In this document: positions 1 through 39,909 of the stretch, in pieces
How the letters are laid out: every line of letters starts with the position of its first letter
How positions within the stretch are numbered: the stretch's first letter is position 1
UHGV virus genome: UHGV-1354231
Reading direction: 5' to 3' (one strand)
From: a virus
Length of the DNA stretch: 39,909 nucleotides
Program-made: the position numbers and the translations under genes
The notes under the pieces: generated by a model
What the model was told of the DNA's origin: nothing
The model's database searches: none
Seen by the model: the letters and a program-made list of their open reading frames with translations, nothing else

Positions 1-145
1 AGAGACGGGCTGGTGGTCTGAATGCGGATCTGAAAACGTTTAAACCGGTATTTCGTGTCACAGATGAATATTCCCGTGCCGCGCTGGACAGTTTTTTATC
101 CCGTCATGCCGGGATTCGTGCTTTTTTTGTGGCGTCCGCCAAAAC
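1..145 (+). repeat. Direct repeat: partial copy of the minor tail protein M gene, near-identical to 11845-11988 (one extra T in the T-run at 122-128)
   Basis: Base-by-base comparison of window start with 11845-11988; identity ends after gccaaaac (145/146 vs 11988/11989). Confidence 0.9.
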
Positions 146-542
146 CGCTAAAAAGGATGAAAAAGGTCTTCCTAAAATTCCGCAGCATTTAGGGGCTCAG
201 GGGAAGTACTGGTTCAGGCGAATGGCGGAAGAGCTGAATGCGGAAGGGATCATTTCTCAGCTTGATGCGCGTGCGCTCGAGTTGCTGGTGGAAGCCTACA
301 CCGAATATCGGCATCACTGCGAAACACTCGATGTTGAGGGGTATACCTACCGCACGGAAACGCAGAGCGGTGATGTACTGATTAAGGCGCACCCCGCGGC
401 GGCAATGAAAGCGGATGCCTGGAAGCGGATCCGGGCAATGCTTGCAGAGTTTGGTATGTCACCGGCAAGCCGGGCTAAAGTAAATATCGCCGGACCGGAT
501 GATGTTGATCCGCTGGCGGAGCTTTTAAAAGCGAGAGACTGA
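129..542 (+). CDS. Phage terminase small subunit (P27-like); reading frame is open upstream to window start and in frame with the gpM fragment
   Basis: Translation matches P27-type small terminase as recalled; GTG start at 129 lacks an obvious SD; stop overlaps TerL start. Confidence 0.75.
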   Translation: MASAKTAKKDEKGLPKIPQHLGAQGKYWFRRMAEELNAEGIISQLDARALELLVEAYTEYRHHCETLDVEGYTYRTETQSGDVLIKAHPAAAMKADAWKRIRAMLAEFGMSPASRAKVNIAGPDDVDPLAELLKARD

Positions 543-2299
543 TGGCAAAAGTGGCTGACGGGATCCGCTACGCCGAACGTGTTGTTGCAGGAGAAATTGT
601 TGCTGGCGAATTTGTCCGCCTGGCCTGCCAGCGTTTTCTTGATGATCTGAAGTACGGCGAAGAGCGGGGGATTTATTTCAGTGAACCCCGTGCGCAGCAC
701 ATCCTGAATTTCTACAAATTTGTGCCTCATGTAAAAGGGGCACTGGCAGGCCAGCCCATTGAGTTGATGGACTGGCATGTATTTATCCTCATTAATATTT
801 TTGGTTTTGTCATTCCGCTGGTCAATGAAGAAACCGGGGAAGTTGTCATGCGCAGCGATGGCAGCGGACGTCCGGTGATGGTGCGCCGGTTCCGGACGGC
901 GTACAACGAAGTCGCCCGTAAAAACGCAAAATCAACCCTGTCATCGGGTATCGGCCTGTATATGACGGGGGCAGATAGTGAAGGCGGAGCTGAGGTGTAT
1001 TCAGCCGCAACCACGCGTGACCAGGCCAGAATCGTGTTTGAAGACGCCAAAAATATGGTCAGAAAAGCCCGGTCGACACTCGGGCGGTTGTTTGATTTCA
1101 ACAAGCTGGCGATTTACCAGGAGCAGAGCGCATCAAAATTTGAACCGCTTTCCTCGGATGCAAACAACCTGGACGGTCTGAACATCCACTGCGCCATTAT
1201 TGATGAGCTGCATGCACATAAAACCCGCGACGTGTGGGACGTTCTGGAAACGGCAACCGGTGCCCGTCTGCAGTCCCTGTTATTTGGTATCACCACGGCT
1301 GGCTTTAACAAGGAAGGGATTTGTTACGAGCAGCGTGATTACGCCATCAAGGTATTGCGAGGCTATAACAGCGACGTGGAGGGCGCTGTAAAAGACGACT
1401 CTTACTTTGCGATCATTTACACGCTTGATGAGGGAGATGATCCGTTTGATGAAACGGTCTGGCAGAAAGCGAATCCTGGCCTGGGCATCTGTAAACGCTG
1501 GGATGATCTGCGTCGTCTGGCGAAAAAAGCGAAGGAGCAGGTCTCTGCGCGGGTGAATTTTTTTACCAAACACATGAATGTGTGGGTCACTGCCGAATCT
1601 GCCTGGATGGATATGATTAAGTGGGAGAAGTGCGAATACATTGCTCCACAACATGAGCTGAAAACATATCCCATGTGGGTCGGCGTCGACCTTGCTCATA
1701 AGATTGATATCTGTGCGGCGGCAAAACTCTGGCGAACCGATAACGGACATGTTCATGCTGATTTTAAATTCTGGCTTCCGGAAGGACGGCTGGAACGATG
1801 CTCGCGGCAGCAGGCAGAACTTTACCGGAAGTGGGCGGAGATGGATAAGCTCATCCTGACGGATGGTGATGTTATCGATCATGCTCAGATAAAAAGTGAC
1901 TTACTGGAATGGATTGGCGGTGAAAACCTCAGGGAACTGGGATTTGACCCGTGGAGCGCAATGCAGTTCAGTCTGGCACTGGCTGAAGAAGGGATACCGC
2001 TGGTGGAGGTTCCGCAGACGGTCCGCAATCTGTCAGAGGCCATGAAGGAAACGGAATCACTGGTTTATGCCGGGCGTTTCCATCACAGCAATCATCCGGT
2101 CATGAACTGGATGATGTCTAACGTTACTGTAAAACCGGACAAAAACGACAACATCTTCCCGAATAAATCCACGCCGGAAGCCAAAATCGACGGCCCTGTT
2201 GCGCTTTTTACAGCCATGAGCCGCTTTCTGGTAAATGGCGGGGGCGTGAATGACTTTCTGTCCACGCTTGATCCTGATGAGGACCTGTTAATTCTGTGA
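542..2299 (+). CDS. Phage terminase large subunit (HK97-like, Terminase_1 type)
   Basis: 585-aa ORF directly after TerS; ATPase and nuclease-type motifs; synteny with portal. Confidence 0.9.
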   Translation: MAKVADGIRYAERVVAGEIVAGEFVRLACQRFLDDLKYGEERGIYFSEPRAQHILNFYKFVPHVKGALAGQPIELMDWHVFILINIFGFVIPLVNEETGEVVMRSDGSGRPVMVRRFRTAYNEVARKNAKSTLSSGIGLYMTGADSEGGAEVYSAATTRDQARIVFEDAKNMVRKARSTLGRLFDFNKLAIYQEQSASKFEPLSSDANNLDGLNIHCAIIDELHAHKTRDVWDVLETATGARLQSLLFGITTAGFNKEGICYEQRDYAIKVLRGYNSDVEGAVKDDSYFAIIYTLDEGDDPFDETVWQKANPGLGICKRWDDLRRLAKKAKEQVSARVNFFTKHMNVWVTAESAWMDMIKWEKCEYIAPQHELKTYPMWVGVDLAHKIDICAAAKLWRTDNGHVHADFKFWLPEGRLERCSRQQAELYRKWAEMDKLILTDGDVIDHAQIKSDLLEWIGGENLRELGFDPWSAMQFSLALAEEGIPLVEVPQTVRNLSEAMKETESLVYAGRFHHSNHPVMNWMMSNVTVKPDKNDNIFPNKSTPEAKIDGPVALFTAMSRFLVNGGGVNDFLSTLDPDEDLLIL

Positions 2300-2446
2300 A
2301 ACAGCTTATTACTGATATGACCGGGCTGATCGGTTTCGGTTTGCTCACTGCTGGCGTTTATCTGTATGCAGGTCTGCCAGCGTCTCTGATGCTGTCGGGC
2401 TGTTTGTTGCTGCTTTATGCACTGGTGGTGTCCATGAGGAGAAAAC

Positions 2447-3673
2447 ATGCTTCTTGATGCTCTGTTTCGCAGTGAGCCTCTGGAAAATCCCTCGGTTCCG
2501 GTAACCGGAGAGGCCGCTGAGACGGATAATATTTTTGCCCGGGATGTGTATGTCAGTCCGGAAACATCCATGAAGCTGGCTGCTGTCTATGCCTGTATTT
2601 ATGTTATTTCATCCAGTGTGGCTCAGATGCCCCTGCATGTGATGCGAAAAACGAATGAGCATGTTCAGCCGGCACGCGATCATCCGTTGTTCTGGCTCGT
2701 TCATGATGAACCTAATGCCTGGCAGACCAGCTATAAGTGGCGGGAACTGAAGCAGCGTCATGTGCTGGGGTGGGGCAATGGTTATACGTGGGTAAAACGT
2801 AATCGTCGTGGAGAGGTTACCAGCCTTGAATGCTGTATGCCATGGGAAACCACGTTACTTAACACCGGTGGGCGTCATACTTACGGGGTGTATAACGAAG
2901 AGGGTGCATTTGCGGTAAGTCCGGACGACATGATCCATATCAGGGCGCTGGGAAACAATCAGAAAATGGGACTGAGCCCGATCATGCAGCATGCTGAAAC
3001 CATTGGTATGGGAATGAGTGGCCAGCAGTATACCAGCGCCTTTTTTAACGGTAATGCCCGTCCTGCCGGTATTATTTCTGTGAAAAATGAACTGAACGAA
3101 CAAAGCTGGGGCAGGCTTAAAAATATGTGGCAGCGGGCGGTGACAGCGCTTCGCAGCCAGGAAAATAAAACCATGTTGCTGCCTGCGCAACTGGATTACC
3201 GCGCTCTGACAGTTTCTCCGGTGGATGCTCAGATCATTGATATGACCAAGCTGAACCGGTCGATGATTGCCGGGATTTTTAATGTCCCGGCGCACATGAT
3301 TAATGACCTGGAAAAAGCCACATTTTCGAATATTACGCAGCAGGCGATTCAGTTTGTTCGCTACACGATGATGCCCTGGGTTGCGAACTGGGAGCAGGAG
3401 CTTAACCGTCGCCTGTTTACCCGTACAGAACGGGCTGCCGGGTATTACGTTCGTTTCAACCTCACGGGGTTGCTCCGTGGGACCCCACAGGAGCGTGCGC
3501 AGTTCTATCACTTTGCCATTACAGATGGCTGGATGAGTCGGAATGAAGCCAGGGCATTTGAGGATATGAACCCGGTTGACGGTCTGGATGAAATGCTGGT
3601 CAGCGTAAATGCAGCAAATCCGTTGAATAACTTTAAAGATACGAAAGGCAAAGAGGAAAAGAACGATGAATGA
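2447..3673 (+). CDS. Phage portal protein (HK97 family)
   Basis: 408-aa ORF after TerL; GAGGAG SD at 2437-2442; portal-like sequence and synteny. Confidence 0.85.
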   Translation: MLLDALFRSEPLENPSVPVTGEAAETDNIFARDVYVSPETSMKLAAVYACIYVISSSVAQMPLHVMRKTNEHVQPARDHPLFWLVHDEPNAWQTSYKWRELKQRHVLGWGNGYTWVKRNRRGEVTSLECCMPWETTLLNTGGRHTYGVYNEEGAFAVSPDDMIHIRALGNNQKMGLSPIMQHAETIGMGMSGQQYTSAFFNGNARPAGIISVKNELNEQSWGRLKNMWQRAVTALRSQENKTMLLPAQLDYRALTVSPVDAQIIDMTKLNRSMIAGIFNVPAHMINDLEKATFSNITQQAIQFVRYTMMPWVANWEQELNRRLFTRTERAAGYYVRFNLTGLLRGTPQERAQFYHFAITDGWMSRNEARAFEDMNPVDGLDEMLVSVNAANPLNNFKDTKGKEEKNDE

Positions 3674-4265
3674 CCGTGAAACGCGCTGTTACAGCGGGGA
3701 GGTGCGGGCGGAACAATATGATAATGCCCCGACCCACATTCTGGGGTATGGCTCGGTATTTAACAGTCGTTCAGAACCTCTGTGGGGATTTCGTGAAATC
3801 ATCAAGCCGGGGGCTTTTGATGATGTACTGAATGATGATGTACGTGGCTTGTTTAATCATGATCCTAATTTCATTCTCGGACGAAGTTCTGCCGGCACGT
3901 TGTCATTGTCGGTGGATGAACGCGGTTTACGTTATGACATTGTTGCACCGGATACTCCGACTATTTGTGACCTGGTGCTGTCTCCAATGTTGCGTGGTGA
4001 CATTAATCAGTCCTCGTTCGCGTTTCGTGTCGCCCGTGACGGAGAGAGCTGGTATGAAGACGACGAGGGGATTGTTATCCGGGAAATCACGCGCATTTCT
4101 CGTCTGTATGACGTCAGCCCGGTGACATATCCGGCCTATCAGGACGCAGACTCTGGTGTCCGCTCAATGAAAGCCTGGCAGGAAGCGCGGGCGAGTGGTG
4201 CGCTGAAGAAAGCTGTTAACGAACGAATGGCGCGTGAGCGTCTTTTGACCCTTCTTAATGCATAA
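3666..4265 (+). CDS. Prohead maturation protease (HK97 family)
   Basis: 199-aa ORF overlapping portal end; position between portal and major capsid. Confidence 0.8.
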   Translation: MNDRETRCYSGEVRAEQYDNAPTHILGYGSVFNSRSEPLWGFREIIKPGAFDDVLNDDVRGLFNHDPNFILGRSSAGTLSLSVDERGLRYDIVAPDTPTICDLVLSPMLRGDINQSSFAFRVARDGESWYEDDEGIVIREITRISRLYDVSPVTYPAYQDADSGVRSMKAWQEARASGALKKAVNERMARERLLTLLNA

Positions 4266-4279
4266 GGATACTACTGACG

Positions 4280-5497
4280 ATGAAACTTCATGAGATGAAG
4301 CAAAAACGAAACACCATTGCAAAGGATATGCGTGCACTGCATGAAAAAATTGGTGATAACGCATGGACTGATGAGCAACGGGCAGAGTGGAACAGGGCGA
4401 AAGCTGAGCTGGATGCGCTGGATGAGCAAATCGCCCGTGAAGAAGAGTTGCGCCGTCAGGATCAGGCATATGTGGATGAGTCCGGGCCGGAAGAGCGCCA
4501 GAATAATGAGGCGGAGAACGGGAAAAAGGCGGTGGAAGAGAAGCGCGCTGCGGCATTTAACCGTTTTCTGCGTGCCGGATTTGCAGAACTGAATGCTGAA
4601 GAGCGTAATCTGATGCGTGAACTGCGGGCTCAGAGTGTAACAACGGATTCTCAGGGCGGATATACGGTGCCCACGCAGATGCGTAACAAAATCATTGACA
4701 CCATGAAGGCTTATGGCGGGATTGCCAGTGTGGCGCAACTTCTGACCACATCAACCGGGCAGGATATCACCTGGTCAACGTCTGATGGCACGACTGAAGA
4801 GGGCGAACTGCTGGCGGAAAATACAGCCGCAACGGAACAGGATGTGACGTTCGGGACCGCTATTCTGGGGGCTAAAAAGCTGTCATCAAAAATAATTCGT
4901 GTGTCCAATGAGCTGCTCCAGGACAGTGGGGTGGATATTGAATCTTATCTGGCAAACCGTATTGCCCAGCGTATTGGTCGTGGAGAGGCAAAATATCTGG
5001 TTCAGGGGACCGGAACGGGATCACCGTTACAGCCAAAAGGGCTGGCAGCGTCGGTGACGGGAACCATCCAGACTGCAGCCTCTGCCGCTTTCACCTGGAA
5101 AGAAATGAATGCCCTGAAACATGCCATTGATCCGGCATATCGTGGTGGGCCGAAATACCGCTGGGCATTCAATGATGCCACATTGCAGACTATTGAAGAG
5201 ATGGAGGATGGGCAGAAACGCCCGTTATGGCTGCCGGATATTGCAGGCGGTACGCCGGCTACTGTGCTGGGGATCCCTTATGTTATTGATCAGGCTATTG
5301 ACGGGATTGGTACCGGAAAAAAATTCATTTTCCTGGGGGATTTCAACCGCTTTATCATTCGCCGCGTTACTTATATGGAACTGAAACGTCTGGTTGAGCG
5401 TTATGCTGAGTTTGATCAGGTGGCATTTCTGGCTTTCCATCGTTTTGACTGTGTGCTGGAAGATGTGGCAGCCATCAAGGCGCTCACTGGCAAATAA
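4280..5497 (+). CDS. Major capsid protein (HK97 fold)
   Basis: 405-aa ORF following protease; strong terminator immediately downstream. Confidence 0.85.
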   Translation: MKLHEMKQKRNTIAKDMRALHEKIGDNAWTDEQRAEWNRAKAELDALDEQIAREEELRRQDQAYVDESGPEERQNNEAENGKKAVEEKRAAAFNRFLRAGFAELNAEERNLMRELRAQSVTTDSQGGYTVPTQMRNKIIDTMKAYGGIASVAQLLTTSTGQDITWSTSDGTTEEGELLAENTAATEQDVTFGTAILGAKKLSSKIIRVSNELLQDSGVDIESYLANRIAQRIGRGEAKYLVQGTGTGSPLQPKGLAASVTGTIQTAASAAFTWKEMNALKHAIDPAYRGGPKYRWAFNDATLQTIEEMEDGQKRPLWLPDIAGGTPATVLGIPYVIDQAIDGIGTGKKFIFLGDFNRFIIRRVTYMELKRLVERYAEFDQVAFLAFHRFDCVLEDVAAIKALTGK

Positions 5498-5518
5498 CCA
5501 CTCGTTGTTCAGTTACAG

Positions 5519-5541
5519 ACCGCGCCGACGCGGTTTTTTTA
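5519..5541 (+). terminator. Rho-independent terminator after the major capsid gene
   Basis: ACCGCG-ccga-CGCGGT stem-loop followed by a 7-T run; a second GC hairpin (5543-5562) abuts the next SD. Confidence 0.6.
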
Positions 5542-5573
5542 TGCCCGCACAGTGTTGCGGGCAGGAGTTTCTG

Positions 5574-5891
5574 ATGGCAGCAATAGTGGAAAAACTCAGG
5601 GCGCAGTGCCGTATTGATACAGATGATGCAACTGATGATGAGTTACTGATGCTGTATTTCCGGGCTGCCTGCCGCAAGGCAGAAAATTTTATCAACCGTA
5701 AGCTTTATGAGGAGACGGTGCCGGAAGGTGATCCTGAAGGGGTGCTTATAGCTGATGATGTTTTGCTGGCGCTCATGTTGCTGGTCGGGCACTGGTACGA
5801 AAACCGGGAAAATTCCTCAGATGTCAGCAAGGCACCAGTCCCGTTTGGTTTTTCTTCTCTGCTGGAGCCTTATCGTTTTATTCCTTTGTAG
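5574..5891 (+). CDS. Head-tail connector protein (gp6-like); start trimmed from ORF 5394 to the ATG at 5574
   Basis: In-frame ATG at 5574 with GCAGGAG SD after the terminator; small acidic protein in the expected position. Confidence 0.65.
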   Translation: MAAIVEKLRAQCRIDTDDATDDELLMLYFRAACRKAENFINRKLYEETVPEGDPEGVLIADDVLLALMLLVGHWYENRENSSDVSKAPVPFGFSSLLEPYRFIPL

Positions 5892-5899
5892 GAGGAGAC

Positions 5900-6238
5900 A
5901 TGCAGGCGGGCAGATTACGTGATCGCGTAATTATTCTGAATGTCACCACCGCCCGCTCTCCGTCAGGGCATCCGGTGGAGACGGTGACGGAGGGAGCTAC
6001 CGTATGGGCAGAAGTTAAGGGTATCAGCGGGAGGGAGATAATCTCAGGCGGAGCAGAAACCGCTCAGGCTACGGTCAGAGTCTGGATGAGATTCCGGCGC
6101 GATGTGACAGCGACTTCACGTCTGAAAGTGCTGACCGGTGCATTTAAAGGGGCCATTCTGGGTATAGAAGGTCCACCAATACCGGATGCACGCGCTACCC
6201 GGCTTGAAATACTCTGCAGCCTGAAGGGGAATGTGTGA
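5900..6238 (+). CDS. Head closure / head-tail adaptor protein
   Basis: 112-aa ORF; synteny in HK97-like head modules. Confidence 0.6.
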   Translation: MQAGRLRDRVIILNVTTARSPSGHPVETVTEGATVWAEVKGISGREIISGGAETAQATVRVWMRFRRDVTATSRLKVLTGAFKGAILGIEGPPIPDARATRLEILCSLKGNV

Positions 6239-6684
6239 TGGATTTCAGTCTTGATTTTTCCGGCCTGGCGGATATTGCACGGGATCTGGAGACGCTCAGC
6301 AGGGCAGAAAACAATAAGGTTCTGCGCGATGCCACCCGTGCCGGTGCTGAAGTTATGCGGGATGCAGTTGTTGAACGTGCGCCGGAGCGAACCGGGAAAC
6401 TGAAGAAAAATGTGGTTGTTCTCACTCAGCGTTCAAAGCGTCGGGGGGAAATTATCTCGGGTGTCCACATTCGCGGACGGAACCTGCGAACCGGAAACAG
6501 TGATAACAGCATGAAAGCCAGCGATCCCCGAAATGCATTTTACTGGCGCTTTGTGGAGCTGGGAACGATAAACATGCCCGCGCATCCATTCATTCGCCCG
6601 GCTTTCGATACGACAGAGGAACTGGCAGCACGGATTGCCATACAGCGAATGAATCAGGCTATTGATGAGGTCTTAAGTAAATGA
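6235..6684 (+). CDS. HK97 gp10-family tail component
   Basis: 149-aa ORF overlapping its neighbours by 4 nt; synteny. Confidence 0.6.
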   Translation: MMDFSLDFSGLADIARDLETLSRAENNKVLRDATRAGAEVMRDAVVERAPERTGKLKKNVVVLTQRSKRRGEIISGVHIRGRNLRTGNSDNSMKASDPRNAFYWRFVELGTINMPAHPFIRPAFDTTEELAARIAIQRMNQAIDEVLSK

Positions 6685-7025
6685 GAGAGGCCACACTGTA
6701 TTCCCTGTTGTCTCAGCTGGCCGGAGGACAGGTTTATCCTTATGTGGTCCCACTGACGGAGGGAAAGCCTGCGGTATCTCCGCCGTGGCTGGTGTTTTCT
6801 GTGGTGTCTGACACGGCATCTGATGTGCTTGATGGGCAGGCTGAATCCAGAATTACCGTGCAGATCGATGTCTGGGCGACAGTACCTGATGACGCAGATA
6901 ATATTCGTGAGCAGGCGCTTGATGCGGTAAGAAAACTGGCACCCTCCGTTATTTCTAAAACGCAGGGTTATGATCCTGACTCCCGTCTGAGCAGAGCCAC
7001 GCTTGAATTTCAGGTAATAGCCTGA
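6681..7025 (+). CDS. Tail completion / neck protein (DUF3168-like)
   Basis: 114-aa ORF immediately upstream of the major tail gene; translationally coupled. Confidence 0.5.
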   Translation: MREATLYSLLSQLAGGQVYPYVVPLTEGKPAVSPPWLVFSVVSDTASDVLDGQAESRITVQIDVWATVPDDADNIREQALDAVRKLAPSVISKTQGYDPDSRLSRATLEFQVIA

Positions 7026-7045
7026 GGTCATTAATGATTTTACCC

Positions 7046-7070
7046 ACCCGCCGCTGGCGGGTTTTTTTAT
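7046..7070 (+). terminator. Rho-independent terminator upstream of the major tail gene
   Basis: ACCCGCC-gct-GGCGGGT hairpin followed by a 7-T run. Confidence 0.6.
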
Positions 7071-7085
7071 TTTCAGGAGACGAGT

Positions 7086-7790
7086 ATGTCCTCTAATTTT
7101 GAGCGTTCGCAACTGACGAAAATTATGATTTCGTCTGCACCGGTAACAGCAGAAACCCTGGATTCTGCCAGCTATCTTGGCCTGAGCTGTACAATCAAAG
7201 AGGTGCAGTTTACCGCAGGACAAAAGCAGGATATTGATGTCACCACGCTGTGTTCTGTTGAGCAGGAAAATATTAACGGTCTTGGTGCCGCGTCAGAGAT
7301 TTCCATGTCAGGCAACTTTTATCTGAATGCTGCCCAGAACGCGTTGCGCAGTGCCTATGACAATGACACCACGTATGGCTTTAAAGTTATTTTTCCGTCA
7401 GGCAACGGATTTACCTTTATGGCAGAGGTGCGTCAGCATACCTGGTCTGCAGGAACCAATGGTGTTGTGGCTGCAACGTTTTCCTTGCGCCTGAAAGGTA
7501 AACCTGTGCTGACGACAGAGCCGCTGAAAGTGAAGGCCGATTTAAAAAGCACGCTGCGGGTTGCTTCCGGAGCGAAACTTGAAATGGCGGTTGAGGCTGC
7601 GGGTGGTGTGCCGCCTTATTCTTATGTCTGGAAGAAAGGTGGTTCTCCTGTTTCCGGACAGACGGCGGCAACGTTCAGTAAGGCATCGGCAGTATCCGGT
7701 GATGCGGGTGCATATACCTGCGAGATTTCTGATTCAGCAAGCCCGGTTAACAAAGTGACCTCCACTTCCTGCACTGTAACCGTCAGTTAA
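7086..7790 (+). CDS. Major tail protein with C-terminal Ig-like domain
   Basis: 234-aa ORF with GGAGA SD; Ig-like C-terminal third as in lambda gpV-type proteins. Confidence 0.8.
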   Translation: MSSNFERSQLTKIMISSAPVTAETLDSASYLGLSCTIKEVQFTAGQKQDIDVTTLCSVEQENINGLGAASEISMSGNFYLNAAQNALRSAYDNDTTYGFKVIFPSGNGFTFMAEVRQHTWSAGTNGVVAATFSLRLKGKPVLTTEPLKVKADLKSTLRVASGAKLEMAVEAAGGVPPYSYVWKKGGSPVSGQTAATFSKASAVSGDAGAYTCEISDSASPVNKVTSTSCTVTVS

Positions 7791-8176
7791 TGAGGATGGA
7801 TGTGATGACTAAAAATATCCGTAATCTGGCACTGGCAACGATGTCGGGGTTTCGCCATAAAACCGTTGATGTGCCTGAATGGGAGGGAGCAACGGTTGTG
7901 TTACGGGAACCTTCTGCAGAAGCCTGGTTGCGCTGGCAGGAGATCGTTAAAGCAAAAGATGATGAGACACCGTTATCCGTTGCGGAGCGCGCCCGCCGAA
8001 ATCTGGAGGCAGATGTTGAACTGTTCATTGATGTTCTGTGTGATACCGGACTGCAACCCGTATTTTCAGAGGATGATCGTGAACAGGTGATTGCCGTGTA
8101 TGGCCCGGTGCATGCGCGGCTTCTTCGGCAGTCTCTGGAACTGATCAGTGATGCCGGCGAGGTTAAAAAAAAGTAG
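7790..8176 (+). CDS. Tail assembly chaperone (lambda gpG analogue)
   Basis: 128-aa ORF between major tail and tape measure genes; ends in the slippery tract. Confidence 0.8.
   Translation: MRMDVMTKNIRNLALATMSGFRHKTVDVPEWEGATVVLREPSAEAWLRWQEIVKAKDDETPLSVAERARRNLEADVELFIDVLCDTGLQPVFSEDDREQVIAVYGPVHARLLRQSLELISDAGEVKKK
8167..8173 (+). other. Programmed -1 ribosomal frameshift slippery heptamer A_AAA_AAG (G to G-T fusion)
   Basis: AAAAAAG sits at the last codons of the G-like ORF; the -1 frame is open through 8478. Confidence 0.7.
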
Positions 8177-8187
8177 CGCTTCCGGGG

Positions 8188-8478
8188 ATGCGTTTTCTGA
8201 TGATGCTGGCGCTCAGGATGGGGCGCACATTGTCAGAGTTACGCCGGGAAATGTCCGCATCAGAAATCATGATGTGGGCAGAATTTGACAGGTTCAGCCC
8301 GCTGGGGGACGAACGGGCTGATATCCGGGCTGCCCAGATTGTTTCAGCTGTTTACGGTGCGCAGGGGGTCAAAGTGCCACTGAATGATGCGCTTCTTCAG
8401 TGGGAGAAGGAGCAGACAGAAGGCGTATCAGATCCATTTGCCGGACTGGAAAACGCGCTTTTAATAGTGTCTCAGTGA
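8188..8478 (+). CDS. Tail assembly protein T-like frame, probably made only as a G-T frameshift fusion
   Basis: 96-aa ORF in the -1 frame relative to G; no independent SD; conserved G/T arrangement. Confidence 0.7.
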   Translation: MRFLMMLALRMGRTLSELRREMSASEIMMWAEFDRFSPLGDERADIRAAQIVSAVYGAQGVKVPLNDALLQWEKEQTEGVSDPFAGLENALLIVSQ

Positions 8479-8487
8479 GTCAACATA

Positions 8488-8508
8488 ACCGCTTCGGCGG
8501 TTTTTTTT
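8488..8508 (+). terminator. Hairpin + T-run after the G/T genes
   Basis: ACCGC-ttcg-GCGGT followed by an 8-T run. Confidence 0.55.
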
Positions 8509-8518
8509 CGTCCGGAGA

Positions 8519-11500
8519 ATGAGTGTGGCGACATTACGTGAACTGATTATTAAAATCTCGGCAAATTCCCGGTCATTCCAGTCAGAGATCTCCCGGGCTT
8601 CGCGTATGGGGCAGGATTACTACCGTACCATGCAGAACGGAGGCCGGCAGTCCGCTGCTGCATCCCGTGAAATGCGGCGTGCACTGGCAGAAGTGACGGA
8701 TCAGATAAATACAGCTAAATCTTCGGCACTGAATATGGCGGGGGCATTTGCCGGGGCTTTTGCTACCGGTCATCTTATTTCTTTCGCCGATGAGTGGAAT
8801 TCAGTAAATGCCCGTCTGAAGCAGGCCTCACAGTCCAGTGATGATTTTCAGGCATCACAGCGTGAATTAATGGCGATCAGCCAGAGAACGGGGACGGCGT
8901 TTTCTGATAACGCCAGCCTTTTTGCCCGTTCTGCAGCTTCCATGCGGGAGTATGGTTACAGTTCTGAGGAGGTACTGAAAGTCACCGAGGCGATCTCCAC
9001 GGGCCTGAAATTATCCGGTGCCAGTACAGCAGAAGCCAGTTCGGTGATCACGCAGTTCAGTCAGGCACTGGCGCAGGGAGTGCTGCGCGGTGAAGAGTTT
9101 AACTCGGTGAATGAGAACGGCGATCGTGTTATTCGTGCGCTGGCTGCGGGAGTGGGGGTTGCCCGTAAGGATCTGAAGGCCATGGCGGATAACGGAAAGT
9201 TGACCGCCGATAAGGTTGTTCCTGCACTGATTAGTCAGCTTGGGGCATTACGTGATGAATATGCGGCAATGCCTGATACGGTTTCATCCTCTGCAACCAA
9301 AGTTGAAAACGCCTTTATGGCCTGGGTTGGTGGTGCGAACGAGGCAAGCGGAGTGACGAAGACGCTCTCCGGTGTGCTGAATGGTATTGCAGGCAATATT
9401 GACACTGTGGCAACCGCTGCCGGTGCTCTGGTTGCCGTCGGGGTAGCCCGATATTTTGGCAATATGGCGTCTTCTGCTGGATCTGCAACTGCCGGATTAA
9501 TTACTGCAGCCAGAAACGAAGTGGCTCTTGCGGAAGCGCAGCTCCGGGGGACACAGATAGCAACAGCCAGGGCGCGTGCGGCGGTTTATCGTGCGCAACA
9601 GGCGGTTGTTGCTGCTCGCGGTACCGAAAGGCAGGCAGCCGCAGAAGCGAAACTGGCTGCTGCCCAGGCATCACTTACCCGTAATATTGCGGCCAGAACA
9701 GCAGCACAGACAACGCTGAATACTGTCACGTCAGTGGGAAGTCGTCTGTTAAGTGGAGCACTGGGACTGGTTGGTGGGGTGCCGGGGCTTGTCATGCTGG
9801 GGGCCGCGGCCTGGTACACGATGTATCAGAATCAGGAGCAGGCCAGAGAATCTGCACGCCAGTATGCCGCAAAAATCGACGAAATTCGCCAGAAAACGTC
9901 GGCAATGTCGCTTCCTGAAGCGTCAGATAATGAGGAAAAGACGCGGCAGGCACTTGATGAGCAAAACAGGTTAATTGACGAGCAGAAAAGTAAGATTAAA
10001 TCCTTACAGGAAAAAATTGCTGGCTATCAGTATGTGCTGGCAAACCCGGGCTGGACAACCGATAACGGTTTTATGATTAACCACATGACGTCGGTAAAAA
10101 CAGTCACAGAAGGGCTTGCAGAAGCAACAAATCAACTGGCAGTTGAACAGTCCCGTCTCACACAAATGCAGGGCAAAGCGCAATCCATTCAGGATGTGCT
10201 TGCCGGGCTGGAGGAGCGGCGGGTTGCGTTGATCCGTCAACAGGCGGCGGAACAAAACAAAGCGTATCAGTCCCTGTTGATCATGAATGGGCAGCATACC
10301 GAGTTTAATCGCCTTCTTGGGCTTGGTAATGAATTACTTCAGCAGCGACAGGGGCTGGTGAATGTACCGTTACGGCTACCACAGGCAACCCTGGATGATA
10401 AACAGCAGACCGCACTGAATAACAGCAAGCGCGAACTGGCTCTGTCCCGCCTTAAGGGGGAAGCGCGTGAGCGTGCCCGACTGGGCTATGCTGCGGATGA
10501 TCTCGGCTTTGTGGGAGAGGCGTATCAGACAGCCAGACAGAATTATATCAATAACTCACTGGATGCCTGGCGAAATAACCAGGCAAATAAACCCAAAGCG
10601 CATAAAAAGACCGAAGCGGAAAAAACAGAAGATATTTATAAACGGCTGATTAAACAGCAAAAAGAACAGATAGCACTGGCAGGGCAGAATACTGAACTGG
10701 CTAAGATGAAATATCAGGTCAGTCAGGGCGAATTATCAACCCTGTCAGAAGCGCAGAAAAAAACGCTTTTGCAGAATGCAGCACTCATCGACCAGAAAAA
10801 GATTCGTGAGCAGCTTGCTGCGTATGAAAGCAGCCTGGCGGACAGTAATGCCAGTACCCGGGCGTCTAACGACGCGCAGTTACTGGGATATGGTGAAGGC
10901 TCACGGATGCGTGAACGACTCCAGGAAATGTGGAGTATCCGGCATGAGTTTGAGCAGAAAAATAACGAGCTGCTGAGACAGTATCAGGCCGGAGAAATTG
11001 AAGAAGCCCTGTGGAAACAGGAGAAAGAACTGAATAAAAAATATCTGGAAGAGCGTCTCAGCGATCAGCAGGATTATTATGCAAAGGCCGATGCTTTACG
11101 TAATAACTGGAATGCAGGACTCCAGGAGGGGCTGACCAACTGGGCAGACAGTGCCACCGATTATGCTTCGCAGGCGGCAGATGCTGTCGTTTCCACTATG
11201 GACGGGCTGGTATCAAATATTTCCGATGCGCTGGCCGGAAATGTTGTGGACTGGAGAAACTGGGGGAGTTCAATTCTCCAGGAAGTTTCAAAAATTCTGA
11301 TGAATGCGGCCATTGTTAACGGACTGAAGTCACTCTCCGGTGCCGGAGGGTGGCTTGGTACGGTCGGCGGATGGATTTCGGGGGCGGTGGCAAACGCAAA
11401 AGGTGGTGTTTACACATCGGCAAATCTGAGTGCTTACAGTAACACTATTGTGGATACACCGACGTATTTTGCTTTTGCGAAAGGTGCCGGGCTGATGGGC

Positions 11501-11752
11501 GAGGCCGGGCCTGAAGCTATCATGCCACTGACACGGGCAGCGGACGGCTCTCTTGGGGTCAGAGCCATTGGCAATGTGAATAGTGGCGGGGGGGTTGTTT
11601 ATTCTCCCGTGTATCACATCAGCATTCAGAATCAAGGGAGCAATGGCGAGATAGATGCGCGCTCAGCCAGGGGACTGGTGGATCTGATCGACAGCAGGGT
11701 TGTGTCAATTATGCAGTCATCGCGTCGGGATGGAGGATTGTACAGTGCCTGA
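8519..11752 (+). CDS. Tail tape measure protein
   Basis: 1077-aa ORF, Ala/Gln-rich coiled-coil character, position after G/T. Confidence 0.9.
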   Translation: MSVATLRELIIKISANSRSFQSEISRASRMGQDYYRTMQNGGRQSAAASREMRRALAEVTDQINTAKSSALNMAGAFAGAFATGHLISFADEWNSVNARLKQASQSSDDFQASQRELMAISQRTGTAFSDNASLFARSAASMREYGYSSEEVLKVTEAISTGLKLSGASTAEASSVITQFSQALAQGVLRGEEFNSVNENGDRVIRALAAGVGVARKDLKAMADNGKLTADKVVPALISQLGALRDEYAAMPDTVSSSATKVENAFMAWVGGANEASGVTKTLSGVLNGIAGNIDTVATAAGALVAVGVARYFGNMASSAGSATAGLITAARNEVALAEAQLRGTQIATARARAAVYRAQQAVVAARGTERQAAAEAKLAAAQASLTRNIAARTAAQTTLNTVTSVGSRLLSGALGLVGGVPGLVMLGAAAWYTMYQNQEQARESARQYAAKIDEIRQKTSAMSLPEASDNEEKTRQALDEQNRLIDEQKSKIKSLQEKIAGYQYVLANPGWTTDNGFMINHMTSVKTVTEGLAEATNQLAVEQSRLTQMQGKAQSIQDVLAGLEERRVALIRQQAAEQNKAYQSLLIMNGQHTEFNRLLGLGNELLQQRQGLVNVPLRLPQATLDDKQQTALNNSKRELALSRLKGEARERARLGYAADDLGFVGEAYQTARQNYINNSLDAWRNNQANKPKAHKKTEAEKTEDIYKRLIKQQKEQIALAGQNTELAKMKYQVSQGELSTLSEAQKKTLLQNAALIDQKKIREQLAAYESSLADSNASTRASNDAQLLGYGEGSRMRERLQEMWSIRHEFEQKNNELLRQYQAGEIEEALWKQEKELNKKYLEERLSDQQDYYAKADALRNNWNAGLQEGLTNWADSATDYASQAADAVVSTMDGLVSNISDALAGNVVDWRNWGSSILQEVSKILMNAAIVNGLKSLSGAGGWLGTVGGWISGAVANAKGGVYTSANLSAYSNTIVDTPTYFAFAKGAGLMGEAGPEAIMPLTRAADGSLGVRAIGNVNSGGGVVYSPVYHISIQNQGSNGEIDARSARGLVDLIDSRVVSIMQSSRRDGGLYSA

Positions 11753-12086
11753 GCCTGAAGTTTTTAACTGGATCCCCCGTGAGGGGATGGAGACGACACG
11801 AAAGCCATCAGTTATTACGGTAAAGTTTGGTGACGGATATGAACAGAGACGGGCTGGTGGTCTGAATGCGGATCTGAAAACGTTTAAACCGGTATTTCGT
11901 GTCACAGATGAATATTCCCGTGCCGCGCTGGACAGTTTTTTATCCCGTCATGCCGGGATTCGTGCTTTTTTGTGGCGTCCGCCAAAACACAACAGGACTG
12001 TCCGGGTTGTCTGCAGGGAGTGGAGCATTTCGGATAATGCCATGTATACCGATTTTAACTGTACCTTTGAAGAGGTCACTCACTGA
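11745..12086 (+). CDS. Minor tail protein M
   Basis: GTG at 11745 with GGAGGA SD; sequence resembles lambda gpM as recalled. Confidence 0.8.
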   Translation: MPEPEVFNWIPREGMETTRKPSVITVKFGDGYEQRRAGGLNADLKTFKPVFRVTDEYSRAALDSFLSRHAGIRAFLWRPPKHNRTVRVVCREWSISDNAMYTDFNCTFEEVTH

Positions 12087-12784
12087 TGCAGGATATACAG
12101 CAGGAAACACTCAATGAGTGCACTAAAACGGAGCAATCCGCGCTGATCGTGCTCTGGGAAATTGATCTGACAGAGGTCGGCGGAGATCGTTATTTCTTCT
12201 GTAATGAGCAGAACGAAAAAGGTGAACCAGTCACCTGGCAGCGGCGGCAGTATCAGGCCTATCCCATTCAGGGAAGTGGATTTGAGATGAACGGCAAAGG
12301 AGCCAGTGCAAGGCCAACGCTTAAAGTCTCTAATCTGTACGGCATGGTCACCGGGATGGCGGAAGACCTGCAGAGTCTGGTCGGCGGAACGGTGGTCAGG
12401 CGTAAGGTTTACGCCCGTTTTCTGGATGCGGTGAACTTCGTCAACGGAAACAGTGACGCCGACCCGGAGCAGGAGGTGATCAGCCGCTGGCGCATCGAGC
12501 AGTGCAGCGAACTGAGTGCGGTCAGTGCTTCTTTTGTACTGTCCACGCCGACGGAAACGGATGGTGCGGTTTTTCCGGGGCGCATCATGCTGGCCAACAC
12601 CTGTACCTGGACCTATCGCGGTGATGAGTGCGGTTATAGCGGTCCGGCTGTCGCGGATGAATATGACCAGCCGACGTCCGATATCACGAAAGATAAATGC
12701 AGCAAATGCCTGAGTGGCTGTAAGTTTCGCAATAACGTCGGCAACTTTGGCGGCTACCTTTCCATCAACAAACTTTCGCAGTAA
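12086..12784 (+). CDS. L: Minor tail protein L
   Basis: 232-aa ORF, same length and position as lambda gpL; Cys-rich C-terminus. Confidence 0.85.
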   Translation: MQDIQQETLNECTKTEQSALIVLWEIDLTEVGGDRYFFCNEQNEKGEPVTWQRRQYQAYPIQGSGFEMNGKGASARPTLKVSNLYGMVTGMAEDLQSLVGGTVVRRKVYARFLDAVNFVNGNSDADPEQEVISRWRIEQCSELSAVSASFVLSTPTETDGAVFPGRIMLANTCTWTYRGDECGYSGPAVADEYDQPTSDITKDKCSKCLSGCKFRNNVGNFGGYLSINKLSQ

Positions 12785-12789
12785 ATCCC

Positions 12790-13533
12790 ATGACAGAGAC
12801 AGAATCAGCGATTCTGGCGCACGCCCGGCGATGTGCGCCAGCGGAGTCGTGCGGCTTCGTGGTGAGAACGCCGGAGGGGGAAAGATATTTCCCCTGCGTG
12901 AATATCTCCGGTGAGCCGGAAGATTATTTCTGGATGTCGCCGGAGGACTGGCTGCAGGCCAAAATGCAGGGTGAGATTGTGGCGCTGGTCCACAGTCACC
13001 CCGGTGGTCTGCCCTGGCTGAGTGAGGCTGACAGGCGGCTGCAGGTGCAGAGTGATTTGCCGTGGTGGCTGGTCTGCCGGGGGGCGATTCATAAGTTCCG
13101 CTGTGTGCCGCATCTTACCGGGCGGCGCTTTGAGCACGGGGTGACGGACTGTTACACGCTGTTCCGGGATGCTTATCATCTGGCGGGGATTGAGATGCCG
13201 GATTTTCATCGTGAGGATGACTGGTGGCGTCACGGTCAGAATCTCTATCTGGATAATCTGGAGGCCACAGGGCTGTATCAGGTGCCGTTGTCATCAGCAC
13301 AACCGGGCGATGTGCTGCTGTGCTGCTTTGGTTCATCGGTGCCGAATCATGCCGCCATTTACTGCGGCGACGGCGAGCTGCTGCACCATATTCCTGAACA
13401 ACTGAGCAAACGAGAGAGGTATACCGACAAATGGCAGCGACGCACACACTCCCTCTGGCGTCACCGGGCATGGCACGCATCTGCCTTTACGGGGATTTGC
13501 AACGATTTGGCCACCGCATCGACCTTCGTGTGA
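12790..13533 (+). CDS. Tail assembly protein K (JAB/MPN + NlpC/P60-type)
   Basis: HSHP metalloprotease-type motif plus Cys/His peptidase region; synteny. Confidence 0.85.
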   Translation: MTETESAILAHARRCAPAESCGFVVRTPEGERYFPCVNISGEPEDYFWMSPEDWLQAKMQGEIVALVHSHPGGLPWLSEADRRLQVQSDLPWWLVCRGAIHKFRCVPHLTGRRFEHGVTDCYTLFRDAYHLAGIEMPDFHREDDWWRHGQNLYLDNLEATGLYQVPLSSAQPGDVLLCCFGSSVPNHAAIYCGDGELLHHIPEQLSKRERYTDKWQRRTHSLWRHRAWHASAFTGICNDLATASTFV

Positions 13534-14078
13534 AAACGGGAGCCGAAGCTATCCGGGCGCTGGCCACGCAGCTCCCGGCGTTTCGTCAGAAACTGAATGA
13601 GGGCTGGTATCAGGTGCGCATTGCCGGGCGTGATGCAGGCGAAAACGAATTATCTGCCCGTCTTAATGAGCCGCTGGCAAATGGTGCCGTGATCCACATC
13701 GTGCCGCGTCTGGCGGGAGCTAAAAGTGGCGGTGTGTTTCAGGTGGTGCTGGGGGCGGCGCTGATTGCGGTGGCATGGTGGAACCCTGTGGGCTGGCTGG
13801 GTGCCGCGGCTGTATCGGGCATGTATGCGGCAGGGGCCAGTATGATCCTGGGTGGTGTGGCCCAGATGCTGGCACCGAAAGCCCGGACGCCCACAGCGAC
13901 CAGCACGGATAACGGTAAGCAGAACACCTATTTCTCATCACTGGATAACATGGTTGCCCAGGGCAATGTTCTGCCTGTTCTGTACGGTGAAATGCGCGTG
14001 GGGTCTCGTGTGGTTTCTCAGGAGATCAGCACGGCAGATGAAGGGGACGGTGGTCAGGTTGTGGTGATTGGCCGCTGA
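13431..14078 (+). CDS. I: Tail assembly protein I
   Basis: Translation closely matches lambda gpI as recalled (MAATHTLPLASPGMARICLYGDLQRF..., ...GDGGQVVVIGR). Confidence 0.9.
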   Translation: MAATHTLPLASPGMARICLYGDLQRFGHRIDLRVKTGAEAIRALATQLPAFRQKLNEGWYQVRIAGRDAGENELSARLNEPLANGAVIHIVPRLAGAKSGGVFQVVLGAALIAVAWWNPVGWLGAAAVSGMYAAGASMILGGVAQMLAPKARTPTATSTDNGKQNTYFSSLDNMVAQGNVLPVLYGEMRVGSRVVSQEISTADEGDGGQVVVIGR

Positions 14079-14098
14079 TGCAAAATATTTCATGTGAA

Positions 14099-14117
14099 AC
14101 CGCCTCCGGGCGGTTTT
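14099..14117 (+). terminator. Hairpin + short T-run after gene I
   Basis: ACCGCC-tccg-GGCGGT followed by TTTT. Confidence 0.5.
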
Positions 14118-14138
14118 GTCGTTTATGGAGCATGACGA

Positions 14139-17100
14139 ATGGGCAAAGGAAGCAGTAAGGGGCATACCCCGCGCGAAGCGAAGGACAACCTGAAATCCAC
14201 GCAATTACTGAGTGTGATCGATGCCATCAGCGAAGGGCCGATTGAAGGTCCGGTGGATGGATTAAAAAGCGTGCTGCTGAACAGTACACCGGTGCTGGAC
14301 AGTGAGGGGAATACCAACATCTCCGGTGTTACGGTGGTGTTCCGGGCAGGTGAGCAGGAGCAGACACCGCCGGAGGGGTTTGAATCCTCCGGATCCGAGA
14401 CGGTGCTGGGTACGGAAGTGAAATACGACACGCCGATCACCCGCACCATCACGTCGGCAAACATCGACCGTCTGCGCTTTACCTTCGGCGTGCAGGCACT
14501 GGTGGAAACCACCTCAAAGGGGGACAGGAATCCGTCGGAAGTCCGCCTGCTGGTTCAGATACAACGTAACGGTGGCTGGGTGACGGAAAAAGACATCACC
14601 ATTAAAGGCAAAACCACCTCACAGTATCTGGCCTCGGTGGTGGTGGGTAACCTGCCGCCGCGCCCGTTCAATATCCGGATGCGCAGGATGACGCCGGACA
14701 GCACCACAGACCAGCTGCAGAACAAAACGCTCTGGTCGTCATACACCGAAATCATCGATGTGAAACAGTGCTACCCGAACACGGCACTGGTCGGCGTACA
14801 GGTGGATTCGGAGCAGTTCGGCAGCCAGCAGGTGAGCCGTAATTATCATCTTCGCGGGCGCATTCTGCAGGTGCCGTCGAACTATAACCCGCAGACGCGG
14901 CAATACAGCGGTATCTGGGACGGAACGTTAAAACCGGCATACAGCAACAACATGGCCTGGTGTCTGTGGGATATGCTGACCCATCCGCGCTACGGCATGG
15001 GGAAACGTCTCGGTGCGGCGGATGTGGACAAATGGGCGCTGTATGTCATCGGCCAGAATTGCGACCAGTCGGTGCCGGATGGCTTTGGTGGCACGGAGCC
15101 GCGCATCACCTGTAATGCCTGGCTGACCACACAGCGCAAGGCGTGGGATGTGCTCAGTGATTTCTGCTCGGCGATGCGCTGTATGCCGGTATGGAACGGG
15201 CAGACGCTGACGTTCGTGCAGGACCGACCATCAGATAAGGTGTGGACCTATAACCGCAGTAATGTGGTGATGCCGGATGATGGCGCGCCGTTCCGCTACA
15301 GCTTCAGCGCCCTGAAGGACCGCCATAATGCCGTTGAGGTGAACTGGATTGACCCGAACAACGGCTGGGAGACGGCGACAGAGCTTGTTGAAGATACGCA
15401 GGCCATTGCCCGTTACGGTCGTAACGTCACGAAGATGGATGCCTTTGGCTGTACCAGCCGGGGGCAGGCGCACCGCGCCGGGCTGTGGCTGATTAAAACG
15501 GAACTGCTGGAAACGCAGACCGTGGACTTCAGCGTGGGTGCGGAAGGGCTTCGCCATGTACCGGGGGATGTCATTGAAATCTGTGATGATGACTATGCGG
15601 GTATCAGCATCGGCGGGCGCGTGCTGGCGGTGAACAGCCAGACCCGGACGCTGACGCTCGACCGTGAAATCACGCTGCCATCCTCCGGTACCACGCTGAT
15701 AAGTCTGGTTGACGGAAGTGGCAATCCGGTCAGCGTGGAGGTTCAGTCCGTCACCGACGGCGTGAAGGTAAAAGTGAGCCGTGTTCCTGACGGTGTTGCT
15801 GAATACAGCGTATGGGGGCTGAAGCTGCCGACGCTGCGCCAGCGCCTGTTCCGCTGCGTGAGTATCCGTGAGAACGACGACGGCACGTATGCCATCACCG
15901 CCGTGCAGCATGTGCCGGAAAAAGAGGCCATCGTGGATAACGGGGCGCACTTTGACGGCGACCAGAGCGGCACGGTGAATGGTGTCACGCCGCCTGCGGT
16001 GCAGCACCTGGCCGCAGAAGTCACTGCAGACAGCGGGGAATATCAGGTGCTGGCGCGATGGGACACACCGAAGGTGGTGAAGGGCGTGAGCTTCCTGCTC
16101 CGTCTGACCGTAACAGCGGACGACGGCAGTGAGCGGCTGGTCAGCACGGCCCGGACGACGGAAACCACATACCGCTTCAGGCAACTGGCGCTGGGGCGTT
16201 ACACGCTGACGGTCCGGGCGGTAAATGCGTGGGGGCAGCAGGGCGATCCGGCATCGGTATCGTTCCGGATTGCGGCACCGGCAGCGCCTGTCACTATTGA
16301 ACTGATACCAGGGTATTTTCAGATAACAGCGGTCCCGAAACTGGCTGTATATGACCCGACGGTGCAGTTTGAGTTCTGGTTCTCGGAAAAGCGGATTATC
16401 GATATCAGGCAGGTTGAAACCAGCGCGCGTTATCTTGGTACGGCGCTGTACTGGATAGCCGCCAGTAGCAATATTAAGCCGGGTTATGATTATTACTTTT
16501 ATATCCGCAGCGTGAACACCGTTGGTAAATCGGCATTTGTGGAGGCCGTTGGTCGGGCGAGCGATGATGCGGAAGGTTATCTGAATTTTTATAAAGGGTT
16601 GATCAATAAAACGCATCTCGGCAAGGAACTGCTGGAAAACTTTGAGCTGACGGAAGATAACGCCAGCAAACTGGAGGAGTTTTCGAAAGAGTGGAAGGAC
16701 GCCAACGATAAATGGAATGCCATGTGGGGCGTCAAAATTGAGCAGACCAAAGACGGCAAACATTATGTCGCGGGGCTTGGCCTCAGCATGGAGGATACGG
16801 AGGAAGGCAAACTGAGCCAGTTCCTGGTTGCCGCTAACCGTATCGCGTTTATTGACCCGGCAAACGGGAATGAAACGCCGATGTTTGTGGCGCAGGGCAA
16901 CCAGATATTCATGAACGACGTGTTCCTGAAGCGCCTGACGGCCCCCACCATTACCAGCGGCGGTAATCCTCCGGCATTTTCCCTGACACCGGACGGGCGG
17001 CTGACGGCGAAAAATGCCGATATCAGCGGTAACGTGAATGCGAACTCCGGGACGCTCAACAACGTCACGATTAACGAGAACTGCCGGGTTCTGGGAAAAC

Positions 17101-17534
17101 TGTCCGCGAACCAGATTGAAGGCGATCTCGTTAAAACAGTGGGCAAAGCTTTCCCCCGTGACTCCCGGGCACCGGAGCGGTGGCCATCAGGAACCATTAC
17201 CGTCAGGGTTTATGACGATCAGCCGTTTGACCGGCAGATTGTTATTCCGGCGGTGGCATTCAGCGGCGCTAAACATGAGAAAGAGCATACTGATATTTAC
17301 TCCTCATGCCGTCTGATAGTGCGGAAAAACGGTGCTGAAATTTATAACCGTACCGCGCTGGATAATACGCTGATTTACAGTGGTGTTATTGATATGCCTG
17401 CCGGTCACGGTCACATGACACTGGAGTTTTCGGTGTCAGCATGGCTGGTAAATGGCTGGTATCCCACAGCAAGTATCAGCGATTTGCTGGTTGTGGTGAT
17501 GAAGAAAGCCACTGCAGGCATCACGATTAGCTGA
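14139..17534 (+). CDS. J: Tail tip / host specificity protein J
   Basis: 1131-aa ORF; size and position match lambda gpJ. Confidence 0.9.
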
Positions 17535-17553
17535 ATTTTATAACCCAGATACG

Positions 17554-17578
17554 GGCGCCAGAAATGGCGCCTTTTTTA
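17554..17578 (+). terminator. Rho-independent terminator after J
   Basis: GGCGCC-agaaat-GGCGCC followed by a 6-T run. Confidence 0.65.
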
Positions 17579-17601
17579 TTGCAGAAAAGCGAGAGGTAAT
17601 T

Positions 17602-18201
17602 ATGCGTAAATTATGTGCTGTTATTTTGTCCGCAGTAGTCTGGCAGGTCGCCGCTGCTACGCCAGCGAGTGCAGCAGAACATCAGTCCACGCTGAGCGCG
17701 GGGTATCTCCATGCCTCGACGAACGTTCCCGGTAGTGATGATCTGAACGGGATTAACGTGAAATACCGTTATGAGTTTACGGACGCGCTGGGGCTGATTA
17801 CGTCCTTCAGTTATGCCAATGCTGAGGATGAGCAAAAAACGCACTACAGCGATACCCGCTGGCATGAAGATTCCGTGCGTAACCGCTGGTTCAGCGTGAT
17901 GGCGGGGCCGTCTGTACGCGTGAATGAATGGTTCAGCGCGTATGCGATGGTGGGTGTGGCTTACAGCCGTGTGTCGACTTTCTCCGGGGATTATCTCCGC
18001 GTAACTGACAACAAGGGGAAAACGCACGATGTGCTGACCGGAAGTGATGACGGTCGCCACAGCAACACGTCTCTGGCGTGGGGGGCTGGCGTGCAGTTTA
18101 ACCCGACCGAATCCGTGGCCATTGATATTGCTTATGAAGGCTCCGGTAGTGGTGACTGGCGCACTGACGGTTTCATCGTGGGTGTCGGTTATAAGTTCTG
18201 A
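17602..18201 (+). CDS. lom: Outer membrane protein, Ail/Lom family
   Basis: 199-aa ORF with N-terminal signal peptide, beta-barrel-like alternation, C-terminal aromatic residue; position between J and stf. Confidence 0.85.
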   Translation: MRKLCAVILSAVVWQVAAATPASAAEHQSTLSAGYLHASTNVPGSDDLNGINVKYRYEFTDALGLITSFSYANAEDEQKTHYSDTRWHEDSVRNRWFSVMAGPSVRVNEWFSAYAMVGVAYSRVSTFSGDYLRVTDNKGKTHDVLTGSDDGRHSNTSLAWGAGVQFNPTESVAIDIAYEGSGSGDWRTDGFIVGVGYKF

Positions 18202-18227
18202 TTAGCCAGGTAACACAGTGTTATGAC

Positions 18228-18255
18228 AGCCCGCCGGTTCAGGCGGGCTTTTTTG
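18228..18255 (+). terminator. Rho-independent terminator after lom
   Basis: AGCCCGCC-ggttca-GGCGGGCT followed by a T-run. Confidence 0.65.
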
Positions 18256-18259
18256 TGGA

Positions 18260-20332
18260 GTGGATATGGCAGCAGTAAAAATCTCAGGTGTGCTGAAAGA
18301 TGGTGCGGGAAAACCAATACAGAACTGCACTATTCAACTGAAGGCAAAGCGTAACAGCACCACGGTACTGGTGAACACGGTGGCCTCTGAAAATCCGGAT
18401 GAAGCCGGGCGTTACAGCATGGATGTTGAGTATGGCCAGTACAGCGTCACCCTGCTGGTTGAAGGTTTTCCACCTTCACATGCCGGGACCATTACCGTCT
18501 ATGAAGGTTCCAGACCAGGTACGCTGAATGATTTTCTCGGTGCCATGACGGAGGATGATGTTCGTCCGGAGGCACTGCGCCGTTTTGAGCTGATGGTGAA
18601 TGAAGTGGCACGTCATGCCGGAGCGTCATCACAGAGTGCAGCGGCGGCAAAGAAATCCGAAACGGCAGCGACATCATCGAAGAACGCGGCGAAAACCTCA
18701 GAAACGAATGCAGCTAACAGCGCACAGGCGGCAGCGGCCTCGCAGACTGCATCGGCAAACTCCGCGACAGCAGCCAAAAAATCAGAAACCAGCGCGAAAA
18801 ATAGCGAGACAGCCACAAAGGCCAGCGAAAAAAACGCAAAATCCAGCCAGACGGCAGCGAAAACCAGTGAGACGAATGCCAAAGACAGTGAAGCCAACGC
18901 AAAGGTGAGCGAAACAGCGGCGGCGAACTCGGCGAAAGCATCGGCAGCAAGCCAGACGGCAGCAAAAGCAAGTGAAGATGCTGCCAGAGAATACGCAAAC
19001 CAGACAGCAGAGCCGTACAGATATGTTTTACAGCCGCTGCCGGATGTGTGGATACCCTTTAATGATTCGCTGGATATGATTACGGGCTATTCTCCGGGTT
19101 ATAAAAAAGTGAAGATTGGTGATAATGTGGTTCAGGTTGCCAGTGATAAACAGGTTAATTTCAGTCGCGCATCAACGGCAACATATATCAACAAATCTGG
19201 CGAACTGAAAACGGCGGAAATTAATGAGCCACGATTTGAGTGTGATGGCCTGCTTATTGAGGGGCAAAGAACGAACTTCTTCCAGAACAGTACAGACCCT
19301 TCGAAGTGGAATAAGTCAACTTCACTGGACGTTACAGAAACAGGCACAGATAGTTTCGGGTTTAATTATGGCCGGTTTGTCGTACAGGATTCGATTGTTG
19401 GTACAAGTAAAGCGCATACCATTATCGGGCTGTATTCGAGTACCGGAGGGGTTGATACTTCAGGGGACGAAAAGCATGTAACTATATCCTGTCGGGTAAA
19501 AAGTGAAGTTGATAATATCGCCGTTCGTATTTTATTTGAACATTATGATGGGGAGGTAAGGACATCAATAGGAGCAGCAAACCTGAACCTTACCACCCGC
19601 ATAATTAGCAAGACAGGTCAGACAAGCCGTGTTACAGCAAGGTCTGTTAAGGATGATGCAACTGGCTGGATATTTTTTGAGGCTACATTAAAAGCAGATA
19701 CAACAGAAAATACGGTTGGTGGTTTTGTCCAGTATTCTCCGGATACAGGGCAGATGGTTGCATCAGGGGATTATCTCGATGTAACCACTCCACAGATTGA
19801 GGCTGGTACAGGCGCATCATCTTTTATTGTTACGGGGACGGCACCGGTAACGCGGGCAAGCGATATGGTTACAGTTCCGATTAAGAATAATCTTTATAAT
19901 CTTCCTTTTACGGTTCTTTGTGAGGTACATAAGAACTGGTATAAAACGCCAAATGCAGCACCGCGTGTTTTTGACACATACCGGCATCAGGCAGATGCGG
20001 GGATCGTAATGGGGTTTGGTTCATCAGGTGGGTACGACGGTTTTCCGTATTGCGATATAGGTGGTTCAGACCGACGAATAAATGAAAATGCCGGGCTGGA
20101 AAAAATGCTTATTGGTATGCGGGTAAAGTCCGAACGGTCCACATGTGTAGTCAGTAACGGTAAGTTAAGCAGCGAAACTAAAACCAAATGGGAATATATC
20201 CGGAGTACAGCAACCATTCGCATTGGTGGACAAACTACAGCAGGATTACGCCATTTATTTGGGCATGTGAGGAATTTTCGTCTCTGGCATAAAGAGCTAA
20301 CAGATGCGCAGCTTGGGGAGGTTGTGGAGTGA
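18260..20332 (+). CDS. stf: Side tail fiber protein (lambda Stf-like N-terminus, divergent C-terminal domain)
   Basis: N-terminus MAAVKISGVLKDG...GFPPSHAGTITVYEG resembles lambda Stf as recalled; Ala/Ser/Thr-rich repeat region; 690 aa. Confidence 0.8.
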   Translation: MDMAAVKISGVLKDGAGKPIQNCTIQLKAKRNSTTVLVNTVASENPDEAGRYSMDVEYGQYSVTLLVEGFPPSHAGTITVYEGSRPGTLNDFLGAMTEDDVRPEALRRFELMVNEVARHAGASSQSAAAAKKSETAATSSKNAAKTSETNAANSAQAAAASQTASANSATAAKKSETSAKNSETATKASEKNAKSSQTAAKTSETNAKDSEANAKVSETAAANSAKASAASQTAAKASEDAAREYANQTAEPYRYVLQPLPDVWIPFNDSLDMITGYSPGYKKVKIGDNVVQVASDKQVNFSRASTATYINKSGELKTAEINEPRFECDGLLIEGQRTNFFQNSTDPSKWNKSTSLDVTETGTDSFGFNYGRFVVQDSIVGTSKAHTIIGLYSSTGGVDTSGDEKHVTISCRVKSEVDNIAVRILFEHYDGEVRTSIGAANLNLTTRIISKTGQTSRVTARSVKDDATGWIFFEATLKADTTENTVGGFVQYSPDTGQMVASGDYLDVTTPQIEAGTGASSFIVTGTAPVTRASDMVTVPIKNNLYNLPFTVLCEVHKNWYKTPNAAPRVFDTYRHQADAGIVMGFGSSGGYDGFPYCDIGGSDRRINENAGLEKMLIGMRVKSERSTCVVSNGKLSSETKTKWEYIRSTATIRIGGQTTAGLRHLFGHVRNFRLWHKELTDAQLGEVVE

Positions 20333-20607
20333 GAGATTTCACGTTGCGTTTCAGTGATAAAGCAGATTTCAGGGCATTTCTCAGGAAACTTAACTGGGAA
20401 GAGGACGAAGAGCTGCAGAATGCCGTTCTGGTTGATGAGATTGGTTTTACGTTCAGGGAGACAGATGTTTCTGATGACGGAGAACCAGAATACACGCGAA
20501 ACGAAGGGTACTTTGTTAATATCCGTCTTCTTGACGATGGATTTGATGATTCCGTGTTCCGTGAGTGGGTGGTTACACCAGAGCGCCCGCTCAGGGAGTG
20601 GTTTTAA
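20329..20607 (+). CDS. Hypothetical acidic 92-aa protein coupled to stf (candidate fiber chaperone)
   Basis: GTG start overlaps the stf stop (GTGA); no family recognised. Confidence 0.45.
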   Translation: MRDFTLRFSDKADFRAFLRKLNWEEDEELQNAVLVDEIGFTFRETDVSDDGEPEYTRNEGYFVNIRLLDDGFDDSVFREWVVTPERPLREWF

Positions 20608-20616
20608 GGATAGCAG

Positions 20617-20904
20617 ATGGATATCACGTCGATACTTCATGCGCTTTGTGCCGTAGCGGTGCAGGTACTGGCTGGTCTTTTTACCGGAAACTGGGCTTAC
20701 GGGGCGATAGCCGGTTGTACGTTCTTCATTGCTCGTGAACATACCCAGGCAGAATATCGCTGGATTGAAATGTTCGGGCATGGCAAGCGAATGAATATGC
20801 CGTGGTGGGGCGGTTTTGATCCGCGCGCGTGGGATGTAGCAAGCCTGATGGATTTTGCTGTGCCGGTGGTGGCGTGTCTGCTGATCTGGATGTTGATCCG
20901 TTAA
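20617..20904 (+). CDS. Hypothetical small membrane protein (two predicted TM segments)
   Basis: 95-aa ORF with AAGGA SD; hydrophobic N- and C-terminal stretches; no family recognised. Confidence 0.45.
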   Translation: MDITSILHALCAVAVQVLAGLFTGNWAYGAIAGCTFFIAREHTQAEYRWIEMFGHGKRMNMPWWGGFDPRAWDVASLMDFAVPVVACLLIWMLIR

Positions 20905-21144
20905 ATATAAAAGCCGCAGTAACTTGCCATGATAGGATACTGCGGCTGGCTGGTTAACTTTCGATAGTGCGAGTATTGAATGATTTCCAGCCGTTACTGA
21001 TTTTATATAACGGCAGTGGAATTATTCAACACACAGGCAAAACACAGGCAAAACGGAATAAGCTGAGAAAAAAAGCGTGCTTTCCCAATCTGGGGCAAAT
21101 CACGTCTGAATGACACCTGAAAACAGGTGGTGGACTCAAGAAGG

Positions 21145-21155
21145 CTTGGAATATT
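21145..21155 (+). repeat. Putative Int arm-type site (CTTGGAATATT), left arm
   Basis: Exact copy of the motif repeated at 21374 and 21387. Confidence 0.55.
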
Positions 21156-21171
21156 CTTCTTTAATGTTATG

Positions 21172-21184
21172 TAATTCATTGATT
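21172..21184 (-). promoter_or_regulatory. IHF-like site (AATCAATGAATTA fits WATCAANNNNTTR)
   Basis: Consensus match on the minus strand between the two left-arm repeats. Confidence 0.35.
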
Positions 21185-21206
21185 TTTCGTGTACGATTTT
21201 AAGACA

Positions 21207-21217
21207 TTTATTCCAAG
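21207..21217 (-). repeat. Putative Int arm-type site, inverted copy (CTTGGAATAAA)
   Basis: 9 of 11 match to the arm motif in inverse orientation. Confidence 0.45.
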
Positions 21218-21256
21218 AAAAATTTTTAACTCTTTGATTTTTCTACTCTGTATCAT

Positions 21257-21318
21257 CGGTCTCGAAAACCGGAGTGGGGGCAACTCCACCGGGGGTTCAA
21301 ATCCCCCTCTCTCCGCCA
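21257..21318 (+). other. 3' ~62 nt of a tRNA-Ser(CGA) gene (anticodon stem to CCA); att core, not a complete tRNA
   Basis: CGGTCTCGAAAACCGGAG...GGGGGTTCAAATCCCCCTCTCTCCGCCA matches the enterobacterial serU-type tRNA 3' portion as recalled; no 5' acceptor/D-arm upstream. Confidence 0.75.
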
Positions 21319-21363
21319 AAATTCAATCACTTACACATCATTAAGTCAGTGACAAAAATCACA

Positions 21364-21397
21364 CTTGGAATTACTTGGAATATTTTCTTGGAATATT
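21364..21397 (+). repeat. Three tandem arm-type sites (CTTGGAAT(T/A)TT) overlapping the int 3' end
   Basis: Copies at 21364-21371, 21374-21384, 21387-21397. Confidence 0.6.
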
Positions 21398-22396
21398 TTC
21401 AGGTAACGGGACATCAAGTGTTGGTGAAACTTTAACCTTCCTGTCATAGATTAGCACTTGCCCTTCGGTTTTGTGACCAGAGAAAAGTTGCTTATCCCGG
21501 CTGCTTCCTTCATAGTCTGAAATTCCTTTCGCCTTCAGATCATGAAAGGTGAAGTCGGTTAAAATACCTGAAATTTTGCCTGCGCGATTTCTTGCATCTA
21601 CCCACATTTCGTTAAAGCCTTTGTACATATATCGGTTGCCGTATTGATTGCTGATCACATAGGCAGATTTTGGCAACTGTTTTGCTTTTTCGATCGCTGC
21701 CTGTAATCGTGGACTCCATGCTTTTATCTGTTTTTTTCCGGTTTTCCCTTGCTGGATGAATATCCCGTCGTTTCCAATCTGTTCCCATTTCAGCGATAAC
21801 ACATCGGAAACCCTCGCTGCACACAGATAGGCAATTTCCATTGCGATAAAAACAGGAAGAGGTGCAACGCTTAATACTGCCTGGTATTCTTTGTCGGTTA
21901 CATATCGTTCGCGGTTTTTGGCCTTGAATTTACTTACACCTGCACATGGGTTAGCCTTCACGTACCCTCGCTCATACCCCCAACTGTAAACACGGGACAT
22001 ACTGCTTTTTTCATGGTTGGCTTGCGTTTTACTCTGCTCCCCTCTTTTGTCCATGTATCGACGGATGTGTTCTGGTTTTATGGAATCCGCTGGTACCTTA
22101 CCGAATACGGCAAGCAACTTTTTTTGATGTTGCAGATAATCTTTTTGTGTTCTTGGACTAAGGTCACTGTAATAGGCGCTGGCGAGGAATTTTTCCCACA
22201 AGCGACCGAATGTCATTGCACGATCGCGATTATTTACAGTTTCCTCATACTTTTTCCATAAAGCAGCTAAACCATCCTTGATGGCGGTTAGTGTGACAGA
22301 TTCTCTGGATGTTGGTTTCCATACATAACTATATTTATTTGGGTATACATTTGGAGGTAATTTTTCGTGTTCAGGATTTTTCCTTCGTCTTCCCAT
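21371..22396 (-). CDS. int: Tyrosine integrase (lambda Int family)
   Basis: 341 aa; N-terminal MGRRR arm-binding-type start; FSGHK and HDLKAKG-like catalytic-region motifs; adjacent to att. Confidence 0.9.
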   Translation of the reverse strand: MGRRRKNPEHEKLPPNVYPNKYSYVWKPTSRESVTLTAIKDGLAALWKKYEETVNNRDRAMTFGRLWEKFLASAYYSDLSPRTQKDYLQHQKKLLAVFGKVPADSIKPEHIRRYMDKRGEQSKTQANHEKSSMSRVYSWGYERGYVKANPCAGVSKFKAKNRERYVTDKEYQAVLSVAPLPVFIAMEIAYLCAARVSDVLSLKWEQIGNDGIFIQQGKTGKKQIKAWSPRLQAAIEKAKQLPKSAYVISNQYGNRYMYKGFNEMWVDARNRAGKISGILTDFTFHDLKAKGISDYEGSSRDKQLFSGHKTEGQVLIYDRKVKVSPTLDVPLPENIPRKYSK

Positions 22397-22599
22397 CAGA
22401 TCGCACCAAAATTCGGCTCTACCTCGCGTGGTGGTAAAGTTTTATTGCAGGTAAATAGATCCCGGCTGACAATCGGTTTGCCACTACGATTGGTATAGAA
22501 CGGAAGCCCGTTTTCCATTAACCATTTTCGCTGGTGGCTTGCATATTTGCAGCCCGTTAATATTAGCAATTCATCTTCGGTTAAAAATAAGCTGCTCAT
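22396..22599 (-). CDS. xis: Excisionase-like protein
   Basis: 67-aa ORF overlapping the int start by 1 nt; typical int-xis arrangement. Confidence 0.6.
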   Translation of the reverse strand: MSSLFLTEDELLILTGCKYASHQRKWLMENGLPFYTNRSGKPIVSRDLFTCNKTLPPREVEPNFGAI

Positions 22600-22657
22600 A
22601 GCTATATCTCATAACCGCCGCTAACTATATACGGTTAGCGGCAATTAGGGTTGAACA

Positions 22658-25084
22658 TTAAAAATCAGCCTGACTCGGGATCAGTTTTTGCCAGATAGCT
22701 GAAACGTATTTTGCCTGGTAACGAGCGTCATCAAGTGCATTATGGCGCTCACCTTCGAATGGGATAGCAGTTCTGGCATCGAAGTCTATGGCTTTCCCCA
22801 GCTCAACGATTGTGCGTACATCGCGATCGTTGCAGTAGCGCCACGGGCAGGGGATACCCTGTCGTTCGTATGAACGGCGTAAAATCACGTTGTCGAAGTT
22901 GGCCCCATTACCCCAGACCTGAACAAAAAATTCACCGGAGTTTTCGTCGATAAATTCCCGCAATTGCAGTAGTGCATCATCTAACGGGATTTCATCGGTC
23001 ATAATGGCAGACTGCGCCTCACGTGATTGCTTCAGCCACCATTTAATGACGTCACGATCAATGACTCCGCCAGCAGTATCCAGATCGATGGTCTTGCTAA
23101 ATTCCGGTCCCATATCTCCGGTTTGTGGATCGAAAAATATTGCGCCTATTGAGATAATCGGGGCATCGGGATTTTTTCCCATGGTTTCAAGGTCGATCAT
23201 CAGATGAATCCCCGCTCTGCTGGTGGATGTGAGCTTATGATGACCATTCACCTTAATTAAGGGATCTGTCGCCTCGCCAGTTTTATTATCGCTGGCGTGA
23301 TGCTGATTGCCGCCAGGGTTCTCCTTGTGTGGATGTTCAGCGCCTCCCATTTCCTCCGGATCATTTTCCTGAACTTCAACCTGATTCTCTTCATCGAATG
23401 TTTCCTGGTATGTTGCGTCGCCCATCACCGCGCCACAATCAGGGCAGTTGTCGCCACCGCTCTGACCACAGGCGGTGCAGACTTTTTCCGGTTCCTGTTG
23501 CGCTACTGGTTTGGATTGTTTCGTTTCTGGCTCGTTTTGTAACGCATTTGGGCTGTTTTGTTCCGCTTTTTGGTCGTTCCGTTCCGATTCATGCTGGTTC
23601 TGGTTCACAGAATCGCGAGTCTGGATCCCCTTGACCCATTTCGGATCATTAGGGTCGCTAATCCCCTCAACAAATTCACCACGCGATACAGCAAGTAACT
23701 TATCGGCGTCAGGCTGGCTGATATTGGCTGCCTGCATAATTTTGTTTACTTCGTCAGCGGTGACTTTTACTTGGTTAGCGGAACTCACCTGCGACTGAGC
23801 GTTCTGGCAATGTTCAGTTGTATCCGGTTCCATTGTTTCAGTTGTTGCCTGTTCACCTGCCATTGCGTCAGATGGTTGTGGTTTTTCTTCCTCTGTTTCA
23901 CGTTCAGTAACCACCTCGCGGTTAATTTCTTCCAGGATATCTTTTTCCGGCGTATGCCGGGCAGCTGTGAGAGTTTCCTTGCTGGGGTTCTCGTGATCAG
24001 TTTCCGTCAAATAGGCGTTGATATACCCCTGAAGGCGTCCCGGGTAGTGATAAAATTCAGGGTGTGCGCTTCGGATAAGTGCAAAAATAGCGGCGCGGGA
24101 ATAGTCCAGAATACCCGGGGTTGCACGAAGTGCTGCGGACCATTCTTTGAACGGACTTTCTTTTTTTAGGACTACTTCTTTTGCGCGACGATAAACGCTG
24201 CCCGGAATTTCATAAATATTAAAATCCATCGGAAGTGTGGCTGCTGCAATCTCCACATCCAGTGTGTCGAGGGTGTGTACTAAATTCGGATTGCGATCGG
24301 TTTTGTTCCCACCGCCAGCATTAGCACCGGAAGCCGTGCGGGTGATGCGTGAAACACGATTTCCTTTCATCCACTCTTTTGTCAGCAGACCCCGATCAAT
24401 GTAGTCAGCGTCCAGGTATGCTTCGAAAAAAGCAGTTATTAGTCCCAGGTCTGAATTACCAGGATTAGGGAAAACTTTGTCAGTGTCACGAACCAGTTTG
24501 TGGAGGTCGCGAATCTCCAGCGAGTCGAGCAGACTGGTTTTATGCGAAATAGCCAGAGCAGTAACAGCCGGTAGTTCTTCAGCCCGTGCAATGTATAATG
24601 CCTGGAGTTCGTCGCGTGAAACGTGCGTTACTGGTTTTTCGCTGCCGTGTTGAGCAAGCCAACGAATGGGCAGTTCCTGACCGGAGACAGGCAGAAGCAT
24701 GCTCTCCTCAATCTCAGTCATGTCTTCGCCGTTGATGTTGGTATTGTCAGTGCTGGCTGGTTTGTCCTGAACAGAGGGGGAAGGGCCGATAAATGTCATT
24801 GTGATGCCATCTTTCCCGCCTTTTTCATAGCGGTTGCAGAATTCAGTATCAAACACGCCTTCTGGCGGAAGGTCGTCAACAACGGGCAAATTGACGCGGA
24901 CGGGTTTTTTAAAGTCGTCTTCATCATAATCGTTGTCATCCATTGCGGTAATGCAGCGGGAGATTGCAACAGATAATTTTTTTGCTGTAGTCCAGTAAAA
25001 ACCACCTTTAATTCCCAGGCGTTTTCTTACTTTGTCATTTTTTGCTTCGCAATATAGTGCAAATTCTTCTTTATCAGTGCTCAT
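22658..25084 (-). CDS. RecE-like prophage exonuclease: RecE-type N-terminal region and zinc ribbon fused to a DnaQ-like DEDDh 3'-5' exonuclease domain
   Basis: Long stretch resembling E. coli RecE N-terminal region as recalled; CxxC...CxxC ribbon; C-terminal MIDLETMG, FDNVIL and HNALDDA exo motifs. Confidence 0.7.
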   Translation of the reverse strand: MSTDKEEFALYCEAKNDKVRKRLGIKGGFYWTTAKKLSVAISRCITAMDDNDYDEDDFKKPVRVNLPVVDDLPPEGVFDTEFCNRYEKGGKDGITMTFIGPSPSVQDKPASTDNTNINGEDMTEIEESMLLPVSGQELPIRWLAQHGSEKPVTHVSRDELQALYIARAEELPAVTALAISHKTSLLDSLEIRDLHKLVRDTDKVFPNPGNSDLGLITAFFEAYLDADYIDRGLLTKEWMKGNRVSRITRTASGANAGGGNKTDRNPNLVHTLDTLDVEIAAATLPMDFNIYEIPGSVYRRAKEVVLKKESPFKEWSAALRATPGILDYSRAAIFALIRSAHPEFYHYPGRLQGYINAYLTETDHENPSKETLTAARHTPEKDILEEINREVVTERETEEEKPQPSDAMAGEQATTETMEPDTTEHCQNAQSQVSSANQVKVTADEVNKIMQAANISQPDADKLLAVSRGEFVEGISDPNDPKWVKGIQTRDSVNQNQHESERNDQKAEQNSPNALQNEPETKQSKPVAQQEPEKVCTACGQSGGDNCPDCGAVMGDATYQETFDEENQVEVQENDPEEMGGAEHPHKENPGGNQHHASDNKTGEATDPLIKVNGHHKLTSTSRAGIHLMIDLETMGKNPDAPIISIGAIFFDPQTGDMGPEFSKTIDLDTAGGVIDRDVIKWWLKQSREAQSAIMTDEIPLDDALLQLREFIDENSGEFFVQVWGNGANFDNVILRRSYERQGIPCPWRYCNDRDVRTIVELGKAIDFDARTAIPFEGERHNALDDARYQAKYVSAIWQKLIPSQADF

Positions 25085-25177
25085 TATTGGTAAACCTCAT
25101 CACAGATTTAAGGGTGAACAAATCTCTGCCATTGCTGACATATAAGAATGAAACTGGATATTTATTACGGTGCTGTT

Positions 25178-25369
25178 TTAAAATCCTGCCGGGATTTCGT
25201 TATTATCCTGGTGAATAACTTTATCGACCGGATAACAGTTGCCTGGAATTTTCTGTTCGGTTGCTGCTGCCATACATTCCTGCATTGTTCTGTGAACACT
25301 GACTGCAATATCAACTGGCTCTCCGGAAACAAGAAAAACCGTCAGAATAAGTGCAAATACTGGATTCAT
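25178..25369 (-). CDS. Small secreted / lipoprotein-like protein (63 aa)
   Basis: Internal ATG at 25369 with AAGGA SD; N-terminal hydrophobic signal-like segment; two Cys. Confidence 0.4.
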   Translation of the reverse strand: MNPVFALILTVFLVSGEPVDIAVSVHRTMQECMAAATEQKIPGNCYPVDKVIHQDNNEIPAGF

Positions 25370-25554
25370 TGTGCACATCCTTTTGGCATCAGACGTAAAC
25401 GGGCCAGCATTGAAACAATGCATACTTTATTTAATAACTCCCGTTCGTGTTTTCTTTTGTTAATGGCATCTTCAGTAAATACAGGATTACTGATAGTGAC
25501 ACCAATTTCAAAACAACCTTCAGACGTATTAACGTTTGGTAATAACGTTTTCAT
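25366..25554 (-). CDS. Hypothetical 62-aa protein
   Basis: Internal ATG of ORF 25366..25659; coupled to the downstream small gene. Confidence 0.3.
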   Translation of the reverse strand: MKTLLPNVNTSEGCFEIGVTISNPVFTEDAINKRKHERELLNKVCIVSMLARLRLMPKGCAQ

Positions 25555-26121
25555 TATCGCGCCCTCAACAATGAGTTTTGTGATGCGGTGCCTGGTGCCT
25601 CCAGGTGACGTTAACCAGTTAACAATTAACGCCGGATACAGAGAATCCACCCATAACACTGTTTTTGGTTTTAACTGTTCCGCGTGCGCTTAGCCGCATT
25701 CACCGCATCACAAAATTCACTTTAAAAAGGGCGGCAGAGCAGTCACGGAGTAAAACTGATACCGCCAAACGTCACCAGAAAATTGATAACAGAGGGCGTT
25801 GCAGCGGGGTTGTCACTTAAGCGTATGGTCAACCTGACAACCCGGTGTCCTCAACGGGGAAGGAATAACCCCGCCATACTTACCGCCGCGCCATTTCGCG
25901 GAGTGCCACAACTGGAAGCGCACGGTCGACGAAAATTTAACGACAGGCTATCTATGAACCAGCTACCTCGCCGTGCGCTTTCGCGTTATGGTCTGACTTT
26001 TCATGGAAATATCCTTTCAGTAAACTGTCAGTGCCGGATGCTCACCCGTGTCCGGCGCACGCACTCCACCTCACCCGTGGAGAACTCCTTAATTACCAAC
26101 CTTAGCTTCGTTGGTTAGCTA

Positions 26122-26340
26122 TTAACGCGGGTATGTAATCATTCTGGCAATGCTTAATGCCGCTGCTTTTTCCAGCCTGGTGATATCCTGCTCCAGAGCG
26201 GACAGATTTTCAGCCTGCTTAGCCCTGGCTTCATTGGCCCATTTCAGATCCTGCGCTGCATTAATTTTCTGGCGCATCCACTCATAAAGTTCATCATCGG
26301 TATAGTCTGGCGCGATGATGACGGGTTCTCGTTTCTGCAT
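26122..26340 (-). CDS. Hypothetical 72-aa early-left protein
   Basis: ORF in the leftward operon; no family recognised. Confidence 0.45.
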   Translation of the reverse strand: MQKREPVIIAPDYTDDELYEWMRQKINAAQDLKWANEARAKQAENLSALEQDITRLEKAAALSIARMITYPR

Positions 26341-26369
26341 ACTGATTCCTCGCGGTGCTGCTTCGCTTA

Positions 26370-26498
26370 TCAGCCGTTAGATTTTGCCGAGCTGGAAAGC
26401 GCCTGTTTAAACTCACTGAAGCTGAGAGCTTCTTCGCCTTCGGCAAGGCCTTCGAAGTATTCTTCGTAAGCCTTTTCCATGATTGTGTCGAAATCCAT
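26370..26498 (-). CDS. Small acidic 42-aa protein (below the ORF-track cutoff)
   Basis: Hand translation MDFDTIMEKAYEEYFEGLAEGEEALSFSEFKQALSSSAKSNG; GGTGAG SD; start abuts the upstream gene stop. Confidence 0.4.
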   Translation of the reverse strand: MDFDTIMEKAYEEYFEGLAEGEEALSFSEFKQALSSSAKSNG

Positions 26499-26499
26499 A

Positions 26500-26736
26500 T
26501 CACTCACCTGAGTTTCTTTCCAGCCAGCGACGGGCACCATTTTCGGTTTTAAACGTTTTGCTTTTGGTATACGTCATCGCGGTGAATGTGCCGTCCTGGT
26601 TGGGAAACACGCCGTACACCAGAGATTCGTTGTTGCCAAGATCGATAGTATCCATGTTGACCTCATTTCCCCTTAACGCCGGGGTAGCGGAACAAAAACC
26701 TGCTGCATAGTTATTAAAGTTGAACCCTGCCGTCAT
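26500..26736 (-). CDS. Hypothetical protein, first gene of the leftward operon (real start may be the internal ATG at 26655)
   Basis: 78-aa ORF downstream of the putative pL. Confidence 0.45.
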   Translation of the reverse strand: MTAGFNFNNYAAGFCSATPALRGNEVNMDTIDLGNNESLVYGVFPNQDGTFTAMTYTKSKTFKTENGARRWLERNSGE

Positions 26737-26836
26737 GTTCTTACGCCTCGGGCTGGCTACTTAACCCCTGACCACTGCCTGGTAACTCGAAGTATTGCCC
26801 GGCGTTCTGTGGGGCGGGGTGGGTTGGTATGCAATA

Positions 26837-26865
26837 AATCTAAAAGTATTTAGTTTTATAGTCAA
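26837..26865 (-). promoter_or_regulatory. Putative pL promoter (TTGACT-17-TAGATT) overlapped by an OL-like operator (AATCTAAAAGTATTTAGTTT, 26837-26856)
   Basis: Palindrome matches the OR site at 27644-27663 in 16 of 20 positions; -35/-10 hexamers with 17-bp spacer on the minus strand. Confidence 0.45.
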
Positions 26866-26883
26866 GGGGAATCTAAATTAATT

Positions 26884-26909
26884 TAAAAAAAAGGTCGGCA
26901 TAACCGACC
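26884..26909 (-). terminator. Rho-independent terminator for the repressor gene
   Basis: GGTCGG-cataa-CCGACC hairpin followed on the minus strand by an 8-9 T run, just after the cI stop. Confidence 0.6.
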
Positions 26910-26932
26910 TTAAGTTCAAGGACATGGCAGGG

Positions 26933-27580
26933 TTATAGGTTGAACTGCACACCTTTTGCTACGGCAACAATTTTACACTCTGGCGTAAGCAAGGATGATT
27001 GATAGCGCGGATTGAGAGGGCTTAAATACACAAGTTTTCCATCAATAACTAATTTTTTTATAGTCATAGACGGTTCATTTGTAAGTGGATCTGGAACTAT
27101 TACAGCGACGATACTGCCATTTTTATAACTCTCTCCTGGTCTTAGGATCACAGTGGCACCAACCGGGATACTTGGCGACCCTGAGGGGTTATGCATAGTG
27201 TCATCAGGCATTGAAACGGCAAAATCACCTTCCACTACATCAAAGAATGTGGTGATCCTATCGACATTTCCCATTGTTTTCTCTCCTTCTAAGATTAGGA
27301 AAGAAATCGCGTCACCCCACGAAAAGTAGGGGATCTTGGTGCCTGGATTGCTCTGCACAAAAGATAGTTCAGGAGACGATACTCCATACAGGAGATAGGA
27401 CTCAGTAGTTCCTAATGCCTGGGCTAACTTACTTAGAGCTTTGCTGCCGGGTTCGTTTAGATCTTTCTCCCAGTACCCTATAGTAACCCCAGTCACGCCT
27501 GAAAGCTTACCCAGTTCTACTTGGGTGAGTCCCTTATCTTTTCTGAGTTTCTTAAGCCTGATGCCAAGGCTTTCCATCAT
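26933..27580 (-). CDS. CI-type phage repressor (HTH_XRE N-terminal domain + LexA/S24 peptidase C-terminal domain)
   Basis: 215-aa ORF divergent from a cro-like gene; HTH motif LTQVELGKLSGVTGVTIGYWE; S24-like C-terminal domain. Confidence 0.9.
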   Translation of the reverse strand: MMESLGIRLKKLRKDKGLTQVELGKLSGVTGVTIGYWEKDLNEPGSKALSKLAQALGTTESYLLYGVSSPELSFVQSNPGTKIPYFSWGDAISFLILEGEKTMGNVDRITTFFDVVEGDFAVSMPDDTMHNPSGSPSIPVGATVILRPGESYKNGSIVAVIVPDPLTNEPSMTIKKLVIDGKLVYLSPLNPRYQSSLLTPECKIVAVAKGVQFNL

Positions 27581-27609
27581 TTTCTCCCGCGAGTTGAATA
27601 TAAATTATT

Positions 27610-27663
27610 TTAGATTGCATTGACCTAAAAAAAATTATCCTGTAATCTAAAAATACTTAGATT
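27610..27663 (+). promoter_or_regulatory. OR-like operator/promoter region: PR candidate TTGACC(27620)-17-TAATCT(27643) with TTAGATT/AATCTAA half-sites
   Basis: Imperfect palindrome AATCTAAAAATACTTAGATT overlapping the -10; extra half-site at 27610-27616. Confidence 0.5.
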
Positions 27664-27676
27664 TTAGGAGAGTGAA

Positions 27677-27904
27677 ATGCGAGTTGATGAACTTGTTCAG
27701 TTTTTTGGCTCTGTTCAGAGGGTCGCTGATTTTTATGGGATAACCCGCGAAGCTATTTACATGTGGCGTAAGCGCCCCGGTGAAATAGTTCCGAAAGGGA
27801 GGGCTGCGGAAGCTGCTGCATACTCCAAGGGAAAATTATCTTTGAACCCAGAGCTTTACAAAAAGAAGGATACCACCCGGGACAAAAGGAAGAGTGATTC
27901 ATGA
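27677..27904 (+). CDS. Cro-like HTH regulator (YdaS-like)
   Basis: 75-aa ORF divergent from cI with GGAGAG SD. Confidence 0.65.
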   Translation: MRVDELVQFFGSVQRVADFYGITREAIYMWRKRPGEIVPKGRAAEAAAYSKGKLSLNPELYKKKDTTRDKRKSDS

Positions 27905-28326
27905 AAATCAAACATGAACATATCCGCATGGCGATGAATGCTTGGGCGCATCCGGACGGCGAAAAAGTACCGGCTGCGAAAATTACCAAAGCGTATTTCG
28001 AGCTGGGAATGACGTTCCCGGAACTGTATGACGACAGCCATCCGGAAGCCCTGGCTCGCAATACTCAGAAAATTTTCCGCTGGGTGGAGAAAGACACCCC
28101 TGATGCGGTTAAAAAAATTCAGGCGTTGTTACCAGCTATCGAAAAAGCAATGCCACCTCTGCTGGTGGCCCGAATGCGCAGCCATAGCTCAGCCTATTTT
28201 CGGGAACTAGTGGAGACGCGGGCACGACTGGTGAGAGACGCTGATGATTTTGTCGCAGTGGCGATCGCTGGTTTCAACCAGATGAATCGTGGTGGCCCTG
28301 CAGGAAATATTGTGGCTGTGCATTGA
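27901..28326 (+). CDS. YdaT-like protein (CII-position regulator)
   Basis: 141-aa ORF overlapping the cro-like stop; Rac-type ydaS-ydaT arrangement as recalled. Confidence 0.5.
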   Translation: MKIKHEHIRMAMNAWAHPDGEKVPAAKITKAYFELGMTFPELYDDSHPEALARNTQKIFRWVEKDTPDAVKKIQALLPAIEKAMPPLLVARMRSHSSAYFRELVETRARLVRDADDFVAVAIAGFNQMNRGGPAGNIVAVH

Positions 28327-28391
28327 CTCGCAATATTCATACCGGATCATTTCCGGCAATTTGTGAGTAAAAAGATTCGGTATCAAAAGAG

Positions 28392-29468
28392 GTGAGTATG
28401 GCTAACGCCTGGCTCAGATTATGGCATGACATGCCAAATGACCCTAAGTGGCGAACAATTGCCAGGGTGTCAGGGCAGCCAATTGCAACAGTGATGGCAG
28501 TGTATATCCACCTATTGGTAAGCGCGTCACGAAATGTCACGCGAGGTCACATTGATGTCACGACAGAAGATTTGGCAAGTGCGCTCGACGTGACAGAAGA
28601 GGTAATTGATTCGATTTTGCTGACGATGCAGGGGCGGGTACTTGATGGTGATTTAATCACTGGATGGGAAAAACGCCAGGTGCTGAAAGAGGACAACGGC
28701 AATATTTCGCAAACCGCAAAATCTCCTGCAGAGCGCAAGAGGGCGCAGCGAGAGAGGGAAAGAAAGCGGGAACAAAATGGCGATTGTCACGGCGCGTCAC
28801 GAAATGTCACGCACATGTCACGACGAGTCACGACAGATAAAGATACAGATAAAGATACAGATCAAGAAGATCAAAACACTATGGTCCATGGCGTAAAAAA
28901 CGCCACGAACCAGGCAGGGGATGTTCAGACCGTCAATCCTGGTCAGCCAGCAGGCACGACACCGGAAGCCGATTCAGCGTATGCGCTGAAAGCCGATTCG
29001 GGCGCTGTGCAGCAGGTGATGACCGCAAGGCCGGAGCAATCACACCAACTGCAGCAGCCTGAAGTCGATTCCGCCATTCAGCGGGAAGCCGATCGGGTAG
29101 TCCCGGAAAACACCGGGCAGCCTGTGGGACGAGTGGATTATCCGGATGTGTTCGAACAGGTCTGGCGGGAATACCCGTTGCGTGCTGGGGCAAACCCGAA
29201 GAAATCCGCTTTCAGTGCTTGGAAGGCCAGATTACGCGAGGGGGTGTCACCAGAGGCCATGCTGGATGGCGTGAGGCGTTACGCAAGATACCTGGCGGCT
29301 ACCGGGAAAACGGGAACGGAATTTGTTCAGCGAGCGACGACGTTTTTTGGACCGGACCGGAATTTTGAAAACCCCTGGCTGCTCCCGGTAAGCGGCACGA
29401 ACAACCAGCGTTGTGTGAATCATATTTCTGAACCGGATACCGAAATTCCACCGGGCTTCAGGGGGTAA
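28392..29468 (+). CDS. Replication initiator (YdaU-like), probably starting at ATG 28398
   Basis: 358-aa ORF after the cII-position gene; contains two iteron clusters. Confidence 0.65.
   Translation: MSMANAWLRLWHDMPNDPKWRTIARVSGQPIATVMAVYIHLLVSASRNVTRGHIDVTTEDLASALDVTEEVIDSILLTMQGRVLDGDLITGWEKRQVLKEDNGNISQTAKSPAERKRAQRERERKREQNGDCHGASRNVTHMSRRVTTDKDTDKDTDQEDQNTMVHGVKNATNQAGDVQTVNPGQPAGTTPEADSAYALKADSGAVQQVMTARPEQSHQLQQPEVDSAIQREADRVVPENTGQPVGRVDYPDVFEQVWREYPLRAGANPKKSAFSAWKARLREGVSPEAMLDGVRRYARYLAATGKTGTEFVQRATTFFGPDRNFENPWLLPVSGTNNQRCVNHISEPDTEIPPGFRG
28521..28565 (+). repeat. Iteron cluster 1: four GTCAC(G/A) repeats at 10-11 bp spacing inside the initiator gene
   Basis: GTCACG at 28526, 28536, 28557 and GTCACA at 28546. 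Confidence 0.6.
28781..28876 (+). repeat. Iteron cluster 2 (five GTCACG repeats at 10-11 bp spacing) followed by A-rich GATAAAGATACA tandem repeats; candidate replication origin
   Basis: GTCACG at 28786, 28796, 28806, 28817, 28827; then GATAAAGATACAGATAAAGATACAGATCAAGAAGATCAAAAC. Confidence 0.6.
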
Positions 29469-29508
29469 GTGTTTATTTCAGGTCATGAGGTAATTTTCAG
29501 GAGGACTT

Positions 29509-29934
29509 GTGGCAAAAGTATTTACACAAGAAGAGCGGGAAAAAATTAAGAGGCAGGTTGTTGAACTCGTGCGCCAGAGCGGGCGCGAGACGTTACGACA
29601 ACTGGAAGCGAAAACAGGTGCGACAAGATATCTGATGAGTGTTCTCGCCAGAGAGCTGGTTGCCAGTGGCGATGTATACAATTCTGGCTACGGGTTATTC
29701 CCGTCTGAACAGGATCGTAAGGACTGGCAAAACGCCCGCAAAAAACTCTCAAGGGCAAAGCTGAAGAAAAAAACACCTGTGGTTGATCCGGACCTTATCT
29801 GGTCATTACCTGACGGAGAAATACGTCGCTACGACAGTCGCCTAAACATAATCTGTCGCGAGTGCCGGAAGAGCGAAGTTATGCAGCGCGTGCTGGCGTT
29901 TTATCAGGGGAATTTTCAGGAGGTGGTGCGGTGA
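29509..29934 (+). CDS. Hypothetical 141-aa protein
   Basis: GTG start with CAGGAGGA SD; no family recognised. Confidence 0.5.
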   Translation: MAKVFTQEEREKIKRQVVELVRQSGRETLRQLEAKTGATRYLMSVLARELVASGDVYNSGYGLFPSEQDRKDWQNARKKLSRAKLKKKTPVVDPDLIWSLPDGEIRRYDSRLNIICRECRKSEVMQRVLAFYQGNFQEVVR

Positions 29935-30197
29935 GTGAATCAAAATGCAGGGTTAATGGCAATCAGATAGAACCATGTGCGGCACTGGCAAAATCCCTTG
30001 AGCATGATGCTGAATACACGACGCGAAAAGGTCTGCTGATATACAAAATCTGGAATGAGAGTTTAACTCGCGGCCCTGATTTGGTGATGTTGCGTTCCGG
30101 TGAATTTTCTAAATCACCAGTTCGGGTTTCATTTTGCCCGTTCTGTGGTGAAAGTCTGAAAACGTGGGAAGCGGAGGCAACCAGTGAGCAAAATTAA
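29931..30197 (+). CDS. Hypothetical small protein with C-terminal Cys cluster (CPFCGE)
   Basis: GTG at 29931 with CAGGAGG SD, overlapping the upstream stop (GTGA). Confidence 0.45.
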   Translation: MSESKCRVNGNQIEPCAALAKSLEHDAEYTTRKGLLIYKIWNESLTRGPDLVMLRSGEFSKSPVRVSFCPFCGESLKTWEAEATSEQN

Positions 30198-30369
30198 CTA
30201 TCAAGAACTGCGCGAGGCGGCGGAACAGGCAACGCAAGATGAATGGGTAGCATATATTTTGCCGGGTCATAACGGCATTTATCCTGCGCGCACGTCTGAG
30301 GGTAGGCATTGTGCGGATACTTTATTGACTGGCCTGGCGTCTGTCAGGGGCGGGAGAGCATCAACATGA
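30184..30369 (+). pseudogene. Ea22-like N-terminal fragment; frame breaks before the Ea22-like body at 30366-30872
   Basis: N-terminus MSKINYQELREAAEQ and DNA at 30184-30230 closely parallel 30869-30915; ORF stops after 61 codons. Confidence 0.4.
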
Positions 30370-30872
30370 GCATCAGAACCTACGCAGTGAATTGCAATGA
30401 CGCATGGCTAAACACCGAAGGTGATGACATCTCCGGCTCATACGTTAAGTACAAAGACCATCAGGAAGTGGTTGCCGCTCTTGAGGCCAAGTGCGCGGCG
30501 CTGGCAGCGGAGAATGCGGGAATAAAGTCTGCAATTCCAGAATCACGGGATATTGAAGATGACAATGACAATATGGATGACGTATCTCTCGCGGAAGACT
30601 TCGGGTTCAATCATGCAATAGAACGGATGAGGAGACAGATACCTGAAACACCAACCACTGATGCTTTCCTGGCTGAAGTCCGGGCGCAGGGGGTGGATGC
30701 TGCTATAGAAGCTGCAAAAAATCTGGTGGCCCAAGAATATGAGTATAAGGATTTCAAAGCGGCGCAGAGTGATTGCTGTATGTACCCTGGTTCAGACCTG
30801 GTAGGGAAGGTTGAAATGACTGAGTGGTTAGTTGACTTTGCTGCCCAGCTTCGCAAAGGAGGCAACCAGTGA
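30366..30872 (+). CDS. Ea22-like protein body (168 aa from ATG 30366)
   Basis: Coiled-coil Ala-rich region and DAFLAEVRAQGVD-type segment typical of Ea22-like proteins as recalled. Confidence 0.5.
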   Translation: MSIRTYAVNCNDAWLNTEGDDISGSYVKYKDHQEVVAALEAKCAALAAENAGIKSAIPESRDIEDDNDNMDDVSLAEDFGFNHAIERMRRQIPETPTTDAFLAEVRAQGVDAAIEAAKNLVAQEYEYKDFKAAQSDCCMYPGSDLVGKVEMTEWLVDFAAQLRKGGNQ

Positions 30873-32128
30873 GCGAAATTAATTACCAGGCACTGCGTGA
30901 GGTGGCGGAACGTGCAATTCCAGCAATGGAACGCCTGTTAATGTTGCCAGCTGATGATGACTTGTTAAGTGAACAGGAACTTAAAGATTACGGTGTGGAT
31001 ATTGATGCGCTCAACGCCTTCAAATTTCTGACCGGACCAGAAACCGTGCTGGCACTGCTGGATGAACGGGAAAGAAACCTGCAATACATCAAAAGCCGCG
31101 ATCAGGAGAACGAGGATATTGCGCTAACGGTAGGGAAGCTGAGAGTTGAGCTTGAGGAAGTAAAACAACACGCTGAAGAATTATCCGAAACCAAGGCTGT
31201 TCGTAACCAATGGCGGCCAGATATTTGCCCAATAACCGGACGTGCATTTTTCATGTGGATTGAGCATCCAACATTGGGGAATGTGCCGACATATGGTGGC
31301 CCATTAGATAGTTACACCATTCCAACAAAGGACGGTGACGGTGAGTTTTCATGTGAGCGTTACGATCATGATTTTGGCGGTTGGGTAGAAAGCGAATGTC
31401 TTGGGTTATATCTGATTGATGATAGAGAACAATGCAGGGTCTACGAACTGGAGGAACGCGTTAAGGAACTGGATGCTCGGGAAATATCGCTCCCGGAACG
31501 TAGCAGCATGCTTCATCGAACAGATTTTCACGATGATTACCAAACGGTAATGGCATACAAAGTTTCTGAAGTCATCGCTGCAATCCGCGCCGCCATGCTT
31601 CAGTCCGGAAACTTTCGGGAAAACAAGAATTCGTCAACCAATAATTTTCGGGAAATCGCGGAAACGTCAACCAACTATCCGGCAATTCCTAGTGAGGTGT
31701 TGTCCGCAATCCTGAAGGTTGCCAGGATTCGTGCCGATTTCGATGATTTTGACGGTGACAGGCGAGGTATCGGTGATTGTCTGGATGAGGCTGAGCAAGA
31801 GCTTATCGTTACCATTAACAAATATGCCAGTCAGTTGGCAGCAGAACCTATAGCGCCTAATGACGTTCGAGAGCAGACAGCCATTCCACAAGTTCCGGCA
31901 ACTCCGGATGGTTGGATAAGCTGTAGTGAGCGAATGCCTGAGAACATTCCCGGAAGTTGTAAAGAGTATCTGGTGTTTGATGGGCTTAATAATAAAGTTC
32001 ATCACGATTACTGGGTTGTCCCTGATGGAGACAGTGCGCCAGTTGCGTCGTTCTGGAATCATTACGGGGCACATGTAACCCACTGGATGCCGCTACCAGA
32101 ACCGCCGCAGGAGGTTAACCGTGGCTAA
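30869..32128 (+). CDS. Ea22-like protein with DUF551-type C-terminus
   Basis: N-terminus MSEINYQALREVAE; C-terminal HWMPLPEPP motif. Confidence 0.65.
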   Translation: MSEINYQALREVAERAIPAMERLLMLPADDDLLSEQELKDYGVDIDALNAFKFLTGPETVLALLDERERNLQYIKSRDQENEDIALTVGKLRVELEEVKQHAEELSETKAVRNQWRPDICPITGRAFFMWIEHPTLGNVPTYGGPLDSYTIPTKDGDGEFSCERYDHDFGGWVESECLGLYLIDDREQCRVYELEERVKELDAREISLPERSSMLHRTDFHDDYQTVMAYKVSEVIAAIRAAMLQSGNFRENKNSSTNNFREIAETSTNYPAIPSEVLSAILKVARIRADFDDFDGDRRGIGDCLDEAEQELIVTINKYASQLAAEPIAPNDVREQTAIPQVPATPDGWISCSERMPENIPGSCKEYLVFDGLNNKVHHDYWVVPDGDSAPVASFWNHYGAHVTHWMPLPEPPQEVNRG

Positions 32129-32402
32129 CCTGCAACTTGCCGTTAAAGGTGAATACTTCGATGCCATGATTCGAGGAGAGAAAACGGAAGAGTATCGCCT
32201 GTGTAATGACTACTGGAAAAAGCGCCTCGTTAACCGTAAGTATGACCGCCTGATTATCACAAAGGGATATCCGAAGCGCGACGACTTCAGTCGAAGAATT
32301 GACGTCCCGTATGAAGGGTATGAAATCAAGACAATCACACATCCGCACTTCGGCGATAAACCGGTAAAGGTGTACGCGATAAAGGTGAATATTGATGGCT
32401 AA
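32121..32402 (+). CDS. ASCH / DUF3850-like small protein
   Basis: 93-aa ORF; N-terminal GEYFDAMIRGEKTEEYRLCND pattern resembles ASCH-like PUA fold proteins as recalled. Confidence 0.45.
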   Translation: MANLQLAVKGEYFDAMIRGEKTEEYRLCNDYWKKRLVNRKYDRLIITKGYPKRDDFSRRIDVPYEGYEIKTITHPHFGDKPVKVYAIKVNIDG

Positions 32403-32733
32403 ATCAGCAGCAGAGCGCAAAGCCGCTCAGAGAGCCAGACAAGCTGAATCCGGTGTACGTAAGCTGGAGATTGTGCTTGATGCTCAGGAAATTGAAATGC
32501 TGGAGCGGAACTGCGCCGCCCGGCGCCCTGGTCGAGATCCCTATGAAATGGCCGAGTACATCGCGCTGCTGATCCGCCAGGATGATGCCCGGGTGCGCGG
32601 GCGTATAAAATCGATCAGCAGAAAACGTTGCGGTAAGTGCGGCGAGAGAGTTCCAGTTAATTCATGCCCGTGTAATGGTGACTCGCAATGCTGGGTGACT
32701 AAAGGCTGGCATGAAACGAAATTAATAGTGTGA
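32392..32733 (+). CDS. Hypothetical basic protein with C-terminal zinc-ribbon-like Cys cluster (candidate late regulator)
   Basis: 113-aa ORF immediately upstream of a terminator and the second terminase genes. Confidence 0.4.
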   Translation: MMAKSAAERKAAQRARQAESGVRKLEIVLDAQEIEMLERNCAARRPGRDPYEMAEYIALLIRQDDARVRGRIKSISRKRCGKCGERVPVNSCPCNGDSQCWVTKGWHETKLIV

Positions 32734-32741
32734 CATGTCAC
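32730..32741. repeat. Perfect 12-bp palindrome GTGACATGTCAC (copy 1)
   Basis: Exact palindrome overlapping the stop codon of the 32392-32733 gene; identical copy at 34996-35007. Confidence 0.85.
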
Positions 32742-32782
32742 GAGTAGATTATGCATGATGAATTTGATGGGTTTTGAATACT

Positions 32783-32808
32783 GCCGCCAACTATGGCGGC
32801 TTTATTTT
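32783..32808 (+). terminator. Rho-independent terminator upstream of the second small terminase
   Basis: GCCGCC-aactat-GGCGGC followed by TTTATTTT. Confidence 0.65.
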
Positions 32809-32815
32809 GCATGGT

Positions 32816-32844
32816 ACTATTACCACAACGGTAACTATTACCAC
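32816..32844 (+). repeat. Direct repeat ACTATTACCAC x2 (18-bp period) upstream of the second small terminase
   Basis: Copies at 32816-32826 and 32834-32844. Confidence 0.7.
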
Positions 32845-32851
32845 GGTGGTT

Positions 32852-33292
32852 ATGATGCCTGCTGAACCTAAAACCTATAAACGCAAATCAACGCAATTTA
32901 AGCCACTAACAGCAATGCAGGAGGCTTATTGCCAGTCATACATCAAAACGCCTGAAAACCAGACTCAGGCAGCGATTAACGCAGGATTCTCCCCAAATAC
33001 AGCGGCAGTTAAAGCCAGTGTCATGATGCGCGATGAACGCATTCAAAAACGGATTGCCGAGTTGATGGAGGAGCGCAACAAACGAATGCGCGTCAGTGCT
33101 GATTACGTTCTCATGCGCCTGGTGGAGATCGACCAGATGGACGTGATCGACATCCTCAACGACGATGGGAGCCTTAAACCAATCCGTGAGTGGCCGAAAA
33201 TCTGGCGCACTACGCTTAGTGGCTTTGATCTGTCATCGACCATCATGAACATGAACGAGGATTCGATAGAGACAATCCTACAAAAAAATTAA
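32852..33292 (+). CDS. Terminase small subunit of the second packaging module; probably truncated by a frameshift in an A7 tract
   Basis: HTH-like segment typical of small terminases; start taken at ATGATG 32852 after the terminator rather than ORF start 32774. Confidence 0.6.
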
Positions 33293-33445
33293 ATGGCCTG
33301 ACAAGGTGAAGAACCTTGAGCTGATTGGTAAGCATGTTGATGTCAACGCGTTCAAAGAACGTCTGGATGTTAATGTGAATGTGACAATTGCTGATCGCAT
33401 AGCAGCAGCCAGGAAGCGACTCAAAGAACGTCAGGATGGTAATCA

Positions 33446-34921
33446 GTGACAGATACAGCGTTATCTCCTGAAGAGCAGTTGATCGAGGATATTGCAGGGT
33501 TCACTCACGATCCGCTTGGCTATGCCCTCTATGCGTTCCCGTGGGGGGAAGAGGGGACTGAACTGGCACATGCTACCGGCCCACGTCAGTGGCAGGCTGA
33601 TGCGTTCCGAGAGATACGTGATCACCTGCAGAATCCAGAGACGCGCTATCAGCCGCTTATGCTGGCACGTGCTTCGGGTCACGGTATTGGTAAATCCGCA
33701 TTCATCTCAATGCTGATCAACTGGGGCATGTCCACTTGCGAGGATTGTAAGGTCGTGGTGACCGCCAACACCGACAACCAGCTACGAACGAAGACCTGGC
33801 CGGAAATTATCAAGTGGTCGAACCTTGCTATCACGAAAGACTGGTTTACCTGTACCGCTACCGCGATGTACAGCAATGACCCAGGGCACGACAAGCGATG
33901 GCGGGCTGACGCAATACCCTGGTCTGAGCACAACACTGAGGCATTCGCCGGACTACACAACGAGCGCAAACGCATCATCGTGGTATTCGATGAAGCGTCG
34001 AACATTGCCGATCTGGTGTGGGAGGTAGCAGAGGGTGCGCTGACGGACGAAGACACCGAAATCATCTGGGTGGCGTTCGGGAACCCGACGCGTAACACCG
34101 GGCGTTTCCGTGAATGTTTCCGCAAGTACAAACACCGCTGGAAGTGTGCGCAGATTGACAGCCGGACGGTGGAAGGCACTAACAAACAGCAGTTGCAGAA
34201 ATGGGTTGATGACTACGGGGAAGACAGCGACTTCGTTAAAATCCGTGTGCGCGGCATATTCCCTGATGCATCTGAATTGCAGTTTATCCCTACCGGTCTT
34301 ACTGACGAGGCAATGAAACGGGTGGTAACCGCTGCGCAGGTTGCACATGCTCCGGTGATAATCGGTGTTGACCCGGCATATTCAGGCGTTGATGACGCGG
34401 TGATATACCTGCGGCAGGGGCTACACAGTAAGGTGCTGTGGACTGGCAACAAGACTACCGACGATCTGATTATGGCGAAGCGTATCGCTGATTTTGAAGA
34501 CCTGTATCAGGCTGACGCAGTGTTCATCGACTTTGGTTACGGTACCGGTCTGAAGTCAATCGGTGACGGTTGGGGGCGCACATGGCAACTTGTTCCGTTC
34601 GGTGGCGCGTCTACTGACCCGCAGATGCTCAACAAGCGTGGGGAGATGTTCAACTCATGCAAGACATGGCTGAGGCTGGGCGGGATGCTTGATGACCAGG
34701 AAACAGCGGACGACCTGTCGGCGGCAGAGTACAAAGTTCGAGTGGACGGTAAAATCGTTATCGAACCGAAGGAAGATATCAAGGAGCGGCTTGGGCGTTC
34801 GCCGGGTAAAGGCGATGCGCTATTGCTGACGTTTGCTTTCCCTGTGTCGAAGCGTCTGCGAATTCCAGGTCAGCAGAACCAGCAAGGCAAGGCCATTACA
34901 GATTACGATCCCTATGCTTAA
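33446..34921 (+). CDS. Terminase large subunit (second packaging module)
   Basis: 491 aa; Walker A-like GHGIGKS, Walker B-like VVFDEAS, C-terminal RNaseH-like nuclease region. Confidence 0.85.
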
Positions 34922-34971
34922 TCCGCTGGTGGGGATAATGTCGTTGATATCCTCTGGTGAGGATAAAACAA

Positions 34972-34998
34972 AGCCAGCTCATAGGCTGGCTGTTTGTG
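34972..34998. terminator. Hairpin between convergent genes (possible bidirectional terminator)
   Basis: GCCAGC-tcatag-GCTGGC flanked by T-rich sequence on the + strand and A-rich upstream; followed by the palindrome. Confidence 0.5.
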
Positions 34999-35007
34999 AC
35001 ATGTCAC
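34996..35007. repeat. Perfect 12-bp palindrome GTGACATGTCAC (copy 2)
   Basis: Identical to copy 1; position fixed using ORF 34957..35148 as coordinate anchor. Confidence 0.85.
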
Positions 35008-35011
35008 GGTG

Positions 35012-35367
35012 TTATTGCTCGCTTAACTTCTGCTTCAGCAAGTAACCTTCAAGCATCCAGATTTTGTTTACAGCATTCTGCCTGGCAATCTTCCGACCAA
35101 TTTCTGCATCAAAGTTTTCCGGGCTTGCACATGCGCTCTCTCCGGTGACGGTGAAGCCATTCTTCAGCACCAGTACGCAGAAAGTAAGGAGGTCTGTAGA
35201 TTTATGCGCTGTCCACGTATCGCCAACGCCCATATTGGCAGCACGAATGCCGTCATAAGCAGTAAAGAAATGCTCTTCAAGAATGATGCTTTCGATATAT
35301 TGAGGCGTAACTCGCGGAGCGGTTTTGCCTTTCTCAACGATTCTTTTTCGATTTGCTGGTCGTTCAT
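35012..35367 (-). pseudogene. Unknown moron gene with a good start at 35367 (frame A, 67 aa) running into a longer open frame ending at 35012; apparently frame-disrupted
   Basis: GGTGAG SD before ATG 35367; second frame open for ~115 codons but its first ATG (35233) has no SD. Confidence 0.35.
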
Positions 35368-35566
35368 AATCTCACCTTAAAAAAAATGCCCGTCGAACCG
35401 GGCGAACTGGAAGCAATGAGTTATGCCTTCCGTGGCTGTACGGGTTTACAGCATGAAGTCATCGCAATGGCGTCCTGCTGTAAAAAGGGCGGTGATAGTC
35501 CTTCAAGGGAAACTGTCACCGCCAAGCACCTGGAACTTCTGGCATCACGGTCCTTAGGCGTGATTC

Positions 35567-35644
35567 TGGCGTGGCATGCAGGATTCGAACCTGACAACCA
35601 ACCGCTTAGAAGGCGGTTGCTCTGTCCAACTGAGCTAATGCCAC
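35567..35644 (-). tRNA. tRNA-Arg (anticodon UCU), phage-borne; T-stem reads with a one-base bulge
   Basis: Hand-folded cloverleaf: acceptor GTGGCAT/ATGCCAC, anticodon arm ACCGC-CTTCTAA-GCGGT, T-loop TTCGAAT, 3' GCCA; resembles argU as recalled. Confidence 0.7.
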
Positions 35645-36072
35645 AACGCTGAGAGCACTTAGCCTGTTAAGGCGCCTACACTTTGTCGCGGCTCCATAAA
35701 TGCTCTCATCGTTGTACCCTCGTCTCTTCCGAGGCGTCACACCGAATCGCCGGGATGGTGAATCCCCGTGCGCGGAATAAAACCGCTCGACTTGCACATT
35801 CCGGCTACCTGGTTCGTTTGCCCGAGCAAGGGAGGGTACCCCTTAAACGTATCCAGACCGCTATCGGCGCATGTGCCATACGCCGTACTGCTCAAAATAA
35901 AAGCTCACTCCACCTGTTCAATTTAACGACAAGCCAGTCAGGTTAATAACCGGAATGAACTCTTTGCCTACCTGAAAGGTAATAACTCGTGCGTTAAATG
36001 TCAATTATCTACGATAAATAAATCATATGTGGTTAAATTGGTAATAATTTAATTGCGTACGGAGTCATTGAT

Positions 36073-36279
36073 ATGTGCATGGGTAGCTCACCATCAGTGC
36101 CTGCAACACCAGAAGTTCAGGCAGCACCACAGGAGCAGGATGCCGCCGTTGTTGATGCCCGCGACGAAGAAACACGTCGCCGTCGCGCTGCTGCTGGTCG
36201 TAGTTCTACGCTGCTTACCGGTTCTCAGGGCGACACATCAACCGCTAATACCAGCGGTAAAACGCTACTTGGTCAGTAA
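36073..36279 (+). CDS. Hypothetical 68-aa protein upstream of the portal
   Basis: ORF with GGAG-like SD; Ala/Thr/Gln-rich low-complexity sequence. Confidence 0.3.
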   Translation: MCMGSSPSVPATPEVQAAPQEQDAAVVDARDEETRRRRAAAGRSSTLLTGSQGDTSTANTSGKTLLGQ

Positions 36280-36293
36280 CCGGAGTCATTGAA

Positions 36294-37973
36294 ATGGCGG
36301 AAACAACTAAAGAGCGATTGAACAAACAGTTCGCACAACTTGAAAGCGAGCGTCAGTCGTTCGAGCCGCACTGGCGCGAGTTGAGTGATTACATCAACCC
36401 GCGTGGTTCCCGCTTTCTGACTTCTGAGGTCAACCGTAACGATCGACGCAATACACGCATTATTGATTCGACCGGGACTATGGCGGCGCGCACTCTCGCC
36501 AGCGGCATGATGTCAGGCATCACAAGCCCCGCGCGTCCGTGGTTTCGCCTGGCTACGCCAGATCCTGAAATGATGGATTATGGCCCTGTTAAGTTGTGGC
36601 TTGAGGCCGTGCAGAACCGCATGAACGATATGTTCAATAAGTCGAATCTCTATCAGTCGCTGCCGCAGTTATATGGAAGCCTCGGCACATACAGCACCGG
36701 TGCAATGGCGGTACTGGAGGATGATGAGGACATCATTCGCACAATGCCATTCCCGATAGGCAGTTACTACCTAGCTAACTCACCTCGTGGCAGTGTGGAC
36801 ACCTGTTTTCGCAAGTTCTCTATGACTGTTCGTCAGCTTGTTCAGGAGTTCGGGCTAAATAACGTCAGCGAATCCGTAAAAAGCATGTGGGAAAGCGGCA
36901 CCTACGAGAAGTGGATTGAAGTGATGCATTCGGTTTACCCGAACATTGACCGCGATACATCGAAGCTGGATAGCAAGAACAAGCCATTCAAATCGGTTTA
37001 TTACGAGGTTGGTGGCGATAACGACAAGTTGTTGCGTGAGTCCGGATTCGATGAGTTTCCAATTATGGCTCCGCGCTGGGAAGTTAACGGCGAAGATGTT
37101 TATGGATCATCATGCCCGGGTATGCTGGCGCTTGGACCTGTTAAGGCATTGCAGCTTCTCCAGAAGCGCAAGTCGCAGTTGATTGATAAAGCCACCAATC
37201 CGCCGATGATTGCTCCGACTTCCCTCAAGAATCAGCGTGCCTCCCTTCTTCCTGGCGACATCACGTATATCGATCAGATTACTGGTCAGGATAGTTTCAG
37301 GCCTGCTTATCTGGTTAACCCCAGTACAGCAGATTTGGTGGCAGACATTCAGGACACTCGTCAAATCATTAACAGCGCCTACTTTGTCGATCTGTTCATG
37401 ATGTTGCAGAACATCAATACCCGCTCGATGCCTGTTGAAGCGGTGATCGAAATGAAAGAAGAAAAACTTCTGATGTTGGGGCCGGTTCTGGAGCGTCTGA
37501 ACGACGAATGTCTTAATCCTCTCATTGACCGCGCTTTCTCGATGATGGTGCGTAAAAACATGCTGCCGCCACCACCTGACGCGATGGAAGGTATGCCCCT
37601 GAAGGTCGAATACATTTCCGTCATGGCTCAGGCGCAGAAGTCTATCGGCCTGTCCAGTCTGGCATCCACGGTCAACTTCATTGGTCAACTTGCGCAAGCG
37701 AAACCAGAAGCTCTCGACAAACTCAACGTTGATCAGGCGATCGATGCATTCGCTGATATGTCCGGAGTGTCTCCAACCGTCATTGTTCCGCAGGAACAGG
37801 TTGAGCAGGCTCGCCAGCAACGGGCACAGCAACAACAGCAGCAACAAATGATGGCGATGGGGATGGCGGCGGCACAGGGTGCCAAGACGCTAAGCGAAGC
37901 TAAAACTTCGGATCCGAGTGTTTTGTCAGCTATGGCGAATGCATTTAGTGGTCAGGGTGGGCAATCACAATGA
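36294..37973 (+). CDS. Portal / head-tail connector protein (podovirus T7-type)
   Basis: 559 aa; Gln-rich C-terminus QQQQQQQMMAMGMAAAQGA resembles the T7 gp8 C-terminus as recalled; followed by scaffold and capsid genes. Confidence 0.75.
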   Translation: MAETTKERLNKQFAQLESERQSFEPHWRELSDYINPRGSRFLTSEVNRNDRRNTRIIDSTGTMAARTLASGMMSGITSPARPWFRLATPDPEMMDYGPVKLWLEAVQNRMNDMFNKSNLYQSLPQLYGSLGTYSTGAMAVLEDDEDIIRTMPFPIGSYYLANSPRGSVDTCFRKFSMTVRQLVQEFGLNNVSESVKSMWESGTYEKWIEVMHSVYPNIDRDTSKLDSKNKPFKSVYYEVGGDNDKLLRESGFDEFPIMAPRWEVNGEDVYGSSCPGMLALGPVKALQLLQKRKSQLIDKATNPPMIAPTSLKNQRASLLPGDITYIDQITGQDSFRPAYLVNPSTADLVADIQDTRQIINSAYFVDLFMMLQNINTRSMPVEAVIEMKEEKLLMLGPVLERLNDECLNPLIDRAFSMMVRKNMLPPPPDAMEGMPLKVEYISVMAQAQKSIGLSSLASTVNFIGQLAQAKPEALDKLNVDQAIDAFADMSGVSPTVIVPQEQVEQARQQRAQQQQQQQMMAMGMAAAQGAKTLSEAKTSDPSVLSAMANAFSGQGGQSQ

Positions 37974-38266
37974 CAGATTACGAAGACGATCAACTGAAAG
38001 AAGAAAACGCCCGTAAGCAACGTGACATGGCACAGCGTGAAATTGATGACATTCGCTTTGTCATGAGCAGTGAACAGGGGCGTCGCGTTGTCTGGTCGGT
38101 GCTGGAGAAAGGCCGGGTGTTTTCCGCTATCTCTCCGATGGATGCTATGGCAATGGCATTTAATGAGGGGCAACGCAATCTGGCGCTGGAACTGTTTCAG
38201 CGCGTTATGGCGCATTGCCCTGAACAGTATTTGAAGATGGCCAAAGAGGCCAGTGAACAGGAGTGA
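37970..38266 (+). CDS. Hypothetical 98-aa head-module protein
   Basis: ATGA overlap with the portal stop. Confidence 0.45.
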   Translation: MTDYEDDQLKEENARKQRDMAQREIDDIRFVMSSEQGRRVVWSVLEKGRVFSAISPMDAMAMAFNEGQRNLALELFQRVMAHCPEQYLKMAKEASEQE

Positions 38267-38964
38267 TCATGAATTTATTTGAGCGTTTGCTGTATCGCCG
38301 TCTTTGCAATGAGCAACCAGTTGATGGCGGAGCAGCTCCGGCTGCGTCAGAACCGTCAGCGCCTGCAGGTGATAACCCTGCTCCAGTTGGTGATCCATCA
38401 CAACTGGAAGGTGATAAGCCACAACCTGTTGCTGATGGCGATAAACCTGCTGATGACAAAAAGCCTGAAAACGATAAGCAGGATGAAAAAAAGGACGGCG
38501 ATAAACCAGAGGGGGCGCCTGAGAAGTACGAGTTTCAGGCTGCCGAAGGCGTAGAGCTGGATACAGAAGCGTTGAAGGAATTCGAGCCGGTGGCGCGAGA
38601 ACTTAACCTGACCAACGAGCAAGCGCAAAAGCTGGTTGATGCTTATCCGAAGATTCTGGCAGGTGTTCAGCAGCGCCAGGCAGAAGCCTGGCAGAAAACA
38701 ACCGAGCAGTGGGCTGCGGATGTAAAAGCTGACAAAGAAATCGGTGGCGACAAGTTGATTTCTAACCTTAGCGCCGCACAGCGTGCGCTTGACCAGTTCG
38801 GGACACCTGAACTCAAAGAATATCTGAACACCACCGGACTGGGTAATCACCCTGATCTGGTCAAAACGTTCGTGAAAATCGGAAAGGCGATGTCTGAAGA
38901 TGGCATGGTCACCGGTGGTAATGAAGGCCAGCGTAGTGCGGCCGAAGTGCTCTATGGCAAATAA
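38263..38964 (+). CDS. Putative scaffolding protein (acidic, Pro/Asp/Lys-rich N-terminal half); likely start at ATG 38269
   Basis: Position between portal and major capsid; AGGAG SD upstream. Confidence 0.5.
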   Translation: MIMNLFERLLYRRLCNEQPVDGGAAPAASEPSAPAGDNPAPVGDPSQLEGDKPQPVADGDKPADDKKPENDKQDEKKDGDKPEGAPEKYEFQAAEGVELDTEALKEFEPVARELNLTNEQAQKLVDAYPKILAGVQQRQAEAWQKTTEQWAADVKADKEIGGDKLISNLSAAQRALDQFGTPELKEYLNTTGLGNHPDLVKTFVKIGKAMSEDGMVTGGNEGQRSAAEVLYGK

Positions 38965-38978
38965 GAGAGGAAATGACA

Positions 38979-39909
38979 ATGGCTGTTAAAGGCTTAACTG
39001 CGCTAACGCTGGCTGACTGGGGTAAGCGCGTCGATCCAAACGGGAAAGTCGATAAGATTATCGAGCTTCTCGGTCAAACTAACCCGATCCTTCAGGATAT
39101 GCCTTTTGTCGAAGGGAACCTTCCTACCGGACACCGAACCACCATTCGTTCTGGTTTACCTTCAGCTACCTGGCGTTTGCTGAACTATGGCGTACAGCCA
39201 AGCAAATCAACCACAGTGCAGGTCACCGATTACGTTGGCATGCTGGAAACCTATGCTGAAGTCGATAAGTCACTGGCTGATCTGAACGGCAATACCGCCG
39301 AATTCCGCCTGTCTGAAGACCGAGCATTTATTGAAGCGATGAATCAGCAGATGGCGCAGACGCTGTTTTATGGTGATTCCAGCGTTAACCCTCAGCAGTT
39401 TATGGGACTGTCCTCCCGCTATTCCAGCCTGTCTGCGGGTAATGCTCAGAACATCATTGATGCTGGTGGCACGGGTACAGATAACACCTCAATCTGGTTA
39501 GTGGTGTGGGGCGAAAACACCGTGCATGGCATCTTCCCGAAAGGGCAGAAGGCTGGCATCCAAATGGAAGATAAAGGCCAGGTGACACTGGAAGATGCTA
39601 ATGGCGGCAAGTACGAAGGCTATCGCACCCATTACAAATGGGATAACGGACTTGCTCTACGTGACTGGCGTTATGTTGTTCGCATTGCAAACATCGATGT
39701 CAGCAATCTTTCAGAACCTTCCTCTGCCGCAAATATTGCGAAGTTGATGGTTAAAGCACTGCATCGCATTCCAAATCGTGGCATGGGTCGCCCGGTGTTC
39801 TACATGAACCGCACTGTAGGCCAGGCTCTTGATCTGCAATCTCTGGAGAAAACATCTCTGGCGATCAGCGTAAAAGAGACAGAAGGCGAGTGGTGGACTT
39901 CATTCCGTG
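38979..39909 (+). CDS. Major capsid protein, 3' end cut off by the window edge
   Basis: ATG at 38979 with GAGAGG SD; frame open to window end (~310 codons); position after scaffold. Confidence 0.65.
   Translation, partial: MAVKGLTALTLADWGKRVDPNGKVDKIIELLGQTNPILQDMPFVEGNLPTGHRTTIRSGLPSATWRLLNYGVQPSKSTTVQVTDYVGMLETYAEVDKSLADLNGNTAEFRLSEDRAFIEAMNQQMAQTLFYGDSSVNPQQFMGLSSRYSSLSAGNAQNIIDAGGTGTDNTSIWLVVWGENTVHGIFPKGQKAGIQMEDKGQVTLEDANGGKYEGYRTHYKWDNGLALRDWRYVVRIANIDVSNLSEPSSAANIAKLMVKALHRIPNRGMGRPVFYMNRTVGQALDLQSLEKTSLAISVKETEGEWWTSFR

Follow-up and report, generated by a model that had tools for sequence, protein, structure and literature searches.

The largest k-mer length of the SPAdes assembler is 127. 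Repeats of 127 bp have been documented at the ends of phage contigs assembled with this program (PMC8104045, PMC9009655). We analyzed a DNA stretch of 39,909 nucleotides (UHGV virus genome UHGV-1354231, at its full length subsequently referred to as the window) that resembles these cases in that an exact repeat of 127 nt lies at the start of the sequence and ends where the graph paths diverge. It differs from them in that the second copy is internal (11845–11971), as in a loop or branch of the graph rather than in a circular genome, and in that the use of SPAdes is a presumption here. A second group of comparable cases are chimeras formed by template switching and products of microhomology-mediated illegitimate recombination. 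Like these, the window has a single breakpoint, 5 nt of microhomology and an indel nearby. Its sequence would fit a join made in vitro as well as one made in vivo.

The genes that meet at this breakpoint are the minor tail protein M gene (gpM) and a P27-family small terminase gene (terS). The latter belongs with the terS genes of HK97-like E. coli prophages that adjoin an HNH endonuclease gene: residues 28–160 are essentially identical, and the large terminase gene (terL) is located next to it. In contrast to these prophages, the window carries a tail gene fragment in place of the HNH/cos region. Tandem or poly-lysogenic prophage arrays at tRNA-Ser (mtfA/yodB), for example in E. coli M15, show late genes, att site and integrase in direct succession, and the same succession is found in the window. 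However, the known arrays at tRNA-Ser keep an intact terS, and none of them contains a junction of gpM with terS.

We propose, with a probability of roughly 0.6, that positions 1–145 of the window represent a rare chimeric junction at the free end of a contig that was assembled from short reads by way of a de Bruijn graph, and not a normal structure of the phage. The features on which this proposal is built are collected in Table 1.

Table 1. Position and nature of the features discussed in the text
Position	Strand	Feature	Basis or remark
1–127	+	Exact duplicate of a segment within the minor tail protein M gene	Sequence comparison
122–128	+	Run of 7 T; the seventh T (128) is the first mismatch to the intact copy	
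129–145	+	Final 17 nt of tail-gene-derived sequence, containing a GTG at 129	Equals 11972–11988
141–145	+	AAAAC microhomology, the breakpoint	Three-way comparison
141–542	+	5'-truncated P27-family small terminase gene, codons 28–160 of 160	Comparison with relatives, Pfam
542–2299	+	Large terminase gene, intact	Identical protein in many E. coli prophages
11745–12086	+	Intact minor tail protein M gene, donor of the duplicated segment	Pfam
21257–21333	.	att region, phage-type copy of the 3' part of tRNA-Ser	
30681–31167	+	ea22 segment common to HK97-like and phiV10-like phages	Exact over 30849–31167
33280–35677	+	Five private single-base indels (33280, 35341, 35379, 35594, 35677)	Against the nearest relative

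A tail gene segment at the start of the window

The 127 nt at the very start of the window are repeated without any difference at 11845–11971. Base 128 is an added T, which gives a run of seven T instead of the six found at 11966–11971. The 17 nt that follow (GTGGCGTCCGCCAAAAC) again agree with the internal copy; from 146 and 11989 onward, respectively, the copies no longer match. In total, 144 nt are shared between the window start and the gpM gene, an extent that would be far beyond what chance alone could account for. A sequence-only reading of the window had described positions 1–145 as a duplicate of 11845–11988 that differs by a single T, and our direct comparison agrees with it.

The intact gpM homologue was recognized by Pfam as Phage_min_tail (PF05939) with 110 bits. 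The breakpoint lies after nt 244 of this gene (codon 82). The fragment at 3–128 matches only profile positions 32–73, and its score of 22.4 bits stays below the gathering cut-off of 39. We also noticed a terminator-like hairpin (ATCCCG...CGGGAT) with a T run inside the gpM coding sequence (98–128 and 11942–11971), about 30 nt ahead of the breakpoint. Its presence in a coding sequence is probably due to chance; polymerase pausing or template switching could be favored by such a hairpin.

The breakpoint itself coincides with the pentanucleotide AAAAC, which the gpM gene (11984–11988) has in common with the native terS, where it is formed by the end of an A7 run plus C. In a three-way comparison, the tail gene continues from ...CGCCAAAAC into ACAAC and the native terS from ...CACAAAAAAAC into CGCT, while the window continues from ...CGCCAAAAC into CGCT. 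Among 2 million simulated random joins within the window genome, a microhomology of at least 5 nt was rare (p = 0.0058), which argues for a homology-primed join rather than a blunt ligation or an in silico concatenation. The join has a single breakpoint and brings together, in direct orientation, two loci that lie far apart in one genome. With one breakpoint, 5 nt of microhomology and the loss of terS codons 1–27, the anatomy of the junction is compatible with an illegitimate join. The sequence-only reading had left a choice between illegitimate recombination and an assembly chimera; the former is retained as a description of the anatomy, and the evidence as a whole favors an assembly chimera or a rare molecule.

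According to our proposal, one or a few fragments would have joined the gpM gene (up to 11988) with terS (from codon 28) at AAAAC. This may have happened by template switching or by microhomology-primed extension, either during library preparation or amplification or in a rare molecule, and the assembler would have retained the weak path that resulted. The contig would then begin at the 127-mer that is common with the real tail gene, depart from it at the erroneous seventh T and, past the junction, merge into the true terminase-to-tail sequence. Positions 1–127 would accordingly represent the 127-mer vertex at which the path through the de Bruijn graph branches. The exact prefix common to both copies measures 127 nt and is ended by base 128, as expected of a contig-end overlap in SPAdes at k=127. 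The window is presumably a whole SPAdes-type contig, and the junction is presumably covered by few reads.

The truncated small terminase and its relatives

In the relatives of the window, the native terS encodes 160 aa and starts with an ATG located 81 nt upstream of window position 141. The first 27 codons (MSGPPKTPPRLHLIRGNPSKRPVNDHK), among them the conserved RGNPSKRP stretch, are absent from the window. The gene therein has no start codon of its own and does not represent a full-length P27-family small terminase. The Terminase_4 domain (PF05119), which corresponds to native residues 49–147, is nevertheless complete: the fused ORF reached 88.8 bits (cut-off 24.7) and covered profile positions 2–97 of 98. 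No relative of the window terS was found in the PDB. The stop codon of terS and the start codon of terL overlap by 1 nt, which is the usual arrangement.

With the additional T in place, no stop codon interrupts frame 3 between the start of the window and the one at 540–542, as had been noticed from the sequence before. The fused frame reads ...SRHAGIRAF-FVASAK-TAKKDEKG... and comprises 179 aa, whereas an ORF started at the GTG at 129 comprises 137 aa. It is the T at 128 that brings the gpM frame into register with terS; without the seventh T, the two are out of register. The GTG is situated inside the tail-gene-derived sequence and is not preceded by a purine-rich stretch. Since the relatives align only from window position 141 and their ATG lies 81 nt upstream of it, this GTG is not a native start codon. 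A promoter scan of positions 1–700 did not find any candidate. The sequence-only reading had held that terS has no Shine-Dalgarno sequence ahead of this GTG and appears to lack a native N-terminus. The comparison with the 160-aa relatives bears the latter point out, as the intact genes do have a longer N-terminus.

A megablast search showed that about 970 of 5,426 complete E. coli genomes and 11 phage records carry the terminase region. All of these alignments begin at window position 141, and none begins earlier. The order in the relatives is HNH endonuclease gene, a G+C-rich spacer of 148 nt, terS (160 aa) and terL, and the many E. coli prophages with an identical large terminase all likewise have HNH and then the 160-aa terS upstream of it. 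Over the 12,060 nt of window positions 141–12200, three near-identical prophages with the normal HNH-terS-terL order show a single mismatch and no gap.

The junction of gpM with terS had no match in these 5,426 genomes or in 50,697 phage records, and the exact junction 31-mer had none in viral, genome and metagenome contig collections. The 7-T allele was likewise absent from the viral, genome and metagenome collections, and none of the 129 other gpM copies in the retrieved loci had it, while the 6-T allele, which served as positive control for this search, was present in 108 viral contigs. Exact protein look-ups did not return a match for the fused ORF (179 aa), the GTG-started ORF (137 aa, in two versions), the frameshifted phiV10-like terS (145 aa, see below) or the predicted partial Ea22 product. 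A programmed translational frameshift site at the T run was considered and rejected, as seven T occur only in the window and the 129 gpM copies and 108 viral contigs have six T in a single frame.

Position 141 could also be a physical end of packaged DNA that was produced by cleavage inside terS, with the 3' end of the bottom strand (...GGTTTT-3') annealing to the AAAAC of gpM and being extended in vitro. Both the native sequence of the window and a contig from an independent assembly (see below) begin exactly there, the microhomology sits exactly at that end, and the circularly permuted, attP-type layout of the window suggests phage rather than chromosomal DNA. However, in phages with a pair of HNH and terS genes, cos is located in the intergenic region between the two, and the G+C-rich spacer of 148 nt is the place where it would be expected. 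The cohesive end of HK97 lies 49 nt upstream of its terS, although the HK97 terS is not homologous and can be no more than a loose guide. We know of no cut inside the conserved coding N-terminus of terS in the HNH-terS group of phages, and we give this explanation very little credence.

An independent assembly of the region

Most of the window could be compared with contigs from Logan, which were assembled at k=31. Contig ERR975243_13 (20,632 nt) is 100.000% identical over its full length to window positions 141–20772, and contig ERR975243_5 (9,407 nt) is 100.000% identical over its full length to positions 21304–30710. Judging from this agreement, ERR975243 very probably represents the same isolate as the window. 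The ends of the Logan contigs fall at window positions 141, 20772, 21304 and 30710, the last of which is in keeping with branching due to an ea22 allele of a co-resident phiV10-like phage that differs at 30680.

ERR975243_13 starts exactly at 141 and is unbroken through 11845–11988. A junction present in full copy number would force a branch at 11971/11988. Since the contig is continuous there, the junction can be at most a minority path, an argument that holds only if ERR975243 is indeed the same isolate. The result bears directly on the idea that the junction is a fixed variant of the host chromosome, either an 11,844-bp tandem duplication from terS to gpM or a deletion of about 28.7 kb reaching from gpM of one tandem prophage copy to terS of the next. 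A second head module and a partial tail module would then lie upstream of the window, and a +1 T slippage would have created a gpM-TerS fusion ORF. Tandem prophages of this HK97-like family, with late genes followed by the integrase, do occur in complete genomes such as that of E. coli M15. The polarity of the junction is as expected of a tandem duplication, and the fusion is in frame and leaves the Terminase_4 domain intact. However, a fixed duplication or deletion should produce a branch at both breakpoints in a short-k assembly, and ERR975243_13 runs through the gpM breakpoint without interruption. In addition, two independent rare events would have to have occurred 18 nt apart in a prophage that is 99.99% identical to its relatives, the junction was found in no collection searched, and it would have to be a coincidence that precisely 127 nt separate the window start from the first difference. 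A fixed variant thus appears highly improbable. The second tail module that the sequence-only reading had envisaged upstream is not supported either, though one may conceivably lie beyond the window start.

The start of a k=31 contig exactly at 141 implies that the ERR975243 reads contain a second predecessor that differs at base 140. Junction k-mers are therefore probably present in at least 2 ERR975243 reads, and if so, the junction is not a creation of the assembler. The branch was retained on the terS side of the ERR975243 assembly, and there is none at the gpM side. Natural terS alleles were considered as the cause of the break and rejected: a non-A allele at base 140 was seen in 0 viral contigs, compared with at least 120 that have A. 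A common T/C polymorphism at 170 would put a k=31 break at 140 and not at 141. Both the apparent presence of at least 2 junction reads and the lack of a natural non-A allele at 140 count against our preferred explanation.

The start of ERR975243_13 exactly at 141 and the lack of a natural non-A allele at 140 would fit a junction that is real but rare. Microhomology-mediated template switching during induction could have joined gpM of one HK97-like copy to terS of another copy or of the same concatemer. A minority of the molecules would then contain an 11,844-bp repeat unit or the junction of a mini-circle, and the extra T would have arisen by slippage in the same error-prone synthesis. The non-random microhomology of 5 nt is in line with this, and the extra T is only 18 nt away from the breakpoint, which fits a single mutational event. 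Furthermore, the attP-type join described below shows that the sequenced DNA came from excised or replicating phage or from a tandem prophage. Such molecules would not propagate, however: a mini-circle would be devoid of cos and origin, and a phage with the duplication would measure about 52 kb, which exceeds the capacity of the capsid. The gpM gene is unbroken in the independent assembly, and in sequence an in vitro chimera would look just the same. Taken together, we regard rare molecules of this kind as unlikely.

Private indels point to errors in the unconfirmed parts

Outside the part confirmed by Logan, the window contains no private substitutions and six private single-base indels, namely the T at 128 and the five listed in Table 1. 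All six are located outside the 30 kb that are covered by the Logan contigs, and these 30 kb are without any difference. The five distal indels sit in the last 9 kb, where the window shows zero substitutions relative to a 99.9% identical phiV10-like relative, and they were found in none of 13 relatives. The phiV10-like terS is frameshifted as a consequence of the indels (145 aa, as opposed to 197 aa), and one indel falls where the relatives carry a Gp49-like gene. A tRNA-Arg gene (TCT; 35567–35644, minus strand) between the podovirus terL and portal genes is 78 nt long instead of the 77 nt in the relative, the extra base being the private insertion at 35594.

The five distal indels are probably sequencing or assembly errors, and the pattern of the six is that of errors and not that of a natural mutation spectrum. 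This pattern makes the seventh T suspect as well, and the extra T at 128 is probably an error. As the fusion is in frame only by virtue of this suspect T, its in-frame state carries little weight; chance would produce it in 1 of 3 cases. Several of the private indels do not have the form of homopolymer errors. For Illumina data this is unusual, and it speaks against our preferred explanation. We also considered whether the assembly might be poor throughout. This was rejected, as there is not a single gap in 141–12200 relative to the three near-identical prophages and 30 kb are 100% identical to independent contigs.

The window combines two phages

The late genes of an HK97-like siphovirus, terS through tail fibers, are found at positions 141–21333. 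The second part (21257–31167) belongs to the same HK97-like prophage type and contains the integrase, exonuclease and repressor genes together with the replication region. The remainder (30651–39909) comes from a phiV10/epsilon15-like podovirus, with Ea22/DUF551, a Terminase_2 small terminase, terL, portal and a GP7 capsid gene that is truncated where the window ends.

In E. coli 190693, the late region and the integrase-to-replication region belong to one prophage, which occupies tRNA-Ser between mtfA and yodB and reads int...early...lysis...terS...tail. In close relatives, the tail genes are followed by attR and yodB/zinT on one side, and int by tRNA-Ser and mtfA on the other. In the window, within 20904–21371, the end of the tail fiber region is joined directly to the integrase gene via the phage-type copy of the 3' part of tRNA-Ser, which constitutes an attP-type or a tandem-prophage junction; there is no complete tRNA at 21257–21333. 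Because of this tail-att-integrase join, the window cannot be a simple integrated prophage.

Two further observations concern the genes around this site. The integrase gene (21371–22396, minus strand) is intact and encodes 341 aa, while its counterpart in the related prophages of E. coli 190693 and M15 carries a frameshift according to the annotation. In the N-terminal region of the tail fiber, a degenerate repeat with a 21/42-nt period (18677–18990) encodes a stretch rich in Ala, Ser, Thr, Lys and Glu (A-K-x-S-E-T-like).

The switch from the HK97-like to the phiV10-like phage takes place inside an exact ea22 repeat of 319 nt (30849–31167). Among the complete E. coli genomes and phage records searched, none has the two sides of this join next to each other, and the switch may have arisen naturally as a mosaic or result from a mis-join through the repeat. 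Typical phiV10-like prophages are located at guaA and have an integrase and an early region of their own. The same part of the window contains a 60-nt direct repeat (30173–30232 and 30858–30917, 85% identical) that spans a ribosome-binding site and the initial codons of two ea22-like frames, the second copy being the start of the Ea22/DUF551 gene (30869). Repeats of this type are likely substrates for module exchange. As a whole, the window is a composite assembly path that leads through an HK97-like siphovirus, circular or in tandem, and a phiV10-like podovirus. We count this composite make-up, with its attP-type join and its switch between phages, in favor of the proposed contig-end chimera.

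Implications

The duplicated gpM segment with its fusion to a truncated terS is present in the sequence, yet it is most likely not a stable feature of a phage genome. That it might be a genuine in vivo product, be it an 11.8-kb duplication or a tandem-prophage deletion expressing a gpM/terS fusion, or the end of packaged DNA in terS codon 28, seems distinctly doubtful on the available sequences. The main value of our analysis lies in a warning about quality, namely that the window should not be taken for the genome of a single phage. If it were annotated as such, several artefacts would spread, namely a fusion of gpM with the terminase, a terminase without N-terminus, and a second terminase and a tRNA with frameshifts. 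Should the junction prove real, it would represent an ordinary microhomology-mediated rearrangement in a prophage.

Follow-up and report, generated by a model that had tools for sequence, protein, structure and literature searches.

Two groups of temperate Escherichia coli phages lie closest to the DNA described here. The first comprises lambdoid prophages at serU, represented by that of E. coli 190693 (NZ_CP048934, 808.5-848.9 kb) and by the related records vB_EcoS-689R5, PhiR49_2 and Evi. The lambdoid phage of E. coli noe1104 is ordered head-tail-attP-int-early-Q-lysis-terS-head, and in both 190693 and noe1104 the Q, lysis and HNH genes are located between the Ea22 genes and the small terminase gene (terS). 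Tandem arrays of such prophages at serU (polylysogeny) are found in noe1104 and M15. The second group consists of phiV10, TL-2011b and vB_EcoP_ZX5, which are epsilon15-like temperate podophages (Uetakevirus) with the gene order Ea22/DUF551, ASCH, terS, large terminase (terL), gp49, tRNA-Arg, portal, protease and capsid. The vB_EcoP_ZX5 genome is 39,565 bp (PMC9782041).

We analyzed UHGV virus genome UHGV-1354231, a stretch of 39,909 nt referred to below as the window. As the original prediction had described, and at about the positions it gave, the window contains two structural modules, each a packaging and head gene set, with a single integration, immunity and replication region (Table 1). 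It joins, in series, parts of two temperate E. coli phages that are both ordinary and already known separately. Judged by nucleotide alignment, the first piece (about 31 kb, 141-31141) is roughly three quarters of one lambdoid phage in circular order, and the second (about 9 kb, 30849-39909) is a fragment of an ordinary phiV10-like (Uetakevirus) prophage. No bacterial DNA is present within the window, and literature searches under the accession or phage names returned nothing relevant.

Table 1. Features of the 39,909-nt window
Feature	Position	Strand	Remarks
Duplicate of internal minor tail (M-like) gene fragment	1-145	+	copies 11845-11988
P27-family small terminase (PF05119)	141-542	+	without first ~81 nt (27 codons); fused in frame to M-gene fragment
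Large terminase (PF03354/PF20441)	542-2299	+	Pfam
Portal (PF04860)	2447-3673	+	Pfam
S78 prohead protease	3666-4265	+	Pfam, identical annotated proteins
HK97-type major capsid protein (PF05065)	4280-5497	+	Pfam
Head-tail connectors and lambda-type tail	5574-20904	+	identical proteins, colinear prophages
Major tail protein	7086-7790	+	followed by chaperones G/T
Tape measure	8519-11752	+	
Tail M/L/K/I	11745-14078	+	
Tail J	14139-17534	+	
Lom	17602-18201	+	
Side tail fibre	18266-20332	+	two small ORFs then reach 20904
attP P arm	20905-21256		
att core, 77 nt	21257-21333		3' part of tRNA-Ser serU; P' arm begins 21334
Tyrosine integrase	21371-22396	-	domain matches
DUF4224 gene, excisionase position	22396-22599	-	
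ExoVIII-like exonuclease	22658-25084	-	
Rac/Qin-like early region	25178-29934	both	100% identity to ERR975243_5 over 21304-30710
DUF1482, DicB, YdfC, DUF1391	in 25178-29934	-	
cI-type repressor	26933-27580	-	
Cro	27677-27904	+	
YdaT	27901-28326	+	
Replisome organizer	28392-29468	+	
DUF977	29509-29934	+	
Lambdoid-type small ORF and ead/Ea22-like genes	29935-30848	+	lambdoid allele persists at 30848
Switch tract, 293 nt	30849-31141	+	identical to lambdoid serU prophages and phiV10-like prophage
Ead_Ea22/DUF551 protein	30869-32128	+	
ASCH-type protein, 93 aa	32121-32402	+	
112-aa protein	32395-32733	+	
phiV10-type small terminase (Terminase_2, PF03592)	32852-33449	+	broken by 1-nt insertion at 33280
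phiV10-type large terminase	33446-34921	+	
Gp49-family gene	in 35012-35644	-	1-nt deletion at 35341 breaks frame
tRNA-Arg(TCT)	35567-35644	-	private 1-nt insertion at 35594
T7-type portal (PF12236)	36294-37973	+	
Bbp19-like protein	37970-38266	+	
Protease/scaffold	38263-38964	+	
GP7-type major capsid gene, 5' part	38979-39909 (window end)	+	

Results

The left module carries HK97-type head genes (P27-family terS, terL, PF04860 portal, S78 protease and PF05065 capsid), identified by Pfam and by identical annotated proteins. These are accompanied by a lambda-type tail series (V, G/T, H, M, L, K, I, J, Lom and stf) assigned from Pfam matches of identical proteins and from RefSeq annotation of colinear prophages. 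Phage PhiR49_2 matches 97% of positions 1-21000 at 97% identity. The side tail fibre ORF read from an upstream GTG (690 aa) has no exact protein on record, although gene calls may differ there. In both the terS-tail fibre and the int-Ea22 stretches, gene order and content match those of the serU lambdoid prophages, and the att core is the same. Relative to these prophages the lambdoid genome is incomplete: about 9.4 kb is missing, from hokD through the Q antiterminator, the lysis cassette, HNH and the terS 5' end, the last being replaced by a tail-gene fragment.

Alignment with the 190693 serU prophage located the attachment site. Window 141-21333 matched the right end of the prophage in a single 21.2-kb alignment (97.8%) extending up to attR, and 21257-31167 matched its left end (99.0%) from attL. 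The two alignments overlap by the 77-nt core; thus, the P arm-core-P' arm junction is attP. In lysogens, the core match starts inside a tRNA-Ser gene beside mtfA, which we take to be serU, in agreement with the earlier placement of an att at a tRNA-Ser site. Matches to 689R5 and 606R7 also start at the core (21257), and the annotation of the matched stretch includes tRNA-Ser. ARAGORN detected no complete tRNA-Ser in the window because only its 3' part is present.

Whereas the serU prophages run from attL to attR, the window is circularly permuted. Its tail-attP-int order is the circular map of one phage and does not require two prophages; this order is that of an excised or replicating genome, or of the middle of a tandem double lysogen. 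The same attP-type junction, lying between tail-fibre genes and int, is found in the tandem serU arrays, and the P-core-P' junction of the window also occurs in 8 of 5,426 genomes. No virion-derived phage record with this attP in one piece was found. The left module, att and int/early region belong to one phage, colinear with the 190693 prophage. This contradicts the proposal of two prophages in tandem at tRNA-Ser and, with it, the view that the left phage had no integrase or immunity genes in sight, as the int/early region past attP is its own.

In the second module, the Terminase_2 terS, terL, PF12236 portal and GP7-type capsid genes stand in phiV10 order at high nucleotide identity, with 31-39.9 kb of the window 97-98% identical to phiV10, TL-2011b and vB_EcoP_ZX5. 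A prophage in GCA_001292545.1 is 99.89% identical over 30651-39909; int, RecT, repressor, DnaT and P genes of its own precede this region. All 10 genomic contexts of the identical portal protein (10/10) were ordinary phiV10-like. In contrast to the complete phages of this group, the window has about 9 kb only, with terS and gp49 frameshifted. The Uetakevirus integrase, repressor and DnaT/P replication genes are absent, and the lambdoid early region stands in their place. Every phiV10-like relative inspected carries its own, different integrase and early genes, and the one phiV10-like prophage whose location was inspected adjoins guaA, not tRNA-Ser. A 73-aa gp49 fragment has no exact protein on record, a result that may reflect different gene calls.

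Where the early region gives way to the second module there is no att site but a 293-nt repeat inside the ead/Ea22 genes. Three lambdoid prophages show no difference from the window across 21257-31141 and diverge from 31142. The phiV10-like prophage is identical from 30849 onward, private 1-nt indels aside, and differs at 30848 and upstream. On this comparison, the change of parent is placed somewhere inside 30849-31141. This perfect tract sits in about 460 nt that are nearly identical between the two phages, and is bordered by lambdoid-specific bases at 30654, 30659, 30668, 30680 and 30848 and by phiV10-specific bases at 31142, 31144, 31156, 31158 and 31161. Among 80 IMG/VR loci with an Ea22/DUF551 gene, the phiV10 terminase was present in 12 and absent from 68, and none (0/80) had both marker sets together.

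The start of the window holds a further junction. Bases 1-127 reproduce 11845-11971 exactly; an extra T then falls in a T-run (122-128, T7 versus T6), and identity resumes to 145. The tail-gene fragment (M') meets terS via an AAAAC microhomology (141-145). The terminase 5' end is chimeric, as had been noticed, with window 1-145, the minor-tail gene copy, taking the place of the first ~81 nt of terS. An intact 160-aa terS with HNH upstream was seen in 8 of the 8 contexts shown. The M'-terS junction sequence had no match in viral, genome and metagenome contig collections, and the truncated 146-aa terS had no exact protein on record, with the same reservation about gene calls. A 127-nt exact copy that diverges at base 128 is what a contig start in a k=127 de Bruijn assembly typically looks like, and we count it in favor of an assembly chimera. 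We also considered position 141 as a physical genome end (cos), since the inverted terS copy of the Evi record seemed to start there. This was rejected: the window's own breakpoint forces the boundary, the Evi copy runs about 8 nt further, and position 141 lies within the conserved terS coding region.

Discussion

What is shown is the anatomy of the window, the presence of attP, where the switch falls, and that the join recurs in none of the collections searched. With respect to the join itself, we favor, with some reserve, an assembly chimera of lambdoid and phiV10-like sequence over a new kind of phage. Misassembly, like mosaicism, had been named in the original prediction as an alternative to tandem prophages, the reading it preferred. 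The assembler would have switched path in the 293-nt tract, which is longer than the reads and the k-mer, and both phages are probably complete in the host or sample.

Several lines of evidence point to a chimera. Each side of the join matches a separate complete element, and the switch is within a repeat. No complete E. coli genome (0/5,426) covers at least 80% of 17000-39909 or of 28400-33600, and the join is absent from 50,697 phage records and from the viral contigs fetched. In an independent Logan assembly (ERR975243, k=31) of a sample with identical lambdoid DNA, the sequence breaks at each window junction. Contig ERR975243_13, 100% identical to window 4139-20772, starts by arithmetic at window 141. 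Contig ERR975243_5, 100% identical to 21304-30710, ends at 30710, a single base short of the first k-mer in common with an L006-type sequence that differs at 30680; this end implies that the tract is preceded in that sample by a second context, of phiV10 type. The two parts also differ in error profile, which we count in favor of a chimera. The lambdoid part showed no differences over the 26 kb compared, whereas the phiV10-like part after 30848 showed no substitutions and five single-base indels, all private (absent from 13 of 13 relatives). Were the indels random, the chance of all five falling in the last 9.06 kb would be (9.06/39.9)^5, or ~6e-4; the natural comparison with 190693 gave 438 substitutions versus 8 indels.

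Other observations count against a chimera. Since a 77-nt core cannot collapse at k=127, the attP junction is real in molecules, and not every odd junction in the window is therefore an artefact. A perfect 293-nt match would also suffice as substrate for homologous recombination of the RecA or Red type, and mosaic phages classically change parent at ead/Ea22 genes. The Logan assembly branches at 141, which suggests that the M'-terS junction is also in the reads of at least one sample. That sample need not be the source of the window, as several other genomes have an identical early region. Finally, a defective prophage in genuine decay could account for the five indels.

The alternative that survives best, possible though unlikely, is a real homologous recombinant, formed when a cell contained both a phiV10-like prophage and a lambdoid serU phage and these crossed over in their common ead/Ea22 tract. 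The product would run from lambdoid int, immunity and replication genes into Uetakevirus late genes; it would follow a further lambdoid copy within a tandem array or a concatemer, which would account for the attP-type junction. The perfect tract and its near-identical surroundings are common to both phages, Ea22-like genes occur in both phage types (the 12 and 68 IMG/VR loci above), and tandem lambdoid prophages at serU are known in complete genomes, including noe1104 and M15. Furthermore, late genes directly follow early-right genes in phiV10-like phages, which makes the hybrid gene order plausible. P22-type mosaics combine a lambdoid early region with a podophage late region, and the right-hand unit would share this general architecture if the join were real; unlike these mosaics, the window hybrid is hypothetical as a phage, and it carries a broken small terminase. 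Tandem lysogeny at serU could explain the attP-type junction, but as lambdoid copies rather than lambdoid plus phiV10-like: in the arrays, the downstream copy is a complete lambdoid phage (Q and lysis genes; in noe1104 also terS and head), not a podophage module. A recombinant would also require three unusual junctions in 40 kb (M'-terS, attP and the Ea22 switch), has no second occurrence in any collection searched, and carries frameshifts in the phiV10-type terS and gp49. Its P' arm from one phage and far att arm from the other would make excision impossible with either integrase, and the contig-end signature and unequal error profile better match a mixture. We consider it rather unlikely that the join is physical, with a recent Ea22 crossover having yielded a hybrid temperate phage or prophage that drives a Uetakevirus late module from a serU-targeting lambdoid module for integration, immunity and replication, in tandem with a lambdoid prophage.

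An improbable variant is that the window derives from a long-read or hybrid chromosome assembly and is physically real, its 1-nt indels being residual long-read errors in unpolishable regions. All six anomalies (the T-run at 122-128 and the five indels) are single-base indels, typical of long-read consensus error, and the tandem arrays of noe1104 and M15 come from a chromosome-level assembly and a complete genome, respectively. However, the errors are unevenly spread between the 26 kb of lambdoid sequence compared and the last 9 kb, a short-read graph is indicated by the exact 127-nt overlap at the window start, and the arrangement is in no complete genome of the collection. Independent tandem prophages at tRNA-Ser, the left one defective and the early region owned by the phage with the T7-type portal, are very improbable: the att core is the tRNA-Ser 3' part, arrays do occur at serU and the left terS is truncated, but int and the early genes are 99-100% identical to lambdoid prophages with the left-type head and tail (190693, noe1104), and this reading is contradicted by the 190693 colinearity, the att-less repeat boundary and the separate integrase and early genes of the phiV10-like relatives. 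A single functional phage with two structural sets was rejected, since the window has no Q or lysis genes and no intact terS, each of its two small terminase genes being damaged; we agree with the original prediction that the modules are unrelated and could not both serve one functional phage.

Collectively, the assembly chimera that we favor and a recombinant lead to the same biological assessment: both parent phage types are already known, and the biology is ordinary either way. The window cautions that a 293-nt repeat common to co-resident prophages can fake one early region serving two head and packaging sets. Were the join real, it would be a case, dated and resolved to the base, of a lambdoid siphophage and a Uetakevirus podophage exchanging DNA at the ead/Ea22 mosaic boundary, a useful if unsurprising example.

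Results

As predicted originally, two unrelated packaging and head modules lie in the window with a single early region between them; a list of the ORFs, their Pfam matches and alignments at the nucleotide level confirmed this. Over window 1-21000 Escherichia phage PhiR49_2 showed 97% identity over 97%, and vB_EcoS-689R5 and Evi were also similar. The diverged 41-nt units of the side tail fibre gene look like ordinary repetitive fibre-shaft coding sequence.

Features of the window and their positions
Feature	Position	Strand	Content
First module	141-20904		P27-family small terminase, large terminase, PF04860 portal, S78 protease, HK97-type capsid protein (Pfam)
First module, tail			Lambda-type series through J, Lom and side tail fibre
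Repeats in side tail fibre gene	18677-18990		41-nt unit, five diverged copies
Between modules			Tyrosine integrase, DUF4224 gene, ExoVIII-like exonuclease, DicB, YdfC, cI-type repressor, Cro, YdaT, replisome organizer, DUF977, ead/Ea22-like genes
Integrase	21371-22396	minus	Intact 341-aa ORF
Ea22/DUF551 gene	30869-32128		419-aa protein
Second module	from ~32.8 kb		Terminase_2 small terminase, large terminase, T7-type PF12236 portal, protease, start of GP7-type capsid gene
tRNA-Arg(TCT)	second module	minus
Single-base indel	33280		terS
Single-base indel	35341		gp49
Single-base indel	35379
Single-base indel	35594		tRNA
Single-base indel	35677

Comparison with the serU prophage of E. coli 190693 accounted for both sides of the att site. 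Its terS-to-attR side aligned to window 141-21333 in a single 21.2-kb alignment (97.8%), and its attL-to-Ea22 side matched 21257-31167 (99.0%). These alignments overlap by 77 nt at 21257-21333, the att core; positions 20905-21370 therefore comprise P arm, core and P' arm, that is, an attP. By this colinearity, the tail, int, immunity and replication genes make up a single lambdoid genome in circular order. The order tail-attP-int is that of the lambda vegetative map, a normal circular map, and not of two phages. The preferred explanation in the original prediction, two prophages in tandem at tRNA-Ser with a defective phage on the left and the early region assigned to the one on the right, was thus not supported; mosaicism and misassembly, which it had named as alternatives, are taken up below. 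In many E. coli chromosomes the int-side match begins midway through a tRNA-Ser beside mtfA, at window 21257. The 5' half of that tRNA is absent from the window, in which ARAGORN found no tRNA-Ser. The integrase ORF is intact in several draft genomes as well; RefSeq marks the same gene as 'frameshifted' (1,051 nt) in Nord1, noe1104, 190693 and M15, a label that may stem from the annotation model and not from true decay.

In chromosomes a tandem lysogen can also give the tail-attP-int order. E. coli noe1104 carries the lambdoid phage as head-tail-attP-int-early-Q-lysis-terS-head, M15 has a similar tandem array, and a contiguous attP-type junction occurred in 8 of 5,426 complete genomes. Other elements also appear to occupy serU. 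Six complete genomes (e.g. NZ_CP027355.1, 1263380-1264072) matched 92% of the attP-type junction and have a 'capsid protein' gene beside the integrase; a different element sharing most of the P arm appears to lie there in tandem. A lambdoid prophage in OZ038988.1 is 99.95% identical to window 4139-21326 and is followed, past the att core (locus 17459-22980), by DUF6387, AlpA, H-NS-like and DUF4756 genes and a weak RepL match, which look like another integrative element or satellite at the same site.

The second module is a piece of an ordinary phiV10-like prophage, with 97-98% identity to phiV10, TL-2011b, vB_EcoP_ZX5 and their relatives; ZX5 is described as a 39.6-kb temperate Uetakevirus (PMC9782041). 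All ten contexts of the identical portal protein were ordinary phiV10-like prophages, and a complete example in NZ_OZ039848 adjoins guaA. GCA_001292545.1 and the Logan assembly of ERR975247 both encode exact copies of the 419-aa Ea22/DUF551 protein, and at these loci the gene belongs to a normal phiV10-like prophage that has an integrase, RecT, repressor, DnaT and P of its own. Identity between the window and the GCA_001292545.1 prophage is 99.89% from 30651 to the window end. The five single-base indels of this part were seen at none of 13 related loci, and they break the phiV10-type terS and gp49 genes. Four of the five lie within 340 nt. The indel in tRNA-Arg(TCT) adds one base in the variable-loop/T-stem region, and ARAGORN still calls the tRNA, at 78 nt versus 77 nt.

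The change of parent could be placed within the ead/Ea22 gene. Three lambdoid serU prophages were identical to the window throughout 21257-31141, with earliest mismatches at 31142, 31144, 31156, 31158 and 31161. The phiV10-like prophage differs at 30654, 30659, 30668, 30680 and 30848; from 30849 onward it matches the window exactly, indels aside. Because these mismatch sets flank it, the 293-nt tract 30849-31141 must contain the switch; this tract holds neither an att site nor unique junction sequence. The ead/Ea22 region is well known as a mosaic boundary. Relatives of the switch-tract gene occur in both phage types, 12 of 80 IMG/VR loci having a phiV10-type terminase and 68 lacking it.

At the left end, window 1-145 copies minor tail gene positions 11845-11988 with one extra T. 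This fragment meets terS in frame at 141-145 through AAAAC microhomology, and the fusion deletes the first 27 codons of terS. The fragment has seven T's versus six in the resident gene, just 13 nt from the terS junction; the extra T may have arisen by misreading of a chimeric tip or by real slippage where a rearrangement was joined. In the eight contexts displayed for the identical large terminase the order was always the normal one of HNH, 160-aa terS and terL, and the fusion sequence was not found in three public collections scanned. The fusion may come from a chimeric read that forms the tip of a contig, or it may mark where an 11.85-kb tandem duplication or circle (141 to 11988) was joined. 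In phage Evi (LR597642) about 125 nt of terS 5' coding sequence are duplicated in inverted orientation just upstream of terS (2755-2879 versus 3001-3125), and the copy carries, on the other strand, the annotation of a second 'terminase small subunit'; an assembly fold-back is one possible cause and a real inverted repeat another.

Discussion

We consider the join between the two parts to be, on balance, an assembly chimera. No complete E. coli genome reached 80% coverage of window 17000-39909 or of 28400-33600, no phage record covered both sides of the join, and none of 80 IMG/VR loci had both marker sets. Logan contigs of ERR975243 (k=31) matched window 4139-20772 and 21304-30710 at 100% identity. 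The second contig starts at the first k-mer beyond the att core and ends one base short of the first 31-mer common with phiV10-type sequence, which differs at 30680. Upstream of the shared tract the sample therefore appears to carry another sequence, of phiV10 type, as expected from two complete prophages. The first contig (20,632 nt) aligns from its position 3999 to its end and, assuming no indel in the uncompared part, starts at window 141. It stops at 20772 (in the stretch 20743-20773), within the last small ORF of the tail-fibre region, so the sample must carry another sequence sharing or diverging there; this is probably a further lambdoid prophage whose tail-fibre accessory gene is related.

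The window start and the error profiles bear on the same question. Over its first 127 nt the window copies 11845-11971 exactly, and the match is lost at base 128. Contigs from a k=127 de Bruijn graph usually start in this way; had the window been cut arbitrarily, the exact distance would be coincidence. The lambdoid part showed no differences from independent assemblies over 26 kb, and after 30848 the phiV10-like part has five single-base indels and no substitutions. In natural divergence of these phages substitutions dominate (438 versus 8 indels in one comparison). The unequal profiles suggest that the DNA populations behind the two parts differed in depth or quality.

A real recombinant is a less probable source of the join, to which we give about one chance in four. 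Recombination could also make good use of an identical tract of 293 nt. Two junctions argue against artefact: that at attP must exist in real molecules because a 77-nt core is not collapsible at k=127, and an independent assembly branches at 141, which suggests that the tail gene-terS fusion was present in reads too. Readings other than chimera and recombinant take the small remainder. Each component, at 97-100% identity, is a close member of a well-known group of E. coli temperate phages, and the join is ordinary biology either way, artefact or recombinant.

Follow-up and report, generated by a model that had tools for sequence, protein, structure and literature searches.

Two small genes behind the side tail fiber gene of a lambdoid prophage: a putative partner of the distal fiber module and a widespread membrane-protein family of uncharacterized function

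The window, i.e., the whole 39,909-nucleotide stretch of the viral genome UHGV-1354231, carried the side tail fiber gene stf followed on the same strand by two small genes, orf92 and orf95 (Table 1). The end of stf overlapped the start of orf92 by 4 nt (GTGA), and 9 nt separated the orf92 stop from the orf95 start. Two points made in an earlier sequence-only reading of this DNA were borne out by this arrangement, namely that an acidic 92-aa protein is coupled to the stf stop and that the 95-aa protein has a Shine-Dalgarno site of its own. The 92-aa protein (pI 4.26) likewise has a Shine-Dalgarno site in front of its start. Judged by these signals and by the profile matches described below, orf92 and orf95 are genuine genes, not chance ORFs, and the sequence together with comparison to related phages shows stf, orf92 and orf95 to be one translationally coupled unit, which closes the late operon of this lambdoid prophage and has orf95 as its last gene.

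Table 1. Positions of genes and signals in and around the stf-orf92-orf95 unit (window coordinates).
Feature	Position	Strand	Description
Intrinsic terminator after J	17553..17572		Terminator scan
Intrinsic terminator after lom	18228..18249	+	8-bp stem with 7 GC pairs, then T run; upstream boundary of the stf-orf92-orf95 unit
stf, side tail fiber, 690 aa	18260..20332	+	ORF ends in TGA at 20330-20332
Shine-Dalgarno GGGGAGG for orf92	20315..20321	+	Read directly; within the 3′ end of stf, 7 nt 5′ of GTG
orf92, acidic cytoplasmic alpha/beta protein (predicted), 92 aa	20329..20607	+	GTG start at 20329; phrog_1361; AF2 fold
Shine-Dalgarno AAGGA for orf95	20606..20610	+	Read directly; overlaps the orf92 stop codon, 6 nt 5′ of ATG
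orf95, three-helix membrane protein (predicted), 95 aa	20617..20904	+	ATG start at 20617; phrog_1443; AF2 model
Stable hairpin 3′ of orf95	20912..20947	+	-23.2 kcal/mol, z = -3.3; 0/200 shuffles fold as well

The N-terminus of the stf product was a phage_tail_N attachment domain (PF08400, E 4e-67), followed by an Ala/Ser-rich shaft, while a lectin-like distal module occupied about residues 290–689. Within this module, residues 332–533 matched NF048003 (GTA head-spike-fiber domain), and profile searches also assigned the fiber to phrog_1419 and phrog_5939. Neither a Peptidase_S74 intramolecular chaperone nor a Tfa match was found in the fiber by Pfam/NCBIfam profile search.

The orf92 product contained 24 acidic (D + E) vs. 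12 basic (K + R) residues. Its AF2 model (pLDDT 86) had a beta-alpha-alpha-beta4 fold, a predicted small alpha/beta sandwich for which no informative structural neighbor and no PDB match was obtained, and searches against Pfam/NCBIfam returned nothing below E = 0.07. The orf95 product gave nothing significant in Pfam/NCBIfam and its profile had no match among PDB sequences; in PADLOC-DB 2.0, no family was hit by either protein at E ≤ 1. Nevertheless, residues 1–92 of the orf92 product matched positions 1–92 of 92 in phrog_1361 (E 1.1e-40) and residues 1–95 of the orf95 product matched positions 1–95 of 97 in phrog_1443 (E 2.6e-57), both being PHROGs of unknown function. The initial statement that neither protein matches a family was thus correct for curated families but not for PHROGs. 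No published study of either family was found in the literature.

A total of 196 phage records contained relatives of orf92, among them those of lambdoid, T1-like, T5-like and rV5-like phages, and in all contexts inspected the relatives were located immediately 3′ of a lateral or side tail fiber gene. The gene co-occurred only with one lectin-like distal fiber module, the shared part of which (about residues 170–689) was present wherever orf92 was; in the Stx2k phage, the fiber had another C-terminus and orf92 was absent. Fiber and orf92 also diverged in step, with identities to the window of 59 and 64% in phage 21, 44 and 50% in JenP1, and 45 and 45% in KarlJaspers, respectively. Comamonas, Pantoea and Chelativorans had remote homologs adjoining the same distal module (hhalign 90.9%, E 1e-6). 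The hhalign probability was 22% at first and reached 91% once the Chelativorans sequence had been added, and the Comamonas and Chelativorans homologs were not picked up when the orf92 profile was used directly in an HMM search. Two existing names did not apply to orf92: LtfC of T5-like phages is a collar protein of 140 aa whose gene lies upstream of ltfA, and the label “putative lateral tail fiber chaperone” in KarlJaspers sits on the gene next to the orf92 homolog.

The exclusive co-occurrence and the parallel divergence of orf92 and the distal fiber module fit a chaperone-like role, and orf92 most likely encodes a trans-acting fiber chaperone or accessory subunit. Its product would help the distal module to fold or trimerize, or would stay attached to it as an accessory component. 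The gene was placed as would be expected for a trans chaperone, directly 3′ of the fiber gene and co-inherited with one type of distal domain. In the same way, lambda Tfa, Mu U and P2 G (Caudo_TAP) are products of small genes coupled directly 3′ of a fiber gene and are specific to the distal domain, but they have no sequence match to orf92, which is about half their size. A fiber chaperone unrelated to lambda Tfa had been proposed from the sequence; the lack of a Pfam match and the fiber-specific partner agree with this proposal, while the chaperone role itself is suggested by genomic context.

Alternatively, orf92 could be a structural adaptor or distal fiber subunit, e.g., the part on which a second receptor-binding protein docks in branched fibers, or even the actual adhesin, as is gp38 in some T-even phages, although we consider this rather unlikely. 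A second fiber-like gene was found 3′ of the orf92 homolog in 2G7b, JenP1, EC104, KarlBarth, CarlMeissner, UTI89 and ETEC4079, yet orf92 was retained without a second fiber downstream in the window, ev243, mEp460 and phage 21. Likewise, the branched lateral fibers documented for T5-like phages (PMC4728585, PMC10713586) would provide a setting for an adaptor, but those of the DT57C type use LtfA/LtfB with S74 domains, together with the LtfC collar, and lack any counterpart of orf92.

The orf95 product was hydrophobic (GRAVY +0.58) with a short, basic C-terminus. Its AF2 model (pLDDT 93) had helices at residues 4–23, 26–53 and 74–94, whereas the hydropathy scan gave two strong segments with a weaker one in the middle, and GenBank records two TMDs by TMHMM for the phage 21 ortholog. 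The model thus corrects the two transmembrane segments originally assigned to the protein to three helices. The family alignment revealed an invariant loop motif, RE-x-x-QAEYRW ... MPWWGGFD-x-R-x-W, the loop being 34 residues long; the invariant polar residues (R40, E41, Q44, E46, Y47, R48, R58, and D79) point to a putative specific binding or catalytic site. Clustering split the family into at least 560 groups at 90% identity and 453 at 50% identity, all of stand-alone small proteins, and the family was conserved across proteobacterial classes. Of the complete E. coli genomes, 35% carried it, with a median of two copies; UTI89 has two. Orthologs also occurred as syntenic single chromosomal genes with no phage genes around them, in Aeromonas (Pirin-X-RIO1), in Leclercia and beside ligA, which supports a function for orf95 that would be useful on its own.

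Within phages, orf95 was also found apart from orf92, after other fibers and tailspikes. Siphoviruses, myoviruses and podoviruses all had homologs directly behind the last receptor-binding gene, mostly one for a glycan-targeting fiber or tailspike, the observed positions being after stf, after a different fiber, after a P22-type tailspike, after a myovirus fiber or its assembly gene, and after a Desulfovibrio tailspike. On a contig of ∼160 kb with Ackermannviridae-like tailspike genes, the homolog lay between two tailspike genes; in our reading, the gene content of this contig resembles that of virulent Ackermannviridae phages. In the siphovirus HC6, the homolog was located at the end of the structural module. 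A first scan of viral contigs returned only near-identical E. coli prophages, and a second scan was seeded with distant family members. A large same-strand ORF preceded the orf95 homolog in 71 of 71 environmental contigs, ending -8 to +240 nt upstream; this ORF matched PF12708 in 41 contigs and a tail-spike PHROG in 40, with at least 41 being beta-helix tailspikes. By sequence and context, orf95 is thus a member of a large, uncharacterized family of predicted membrane proteins whose genes stand behind those for receptor-binding proteins in phages of many types.

The pair had previously been regarded as a two-gene cassette in a moron slot, and this view was contradicted by the transcription signals and gene order. 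The two terminators flank lom, not orf92 and orf95, so that lom is the terminator-flanked moron. A simple consensus scan of the plus strand from 17400 to 21500, which may miss weak promoters, detected no sigma-70-like promoter. The hairpin 3′ of orf95, devoid of a U tract and not called by the terminator scan, is a possible late-transcript end or RNA-stabilizing element. Among E. coli prophages, it was only beyond orf95 that variable cargo began (retron RT + SLATT, sitABCD, a methyltransferase, and OmpT), mostly on the opposite strand. In addition, orf95 occurred without orf92 elsewhere, as described above. No promoter and terminator of their own were found for orf92 and orf95, and orf95 was constant among similar phages.

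Taken by itself, orf95 could, in line with the initial suggestion, be an autonomous moron that serves lysogenic conversion or superinfection exclusion while the prophage is repressed, but this appears distinctly unlikely. The gene occupies the final place before att, which is held by gtrABC, oac, neuO or cor in other phages, but it remained constant while the true cargo varied beyond it. Its chromosomal single-gene orthologs suggest a stand-alone benefit, and receptor-glycan modification by prophages is documented (PMC8787464, PMC11990801); against an autonomous unit, no promoter-like site was seen on the plus strand here, and orf95 homologs were separated from the upstream gene by gaps of 9–13 nt or overlapped it. 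In the P22-like phage Gally, a terminator lies 3′ of the tailspike gene, and the orf95 homolog is preceded by a weak promoter-like site, although such sites were no commoner in Gally than in shuffled sequences. Further evidence against a moron comes from the homologs between the tailspike genes of the Ackermannviridae-like contig and at the end of the HC6 structural module. Since orf95 has no detectable promoter of its own, is followed by the variable cargo and has chromosomal orthologs, it is better regarded as phage backbone than as a moron.

Receptor-blocking or receptor-modifying genes beside receptor-binding genes are known for T5 (Llp), phi80, N15 and HK022 (Cor), P22 (gtrABC), Sf6 (Oac), and CUS-3 (NeuO), and the same logic of an envelope protein encoded next to the receptor-binding gene is favored here for orf95. 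Unlike these, orf95 did not vary with the receptor-binding protein, and a separate promoter was not detected for it. Both Llp and Cor are lipoproteins directed at one outer-membrane receptor, whereas the orf95 product is a predicted integral membrane protein without a lipobox, its hydrophobic helices spanning the whole protein. Gtr, Oac and NeuO are recognizable transferases, whereas orf95 lacks a transferase fold, and neither orf92 nor orf95 matched GtrA/GtrB or acyltransferase-3 in Pfam or NCBIfam. T4 Imm, P22 SieA and HK97 gp15 are, like orf95, small integral membrane proteins of phages; no sequence similarity to them was detected, and orf95 differs in having cellular orthologs and in being conserved across classes. 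The genes for Imm, SieA and gp15 are not known to be linked to receptor-binding genes and are narrowly distributed. These three inner-membrane proteins shield the cell from incoming phage DNA (PMC10883804, PMC3594210).

The identity between the window and phage 21 was 89.5% for orf95, vs. only 59% for the fibers. Because orf95 is far better conserved than the fibers preceding it, it probably acts on something invariant and not on the receptor-binding tip. The target would be a component of the host envelope or a lipid carrier. Made together with the receptor-binding protein, the orf95 product would alter the envelope of the infected or lysogenic cell and either block entry or interfere with a surface-glycan receptor pathway, a protective, exclusion-type function, and it would be neither a part of the virion nor independently expressed cargo. 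Superinfection exclusion or lysogenic conversion, as first suggested from the sequence, is possible. We infer envelope protection or exclusion as the leading guess, with a role in lysis as the main rival.

As a lysis-related membrane protein, orf95 would be holin-like, an antiholin or a lysis-timing factor made late together with the fibers. There is precedent for a lysis gene after fibers, since the holin gene t follows 37-38 in T4 and 17.5 follows 17 in T7, and orf95 shares with class I holins (lambda S105, P22 gp13) and T4 37-38-t a size of ∼100 aa, three hydrophobic helices and late expression, in addition to its short basic C-terminus. However, it had no holin match in Pfam or PHROG, and its 34-residue loop with invariant polar residues and its long-lived chromosomal orthologs are atypical of holins. 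In some phages, orf95 immediately precedes an endolysin cassette. In Acidovorax and Comamonas prophages, a small holin-like ORF came directly after the orf95 homolog, and then a SAR-type endolysin and Rz/Rz1, but the cassettes inspected thereby already contained their own holin candidates, and GTA_holin_3TM proteins were encoded downstream of orf95 homologs in three environmental contigs. Adjacency to lysozymes was restricted to a minority of relatives (Phage_lysozyme downstream in 4 of 49 genomic loci; weak pesticin/lysozyme-like matches in 10 of 112 ORFs scanned downstream in environmental contigs), and lysis cassettes often simply come after tail modules. No endolysin was found near orf95 within the window, and phage 21 retains its orf95 ortholog despite an S21/R21/Rz cassette that lies far from it. 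Overall, a role in lysis seems unlikely.

Considered jointly, a coupled stf-orf92-orf95 unit in which orf92 is the partner of the distal module and orf95 an envelope-protective protein is offered as a tentative reading, plausible though somewhat short of probable. A broader idea, which we regard as speculative and improbable, is that the orf95 family is an unrecognized, near-universal companion of glycan-targeting receptor-binding proteins, acting as a membrane enzyme or as an inhibitor of a conserved envelope or entry step. The invariant Arg/Glu-rich loop would then act either on a conserved, lipid-linked step in the assembly of surface polysaccharides (undecaprenyl-phosphate carriers or the transferases that initiate on them) or on a conserved component of DNA entry. 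The phage would thereby spare its own fibers and progeny from trapping, or exclude rivals, and in cells the orthologs would serve envelope homeostasis through the same activity. Separately, hyp24 of Kapi1, which has been tested and had no LPS effect, is not an orf95 ortholog, being an ORF of only 34 aa that lies on the opposite strand.

Phage engineers retarget host range by swapping receptor-binding modules, and if orf92-type proteins are obligatory partners of the tip, both need to be moved together. The lectin-type fiber tip concerned is very common, being present in lambdoid, T1-like, T5-like, rV5-like and Queuovirinae phages. About one in three complete E. coli genomes has orf95, mostly more than once, and its relatives come after tailspike and fiber genes across proteobacterial classes. 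Its study could uncover a step in infection, exclusion or release that is general yet absent from model phages such as lambda PaPa and T7. As its members are small, with clear invariant residues and cellular orthologs, the orf95 family is directly testable.

Two prophages lie in tandem in the window, the first of them lambdoid and represented by its late region; the two genes studied here, orf92 (acidic 92-aa protein) and orf95 (95-aa membrane protein), thus sit at the right-hand end of this first prophage. orf92 begins in a GTGA-type overlap with the stop of the side tail fiber gene stf and is acidic (pI 4.26, D+E 24 vs. K+R 12), and orf95 is hydrophobic (GRAVY +0.58) with its own Shine-Dalgarno site; on these points and on the coordinates, the sequence-only reading was correct as written when checked by sequence, pI and GRAVY. 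About 350 nt of non-coding DNA separate the end of orf95 from a tRNA-like 3' fragment, which ARAGORN did not call as a tRNA gene and which we read as the probable 3' half of a tRNA-Ser gene. The early genes, terminase and portal of the second prophage, which also has repressor and replication genes, occupy the remainder of the window.

Coordinates of features in the window and of loci in relatives (L-numbers, own coordinates)
Feature	Genome or locus	Position	Strand	Remark
Terminase genes, first prophage	window	129-2299		then portal, protease, capsid and tail genes
J	window	14139-17534		
Intrinsic terminator	window	17553-17572		after J
lom	window	17602-18201		
Intrinsic terminator	window	18228-18249		after lom
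stf	window	18260-20332		690 aa; TGA 20330-20332
orf92	window	20329-20607		GTG start; GGGGAGG 7 nt upstream
orf95	window	20617-20904		ATG start, 9 nt beyond orf92 stop; AAGGA precedes
tRNA-like 3' fragment	window	21258-21319		GGTCTCGAAAACCGG...CTCTCCGCCA
Integrase, second prophage	window	21371-22396	minus	excisionase next
808-aa protein gene	window	22658-25084	minus	
Terminase, second prophage	window	32774-34921		
tRNA-Arg(TCT)	window	35567-35644	minus	
Portal, second prophage	window	36294-37973		
orf95 ortholog	Aeromonas rivipollensis, L095	6001-6309		near two lipid A acyltransferase paralogs; also L104, L112-L114
Fiber module and both small genes	Chelativorans sp., L122	4526-6590		
Lysis genes at once after orf95 homolog	Acidovorax prophage, L125	5998-7700		
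Lysis genes at once after orf95 homolog	Comamonas prophage, L127	5920-7600		
orf95 homolog between fiber-like gene and Avd (bAvd)	Comamonas nitrativorans, Pigmentiphaga humi (L128, L129)	~4785-6690		
Reverse transcriptase and SLATT-domain gene	E. coli ETEC4079, L254	3378-5277		opposite strand, directly after orf95

The pair had been described as a two-gene cassette in a moron slot, a framing that proved wrong. A consensus scan found no sigma-70-like promoter on the + strand from 17400 to 21500, and the two intrinsic terminators, both clean, bracket lom, making lom a terminator-flanked moron. This classic moron layout is lacking in the pair; the genes stf, orf92 and orf95 form a translationally coupled run downstream of lom. 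On the 3' side of orf95 is a stable hairpin (-23 kcal/mol, z = -3.3) that lacks a U tract. Related phages and E. coli prophages had a constant order of fiber, orf92-like gene, sometimes a second fiber, and orf95, while the genes beyond orf95 varied from phage to phage, mostly on the opposite strand: ev243 and 2G7b have a methyltransferase and OmpT there, phage 21 and strain AF16 have sitABCD, mEp460 has DinI and integrase, and ETEC4079 has a reverse transcriptase and SLATT pair that looks like a retron-type defense system. Because content varies only past orf95, the variable cargo slot begins after it; orf95 is the last backbone gene, and the evidence speaks against the pair being an independent cassette. 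In other strains, the same slot held sitABCD, a SAM methyltransferase, an alpha/beta hydrolase with OmpT, or DinI.

The pair is real, ordinary in frequency and uncharacterized, and no study of either family turned up in the literature searched. The only tested gene from a comparable position, hyp24 of Kapi1, was rejected as it is not a homolog. The earlier statement that neither protein belongs to a recognized family held for Pfam, NCBIfam and PADLOC, and for orf95 no match was found in PDB sequences either, but both are full-length members of PHROG families of unknown function (orf92, phrog_1361; orf95, phrog_1443).

Relatives of orf92 were found by tblastn in 196 phage records, and this allele in 365 E. 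coli genomes. In every context inspected (lambdoid phages, T1-like KarlJaspers, Dhillonvirus KarlBarth, Nonagvirus JenP1, T5-like EC104, and rV5-like CarlMeissner), the orf92-like gene lay directly 3' of a lateral or side tail fiber gene, usually overlapping it by 1 or 4 nt. All of these fibers preceding orf92-like genes had in common a lectin-like module, the distal portion of stf in the window (~residues 170-689); the fiber of Stx2k phage has only its N-terminal 146 residues in common with stf, and orf92 is absent there. Divergence of orf92 tracked that of the fiber in the three phages compared, with fiber and orf92 identities of 59 and 64% in phage 21, 44 and 50% in JenP1, and 45 and 45% in KarlJaspers. 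The distal module contains the NCBIfam 'GTA head spike fiber' domain, with neither a Peptidase_S74 intramolecular chaperone nor a Tfa-type partner. Prophages of Comamonas, Pantoea and Chelativorans carry the same module beside a homolog of orf92 detected by comparing profiles (hhalign 90.9%, E 1e-6, 82 columns), which is either a small protein of 95-102 aa or the N-terminal domain of a longer one of 171-188 aa.

The most economical reading is that orf92 would serve this fiber tip specifically, either as a trans-acting folding/assembly factor or as one of its accessory subunits. Given the fiber linkage and matched divergence, the fiber chaperone proposed from sequence appears reasonable; orf92 behaves like the Tfa, U or G-type fiber assembly proteins without belonging to their family, in line with the proposed lack of sequence relation to lambda Tfa. 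The alternative of a putative adaptor in branched fibers is a serious rival, because a second fiber gene often comes next after the orf92-like gene.

The orf95 family comprises at least 560 clusters at 90% identity and 453 at 50%, all stand-alone proteins of ~70-146 aa, and the gene occurred in 1887 of 5426 complete E. coli genomes (median two copies, maximum seven). Its core is unusually rigid: H8, R40, E41, Q44, A45, E46, Y47, R48, W49, R58, P62, G65, G66, W72, D79, and P83 are invariant or nearly so, giving the motif RE-x-x-QAEYRW ... MPWWGGFD-x-R-x-W, and R40, E41, E46, W72, and P83 are kept even in members only 30-45% identical. A putative binding or catalytic site is suggested by the invariant charged residues. 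Across 117 members, the loop 40-73 had a mean of 5.3 K+R, vs. ~1 in the other three extramembrane segments together, so that by the positive-inside rule the conserved loop would be cytoplasmic; a periplasmic loop would follow from the phage 21 record, where a TMHMM note gives 2 TMDs, N-in, C-in.

In phages, an orf95-type gene lay 3' of the last receptor-binding gene whatever the tail type. It followed stf and orf92 in ev243, mEp460 and phage 21, a different fiber without orf92 in Stx2k phage, a P22-type tailspike in Gally, a fiber assembly gene in the Halomonas myovirus phiHAP-1, a J-like protein in Comamonas and a GDSL-esterase tailspike at one further locus; it overlapped the fiber gene in an Aeromonas P2-like prophage. 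On a Salmonella contig of roughly 160 kb, whose baseplate and tailspike genes in our reading resemble those of Ackermannviridae phages, it lay between two tailspike genes. Its position between a fiber-like gene and the Avd gene of a diversity-generating retroelement, in C. nitrativorans and P. humi, puts it inside a mutagenic receptor-binding cassette. With one genome scanned per species, 70 loci were found in gamma-, beta- and alphaproteobacteria and Desulfovibrio; in a sample of ten across genera, the upstream gene was a fiber or tailspike in six and a phage protein of unknown function in one. Viral contigs were scanned independently with distant members of the family as seeds, which gave 80 loci; 71 of these were analyzed. 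All 71 had a large same-strand ORF upstream, ending -8 to +240 nt from the gene and mostly within 31 nt; this ORF carried the pectate-lyase-like tailspike domain PF12708 in 41 and matched a tail-spike PHROG in 40, and further ones had Beta_helix, P22 Head_binding or Peptidase_S74/G2 domains. The trio of distal fiber module, orf92-type and orf95-type gene recurred in Escherichia, Pantoea, Comamonas and Chelativorans, and is conserved in the last, an alphaproteobacterium, despite rearrangement, the small genes being swapped relative to E. coli and all three overlapping by 4 nt.

The family also occurs outside phages. Aeromonas species have a syntenic single ortholog between Pirin and RIO1 kinase genes with no phage genes nearby, another chromosomal context is common to five Leclercia genomes, and NAD-dependent DNA ligase (ligA) lies immediately upstream in three loci. 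That the gene has been kept independently as a lone chromosomal copy speaks for a protein that is useful on its own.

orf95 thus belongs to a widespread membrane-protein family linked to receptor-binding genes, which are mostly glycan-targeting. That this link persists through different tail types and bacterial classes speaks for a role connected with adsorption, entry or a surface-glycan pathway. orf95 cannot be a chaperone dedicated to one fiber tip, nor imitate a single receptor, since it is 89.5% identical to its phage 21 ortholog, vs. 59% for the fibers, and its partner must therefore be invariant. The main rival, a role in lysis, draws on the class I holin size and hydrophobic pattern of orf95, on Acidovorax and Comamonas prophages in which the homolog precedes a holin-like ORF, a SAR-type endolysin and Rz with embedded Rz1, on lysozyme genes downstream in 4 of 49 genomic loci, and on weak lysozyme-like (Pesticin) matches in 10 of 112 downstream ORFs of environmental contigs. 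However, the inspected cassettes carry their own holin candidates, the classical lysis cassette of phage 21 lies away from the orf95 ortholog, and lysis modules often simply come after tail modules. From the invariant partner, the receptor-binding link, the chromosomal retention and the charged residues, we tentatively favor, as a possibility somewhat short of even odds, an envelope-protective, exclusion-type function, whether entry block or interference with the receptor-glycan pathway; the orf95 product would be synthesized along with the receptor-binding protein. Its function is a testable question. Llp, Cor, gtrABC, oac and neuO, which block or modify receptors and lie beside receptor-binding genes, and the inner-membrane exclusion proteins Imm, SieA and HK97 gp15 resemble orf95 in genomic logic only, with no common sequence, lipobox or enzyme fold.

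In the Acidovorax and Comamonas lysis regions, the holin-like ORF is either 67 aa long and has two hydrophobic segments or 105 aa long and has a single one, the endolysin has an N-terminal signal-anchor-release-like segment, and the embedded Rz1 is a lipoprotein ORF. In the second prophage, the tRNA-Arg(TCT) gene is unusually placed for a phage tRNA, lying between the genes for the large terminase and the portal but on the other strand. The 808-aa early-region protein is much larger than usual for lambdoid early genes, with a long acidic low-complexity middle and a CxxC...CxxC cluster; by eye, its C-terminal domain looks like a DnaQ-type exonuclease.

Follow-up and report, generated by a model that had tools for sequence, protein, structure and literature searches.

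The region 21141-21397 of the viral DNA under study (hereafter the window, that is, the whole stretch of 39,909 nucleotides) is in all probability a complete lambda-type attP of the serU lambdoid phages, present here as the internal junction of two prophages arranged head-to-tail. The left half of the site, comprising P1, H1, P2, H2 and the core, would be the attR of an upstream siphovirus-type prophage, and the right half, comprising the core, H' and P'1-3 followed by int and xis, would be the attL of the downstream prophage. The site adds one more well-resolved example to the lambda-type attP class at a known integration hot spot; it is well supported, and its structure is an expected and ordinary one. 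The serU gene is a recognised prophage site (PMC8767318, PMC13188871, PMC7067040), into which the phage ST64B has been reported to insert (PMC10100743). The elements of the site and of its surroundings are the following, with the distances counted from the anticodon-loop centre, G21264:

1-20904, plus strand: late region of the HK97-like siphovirus prophage on the left, from a 5'-truncated terS to a small ORF at 20617-20904, with the late genes in the order terS, terL, portal, protease, capsid, tape measure, J, Lom, tail fibre.
21145-21155, plus strand: arm-type site P1, CTTGGAATATT, at -119 to -109.
21172-21184, minus strand: predicted IHF site H1, an exact consensus match, AATCAATGAATTA, at -92 to -80.
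21207-21217, minus strand: inverted arm-type site P2, CTTGGAATAAA on the minus strand, at -57 to -47.
21227-21239, minus strand: predicted IHF site H2, an exact consensus match, AATCAAAGAGTTA, at -37 to -25.
21257-21318, plus strand: common core of 62 nt, the 3' part of the serU tRNA-Ser(CGA) from the anticodon stem to CCA, as defined by alignment.
21257-21260 and 21268-21272: the two halves of the anticodon stem within the core.
21261-21267: the 7-nt anticodon loop CTCGAAA, the presumed overlap region.
21321-21333, plus strand: predicted site H', IHF-like with one mismatch, ATTCAATCACTTA, at +57 to +69.
21364-21374, plus strand: arm-type site P'1, CTTGGAATTAC, from +100, overlapping the int stop codon.
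21374-21384, plus strand: arm-type site P'2, CTTGGAATATT, from +110, within the last int codons.
21387-21397, plus strand: arm-type site P'3, CTTGGAATATT, from +123, within the last int codons.
21371-22396, minus strand: int, encoding a lambda-type tyrosine integrase of 341 aa with an N-terminal arm-binding domain.
22396-22599, minus strand: excisionase-like gene of 67 aa, a DUF4224 protein (Pfam PF13986, E = 1.9e-15).
22658-39909: remainder of the right prophage, with a RecE-like exonuclease and the DicF RNA on the minus strand, then a cI-like repressor, a cro-like ORF, a YdaT-like gene, a replication gene and an Ea22-like gene.
Within this remainder, up to ~38 kb: the right packaging module, with a Terminase_2 terS at 32774, terL at 33446, a tRNA-Arg on the minus strand, a T7-type portal at 36294 and a protease.

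The arm-type sites are defined by a short repeat, distinct from the core sequence, which flanks the core on both sides, two of its copies being on the P side and three on the P' side. The original prediction of five flanking copies holds in number, the exact 11-mer CTTGGAATATT being found at three places (21145, 21374 and 21387), while the two other copies (21207-21217 on the minus strand and 21364-21374) have only CTTGGAAT(A) in common with it. It was also right in placing the three right-hand copies over the 3' end of int: the stop codon at 21371-21373 lies at the 3' edge of P'1 and adjoins P'2, with P'2 and P'3 in the last codons. Such words could in principle have arisen by chance or from coding constraints at the int 3' end and in an A+T-rich spacer, with no protein-binding role, given that two of the five CTTGGAAT copies sit within int codons and that the region is indeed A+T-rich (75% in the P arm). 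This explanation is, however, hardly credible, as two copies lie in the non-coding DNA of the P arm, and five copies were reached in 0/5000 composition-matched shuffles (5000 local dinucleotide shuffles of 21141-21400, with a mean of 0.02 copies per shuffle, a maximum of 2 and 5 observed). Throughout the 39.9-kb window CTTGGAAT occurs five times, every time within 21145-21394, against an expectation of 1.5 per 39.9 kb. Besides, the position and strand of the arm sites are kept in the phages ST64B, KpF5, Chris1 and mEp390 although the word itself differs, and the arm blocks remain constant while the spacers vary: among nine distinct E. coli variants of the P arm, P1, the H1 core, P2 and the H2 core are invariant. 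Left of P1 these variants diverge completely, and the end of similarity just left of P1 places the left boundary of the site near 21141. A literature search for the arm word in a phage context found no paper printing it.

The IHF consensus WATCAANNNNTTR is matched exactly at no more than two places in the window, H1 and H2, both located in the P arm, and two matches were reached in 6 of 5000 local P-arm shuffles. The IHF match announced earlier between the left copies is the one at 21172-21184 on the minus strand, and it was confirmed; the second exact match, at 21227-21239 on the same strand, had been overlooked. The H1 core invariant among the P-arm variants is TTGAT, and H2 is part of a 17-nt direct repeat common to H1. 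At the H1 position Chris1 and KpF5 have one-mismatch IHF-like sites, and H' is found at the same position and on the same strand in Chris1, KpF5 and ST64B; a counterpart of H2 within one mismatch is absent from KpF5 and ST64B. In E. coli just downstream of serU, the sequence TATCAATGACTTA is aligned at the place of H' and fits the IHF consensus by eye. Judged from the sequence, both arms of the attachment site appear to contain IHF sites.

The alignment of the core took in the K-12 attB together with attL and attR of strain 190693, and it was found that 21257-21318 corresponds to K-12 serU from C28 (the second anticodon-stem base of serU) to CCA, except for two compensating changes in the variable-arm stem. 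Position 27 of the tRNA is mismatched to serU, and 5' of there only A+T-rich, unrelated DNA is found, which bears out the view of this element as the 3' ~62 nt of a tRNA-Ser(CGA) without the 5' half. ARAGORN, named in the original prediction as a check for a complete tRNA, detected none at the site, the sole tRNA in the window being the tRNA-Arg at 35567-35644. Similarly, Rfam at gathering score gave no tRNA at the core, its matches in the window being the tRNA-Arg and DicF only, and a relaxed Rfam search of 21100-21450 gave over the tRNA fragment only sub-threshold matches to other families. The core occurs once in the 39.9-kb window and contains the dyad CGGT-CTCGAAA-ACCG, which is the anticodon stem with its loop. 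A longer core of 77 bp, suggested by the BLAST matches of the left side that run to 21333, was rejected, because the real identity stops at CCA, 21318. The extra 15 nt past CCA (to 21333) represent a weak similarity of H' to the IHF-like host sequence.

The position of the crossover can be narrowed by the two variable-arm changes, which distinguish the phage-type from the host serU sequence at 21277 and 21288 (A>G / T>C, with the pairing kept). The phage-type variable arm was found in 66 of the 67 fetched sites with P' on the right, and the host-type one in all eight sites with E. coli DNA on the right (seven of attR type and the K-12 attB). The variable arm of the host-type core reads AGGGGCAACTCTAC. 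In all fetched sites the variable-arm type tracks the right flank, regardless of the sequence on the left side, and therefore the crossover lies 5' of 21277, within 21257-21276, that is, in the anticodon stem and loop. In tyrosine integrases that use tRNA genes, the 7-nt anticodon loop usually serves as the overlap and the stem halves as the core-type sites. The crossover range, with its putative cleavage positions, appears to fit this arrangement. Integration leaves an intact tRNA gene, since serU is regenerated with the 3' part that comes from the phage copy, and an intact tRNA-Ser is annotated at attL in both 190693 and noe1104.

The product of int contains the Phage_integrase, Phage_int_M and SAM-like domains of Pfam (catalytic and central), and its residues 1-313, with the start MGRRR..LPPN, align with residues 1-338 of lambda Int (phmmer, E = 1.2e-12). 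Counterparts of lambda R212, K235, H308, H333 and Y342 are present, and the counterpart of R311 is Lys. The suggestion that this Lys inactivates the enzyme was rejected, as it is common to the Ints of the sequenced phages KpF5, Chris1, ST64B and mEp390 and occupies the position in 80 of the 119 full-length representatives, with Arg in 37 of the 119. Likewise, the annotation of int as a pseudogene (PGAP 'frameshifted' in noe1104, 190693 and M15) was discarded, given that the 341-aa ORF retains all conserved blocks to KVKVSPTL; what was annotated as a frameshift reflects the varying number (2, 3 or 4) of 13-bp P' units within the tail, which is not conserved. The P' arm is thus a short tandem array of the 13-bp unit CTTGGAATATTTT, which also encodes the end of Int, and its copies number 2, 3 or 4 in the relatives. 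Any change of copy number alters the number of arm sites and shifts the frame of the C-terminal tail of Int, whose known forms are ...ENIPSNSKCDFCH (345 aa), ...ENIPRKYSK (341 aa) and a 360-aa form. The C-terminal tail of lambda Int modulates catalysis. One may speculate that slippage in the P' array serves as a heritable switch by which integration and excision, and hence the stability of the serU tandem arrays, are tuned, although such a role is rather improbable. The adjoining excisionase-like gene matches PHROG 1266 'excisionase' (E = 3e-21). The comparison of relatives for Xis sites gave no common motif between H1 and P2, and the scan of 20.6-22.7 kb for promoters and terminators yielded none above expectation.

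The DNA on the two sides of the site belongs to different phages. The left packaging module, at 0.1-3.7 kb, consists of a P27-family terS, terL and an HK97-type portal, and the left region as a whole is 97-98% identical to the serU prophages with attR beside yodB in ~260 complete E. coli genomes. The right late module matches a podovirus-type prophage beside guaA in strain E23. In the right prophage, dicB, cro and YdaT are named after their counterparts in noe1104 and 190693, where the homologous regions are annotated. Two unrelated packaging modules indicate two prophages rather than one permuted phage genome, and the left side matches the attR ends and the right side the attL ends of serU prophages. 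The P-arm sites suggest that the left prophage, whose int is outside the window, is of the same integrase type.

How the two arms are distributed in an ordinary lysogen is seen in strain 190693, which has a single 40-kb prophage at serU. In its attL an intact serU precedes the P' arm and int of the window (99% identical), and its attR consists of the window's P arm, the tRNA 3' part and host DNA toward yodB. Carrying both arms as attL and attR, this prophage has the junction of the window as its expected attP and would yield exactly this P-core-P' on excision. That circumstance, together with a gene order (late genes, attP, int, xis, early genes) equal to the lambda virion map, would suit the assumption that the window is one unintegrated phage genome with an ordinary attP between the tail-fibre genes and int. 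However, the assumption is very improbable in view of the two unrelated packaging modules (0.1-3.7 kb and 32.8-38 kb), the piece of a tail gene that is joined to terS at the left edge, and the INPHARED collection, in which no phage record covers at least 80% of the junction. Thus, of the two forms offered by the original prediction, a free attP or the junction of tandem prophages, the second stands, with two packaging modules and the occurrence of the junction in complete genomes in its favour, and the first does not.

The source of the window is not one of the 5,426 complete E. coli genomes searched, of which noe1104 matches best, covering 49% of the queried part of the window, 15000-39909. 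Its junction is 100% identical to 20900-21450 of the window (551 bp) and lies in an array of two prophage copies with identical gene products between serU and zinT, with the outer attL (with the intact tRNA) and the outer attR both present. The same junction was found between two different prophages in the complete genome of M15, where the junction region was examined, and at least 80% of the 551-bp junction query is present in 8 of the 5,426 complete genomes, including noe1104. The 80 loci fetched from IMG/VR contigs encoding this Int comprise 49 of attL type, 8 of P-core-P' type and two (L059 and L065) in which a P arm of heterologous sequence meets this P' precisely at the core; in all, 11 P-core-P' loci were fetched. 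No exact match to a 35-mer from the P arm and core was found in the GTDB representative genomes, and in IMG/VR the 35-mer occurs in three ordinary attR ends only.

These occurrences bear on the possibility that the junction is an assembly artefact, in which attR was joined to attL via the 62-bp core or reads from excised circles were incorporated. The core is repeated at each prophage end, and excised circles bear the true attP. An odd duplication is also present at the left edge of the window, the first 145 bases being a rearranged duplicate in which a tail-gene fragment is fused to the truncated terS, with a homopolymer length that differs between the copies, so either the array was rearranged there or the assembly is imperfect at this edge. 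Nevertheless, an artefact at the junction itself is improbable, as the junction exists in the finished genomes of M15 (with different flanking prophages), noe1104 and six further complete genomes, as well as in the 11 fetched P-core-P' loci, and the occurrence of tandem prophages at a single attB is well established (PMC8112680, PMC9934374).

The tandem junction remains the preferred reading, and its origin would be in the entry of a second phage into a lysogen with a resident serU prophage. The array may have been formed by the Int-mediated reaction at the core of attL or attR, or by homologous recombination with the resident prophage. The latter route, RecA-dependent recombination or unequal crossing-over instead of a second Int-mediated integration, is the less likely of the two but a real possibility, since int-xis-exo is 95-100% identical among these prophages, which provides kilobases of homology, and since the two copies in noe1104 encode identical products, as would be expected from unequal exchange or from integration of a dimer. 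It was discussed as an alternative for other tandem prophages too (PMC9934374). One form of it would be the recombination of the incoming phage with the near-identical int/exo region of the resident prophage. Both routes lead to the same P-core-P' sequence, so that the window is compatible with each of them; the heterologous P arms of L059 and L065, however, being joined exactly at the core, are explained more simply by site-specific integration.

In the Int-mediated reaction, the N-terminal domain of a heterobivalent Int would bind the arm sites CTTGGAATAWT, its core-binding and catalytic domains would bind the anticodon-stem dyad CGGT / ACCG, IHF would bend the DNA at H1, H2 and H', and the strands would be exchanged across the 7-nt anticodon loop. 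As to the fate of such arrays, tandem integration at a shared attB has been described and is the standard explanation for prophage clusters of E. coli (PMC8112680), and hybrid attR/attL junctions through which each constituent prophage is excised have been described (PMC9934374). In the case of prophiT36-2a/2b of M. abscessus, both prophages were found to give virions, which agrees with excision via the internal junction (PMC9934374). Tandem lambda prophages are known as packaging substrates (PMC4669245); in the array of the window, the packaging systems being different, cos-to-cos packaging from the chromosome across the junction would not be expected.

The strongest evidence comes from the related sites of the phages ST64B (Salmonella), KpF5 (Klebsiella) and Chris1 (Citrobacter), whose Ints are 58-59% identical to that of the window, share with it the motif FHDLKAKGISDYEG and are associated with a tRNA-Ser(CGA) core. 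Their arm and H' sites are within 1-3 bp of the positions in the window, the distances from the anticodon loop being about -118, -55, +57, +100, +110 and +123, and the places of P1 and of the inverted P2 are occupied in Chris1, KpF5 and ST64B by a different word. This arm word is TGAGAAAA in ST64B and KpF5 and TTGGTATA in Chris1. The N-terminal domain of Int (residues 1-58) is 34% identical between the window and KpF5, against 64% elsewhere in the protein; for Chris1, with its closer arm word, the identities are 50% and 58%, respectively. The arm repeats thus change together with Int, the divergence of the N-domain being in step with that of the arm word.

The practical value of the site is that, for a common family of E. 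coli serU prophages, which includes carriers of the Shiga-toxin and LT-II genes, it allows the arm and IHF sites, the core and the likely overlap to be mapped to the base. Such a map allows exact calling of the prophage ends and of the tandem arrays at serU. The comparison with ST64B, KpF5, Chris1 and mEp390 provides a natural example of arm words and Int N-domains that covary on a fixed scaffold, and this covariation could guide the engineering of Int specificity. The understanding of site-specific recombination as such is unchanged by the finding.

As regards known systems, the plan of the site is that of lambda attP. The lambda layout proposed in the original prediction proved correct, as each element is matched in order and strand to the annotated lambda attP record, P1(+), H1(-), P2(-), H2(-), core, H'(+) and P'1-3(+), and the four relatives agree with it. 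In lambda these elements are at -143(+) for P1, -127(-) for H1, -113(-) for P2, -49(-) for H2, +31(+) for H' and +53 to +82(+) for P'1-3. In both systems the three tandem P' sites overlap the int stop codon, int and xis directly adjoin the P' arm, and the Ints are homologous over the full length, including the N-terminal arm-binding domain. The differences are as follows. The lambda core is an intergenic one of 15 bp, whereas here a tRNA gene contributes its 3' part, in which the anticodon stem forms the dyad and the loop is the presumed overlap. The P arm is shorter (P1 at -119 vs -143 in lambda), and the gap between P2 and H2 is of 10 bp, which leaves no room there for lambda-like Xis and Fis sites. 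The P' arm lies ~47 bp farther out (P'1 at +100 vs +53). The arm word is CTTGGAATAWT and not that of lambda; the Int is 22-30% identical to lambda Int, with Lys at the place of Arg311; and the excisionase is a DUF4224 protein.

Phage mEp390 (NC_019721, annotated with a 'putative attP'), whose Int is 48% identical to that of the window, has the same succession of P1(+), P2(-), a tRNA 3' fragment and tandem P' sites overlapping the end of int; however, its core is derived from a different tRNA (probably tRNA-Leu, by eye), its arm word is TTCGCCAT and its P' copies are four. In ST64B, KpF5 and Chris1 the corresponding site is the attP in a phage genome, whereas in the window it lies inside a chromosomal array, at the junction of the two prophages. 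In this last respect the window resembles lambda dilysogens, STEC clusters and the prophages prophiT36-2a/2b of M. abscessus, in which one attB is shared and the internal P and P' arms come from different prophages. Unlike those hybrid junctions, both arms here have the same arm word, which makes the junction indistinguishable from a cognate attP.

The copy number of the 13-bp unit CTTGGAATATTTT in the P' arm, the right arm of the attachment site, which overlaps the 3' end of int (window 21364-21397), differs among otherwise near-identical prophages (L098, L099, L100, L101), and the C-terminal tail of the integrase differs with each copy-number state, as follows.

P' units and length of Int
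2 units: Int of 345 aa
3 units: Int of 341 aa (found in the window and in most relatives)
4 units: Int of 360 aa

Because the number of units alters the Int tail, int was tagged as 'frameshifted' by PGAP in the E. coli strains noe1104, 190693 and M15. Codon 288 of Int (window 21533-21535), within FHDLKAKG, encodes Lys at the counterpart of the catalytic Arg311 of lambda Int, a substitution common to the integrases of the phages ST64B, KpF5, Chris1 and mEp390; among 119 full-length Int representatives, taken at the 50%-identity cluster level, Lys was found at this position in 80 and Arg in 37.

The tRNA-Ser core of the window carries, in comparison with the host serU, a compensating pair of changes in the variable-arm stem (A>G / T>C, at 21277 and 21288); with this phage-borne part of the tRNA, lysogens therefore express a slightly altered but still base-paired tRNA-Ser. 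The host-type variable arm instead of the phage type was found in one attL (L087). The host-type serU core is also present in the phages ev099 and mEp332 (L003 and L005, respectively, 3001-3535 in both), whose integrase differs from that of the window: from the tail-fibre genes to int, they contain a P arm of the window type, this core and a stretch of E. coli chromosome, about 280 bp long, from the region downstream of serU. The segment looks like a fossil attR, the host DNA having been acquired by an ancestor.

Within the right prophage, at 30869-39909, a Rac/Qin-like early region runs straight into a podovirus-type late module via an Ea22/DUF551 gene, with neither Q nor lysis genes between the two, and the same gene order was found in a prophage adjoining guaA in strain E23; therefore, the right prophage appears to be mosaic, with parts from two types of phage. 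Two RNA genes were located in this prophage:

35567-35644, minus strand: tRNA-Arg(UCU) gene, encoded opposite to terL and the portal gene, which flank it
25729-25780, minus strand: DicF antisense RNA, full-length (76.7 bits against Rfam), in the early-left region

A tRNA-Arg also occurs at the equivalent place in the related E23 prophage, and homologous prophages carry dicB, ydfB and ydfC at the DicF-bearing early-left region.

The left edge of the window is formed by a fusion:

1-150 and 11845-11993: duplicated tail-gene segment and terS fusion

The first 145 bases duplicate 11845-11988 in a minor tail gene with 99.3% identity, the sole difference being the length of a T-run, and this copy is joined at about 146-150, through AAAA microhomology, to a terS devoid of its first ~29 codons. 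The fusion is a deletion or tandem-duplication junction within the prophage array, or else an assembly artefact.

Other arm arrangements were found as well. In the IMG/VR contigs L059 and L065, an unrelated left arm, in which the CTTGGAAT sites are absent, meets a P' arm of the window type exactly at the core (flipped-locus position 2884). Such contigs would represent phages with different integrases in tandem arrays at serU. In phage Evi (L103), whose Int shows 55% identity, the following was located:

about 600-640 and 848, flipped locus: Evi features

Compared with the window site, the tRNA-like core of Evi is oriented oppositely relative to int, and its closely spaced arm words (TATACCAA) are clustered at the side away from int, so that the arm arrangement looks inverted.

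Follow-up and report, generated by a model that had tools for sequence, protein, structure and literature searches.

We examined a 39,909-nt stretch of the virus genome UHGV-1354231 (hereafter the window), in which an open reading frame on the minus strand at 22658..25084 encodes a protein of 808 aa from an ATG start with GAGG located 10 nt upstream. The gene comes last in a Qin-type dicBF operon, ydfA-ydfB-ydfC-dicF-dicB-ydfD-exo, which has the same gene order as in K-12 Qin and is followed by xis and int. The small genes upstream had been called unknown in the original prediction, a description that no longer applies, because they are the Qin genes ydfD, dicB, the small RNA gene dicF, ydfC, ydfB and ydfA. 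Immediately upstream of the gene lies a homologue of ydfD (25178..25369, minus strand; DUF1482, PF07358), which encodes 63 aa with a hydrophobic N-terminus and 88.9% identity to K-12 YdfD. The K-12 protein carries the annotation 'lysis protein'. The dicB gene (25366..25554, minus strand) encodes a cell-division inhibitor of 62 aa that matches PF05358 (E 2e-39) and is 96.8% identical to K-12 DicB, and the DicF small RNA (25729..25781, minus strand) matches Rfam RF00039 with 76.7 bits (gathering score 48) and is 100% identical to K-12 dicF. The first genes of the operon (26122..26655, minus strand) are ydfC (26122-26340), ydfB (26370-26498) and ydfA (26500-26655), with 98.6-100% identity to the K-12 Qin proteins and a Pfam match of ydfA to PF07151 (DUF1391).

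Upstream of ydfA, a consensus scan identified a promoter-like site, TTGACT-17-TAGATT (26837..26865, minus strand), which lies downstream of a terminator-like hairpin (26891-26911) and is a candidate early-left or dicB-type promoter. The number of promoter-like sites that the promoter/terminator scan returned in this region was not above the shuffled expectation, and the operon promoter is therefore only a candidate, weakly inferred. Beyond it are a gene for a cI-type repressor of 215 aa (26933..27580, minus strand; Pfam HTH_3 and Peptidase_S24, i.e., HTH and peptidase S24 domains) and, divergent from it, cro (27677-27904, plus strand; Pfam P22_Cro).

Directly downstream of the gene, Pfam identified an excisionase-like xis (22396-22599; DUF4224) and a tyrosine integrase gene, int (21371-22396), which together span 21371..22599 on the minus strand and sit where recT would come after recE. 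The order exo-xis-int is common to E. coli, phage Tritos, and prophages of Kluyvera and Klebsiella. The gene occupies the position of K-12 ydfE, between ydfD and xis/int, which is also the arrangement in Tritos and other E. coli prophages. In K-12 Qin, ydfE is a pseudogene truncated by IS2, and YdfE is 99% identical to the first 256 aa of an 823-aa protein of Tritos; on sequence grounds, K-12 ydfE is the N-terminal remnant of a sister, Tritos-type variant of the gene. The 823-aa 'exonuclease VIII' of Tritos and mEp460 lies at the same locus, and in Tritos the equivalent of aa 439-808 is approximately 95% identical to our protein and that of aa 270-380 weakly similar, whereas the N-terminal ~260 aa are of the unrelated YdfE type rather than the RecE type. 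Direct comparison of the K-12 ydfE product with the 808-aa protein detected no similarity, and the link to YdfE is visible only through the Tritos-type 823-aa protein.

A RecE-type N-terminus without the RecE nuclease

Scans of the complete gene with Pfam, NCBIfam and PHROG models describe a protein that, by these profiles, is composed of three parts: a RecE-type N-terminal scaffold (aa 1-440), an acidic linker with a Zn-ribbon-like motif (aa 440-620) and a DexA-type DEDDh exonuclease (aa 621-805). The original prediction that the N-terminal two thirds are RecE-like was confirmed by BLASTP, in which aa 58-610 aligned with residues 50-591 of K-12 RecE (866 aa) at 58% identity, with stretches of approximately 90%. 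Beyond RecE residue 591, BLASTP against K-12 RecE returned no similarity to the 808-aa protein. PF06630 (Exonuc_VIII), the N-terminal domain of enterobacterial RecE, matches aa 57-189 (24518..24916, minus strand; E 3.2e-35) within a RecE-type N-terminal module comprising aa 1-260, of which aa 117-260 are approximately 90% identical to K-12 RecE. An AF2 model contains folded domains at aa 4-100 and 128-245 (pLDDT 70-89), and a PDB structure search with the N-terminal model found no structural relative. Relative to K-12 RecE, the first 57 aa and the segment aa 261-438 are divergent alleles, the latter with a dN of 0.63 compared to 0.15-0.20 in its flanks. A block at aa 250-370 (23975..24337, minus strand; NAGGGNKTDRNP...GILDYSRAAIFALIR) is the most widely shared across the family, with the top coverage among 50%-identity representatives. 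This block features many invariant columns over Escherichia, Kluyvera, Klebsiella, Raoultella and Citrobacter and a dN/dS of approximately 0.11 (measured against Klebsiella), and its AF2 confidence is low, at approximately 30. For the N-terminus of RecE itself, the sole known effect, as Fu et al. (2012) are cited in PMC11611040, is enhanced linear-linear recombination.

The middle module (aa 439-610; 23255..23770, minus strand) is shared with both Tritos and RecE, with approximately 95% identity to the 823-aa protein and approximately 80% to RecE 460-591. It is acidic (acidic fraction 0.16-0.24) and mostly disordered, with pLDDT below 50 over most of its length, and it contains a conserved motif at aa 461-480. 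A CxxC...CxxC zinc ribbon had been proposed here, and the four cysteines are indeed present as a zinc-ribbon-like motif, CTAC...CPDC (aa 536-550; 23435..23479, minus strand), in which C536/C539 and C547/C550 are also conserved in RecE; the match of the motif to Pfam DZR is weak (E 0.037), and AF2 does not model it confidently.

In K-12 RecE, Pfam places the nuclease domain PF12684 at residues 615-850, and no PF12684 match was found in the 808-aa protein. A tblastn search across the window with RecE 592-866 likewise returned no match (best E 1.1). Because homology stops at RecE 591 and the nuclease lies at 615-850, the replacement maps to the boundary between the RecE linker and nuclease. The accompanying expectation that no annealase gene follows was also supported: xis and int lie downstream, and none was found elsewhere in the window, where tblastn with RecT gave no match (best E 0.23) and none of the early-region ORFs matched an annealase of the RecT/Redbeta, Erf or Rad52/Sak type in Pfam or PHROG. 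No annealase is annotated in Tritos, a complete viable phage that bears the sister gene, or beside the orthologues in prophages of Kluyvera and Klebsiella. Rac-type phages, in contrast, carry the recE-recT pair.

The resemblance to RecE of the K-12 Rac prophage (exonuclease VIII) extends to the PF06630 domain, the acidic linker and the CxxC...CxxC motif, to a position late in the early-left operon, close to xis and int, and to an N-terminal part that is without an assigned function there too. RecE differs in ending with a PD-(D/E)XK 5'-3' nuclease where a DEDDh 3'-5' exonuclease is predicted here, in being the only one of the two followed by recT, and in its upstream operon, which is kilR-ydaE-racC rather than dicBF-type. 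Phage records label the gene 'exodeoxyribonuclease VIII', and the RecE-like N-terminal 610 aa agree with that label. However, we consider a canonical RecE to have practically no chance of being correct: besides the missing PF12684 domain, the lack of similarity to RecE 592-866 and the absence of recT, the score is below the NCBIfam cutoff and a PDB sequence search returned no RecE chain. The exodeoxyribonuclease VIII equivalog NF007259 covers aa 1-611 only, which correspond to the first 603 of the 877 positions in the model, and its 921.3 bits fall short of the cutoff of 1269. The domain tests thus refute the reading as canonical RecE.

A predicted DexA-type DEDDh exonuclease domain

The original prediction placed a DEDDh domain where RecE has its nuclease, and the domain search agreed: PF16473 (DexA/Rv2179c-like), a predicted DEDDh 3'-5' exonuclease domain, matches aa 627-798 (22691..23206, minus strand) with E 3.2e-66 and 222.8 bits (gathering score 27) over profile positions 2-177 of 177. 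The three motifs named at the outset (DLE, FDN and H-x4-D) are all found, as Exo I D631-L-E633, Exo II F730-D731-N732 and Exo III H781-x4-D786. The residues D631, E633, D731, H781 and D786 align with D7, E9, D119, H186 and D191 of T4 DexA and are invariant or near-invariant in homologues from several genera; as judged from these alignments, the two-metal DEDDh catalytic set is intact. The domain had also been likened to DnaQ, of which the DEDDh fold stands, but the closest characterised relative proved to be T4 DexA and not a generic DnaQ. The AF2 model of the domain has a pLDDT of approximately 90, and Foldseek ranks DexA first among its matches (8kel, E 2e-10), ahead of RNase T and Orn/REXO2, each with a probability of 1.00. 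In a search of PDB sequences with a profile of the domain family, T4 DexA was the only match (E 2.5e-15), and Rv2179c, RNase T and Orn gave none at E<=0.01. By profile and model, no solved or characterised protein is closer to the C-terminal domain than T4 DexA, whose annotation gives it as a 3'-5' exonuclease of DNA that takes part in replication and in the breakdown of host DNA (PMC12153337). Like the gene described here, DexA (PDB 8KEL/8KEN) is phage-encoded, and all five DEDDh catalytic residues align, but identity is only approximately 25% and DexA is a stand-alone protein of 227 aa with extra loops.

This kinship raises an alternative that we consider unlikely, namely that the protein is a prophage anti-phage nuclease of the HREX type, which degrades the hydroxymethylcytosine DNA of incoming T-even phages and thereby shields the lysogen. 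In the operon the gene neighbours dicB, which is known in Qin to exclude some phages, and the DEDDh domain belongs to the same DexA family as EcD. EcD is a stand-alone E. coli DexA homologue for which Kang et al. (2025; PMC12153337) report digestion of T4 DNA but not of unmodified DNA, together with protection of the cells against T4. EcD begins with MIDTET, which matches the start of our domain (M629-IDLET), but EcD is short, stands alone and ends differently (..TIPETYD), and as aligned the diagnostic residues are not shared. In DexA, W152 and D169 are proposed to read 5hmC, with the aromatic W152 stacking on it, and D90 is a tetramer-forming Asp that is Ala in EcD, its loss defining the EcD-like dimeric state (PMC12153337). 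Against an HREX role, W152 aligns with C751, beside an invariant N-x-RD motif, and the residue is Tyr in most homologues; less securely, D169 aligns with A765, in a region that is poorly aligned at 25% identity; and the Asp is kept, since D90 aligns with D703. Furthermore, PADLOC gives only a weak generic DEDDh match and no specific defence-system model, and the operon would be repressed in a stable lysogen. EcD was missing among the retrieved relatives and is therefore a more distant homologue. A search for EcD through the primer sequences in the supplement of that paper found no exact match in viral and genome contig collections or among the retrieved proteins, although the construct may be codon-optimised.

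Another alternative, which we consider quite unlikely, is an RNA exonuclease that would act like Rv2179c, RNase T or oligoribonuclease on RNA 3' ends, whether of host RNAs, of short oligoribonucleotides or of the polycistronic dicBF transcript, for instance to mature DicF. PF16473 takes its name from Rv2179c, a 3'-5' exoribonuclease of M. tuberculosis, and RNase T and Orn/REXO2 rank directly after DexA as fold matches. The gene also lies downstream of the small RNA gene dicF, in the same orientation. RefSeq already names the protein '3'-5' exonuclease', and often '3'-5' exoribonuclease'. However, the family profile finds DexA among PDB sequences and none of the three RNA enzymes, and the other partners of the scaffold are DNA enzymes, namely the RecE nuclease and possibly a Rad52-like domain. 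A further point against the RNA reading is that K-12 makes DicF, which RNase E and RNase III generate, despite its IS2-truncated ydfE-type gene.

Conservation and exchange of domains

The sequence family is already catalogued and not new: Pfam stores the architecture PF06630 + PF16473 for thousands of entries, and E. coli proteins that are 99-100% identical to the 808-aa protein carry the labels 'exonuclease' or '3'-5' exoribonuclease'. The biology of the protein is uncharacterised, and literature searches returned no functional study of it or of any close homologue. Nor is the architecture unusual, as it is among the commonest E. coli prophage genes. Of 5426 complete E. coli genomes, 1072 carry the full gene and 4043 (approximately 75%) the DEDDh segment, of which a carrying genome has up to 7 copies. 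The RecE nuclease segment is present in 1730 of the same genomes, which makes the DEDDh segment more than twice as frequent. Shorter versions were also considered: of the stand-alone E. coli DEDDh versions of 180-183 aa, at least P0090 is a draft-assembly artefact in which runs of N split the long gene, so we do not count these versions as evidence for an autonomous gene.

Escherichia, Shigella, Kluyvera, Klebsiella, Raoultella and Citrobacter all keep the fusion, at 35-60% identity and without change in the catalytic residues. In the nuclease domain dN/dS is 0.105 (measured against Tritos), over the rest of the gene it is 0.3-0.36, and by these ratios the gene is under purifying selection. 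The mosaicism could still be read as that of a decaying chimera, in which a recE remnant was joined by accident to an exonuclease gene and the product is under no selection for a function. The visible mosaic with its divergent allele at aa 261-438, the exchange of N-terminal variants between prophages, the truncated copy in K-12 and the many fragments among database entries are in keeping with decay. We hold this to be highly improbable, however, given that the 808-codon ORF is intact in the window with a dN/dS of 0.1 in the nuclease domain, that the architecture is kept in six genera at the identities above with its catalytic residues unchanged, that the gene occurs in viable phages, and that runs of N in assemblies account for at least part of the fragment entries.

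The C-termini attached to the RecE-type N-terminal region vary as well. Among 79 long 50%-identity representatives that share this region, approximately 20 end with the RecE nuclease, approximately 15 with a DEDDh domain and 11 with a third conserved domain. In 6 of 8 members, this third domain matched Pfam Rad52_Rad22 below threshold (best E 0.0024); a PDB profile search gave no match for it, and we treat a possible Rad52-like identity as a lead only. N-terminal variants are themselves swapped between prophages. A broader and more doubtful proposal is that the RecE/YdfE-type N-terminus, and aa 250-370 in particular, may work autonomously as a delivery or scaffold module that lambdoid phages combine interchangeably with DNA-end effectors. 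These effectors would be the PD-(D/E)XK 5'-3' nuclease of RecE, the DexA-type 3'-5' nuclease of the present gene, which in E. coli is the most common version, the putative Rad52-like annealase domain and at least one further domain. Because the N-terminal model has no informative match and the conserved block is modelled at low confidence, the domain-shuffling pattern is the only basis for speaking of a targeting scaffold.

Proposed role in processing 3' DNA ends

Taken as a whole, our best explanation, which we think is probably correct, is that a Qin/dicBF-type lambdoid prophage here encodes, among its early genes, a modular nuclease that trims 3' ends, is delivered by its scaffold and is not a Red/RecET-type recombinase. 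The most likely activity, by analogy with DexA, would be Mg-dependent trimming of 3' DNA ends in lytic growth, tethered by the RecE-type scaffold. Upon induction or infection, loss of active cI-type repressor would lead to production of the protein together with the other early-left gene products; this timing is taken from the gene order and the weak promoter-like match. The N-terminal scaffold would bring the nuclease to the same target as RecE, and the enzyme would take nucleotides off free 3'-OH ends, with ssDNA or 3' tails the likeliest substrate, as for T4 DexA. The preferred role is the trimming or degradation of 3' DNA ends in lytic development, which may serve the salvage of broken host DNA, the removal of 3' tails from phage replication or recombination intermediates, or both. 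Substrate and role are borrowed here from DexA, at 25% identity. Because PF16473 owes its name to an RNA exonuclease, Rv2179c, and the domain is structurally close to RNase T and oligoribonuclease, RNA or short oligonucleotides are also possible substrates.

The gene occupies the equivalent slot of the lambdoid early-left operon to that of lambda Red (Exo/Beta) and RecET and, like them, would supply a nuclease that acts on DNA ends. However, it is of the opposite polarity class and has a different fold, and no annealase partner was found in the element. With a polarity opposite to that of RecE and lambda Exo and no annealase, the protein could not generate and anneal 3' overhangs, which argues against a Red/RecET-type recombinase.

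These findings mean that a RecE-type annotation of such genes should not be taken to imply a RecET recombination system, which matters for recombineering mining and for functional inventories of prophages. The natural exchange of nucleases on a constant N-terminal scaffold also provides a handle on the unexplained N-terminus of RecE. If the N-terminus is indeed an autonomous module, natural domain swaps would make this 30-year-old question directly testable, and the DEDDh version would represent an annealase-independent end-processing pathway of opposite polarity in temperate phages.

Domain organization of the exonuclease gene

The open reading frame at 22658-25084 on the minus strand is a real gene that begins with an ATG preceded by GAGG and encodes a protein of 808 aa. 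Pfam places PF06630 (Enterobacterial exodeoxyribonuclease VIII, N-terminal region) at aa 57-189 and PF16473 (Rv2179c-like 3'-5' exoribonuclease domain) at aa 627-798 (E 3.2e-66). The NCBIfam exodeoxyribonuclease VIII equivalog covers only aa 1-611, corresponding to model positions 1-603 of 877, with a score of 921 bits that lies below the curated cutoff of 1269, and PHROGs assigns the N-terminal, middle, and C-terminal parts each to its own family. The three databases thus agree with the original prediction that a RecE-like N-terminal region is joined to a different C-terminal domain. Using K-12 RecE from NC_000913.3 in a pairwise BLASTP comparison, we found 58% identity between aa 58-610 and RecE 50-591, and no similarity past aa 610 or RecE 591. 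RecE itself carries the PD-(D/E)XK domain PF12684 at 615-850, so that the exchange point falls within the linker that immediately precedes the nuclease domain. The two predicted CxxC pairs lie at 536-539 and 547-550 and are kept in RecE.

We also examined the C-terminal domain, which had been predicted to carry DnaQ-like Exo motifs. These are present as D631-x-E633, D731 (within NGANFDN), and H781-x4-D786. In searches of PDB sequences, the sole related solved structures were 8KEL and 8KEN of DexA, the 3'-5' DNA exonuclease of T4 (E 3e-5 from the single sequence and 2.5e-15 from a family profile), and no RecE chain was matched. In a MAFFT alignment with DexA from AF158101, D631, E633, D731, H781, and D786 align to D7, E9, D119, H186, and D191, which shows an intact two-metal site of the DexA type. 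When aa 450-808 were modelled with AlphaFold2, aa 621-805 were confident (pLDDT ~90) and aa 485-620, including the cysteine motif, were mostly disordered. Foldseek searches against the PDB returned DexA as the best match (E 2e-10), with RNase T and oligoribonuclease/REXO2 next in rank. Because sequence and fold both lead to DexA, the question of whether the fold is DEDDh or lambda-Exo/RecE is settled in favour of a DexA-type DEDDh domain with a DnaQ-like fold, and these domain tests refute the reading of the protein as a canonical RecE. Relatives of the domain occur in 1360 of 50,697 phage records, T4-like phages among them. The domain starts at an in-frame ATG, M629 (in the region 23198-23220, minus strand), which has the G-rich stretch GAGCGGGGA 8-16 nt upstream, and database 'stand-alone' DEDDh proteins begin exactly at M629. 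At least one such protein, P0090, is artefactual and results from stretches of N in its draft assembly.

A reading of the gene as a pseudogene or chimera is contradicted by purifying selection on it and by its conservation across genera. Nei-Gojobori estimates of dN/dS relative to the 823-aa sister protein of the complete phage Tritos were 0.105 for the DEDDh domain and 0.32 for the middle part. The estimate for aa 58-260 relative to K-12 RecE was 0.36, and that for aa 261-380 relative to Klebsiella was ~0.11, with dS near saturation. Catalytic residues are invariant in multi-genus alignments.

Genomic context and an apparent second prophage element

The exonuclease gene is the end of an early-left (dicBF) operon. 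Upstream lie ydfD (DUF1482), dicB, ydfC, ydfB, and ydfA, which are 89-100% identical to the K-12 Qin genes and in the same order, and Rfam identifies the DicF sRNA at 25729-25780. The original prediction, right in both observation and interpretation otherwise, had called these small genes unknown. Farther upstream than ydfA are cro and a divergently oriented cI-type repressor gene whose product has an S24 peptidase domain, and an excisionase-like gene and a tyrosine integrase gene lie downstream of the exonuclease gene. The dicB-ydfD-exo-xis-int order is also found on other E. coli chromosomes, in phage records, and in phage Tritos, and prophages of Kluyvera and Klebsiella show a like arrangement around exo with less conserved upstream genes. 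In contrast, Rac-type phages have the order kilR-ydaE-racC-recE-recT-ralR-xis-int. The prediction that a RecT partner is lacking also held: tblastn with RecT and with RecE 592-866 gave no match within the window, and when all early-region ORFs were scanned with Pfam and PHROG, replication, regulatory, and Ead/Ea22-type genes were found, and no annealase or SSB. No annealase is annotated anywhere in the complete Tritos genome. Taken together, these results show a protein that has neither a PD-(D/E)XK domain nor an annealase partner.

The repressor that pairs with the dicBF-type operon (26933-27580, minus strand; 215 aa) is cI/LexA-like, with HTH and peptidase-S24 domains, and is presumably SOS-cleavable. 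K-12 DicA is instead short and shares only ~30% identity with this repressor over ~60 aa. With such a repressor, the dicBF-type operon of this element would probably be responsive to DNA damage.

Packaging/head genes form two separate modules in the window. The first comprises TerS, TerL, portal, protease, and major capsid protein genes (129-5497), with tail genes on to 20332, and the second comprises TerS (32774-33292), TerL (33446-34921), a T7-type portal (36294-37973), and a protease (38263-38964). A tRNA-like 3' fragment at ~21264-21318 (weak Rfam matches) adjoins int, with the junction at ~20900-21371. Such an arrangement suggests that two prophages occupy a single att site in tandem and that the exonuclease gene is part of the second. 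Some complete E. coli chromosomes likewise have tail fibre, int, and exo contiguous. Within the second element, a tRNA-Arg gene (anticodon TCT; 35567-35644, minus strand) lies between TerL and portal on the opposite strand. The region that separates the replication genes from the second terminase module holds two adjacent Ead/Ea22-like genes (30309-32128, plus strand), the latter of which carries a DUF551 fusion (419 aa).

Predicted substrate and role

The enzymatic class of the DEDDh protein is nearly certain, and the enzyme would hydrolyze in the 3'-5' direction from free 3' ends. The substrate would most probably be ssDNA or 3' tails, because DexA is the only sequence-detectable solved relative and the other partners of the N-terminal scaffold are DNA enzymes. 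An RNA substrate is suggested by the family name of PF16473, by the RefSeq product name, and by the presence of RNase T and Orn among the fold neighbours. However, the family profile detects DexA and none of the RNases by sequence, which makes an RNA exonuclease the less favoured reading, and we consider DNA the probable substrate. Gene order, a weak promoter-like site at 26837-26865, and the S24-type repressor suggest that the exonuclease would be expressed on induction or infection. We propose only tentatively that its specific role is in lytic growth, where it might trim or degrade the 3' ends of DNA, and not in single-strand-annealing recombination.

In the work of Kang et al. 2025 (PMC12153337), the free-standing E. 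coli homologue of DexA known as EcD was shown to digest T4 DNA and to protect cells. From this comes the idea that the DEDDh protein serves in defence as an HREX-type (5hmC-recognising, DexA-like) exonuclease. The evidence is against this. DexA W152 aligns to C751 and D90 to D703, which indicates that the DEDDh domain lacks the aromatic residue proposed to read 5hmC as well as the signature of the dimeric state. The second proposed 5hmC-reading residue, D169, aligns to A765 in a region where the alignment, at 25% identity, is poor. Compared by its termini, EcD differs in sequence (start MIDTET, end TIPETYD), and the PADLOC match is only a weak, generic DEDDh one.

Exchangeable parts and distribution of the family

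In K-12, the position after ydfD is held by ydfE, a pseudogene interrupted by IS2. Direct comparison of its product with the 808-aa protein showed no similarity. The ydfE product (6079-6999 of the K-12 Qin locus) matches residues 1-256 of the Tritos 'exonuclease VIII' (823 aa; 3641-6112 of the Tritos locus) at 99% identity, and the Tritos protein is a DEDDh exonuclease that is intact in such phages. The match identifies ydfE, as judged by sequence, as the IS2-truncated remnant of a Tritos-type nuclease gene. The Tritos protein is ~95% identical to the 808-aa protein over aa 439-808 and weakly similar over aa 270-380, and its head is of the YdfE type. The post-ydfD locus thus holds long proteins of one family, whose N-terminal heads are exchangeable (RecE or YdfE type), whose middle is common, and which in these phages carry the DEDDh nuclease. 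Exchange is also evident within the gene. Relative to K-12 RecE, aa 261-438 (23771-24304) are a divergent allele with a dN of 0.63, against 0.15-0.20 in the flanks, which indicates intragenic mosaicism, and aa 261-380 are nearer the Klebsiella and Kluyvera orthologues (dN 0.27), which together with this divergence implies recombination breakpoints inside the gene.

By megablast, at least 80% of the whole gene is present in 1072 of 5426 complete E. coli genomes, where it is annotated as 'exonuclease', '3'-5' exonuclease', or '3'-5' exoribonuclease domain-containing protein'. The DEDDh segment alone occurs in 4043 of these genomes, in up to 7 copies, and the RecE nuclease segment in 1730. Many database proteins of 808 or 813 aa are 98-100% identical over the N-terminal 610 residues used as query and have a precomputed architecture of PF06630 plus PF16473. 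Proteins from Kluyvera, Klebsiella, Raoultella, and Citrobacter that are 35-60% identical have this architecture as well. The gene is an ordinary, abundant prophage gene and, because its domain content is already in public annotation, is not novel as an entity. The searchable literature contained no functional study of the protein, no statement that the DEDDh version outnumbers true RecE in E. coli, and no description of effector swapping on a RecE-type scaffold. A 2023 review (PMC11611040) assigns the RecE N-terminus no known function and records only that linear-linear recombination is better with full-length RecE.

We searched aa 1-610 against 1.84 billion 50%-identity representatives, which yielded 260 relatives, and mapped six modules onto those with 450 aa or more. 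Across the scaffold family, aa 220-360 are shared most widely. Among the 79 mapped representatives, ~20 end in the RecE nuclease, ~15 in the DEDDh domain, and a further 36 in unassigned tails of at least 100 aa, which form clusters. One cluster (n=11) is a conserved ~265-aa domain that matches PHROG families 2489 and 7838, has no PDB sequence match, and gives sub-threshold Rad52_Rad22 matches in Pfam for six of eight members (best E 0.0024). Its consensus reads ...TSINxxYMxMRATExFGPxGxGWG...KKSLTDAxKKALSxLGFSADxxxGLYD, and carriers with a RecE/YdfE-type scaffold include the relatives P0248, P0299, P0317, P0321, P0324, P0348, P0386, and P0388. These proteins may be scaffold-annealase fusions, which would be interesting if confirmed. 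A second blastp cluster (n=12) contains phrog_26058-type tails and at least one partial RecE-nuclease remnant (P0249). The PHROG 26058 tail is acidic, has no Pfam match, and is a fourth C-terminal kind on the RecE-type scaffold (P0305, P0308, P0355, and others). Single RecT-fragment fusions among the tails look like deletions. Short of proof, this tail-swapping pattern supports a reusable scaffold that may be joined to different DNA-end enzymes, and the modest upside of the finding depends on confirmation of that scaffold hypothesis.

Follow-up and report, generated by a model that had tools for sequence, protein, structure and literature searches.

A premature stop in a prophage small terminase gene is most likely the result of a local consensus error

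The small terminase gene (terS) of the virus genome UHGV-1354231 is split by one extra base, an A at position 33280, which most likely is a local error of the sequencing or assembly consensus. The stretch of DNA that was analysed, called here the window, is 39,909 nucleotides long and contains two tandem prophages, prophage A from 1 to ~21.2 kb and prophage B from ~21,257, the latter carrying the split gene. The split is most probably an artefact; if it is real, the gene is an ordinary pseudogene. The gene itself is an ordinary small terminase of the phiV10/epsilon15 type (Uetakevirus-like) that belongs to the Terminase_2 family.

The truncated small terminase and its extension

The features of the terS-terL region, given with the evidence on which each of them is based, are the following.

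32852 to 33292, plus strand: truncated small terminase ORF, 146 aa from ATG (PF03592 Terminase_2, 83 bits)
33280, plus strand: extra base A that shifts terS out of frame (alignments to phages and to E. coli prophages)
33282 to 33288, plus strand: A7 run of normal length, read as Lys-Lys by relatives, CTC AAA AAA ATT (relatives' alignments)
33288 to 33449, plus strand: C-terminal 53 codons of terS and the stop, now in the +1 frame (begins with ATT 33288)
33446 to 34921, plus strand: intact large terminase gene (terL), 491 aa, GTG start (PHROG 2 and PHROG 5902)

Direct reading of the zero frame gives C 33281, the A7 run at 33282-33288, T 33289 and a TAA stop at 33290-33292, and the bases recorded at 33277-33290 are CCTACAAAAAAATT. 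An earlier sequence-only reading had placed the end of the gene at this TAA, right after 33281-33288, and its coordinates were borne out. In the +1 frame, the gene continues up to a TGA at 33447-33449 that overlaps the GTG of terL at 33446. The same reading had described a protein-like continuation of 52 residues whose TGA overlaps the terL start; the continuation and the GTGA overlap at 33446-33449 were both found, but the residues counted are 53. The terS gene is thus located directly upstream of terL with an overlap of the kind expected for translational coupling, and this arrangement is conserved in phiV10. The -1 frame at the A7 site was also read directly and is a dead end after seven codons, which rules out a -1 frameshift on A-AAA-AAU and makes +1 the required shift.

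Fusion of the two frames lengthens the profile matches. The Pfam Terminase_2 match covers profile positions 1-104 in the zero frame and 1-138 of 141 on the fused frames, the truncated ORF scoring 83.2 bits and the fused frames 103.7 bits, both above the cut-off of 26.1. In the same way, the match of TerS to PHROG 51 goes from 74-184 to 74-244 and from 144 to 197 bits once the frames are fused. The window does not hold a full-length Terminase_2 domain in one frame, as profile positions 105-138 are reached only via the +1 frame, and the relatives encode the entire domain in a single frame. The extension therefore lies within the TerS fold.

The displaced segment (33288-33449) encodes the conserved stalk motif K-x-LEL-x-GKH together with the C-terminal tail. 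In the known architecture of TerS, the oligomerisation core is followed by a stalk and then by a flexible C-terminal moiety (PMC9611059). The structural reference for the Terminase_2 family, G1P of Bacillus phage SF6 (PDB 3ZQP/3ZQQ), is a distant relative (E = 7e-7) in which residues 20-99 of the 3zqp chain align to residues 14-93 of the window TerS, that is, to the N-terminal HTH and the oligomerisation region. The stalk of SF6 G1P (residues 122-158 in 3zqp, AKDRIKALELLGKA) corresponds to residues 144-180 of the window TerS in an alignment that is weak when taken alone (7 bits), and the motif K-x-LEL-x-GK is shared by the extension and the SF6 segment. Because of this weak alignment, the assignment of the extension to the stalk relies mainly on the lengthening of the Pfam and PHROG profile matches. 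The extension is the true C-terminus of TerS and no chance open frame, since TerS of PCN033, PAS61 and phiV10 ends in exactly these 53 residues. The fused window protein is 99% identical to TerS of E. coli PCN033, PAS61 and phiV10.

At the other end of the gene, translation probably starts at ATG 32852 or 32855, which gives a protein of 197-198 aa. A TTG at 32774 is the start of the mechanically called ORF and also of the PGAP calls in relatives (224 aa). A terminator-like hairpin at 32783-32800, followed by a T-rich tail, is found inside the extension that this TTG adds (32774-32851), and the ATG start is favoured for this reason. It is also the start used in the annotation of Tyrion and on Logan and ENA contigs, where the called gene has 197 aa.

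The large terminase encoded at 33446-34921 has no Pfam-A match at E <= 0.01 and was recognised only via PHROG 2 and PHROG 5902. Its gene is often named 'hypothetical protein' by PGAP.

Position of the extra base

The position of the lesion could be read directly from the alignments. Every BLAST alignment, whether to phiV10, PAS61, Tyrion, an E15-like phage or E. coli prophages, put a single gap at 33280. The extra A follows T 33279 and precedes C 33281, which places it two bases upstream of the A7 run (CCT-C becomes CCTAC), and the codons that read ATC CTC AAA AAA ATT AAA TGG in relatives read ATC CTA CAA AAA AAT TAA in the window. It is the sole difference in terS from three relatives that have no substitution (L022, L033 and L037). 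The view that terS is truncated by a one-base frameshift is confirmed by these alignments, in which a single extra base separates the window from in-frame relatives. On the contrary, the A7 run, to which the indel had been attributed as one option in the sequence-only reading, is not the lesion, since an indel inside the run would cost two extra mismatches and the in-frame relatives have the same C+A7.

The run is conserved. A gapped-pattern scan found C+A7 in 119 of 120 IMG/VR contigs, the remaining one showing an in-frame C-for-A substitution, and A7 was in frame in all the relatives fetched from phage and complete-genome collections. A premature stop beside a homopolymer can mislead, as A7 is innocent here and the lesion is located two bases upstream. 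In the IMG/VR contig L116 (IMGVR_UViG_2547132281_000008, 2976-3022), a natural in-frame CTC CAA AAA ATT was observed that encodes ILQK where the others have ILKK. The K-to-Q change expected of a window protein rescued by slippage is thus found in nature.

Relatives and rarity of the variant

The terS-terL module belongs to Uetakevirus-type (epsilon15/phiV10-like) phages. The window shares with these relatives the gene order DUF551, ASCH, hypothetical gene, terS, terL, Gp49, tRNA-Arg and portal, and the C+A7 run is common to the window and to phiV10 and other phages and prophages of this type (PAS61, Tyrion, E15-like). The terS of the window is ~98% identical at the DNA level to that of phiV10 (PhiV10p01, YP_512255.2), in which the same 4-nt overlap between terS and terL is present (CDS 41-715 and 712-2187). 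Nevertheless, terS is in frame in phiV10, PAS61, Tyrion and the E15-like phage, whereas the window gene is split by the extra A.

A 747-nt query around the site had matches in 510 records of E. coli and 19 of phages; the full-length matches listed were 746 nt long. In most of the records fetched, namely phiV10, PAS61, Tyrion and four E. coli prophages, terS runs uninterrupted for 675 nt (in Tyrion, for 594 nt from ATG) and overlaps terL by 4 nt. In an E15-like Salmonella phage, terS is likewise continuous (675 nt), and the annotated start of terL lies further downstream. Alignment to homologues had been named in the sequence-only reading as a way to check the gene, and the full-length small terminases of relatives do include the extension, in one continuous gene in about 500 E. 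coli prophages and in phiV10, PAS61, Tyrion and the E15-like phage. Homologues that end at the same position, with non-coding DNA downstream, are not what is seen, as the terS of relatives continues through the extension.

The insertion was observed in this record only. In a search of 5,426 complete E. coli genomes, none of the 459 matching records reached 99% identity to a 72-mer across the site with the insertion. In parallel, an exact 38-mer with the insertion had no match in IMG/VR, GTDB representative genomes and JGI metagenomes, and the truncated TerS protein, taken with four alternative starts, had no exact match in a collection of 15 billion proteins. The exact TerL protein of the window was present on 19 other contigs, which among the matches listed carried an intact terS (197 or 224 aa) and an intact Gp49-family gene (118 or 123 aa).

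A cluster of private single-base indels

The extra A of terS has neighbours of the same kind, and the features downstream of terL that are affected are the following.

35012 to 35367, minus strand: Gp49-family gene, frameshifted near its 5' end by a private one-base deletion (alignment to relatives)
35379, plus strand: private insertion, intergenic A run, A7 to A8 (alignment to relatives)
35567 to 35644, minus strand: tRNA-Arg(UCU) with a private extra base, 35594, at the start of the T-stem (alignment, Rfam)
35677, plus strand: private T insertion, intergenic, outside homopolymers (alignment to relatives)

Compared with L037 (Logan ERR975247) and L033 (GCA_001292545.1), the window from 30849 to 39909 (9.06 kb) shows no substitution and five single-base indels, which are +A 33280, -T after 35340, +A 35379, +A 35594 and +T 35677 and span 2.4 kb. 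All five were found to be private to the window when it was compared with 13 aligned relatives that have an identical terL. Insertions account for four of them, three lie outside homopolymers, and the sites hit are terS, the Gp49-family gene, the tRNA-Arg and two intergenic positions. In the Gp49-family gene, the deletion after 35340 (plus-strand position) changes GAAATC to GAATC on the coding strand; the longest ORF that remains is 73 aa, and relatives encode 118 aa (PF13876). For the tRNA-Arg(UCU), the Rfam tRNA score is 60.7 bits in the window versus 73.2 bits in the relative L037.

The window as a whole is not indel-prone, as judged from two comparisons. Its positions 141-12299 (12.2 kb), in the other prophage, match contig L162 with one mismatch and no gaps, and no uncompensated coding indel was found against CP048934 over ~31 kb.

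Origin of the split gene

A consensus error that is local to this part of the record is the probable origin of the extra A, since a set of five indels in 9 kb without any substitution is unlike lineage divergence. The lesion is private, the closest relatives are otherwise identical and the indels that accompany it come without substitutions, from which we infer that the cause was most likely technical rather than mutational. The single extra A shifts the frame in this record only, and zero-frame translation stops at TAA 33290 and leaves the last 53 codons, with the stalk motif, the C-terminal tail and the GTGA overlap, in the +1 frame. The insertion may come, for example, from part of a long-read or hybrid assembly that was left unpolished. 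The real phage would in that case have an intact terS and an ordinary translation, and the sequence of the source strain at the site would read CCTCAAAAAAATT. Long-read errors are known to pseudogenise genes (PMC12007338), and the indel errors of long-read or hybrid assemblies resemble what is seen in the window in that isolated single-base indels break conserved genes, cluster locally and are not accompanied by substitutions (PMC12007338). A further single-base indel of the window, one extra T at position 122, separates 1-145 from its repeat at 11845-11988 and thus falls in DNA shown to be repeated, which also speaks for an error. However, the insertion at 33280 lies outside a homopolymer, the commonest site of platform errors, which speaks against an error. 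In addition, an error would have to be strictly local, because most of the window appears to be of high quality, and a search of the window for another copy of the 32.7-35.8 kb segment, which could account for failed polishing, found none. With a consensus error, the split terS, the stand-alone 47-aa ORF, the broken Gp49-family gene and the odd tRNA-Arg would all go back to one local sequence-quality problem.

It is also possible, though rather unlikely, that the extra A is real, in which case a private mutation has recently inactivated the gene and the resident prophage is at the onset of decay. TerS would then, with the same modest likelihood, be cut after residue 146 of 198 and lack both its stalk motif and its C-terminal tail; terL would no longer be translationally coupled and prophage B would be unable to package its DNA. 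The recorded sequence does contain the frameshift, the Gp49-family gene of this prophage is frameshifted as well, and the neighbouring prophage has a 5'-truncated P27-type terS, so that the locus has a history of damage. Moreover, the C-terminal parts of TerS are needed, as deletion of the C-terminal tail of P22 TerS abolishes both DNA binding and the association with TerL (PMC9611059). Nevertheless, five indels with zero substitutions over 9 kb relative to the nearest relatives are very unlikely to arise by real mutation, and a mismatch-repair mutator would instead give transitions and homopolymer slips. One of the indels is in a tRNA stem and two are intergenic, with no sign of decay targeted to genes, and none of the five is carried by any other assembly searched. 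If the bases are real, they make ordinary prophage pseudogenes and should not be reported as recoding.

Recoding would yield a full-length TerS by a +1 ribosomal frameshift at AAA-AAU-UAA or by RNA polymerase slippage on A7, and it is highly improbable in spite of the slippery run that stands directly before the stop. One A dropped from the mRNA would restore the frame (...ILQKIKWPDK...) at the cost of the K-to-Q change only, and ILQK is the natural in-frame allele of contig L116. Low-level transcriptional slippage on A/T runs is reportedly established in E. coli. Useful transcriptional slippage typically needs runs of 9 or more A/T and the A7 run is shorter, nothing indicates a selection for slippage, and no long run kept out of frame across relatives was found. 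The split seen in the window is conserved in no relative, so that the first requirement of programmed recoding fails. Neither a slippery motif in the correct frame nor a stimulator is seen; in particular, direct reading of 33255-33292 revealed no Shine-Dalgarno-like stimulator upstream of the site (no GGAGG-like sequence in 30 nt), and a downstream structure has no bearing on a +1 shift. The well-known frameshifts of prfB (+1, CUU-UGA), dnaX (-1, A-AAA-AAG) and the phage tail chaperone G/GT share with the window a shift-prone run beside a stop and a protein-like continuation in another frame, but their out-of-frame layout and their stimulators are conserved, whereas the layout of the window is shared by no relative and no stimulator is seen in it. 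The programmed frameshift that the sequence-only reading had put forward as one option is thus set aside, the insertion being a private one with four other private indels nearby in the same record.

In another possible arrangement, TerS would be made in two pieces, the 146-aa N-terminal fragment and a 47-aa peptide re-initiated at GTG 33306, which is extremely unlikely. An exact stand-alone ORF of 47 aa (GTG 33306 to TGA 33449 in the window) was called on 105 contigs, and in all ten of those fetched (L011-L020) it is explained by A6 instead of A7. In the A6 contigs, for instance L015 (E. coli DEC10B, AIGQ01000062.1) and L016 (UGFM01000001.1), the stop of the N-terminal part is in a GTGA overlap with the GTG of the 47-aa ORF. 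The window stop is on the contrary 14 nt upstream of GTG 33306 and does not overlap it, and nothing suggests that a split stalk can assemble.

The A6 forms come from draft genomes, Logan assemblies or metagenomes. Among 460 complete-genome records, none matched a 70-mer with A6 exactly, and A6 was also absent from the 120 IMG/VR contigs. The change arose repeatedly, as A6 occurs in diverse terS-terL haplotypes that are interleaved with A7 ones, and at least one of the ten A6 contigs fetched (L014) is visibly error-ridden, with a fragmented terL. The A6 forms were judged to be sporadic homopolymer slips or platform errors and no maintained state. It is very unlikely that the A7 of the terS family is a genuine slippage hotspot that serves as a contingency switch or as a leaky rescue for the packaging competence of prophages. 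If it were, slippage on the A7 of the window would restore a near-native TerS (ILQK).

Prophage context in the window

Prophage A has a P27-type terS and terL, an HK97-like head and lambda-like tails. Prophage B starts with a partial tRNA-Ser att copy at ~21,257 and its integrase is intact (341 aa). Its Uetakevirus-type late region, to which the split terS belongs, begins at ~30.65 kb and runs off the end of the window.

In the lambdoid early region of prophage B, a DicF antisense RNA is located at 25729-25780 on the minus strand (Rfam RF00039, 76.7 bits). A close relative, CP048934, has dicB, ydfC and ydfB in the region that matches the DicF region of prophage B. A mosaic junction is found at ~30651-30849. 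The early region on its upstream side resembles, at 99% identity, a lambdoid prophage carried by E. coli 190693, and the DNA on its downstream side is identical to that of Uetakevirus-type prophages that have different early regions (RecT, YqaJ, lambda P).

The small terminase that comes first in the window is without its native 5' end; its ORF has 137 aa, compared with 160 aa in relatives. Window positions 1-145 repeat part of the minor-tail (gpM-like) gene of prophage A (11845-11988), with no mismatch and one extra T in a T run (position 122). This repeat is fused directly to approximately codon 28 of the P27-type small terminase, and the junction at ~141 could be a rearrangement between the tandem prophages or a mis-join.

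What the first reader, a model, noticed from the sequence alone, without database searches (positions are those of the whole stretch)
34922..36072. Minus-strand moron (tRNA-Arg(UCU) plus frame-disrupted unknown gene) inserted between terminase and portal
Terminase large subunit and portal genes are normally adjacent. Here 1.37 kb separates them, carrying a leftward unit: tRNA-Arg(UCU), then an unknown gene whose well-initiated frame (ATG 35367, GGTGAG SD) stops after 67 codons while an overlapping frame stays open ~115 codons to 35012, then a hairpin shared with the terminase gene. A single-base change in an A5 run near the 5' end would fuse the start to the long frame, giving a ~118-aa protein. 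The tRNA as read has a one-base bulge in the T-stem. The unknown protein is a candidate accessory or exclusion gene.
Basis: partly seen in the sequence, partly recalled or inferred. Interest (0 to 1): 0.5.

Follow-up and report, generated by a model that had tools for sequence, protein, structure and literature searches.

The report
Damaged tRNA–Acb4 anti-defence phage cassette
The gap between the terminase and portal genes of this phiV10-like prophage holds a common leftward accessory cassette (a structured RNA, a tRNA-Arg(UCU) and an Acb4-family anti-CBASS "sponge" gene). Here the tRNA and the sponge gene are each spoiled by a one-base indel seen in no other copy, so the cassette is ordinary and only the unannotated RNA in front of it looks new.

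Summary
The tRNA-Arg(UCU) lies at 35567-35644(-). A 67-codon frame starts at ATG 35367 and overlaps a long open frame that runs to 35012. A bidirectional hairpin follows terL.

The "unknown gene" is not unknown. With one A restored, the 118-aa product matches Pfam PF13876 (E 1.6e-34). This is the Acb4 anti-CBASS sponge family (SPO1 Acb4, PDB 9E4W).

The cassette sits at the same place in phiV10, in hundreds of E. coli prophages and in IMG/VR contigs. In nearly every copy compared the gene is intact and the tRNA is 77 nt.

The frameshift, the T-stem bulge and two further one-base indels are private to this window. So is a fifth, 2 kb away, which breaks terS. Against the nearest relative the cassette differs by 4 indels and only 2 substitutions. 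That means very recent decay or a poorly polished stretch of assembly, and only reads can decide.

- The position after the tRNA is a swap site. Other copies carry Tad2 or unrelated genes there.
- The 330 nt upstream of the tRNA is a covariation-supported structured RNA with no Rfam match. It occurs in prophages of at least ten enterobacterial genera.

The parts
34972..34991 (.). Bidirectional intrinsic terminator between terL (rightward) and acb4 (leftward)
   Evidence: Terminator scan finds AGCCAGCCTATGAGCTGGCT followed by TTGTTTT on the minus strand. phiV10 annotates a terminator at the same place. It is conserved in all relatives.
35012..35367 (-). acb4 (Pfam PF13876, 'Gp49 family') gene, frameshifted as written. 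One A is missing at 35341/35342 (GAAAAAG[A]AATCG), so the start frame stops after 67 codons while the conserved frame runs on to 35012.
   Evidence: ORFs. Alignment to intact 118-123-aa genes. The repaired protein matches PF13876 at E 1.6e-34 over the full profile. phmmer to PDB 9E4W Acb4 gives E 0.006.
35379..35403 (-). Terminator T2: GCCCGGTTCGACGGGC followed by T8, directly abutting the acb4 Shine-Dalgarno. It carries a private extra T (T8 against T7) and a private stem substitution.
35480..35523 (-). Terminator-like hairpin T1: GGCGGTGA...TCACCGCC followed by CTTTTT, downstream of the tRNA. Two adjacent private substitutions lie at 35514-35515.
   Evidence: Read from the sequence. The scan tool missed it because its loop exceeds 8 nt. 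Inference.
35567..35644 (-). tRNA-Arg(UCU), 78 nt, with a private inserted U in the T-stem (window 35594) and a private C-to-U change beside it (35596).
   Evidence: ARAGORN. Rfam scores 60.7 bits here against 71.7 bits for the 77-nt copy in strain JML285. All 99 copies in fetched loci are 77 nt. The minimum-free-energy fold loses the cloverleaf arms.
35645..35970 (-). Conserved structured RNA candidate of about 330 nt. The core is 35714-35892. The 3' domain is closed by the helix 35714-35701 / 35657-35644 and ends at the tRNA 5' end. The private +1 insertion at 35677 lies in its 3' domain.
   Evidence: Alignments. RNAalifold. Pair counts: 96.3% of cells paired against 26-46% when slid, 8 compensatory pairs, 0 of 500 shuffles reaching the observed score. 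The covariance model hits at 141 bits. The closing helix is shown. No Rfam match.
35968..36004 (-). Promoter-like site for the leftward unit: TTGACA (36004-35999), 17 nt, TACCTT (35981-35976), overlapping the palindrome ATTACCT-TTC-AGGTAG (35983-35968).
   Evidence: Conserved across E. coli, Salmonella, Klebsiella, Citrobacter, Pseudocitrobacter, Scandinavium and Pseudescherichia copies. Coordinates. The consensus scan did not call it. Its function is inferred.
36005..36072 (+). AT-rich block invariant between genera, just upstream of the 68-aa ORF. Probably the rightward promoter or 5' UTR of the gp3-portal operon.
   Evidence: Inference only.
36073..36279 (+). 68-aa ORF (epsilon15 gp3 homologue, phrog_831) preceding the portal gene. 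It marks the right border of the cassette.
32774..33449 (+). terS, broken by a fifth private one-base insertion at 33280 (CCT[A]CAAAAAAA). It is 224 aa in relatives and split into 172-aa and 47-aa frames here.

Best explanation
Window 34922-36072 is the standard leftward accessory cassette of phiV10/epsilon15-like (Uetakevirus-type) late regions.

Reading leftward from a conserved promoter-like site near 36000, the cassette contains in order:
- a structured RNA of about 330 nt;
- tRNA-Arg(UCU);
- two terminator hairpins;
- one cargo gene, here an Acb4-family (PF13876) gene;
- a terminator shared with terL.

Inferred functions. Acb4 proteins are small tetrameric sponges that sequester CBASS cyclic-dinucleotide signals (3'3'-cGAMP and cUA; homologues from Gram-negative phages also bind cAA). 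They therefore let a phage escape CBASS abortive infection. The tRNA supplies decoding of AGA, which phiV10 uses about three times more often than E. coli does.

State of this copy. The tRNA carries a one-base insertion in its T-stem, and acb4 carries a one-base deletion nine codons in. As written, no full-length Acb4 is made and the tRNA is weakened. These lesions are private to this sequence, as are two more one-base indels in the cassette and one in terS. They reflect either very recent decay of a prophage or unpolished indel errors in this stretch of the assembly. I rate the two roughly even, with a slight lean to error.

What is shown: the identity of the parts, their conservation, the privacy of the lesions, and the RNA covariation.
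What is inferred: sponge activity of this particular homologue, promoter use, the codon-supplementation role, and any role of the RNA.
For: Identity of the gene:
- PF13876 match at E 1.6e-34 over the full profile.
- Chang et al. equate PF13876 with the Acb4 family. They report 1,331 homologues, 8 of 8 tested bound 3'3'-cGAMP, and a tetrameric structure, PDB 9E4W.
- Direct phmmer hit to 9E4W (E 0.006). The ENF-x-x-EIGR core and F48/F62/I66 equivalents are conserved.

Conservation of the cassette:
- Same cassette with an intact gene in phiV10 (PhiV10p03), typing phage 9, and E. coli strains JML285 and CE0021a, where it is annotated 'Gp49 family protein' plus tRNA-Arg.

Privacy of the lesions:
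-.
- tRNA scores 60.7 bits here against 71.7 in a relative.

Other support:
- AGA is 7.1 per 1000 codons in phiV10.
- Cargo swapping at the same joint: Tad2-like genes in L141, L142 and Klebsiella phage ST512-KPC3phi13.3.
- RNA structure.
Against: - No expression data exist, and the leftward promoter has only a weak -10 and was not called by the consensus scan.
- Two terminators lie between the tRNA and acb4, so how the cargo gene is transcribed is unexplained.
- Several SPO1 ligand contacts differ in this homologue (E49 to T, Y57 to A, T70 to I), so its ligand range is unknown.
- Identity to the solved protein is detectable only over 43 residues.
- The single-sequence AlphaFold model was unusable (pLDDT 36), so the fold was not confirmed here.
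- Whether the indels are real cannot be decided from the sequence. The ratio of 4 indels to 2 substitutions against L058 argues for error. The complete absence of indels in terL and portal argues weakly for selection on real mutations.
Confidence: 0.85

Rival explanations
1. The five one-base indels (33280, about 35342, about 35380, 35594, 35677) are sequencing or assembly errors in a poorly polished 2.4-kb patch. In that case the real phage has an intact acb4, a normal 77-nt tRNA and an intact terS. This rival concerns only the lesions and is compatible with the identification above.
For: - Against the nearest relative L058 the cassette differs by 4 indels and only 2 substitutions over 1151 bp. 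This is far from the usual excess of substitutions in natural divergence.
- Four of the five are insertions and two lie in homopolymers, an error-like profile.
- An essential gene, terS, is hit as well.
- None of the alleles recurs in 5,426 E. coli genomes or in IMG/VR.
- Some genomes carry two such prophages (places_in_record 2), which hampers polishing.
Against: - No single-base private indel occurs in about 17 kb of other well-covered sequence: 20957-31467 and 35678-39909.
- None occurs within terL or portal, which make up 55% of the 5.8 kb compared.
- Three of the five are not in homopolymers.
- The same lineage also carries private substitutions in this stretch.
Confidence: 0.5
2. The lesions are real. 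The prophage is defective and decaying, having lost terS, acb4 and part of the tRNA's function.
For: - Close relatives of the early region carry an integrase annotated as frameshifted, so this prophage type is often defective.
- The indels spare terL and portal.
- One other locus among about 50 also has a truncated acb4.
Against: - The indel:substitution ratio of 4:2 is hard to reach by neutral decay.
- terL carries mostly third-position private changes, which means purifying selection until recently.
- No second isolate shares any of the indels.
Confidence: 0.42
3. The split frame is functional. A -1 slip of tRNA-Lys on G-AAA-AAG restores the long frame, the next codon then being AGA, which the neighbouring tRNA reads. 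Acb4 would then be made by programmed frameshifting. Alternatively, the 73-aa internal ORF (35012-35233) is expressed on its own.
For: The -1 frame after GAA-AAA reads AGA-ATC-GTT and gives a 118-aa product with only an E9R change. This is sequence inspection only.
Against: - Hundreds of relatives all have the in-frame gene, so the shift site is not conserved.
- The heptamer is not in the X-XXY-YYZ register for the start frame.
- There is no stimulatory hairpin or internal Shine-Dalgarno, and five A's are too few for transcriptional slippage.
- The internal ATG has no Shine-Dalgarno and would lack the N-terminal helices.
Confidence: 0.03
4. The gene is a superinfection-exclusion or toxic moron expressed from the lysogen, rather than a counter-defence sponge.
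For: - The gene position does hold membrane plus coiled-coil proteins in other loci, which could be exclusion or abortive-infection genes.
- Opposite orientation to the late operon, with its own terminators, is typical of morons.
Against: - The protein in this window is a full-length PF13876 match.
- All eight family members tested by Chang et al. bound the CBASS signal, and SPO1 Acb4 rescued T4 from CBASS.
- Tad2, another sponge, occupies the same position in relatives.
Confidence: 0.05

Closest known systems
Acb4 (anti-CBASS 4) of Bacillus phage SPO1, PDB 9E4W; Pfam PF13876 Phage_gp49_66 (N4 gp49 / Sf6 gp66 family)
   Same: - Full-length PF13876 domain (E 1.6e-34).
- Small size: 118 aa against 96 aa.
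- Conserved beta-core and ENF-x-x-EIGR segment.
- F48, F62 and I66 equivalents are kept.
- Phage or prophage location among accessory genes.
   Different: - Similarity to SPO1 Acb4 is detectable over only 43 residues (phmmer E 0.006).
- Guanine-specific E49 is T here, Y57 is A and T70 is I.
- The N-terminal 60 residues are unrelated and hypervariable among alleles.
- No binding or plating data exist for this subfamily in what I could read.
- The gene is frameshifted in this window.
PhiV10p03 of Escherichia phage phiV10 and the RefSeq 'Gp49 family protein' (WP_000999689.1, WP_000999691.1) of E. coli prophages
   Same: - Same position between terL and the tRNA-Arg.
- Same flanking terminators.
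- Over 97% DNA identity.
- The repaired window protein is nearly identical to the 118-aa allele, differing by about one residue (S51T) from the commonest variant.
   Different: Those genes are intact. The window copy lacks one A nine codons in. phiV10 itself carries a different middle segment and is 123 aa.
Phage-borne tRNA-Arg(UCU), for example argO of Stx phage 933W and the T4 tRNA-Arg (own knowledge)
   Same: - Anticodon UCU, reading the host-rare AGA.
- Carried by a phage whose genes are richer in AGA than the host's (7.1 per 1000 in phiV10).
   Different: This copy has an extra U in the T-stem and scores 11 bits lower than its relatives. It sits at the 3' end of a larger structured RNA rather than in a tRNA cluster.
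Tad2 (Thoeris anti-defence 2, PF11195), as an alternative cargo at the same position
   Same: Another small sponge protein. It occupies exactly the position of acb4 after the tRNA and terminator in L141, L142 and in Klebsiella phage ST512-KPC3phi13.3. Sorek-lab work reports frequent Acb4-Tad2 fusions.
   Different: Unrelated fold and ligand (gcADPR). Not present in this window.
Cis-acting processive antitermination RNAs (HK022 put, Bacillus EAR) and large phage-associated ornate RNAs found next to tRNAs (ROOL, GOLLD). These are functional analogies for the upstream RNA only.
   Same: A structured RNA at the start of a phage transcription unit that has to pass terminators before reaching its cargo. 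Like ROOL and GOLLD it is large, phage-borne and tRNA-adjacent.
   Different: - No sequence or structure match to any Rfam family, including EAR, ROOL and GOLLD.
- put RNAs are about 70 nt, while this RNA is about 330 nt.
- No functional test of any kind has been done.

Membership tests
Acb4 / PF13876 | Sequence matches the Pfam PF13876 profile above its gathering score | tested here: met
   118.7 bits against a cut-off of 27, E 1.6e-34, profile positions 1-82 of 82, for the one-base-repaired protein. The window's own long frame contains the whole domain.
Acb4 / PF13876 | Detectable homology to the solved founding member (SPO1 Acb4, 9E4W) | tested here: met
   phmmer E 0.006; query residues 61-103 align with chain residues 38-80.
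Acb4 / PF13876 | Ligand-contact residues of SPO1 Acb4 (K36, F48, E49, V56, Y57, F62, N63, I66, T70, K81) | tested here: inconclusive
   F48, F62 and I66 are conserved. N63 is D here, but that contact is through the backbone. E49 is T, V56 is C, Y57 is A and T70 is I. K36 and K81 fall outside the aligned stretch.
Acb4 / PF13876 | alpha-beta-beta-beta-alpha protomer fold and homotetramer | tested here: inconclusive
   The single-sequence AlphaFold2 model had pLDDT 36.4 and was unusable. No multimer prediction is available.
Acb4 / PF13876 | Binds 3'3'-cGAMP or related CBASS signals and rescues phage from CBASS | not testable with these tools
   This needs EMSA and plaque assays. Chang et al. report that 8 of 8 homologues bound cGAMP, but I could not establish whether this subfamily was among them.
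Acb4 / PF13876 | Intact open reading frame | tested here: not met
   A one-base deletion at 35341/35342 stops the start frame after 67 codons. As written it is a pseudogene of the family.
tRNA (Rfam RF00005), tRNA-Arg(UCU) | Cloverleaf recognised by ARAGORN and Infernal, with anticodon UCU | tested here: met
   ARAGORN. 60.7 bits against a gathering score of 29.
tRNA (Rfam RF00005), tRNA-Arg(UCU) | Regular 5-bp T-stem | tested here: not met
   An inserted U lies between positions 49 and 50. The 99 related copies have no insertion, and this copy scores 11 bits lower.
Any Rfam 15 family (for the RNA at 35645-35970) | Covariance-model match at E of 1 or better | tested here: not met
   There were no matches in the window region or in five diverged copies, apart from tRNAs and two chance-level hits elsewhere.
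Processive antitermination RNA (put / EAR type) | Makes RNA polymerase read through downstream terminators in cis | not testable with these tools
   Only the architecture fits: promoter, RNA, tRNA, two terminators, then cargo.

The most novel reading that the evidence does not exclude
The conserved RNA of about 330 nt that heads the cassette (35645-35970, minus strand) may be an undescribed class of phage non-coding RNA.

What supports a real RNA:
- Compensatory base changes support its helices.
- Invariant U-G wobbles make sense only on the leftward strand.
- It has no Rfam match.

Where it occurs:
- It is found in prophages of at least ten enterobacterial genera.
- It appears in two unrelated genomic contexts: between portal and terL, and beside cI-like repressors.
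- In Uetakevirus-type phages it precedes a swap site for anti-defence genes (Acb4, Tad2).

Possible roles:
- It could act in cis to carry RNA polymerase through the two terminators into the cargo gene.
- It could act in trans on a host system.
Probability: 0.45. Interest if true: 0.65.

Novelty: new member of a known kind. Interest (0 to 1): 0.35.

Why it matters
The flagged gene turns out to be a textbook-recent counter-defence gene. This shows that the terL-portal gap of phiV10/epsilon15-like phages is a dedicated swap site for immune-evasion sponges: Acb4 in E. coli copies, Tad2 in Klebsiella and some E. coli copies. That gives a simple positional rule for mining further anti-defence genes. 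The 140-aa, 110-aa and 99-aa proteins of unknown function that sit at the same joint are immediate candidates.

The broken copy itself matters little. At most it marks a prophage that has lost CBASS evasion, and it may be nothing more than an assembly error.

The upstream structured RNA is the piece that could repay work. It is widespread, conserved across genera, unannotated, and physically tied to both a tRNA and the cargo position.

Tried and rejected
- Programmed frameshifting or transcriptional slippage as an explanation of the split frame. Rejected: the site is in frame in every relative, the slippery register is wrong, and there is no stimulator.
- Window-wide random sequencing error. 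Not supported as a uniform process: there are no private one-base indels in 20957-31467 or 35678-39909. A local unpolished patch remains possible.
- Looking for the mutant alleles elsewhere. There were 0 hits in IMG/VR for the frameshift allele and for the tRNA +U allele, against at least 120 each for the wild type. No copy at 99% identity or better turned up in 5,426 E. coli genomes.
- Structure prediction of the window's own long frame without an alignment. pLDDT was 36.4, so the model was unusable and no fold search was run.
- Rfam at permissive thresholds on the window region and on five diverged copies of the RNA. Nothing relevant.
- Full-text literature search for four conserved sequence blocks of the RNA, and for put-type antitermination RNAs. 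Nothing relevant.
- Consensus sigma-70 scan. It found no promoter for the leftward unit. The TTGACA-N17-TACCTT site is proposed only from cross-genus conservation.
- PHROGs gives 'unknown function' for the family (phrog_322). The 'anti-CRISPR protein' label on the homologue in phage Huey is an untested annotation and was not adopted.
- A second copy of the RNA in the window's lambdoid early region. None found with the covariance model with filters off.
Full report
**1. What is in the sequence**

The window is a mosaic prophage. Its early region is lambdoid, with an integrase, exonuclease VIII, cI/Cro-type regulators, a replisome organiser and DicF. From about 32.4 kb onward its late region is of the phiV10/epsilon15 (Uetakevirus) type.

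The relevant genes are terS at 32774-33449, terL at 33446-34921, a 68-aa epsilon15-gp3 homologue at 36073-36279, and the portal gene at 36294-37973 (Pfam Head-tail_con, E 3e-187).

- ARAGORN finds a single tRNA in the whole window, tRNA-Arg(tct), at 35567-35644 on the minus strand. Rfam scores it 60.7 bits.
- AAGGTGAGATTATG lies at 35378-35365 and opens a 67-codon frame.
- The neighbouring frame is open for 117 codons to 35012.
- A hairpin with runs on both sides lies at 34972-34991, directly after terL.

**2. The frame-disrupted gene is an Acb4-family gene**

The same position in phiV10 (PhiV10p03, noted as 'similar to gene 66 of Sf6'), in O157 typing phage 9 and in E. coli strains JML285 and CE0021a holds an intact gene of 118-123 codons. 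RefSeq names it 'Gp49 family protein'.

Alignment shows that the window lacks one A in GAAAAAG(A)AATCG, at 35349-35338. Restoring it gives a 118-aa protein that matches Pfam PF13876 (Phage_gp49_66) over the full profile at E 1.6e-34.

PF13876 is the family that Chang et al. (bioRxiv 10.1101/2024.12.30.630793) named Acb4. The main points of that paper are:
- SPO1 Acb4 is a 96-aa protein that forms a tetramer binding four molecules of 3'3'-cGAMP.
- It also binds cUA but not c-di-GMP.
- It suffices to rescue T4 from a CBASS operon.
- All eight homologues tested bound cGAMP, and those from Gram-negative phages also bound cAA.

A direct phmmer search of PDB sequences returns only 9E4W, at E 0.006. 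The ENF-x-x-EIGR segment and the F48, F62 and I66 equivalents are conserved, while E49, Y57 and T70 are replaced.

So the 'unknown protein' is a member of a described counter-defence family. Its ligand range remains untested.

**3. The lesions are private**

I aligned window 31.9-38.7 kb against four relatives. The only indels private to the window are four single bases, at about 35340, about 35380, 35594 and 35677. They are:
- the frameshift in acb4;
- an eighth T in the run after a terminator hairpin;
- an inserted U in the tRNA T-stem;
- an inserted base upstream of the tRNA.

None of the 395 matching records (gene 5' end) or 508 matching records (tRNA) among 5,426 complete E. coli genomes reaches 99% identity over these sites.

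All 99 tRNA copies in the fetched loci are 77 nt, whereas the window's is 78 nt. The normal copy scores 71.7 bits against 60.7 here, and the window copy no longer folds into the cloverleaf arms at minimum free energy.

The nearest relative of the cassette is IMG/VR contig L058. It differs over 1151 bp by just two substitutions plus these four indels.

A fifth private one-base insertion at 33280 breaks terS. The gene is 224 aa in relatives. No fetched locus shares the window's allele, while 67 carry the wild type.

No such indels occur in 35678-39909, which is covered by 66-87 loci, or in 20957-31467 compared with two relatives.

The evidence pulls two ways:
- An indel:substitution ratio of 4:2, four insertions out of five, and a hit in an essential gene all point to unpolished assembly error.
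- The sparing of terL and portal, and the confinement to 2.4 kb, are also compatible with recent decay of a defective prophage.

The sequence alone cannot decide between these.

**4. Anatomy and likely working of the cassette**

On the minus strand the order is as follows (coordinates):

| Element | Coordinates |
|---|---|
| Promoter-like TTGACA-N17-TACCTT | 36004-35976 |
| Palindrome overlapping it | 35983-35968 |
| Conserved RNA, about 330 nt | 35970-35645 |
| tRNA-Arg(UCU) | 35644-35567 |
| Hairpin plus CTTTTT (T1) | 35523-35480 |
| GC hairpin plus T8 (T2) | 35403-35379 |
| Shine-Dalgarno and ATG of acb4 | immediately after T2 |
| Bidirectional terminator | 34991-34972 |

phiV10 uses AGA at 7.1 and AGG at 4.5 per 1000 codons. 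E. coli uses them at about 2 and about 1.2-1.6 per 1000 (own knowledge). This fits the usual codon-supplementation role of a phage tRNA-Arg(UCU).

How the cargo gene is transcribed past two terminators is not explained by the sequence. Readthrough, antitermination or an undetected promoter are all possible.

**5. The gene position is a swap site**

Among the fetched loci that carry the tRNA and have enough downstream sequence, about 50 have acb4 starting roughly 198 nt after it. The others have something else at the same joint:
- a 98-aa Tad2-like protein (PF11195, E 3e-24);
- a 140-aa protein (phrog_4846, unknown function);
- membrane plus coiled-coil proteins of 201-296 aa;
- 115-aa, 110-aa and 99-aa proteins of unknown function.

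In Klebsiella phage ST512-KPC3phi13.3 the position holds a 173-aa protein with a Tad2 domain (E 4e-26). In Salmonella phage SPN9TCW it holds a 168-aa protein with no Pfam match.

Tad2 and Acb4 are both signal sponges and are often fused to each other (10.1101/2025.07.12.664507). The flanks up to T2 and from the terL terminator onward stay at least 96% identical whatever the cargo.

The acb4 alleles themselves share an invariant C-terminal half and first 22 residues, but have at least five unrelated versions of residues about 23-60.

**6. The 'non-coding' 330 nt is a structured RNA**

Blocks of this region are invariant between E. coli, Salmonella and Klebsiella phages and are separated by variable hairpins.

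An exact scan for one block in one-genome-per-species GTDB contigs found 15 loci. They come from Kosakonia, Phytobacter, Citrobacter, Kluyvera, Klebsiella, 'Ca. Erwinia dacicola', Pseudocitrobacter, Enterobacter, Scandinavium and Pseudescherichia.

The covariation evidence is as follows, using a 16-sequence core alignment and the RNAalifold structure:
- 96.3% of cells are paired, against 26-46% when the partners are slid by 1-3 columns.
- 8 pairs show changes on both sides, against 0-3 when slid.
- The covariation score is 0.176, against 0.03-0.05 when slid.
- No shuffle out of 500 reaches the observed score.
- Two invariant U-G wobbles would be C-A mismatches on the other strand, so the RNA is leftward.

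A 14-bp helix (CAACGAUGAGAGCA / UGCUCUCAGCGUUG) closes a 3' domain and ends at the first base of the tRNA. Compensatory variants of it occur in several genera.

A covariance model finds exactly one copy in the window, at 35714-35892(-), with 141 bits.

Rfam 15 has no match for it at E of 1 or better, either in the window or in five diverged copies. A full-text search for its sequence blocks found nothing relevant.

The element occurs in two contexts:
- between portal and terL, with or without the tRNA, followed by cargo. The cargo is acb4 in K. pneumoniae ATCC 13883, the 140-aa protein in C. werkmanii, and an apparent HNH-type endonuclease (by eye, not checked against any profile) in P. vulneris.
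- in the early regions of other prophages, beside cI-like repressors.

Its function is unknown. A cis antitermination role would fit the architecture, but this is pure inference.

**7. Verdict**

The finding is real but ordinary in its main claim. It is a known cassette carrying a known kind of counter-defence gene, damaged here by lesions that may be artefacts.

The functional guess was half right: the gene is accessory, but not an exclusion gene.

The value added is threefold: the identification of the gene as Acb4, the recognition of an anti-defence swap site, and an apparently undescribed structured RNA.

Noticed in passing
window 33280 (terS, 32774-33449): A private one-base insertion (CCT[A]CAAAAAAA) frameshifts the small terminase gene, which is 224 aa in relatives. 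No fetched locus shares the window's allele and 67 carry the wild type. Either the prophage is defective or this stretch of the assembly carries indel errors.
   Followed up: yes
window 35645-35970 (-); also L227-L241, L224, L225, L150: A conserved structured RNA of about 330 nt with compensatory base pairs and no Rfam match. It occurs in prophages of at least ten enterobacterial genera and in two different genomic contexts.
   Followed up: partly
loci L141, L142, L146, L129, L134, L178, L205, L220, L225 and others (position about 195 nt after the tRNA): The position occupied by acb4 holds other cargo in other phages: Tad2-like sponges, a 140-aa protein (phrog_4846), membrane plus coiled-coil proteins, and several small proteins of unknown function. 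This looks like a positional hotspot for anti-defence or accessory genes.
   Followed up: partly
Acb4 alleles in L009-L223, corresponding to window about 35190-35300: Acb4 alleles share an invariant C-terminal half and first 22 residues, but have at least five unrelated, different-length versions of residues about 23-60. This is a mosaic or hypervariable segment, possibly reflecting ligand or host adaptation.
   Followed up: no
window 36005-36072: An AT-rich block upstream of the 68-aa ORF is invariant from E. coli to Klebsiella, Citrobacter and Pseudocitrobacter phages. It is probably the rightward promoter or leader of the portal operon, divergent from the leftward unit.
   Followed up: no
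window 35480-35523 and 35379-35403 (-): Two tandem terminator hairpins lie between the tRNA and the acb4 Shine-Dalgarno, and no recognisable promoter lies between them. How the cargo gene is expressed is unexplained.
   Followed up: partly
window 25729-25780 (-): A DicF antisense RNA (Rfam 76.7 bits) sits in the lambdoid early region, next to dicB, ydfC and ydfB homologues, as in Qin-type prophages.
   Followed up: no
window about 14000-21000: The left part of the window matches the tail genes of a different lambdoid prophage (gpJ, Lom, tail fibres). These lie directly upstream of this prophage's integrase, as in strain noe1104, so the two prophages are in tandem. The tRNA-Ser attachment site seen in strain 190693 is absent here.
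   Followed up: no
window about 23798: A short deletion (6 bases by strict count, about 15 columns in the alignment) within the exonuclease gene, relative to both close relatives (L007, L008).
   Followed up: no
window 35353-35652 (+); phiV10 PhiV10p04: A 99-aa plus-strand ORF runs antisense across the tRNA. It corresponds to the annotated 'hypothetical protein' PhiV10p04 and is almost certainly a spurious gene call.
   Followed up: no
L243 (Escherichia phage Huey, PQ850609.1 37814-38194): The PF13876 homologue in phage Huey is annotated 'anti-CRISPR protein', whereas PHROGs v4 lists the family as of unknown function. The label appears untested and conflicts with the Acb4 assignment.
   Followed up: partly
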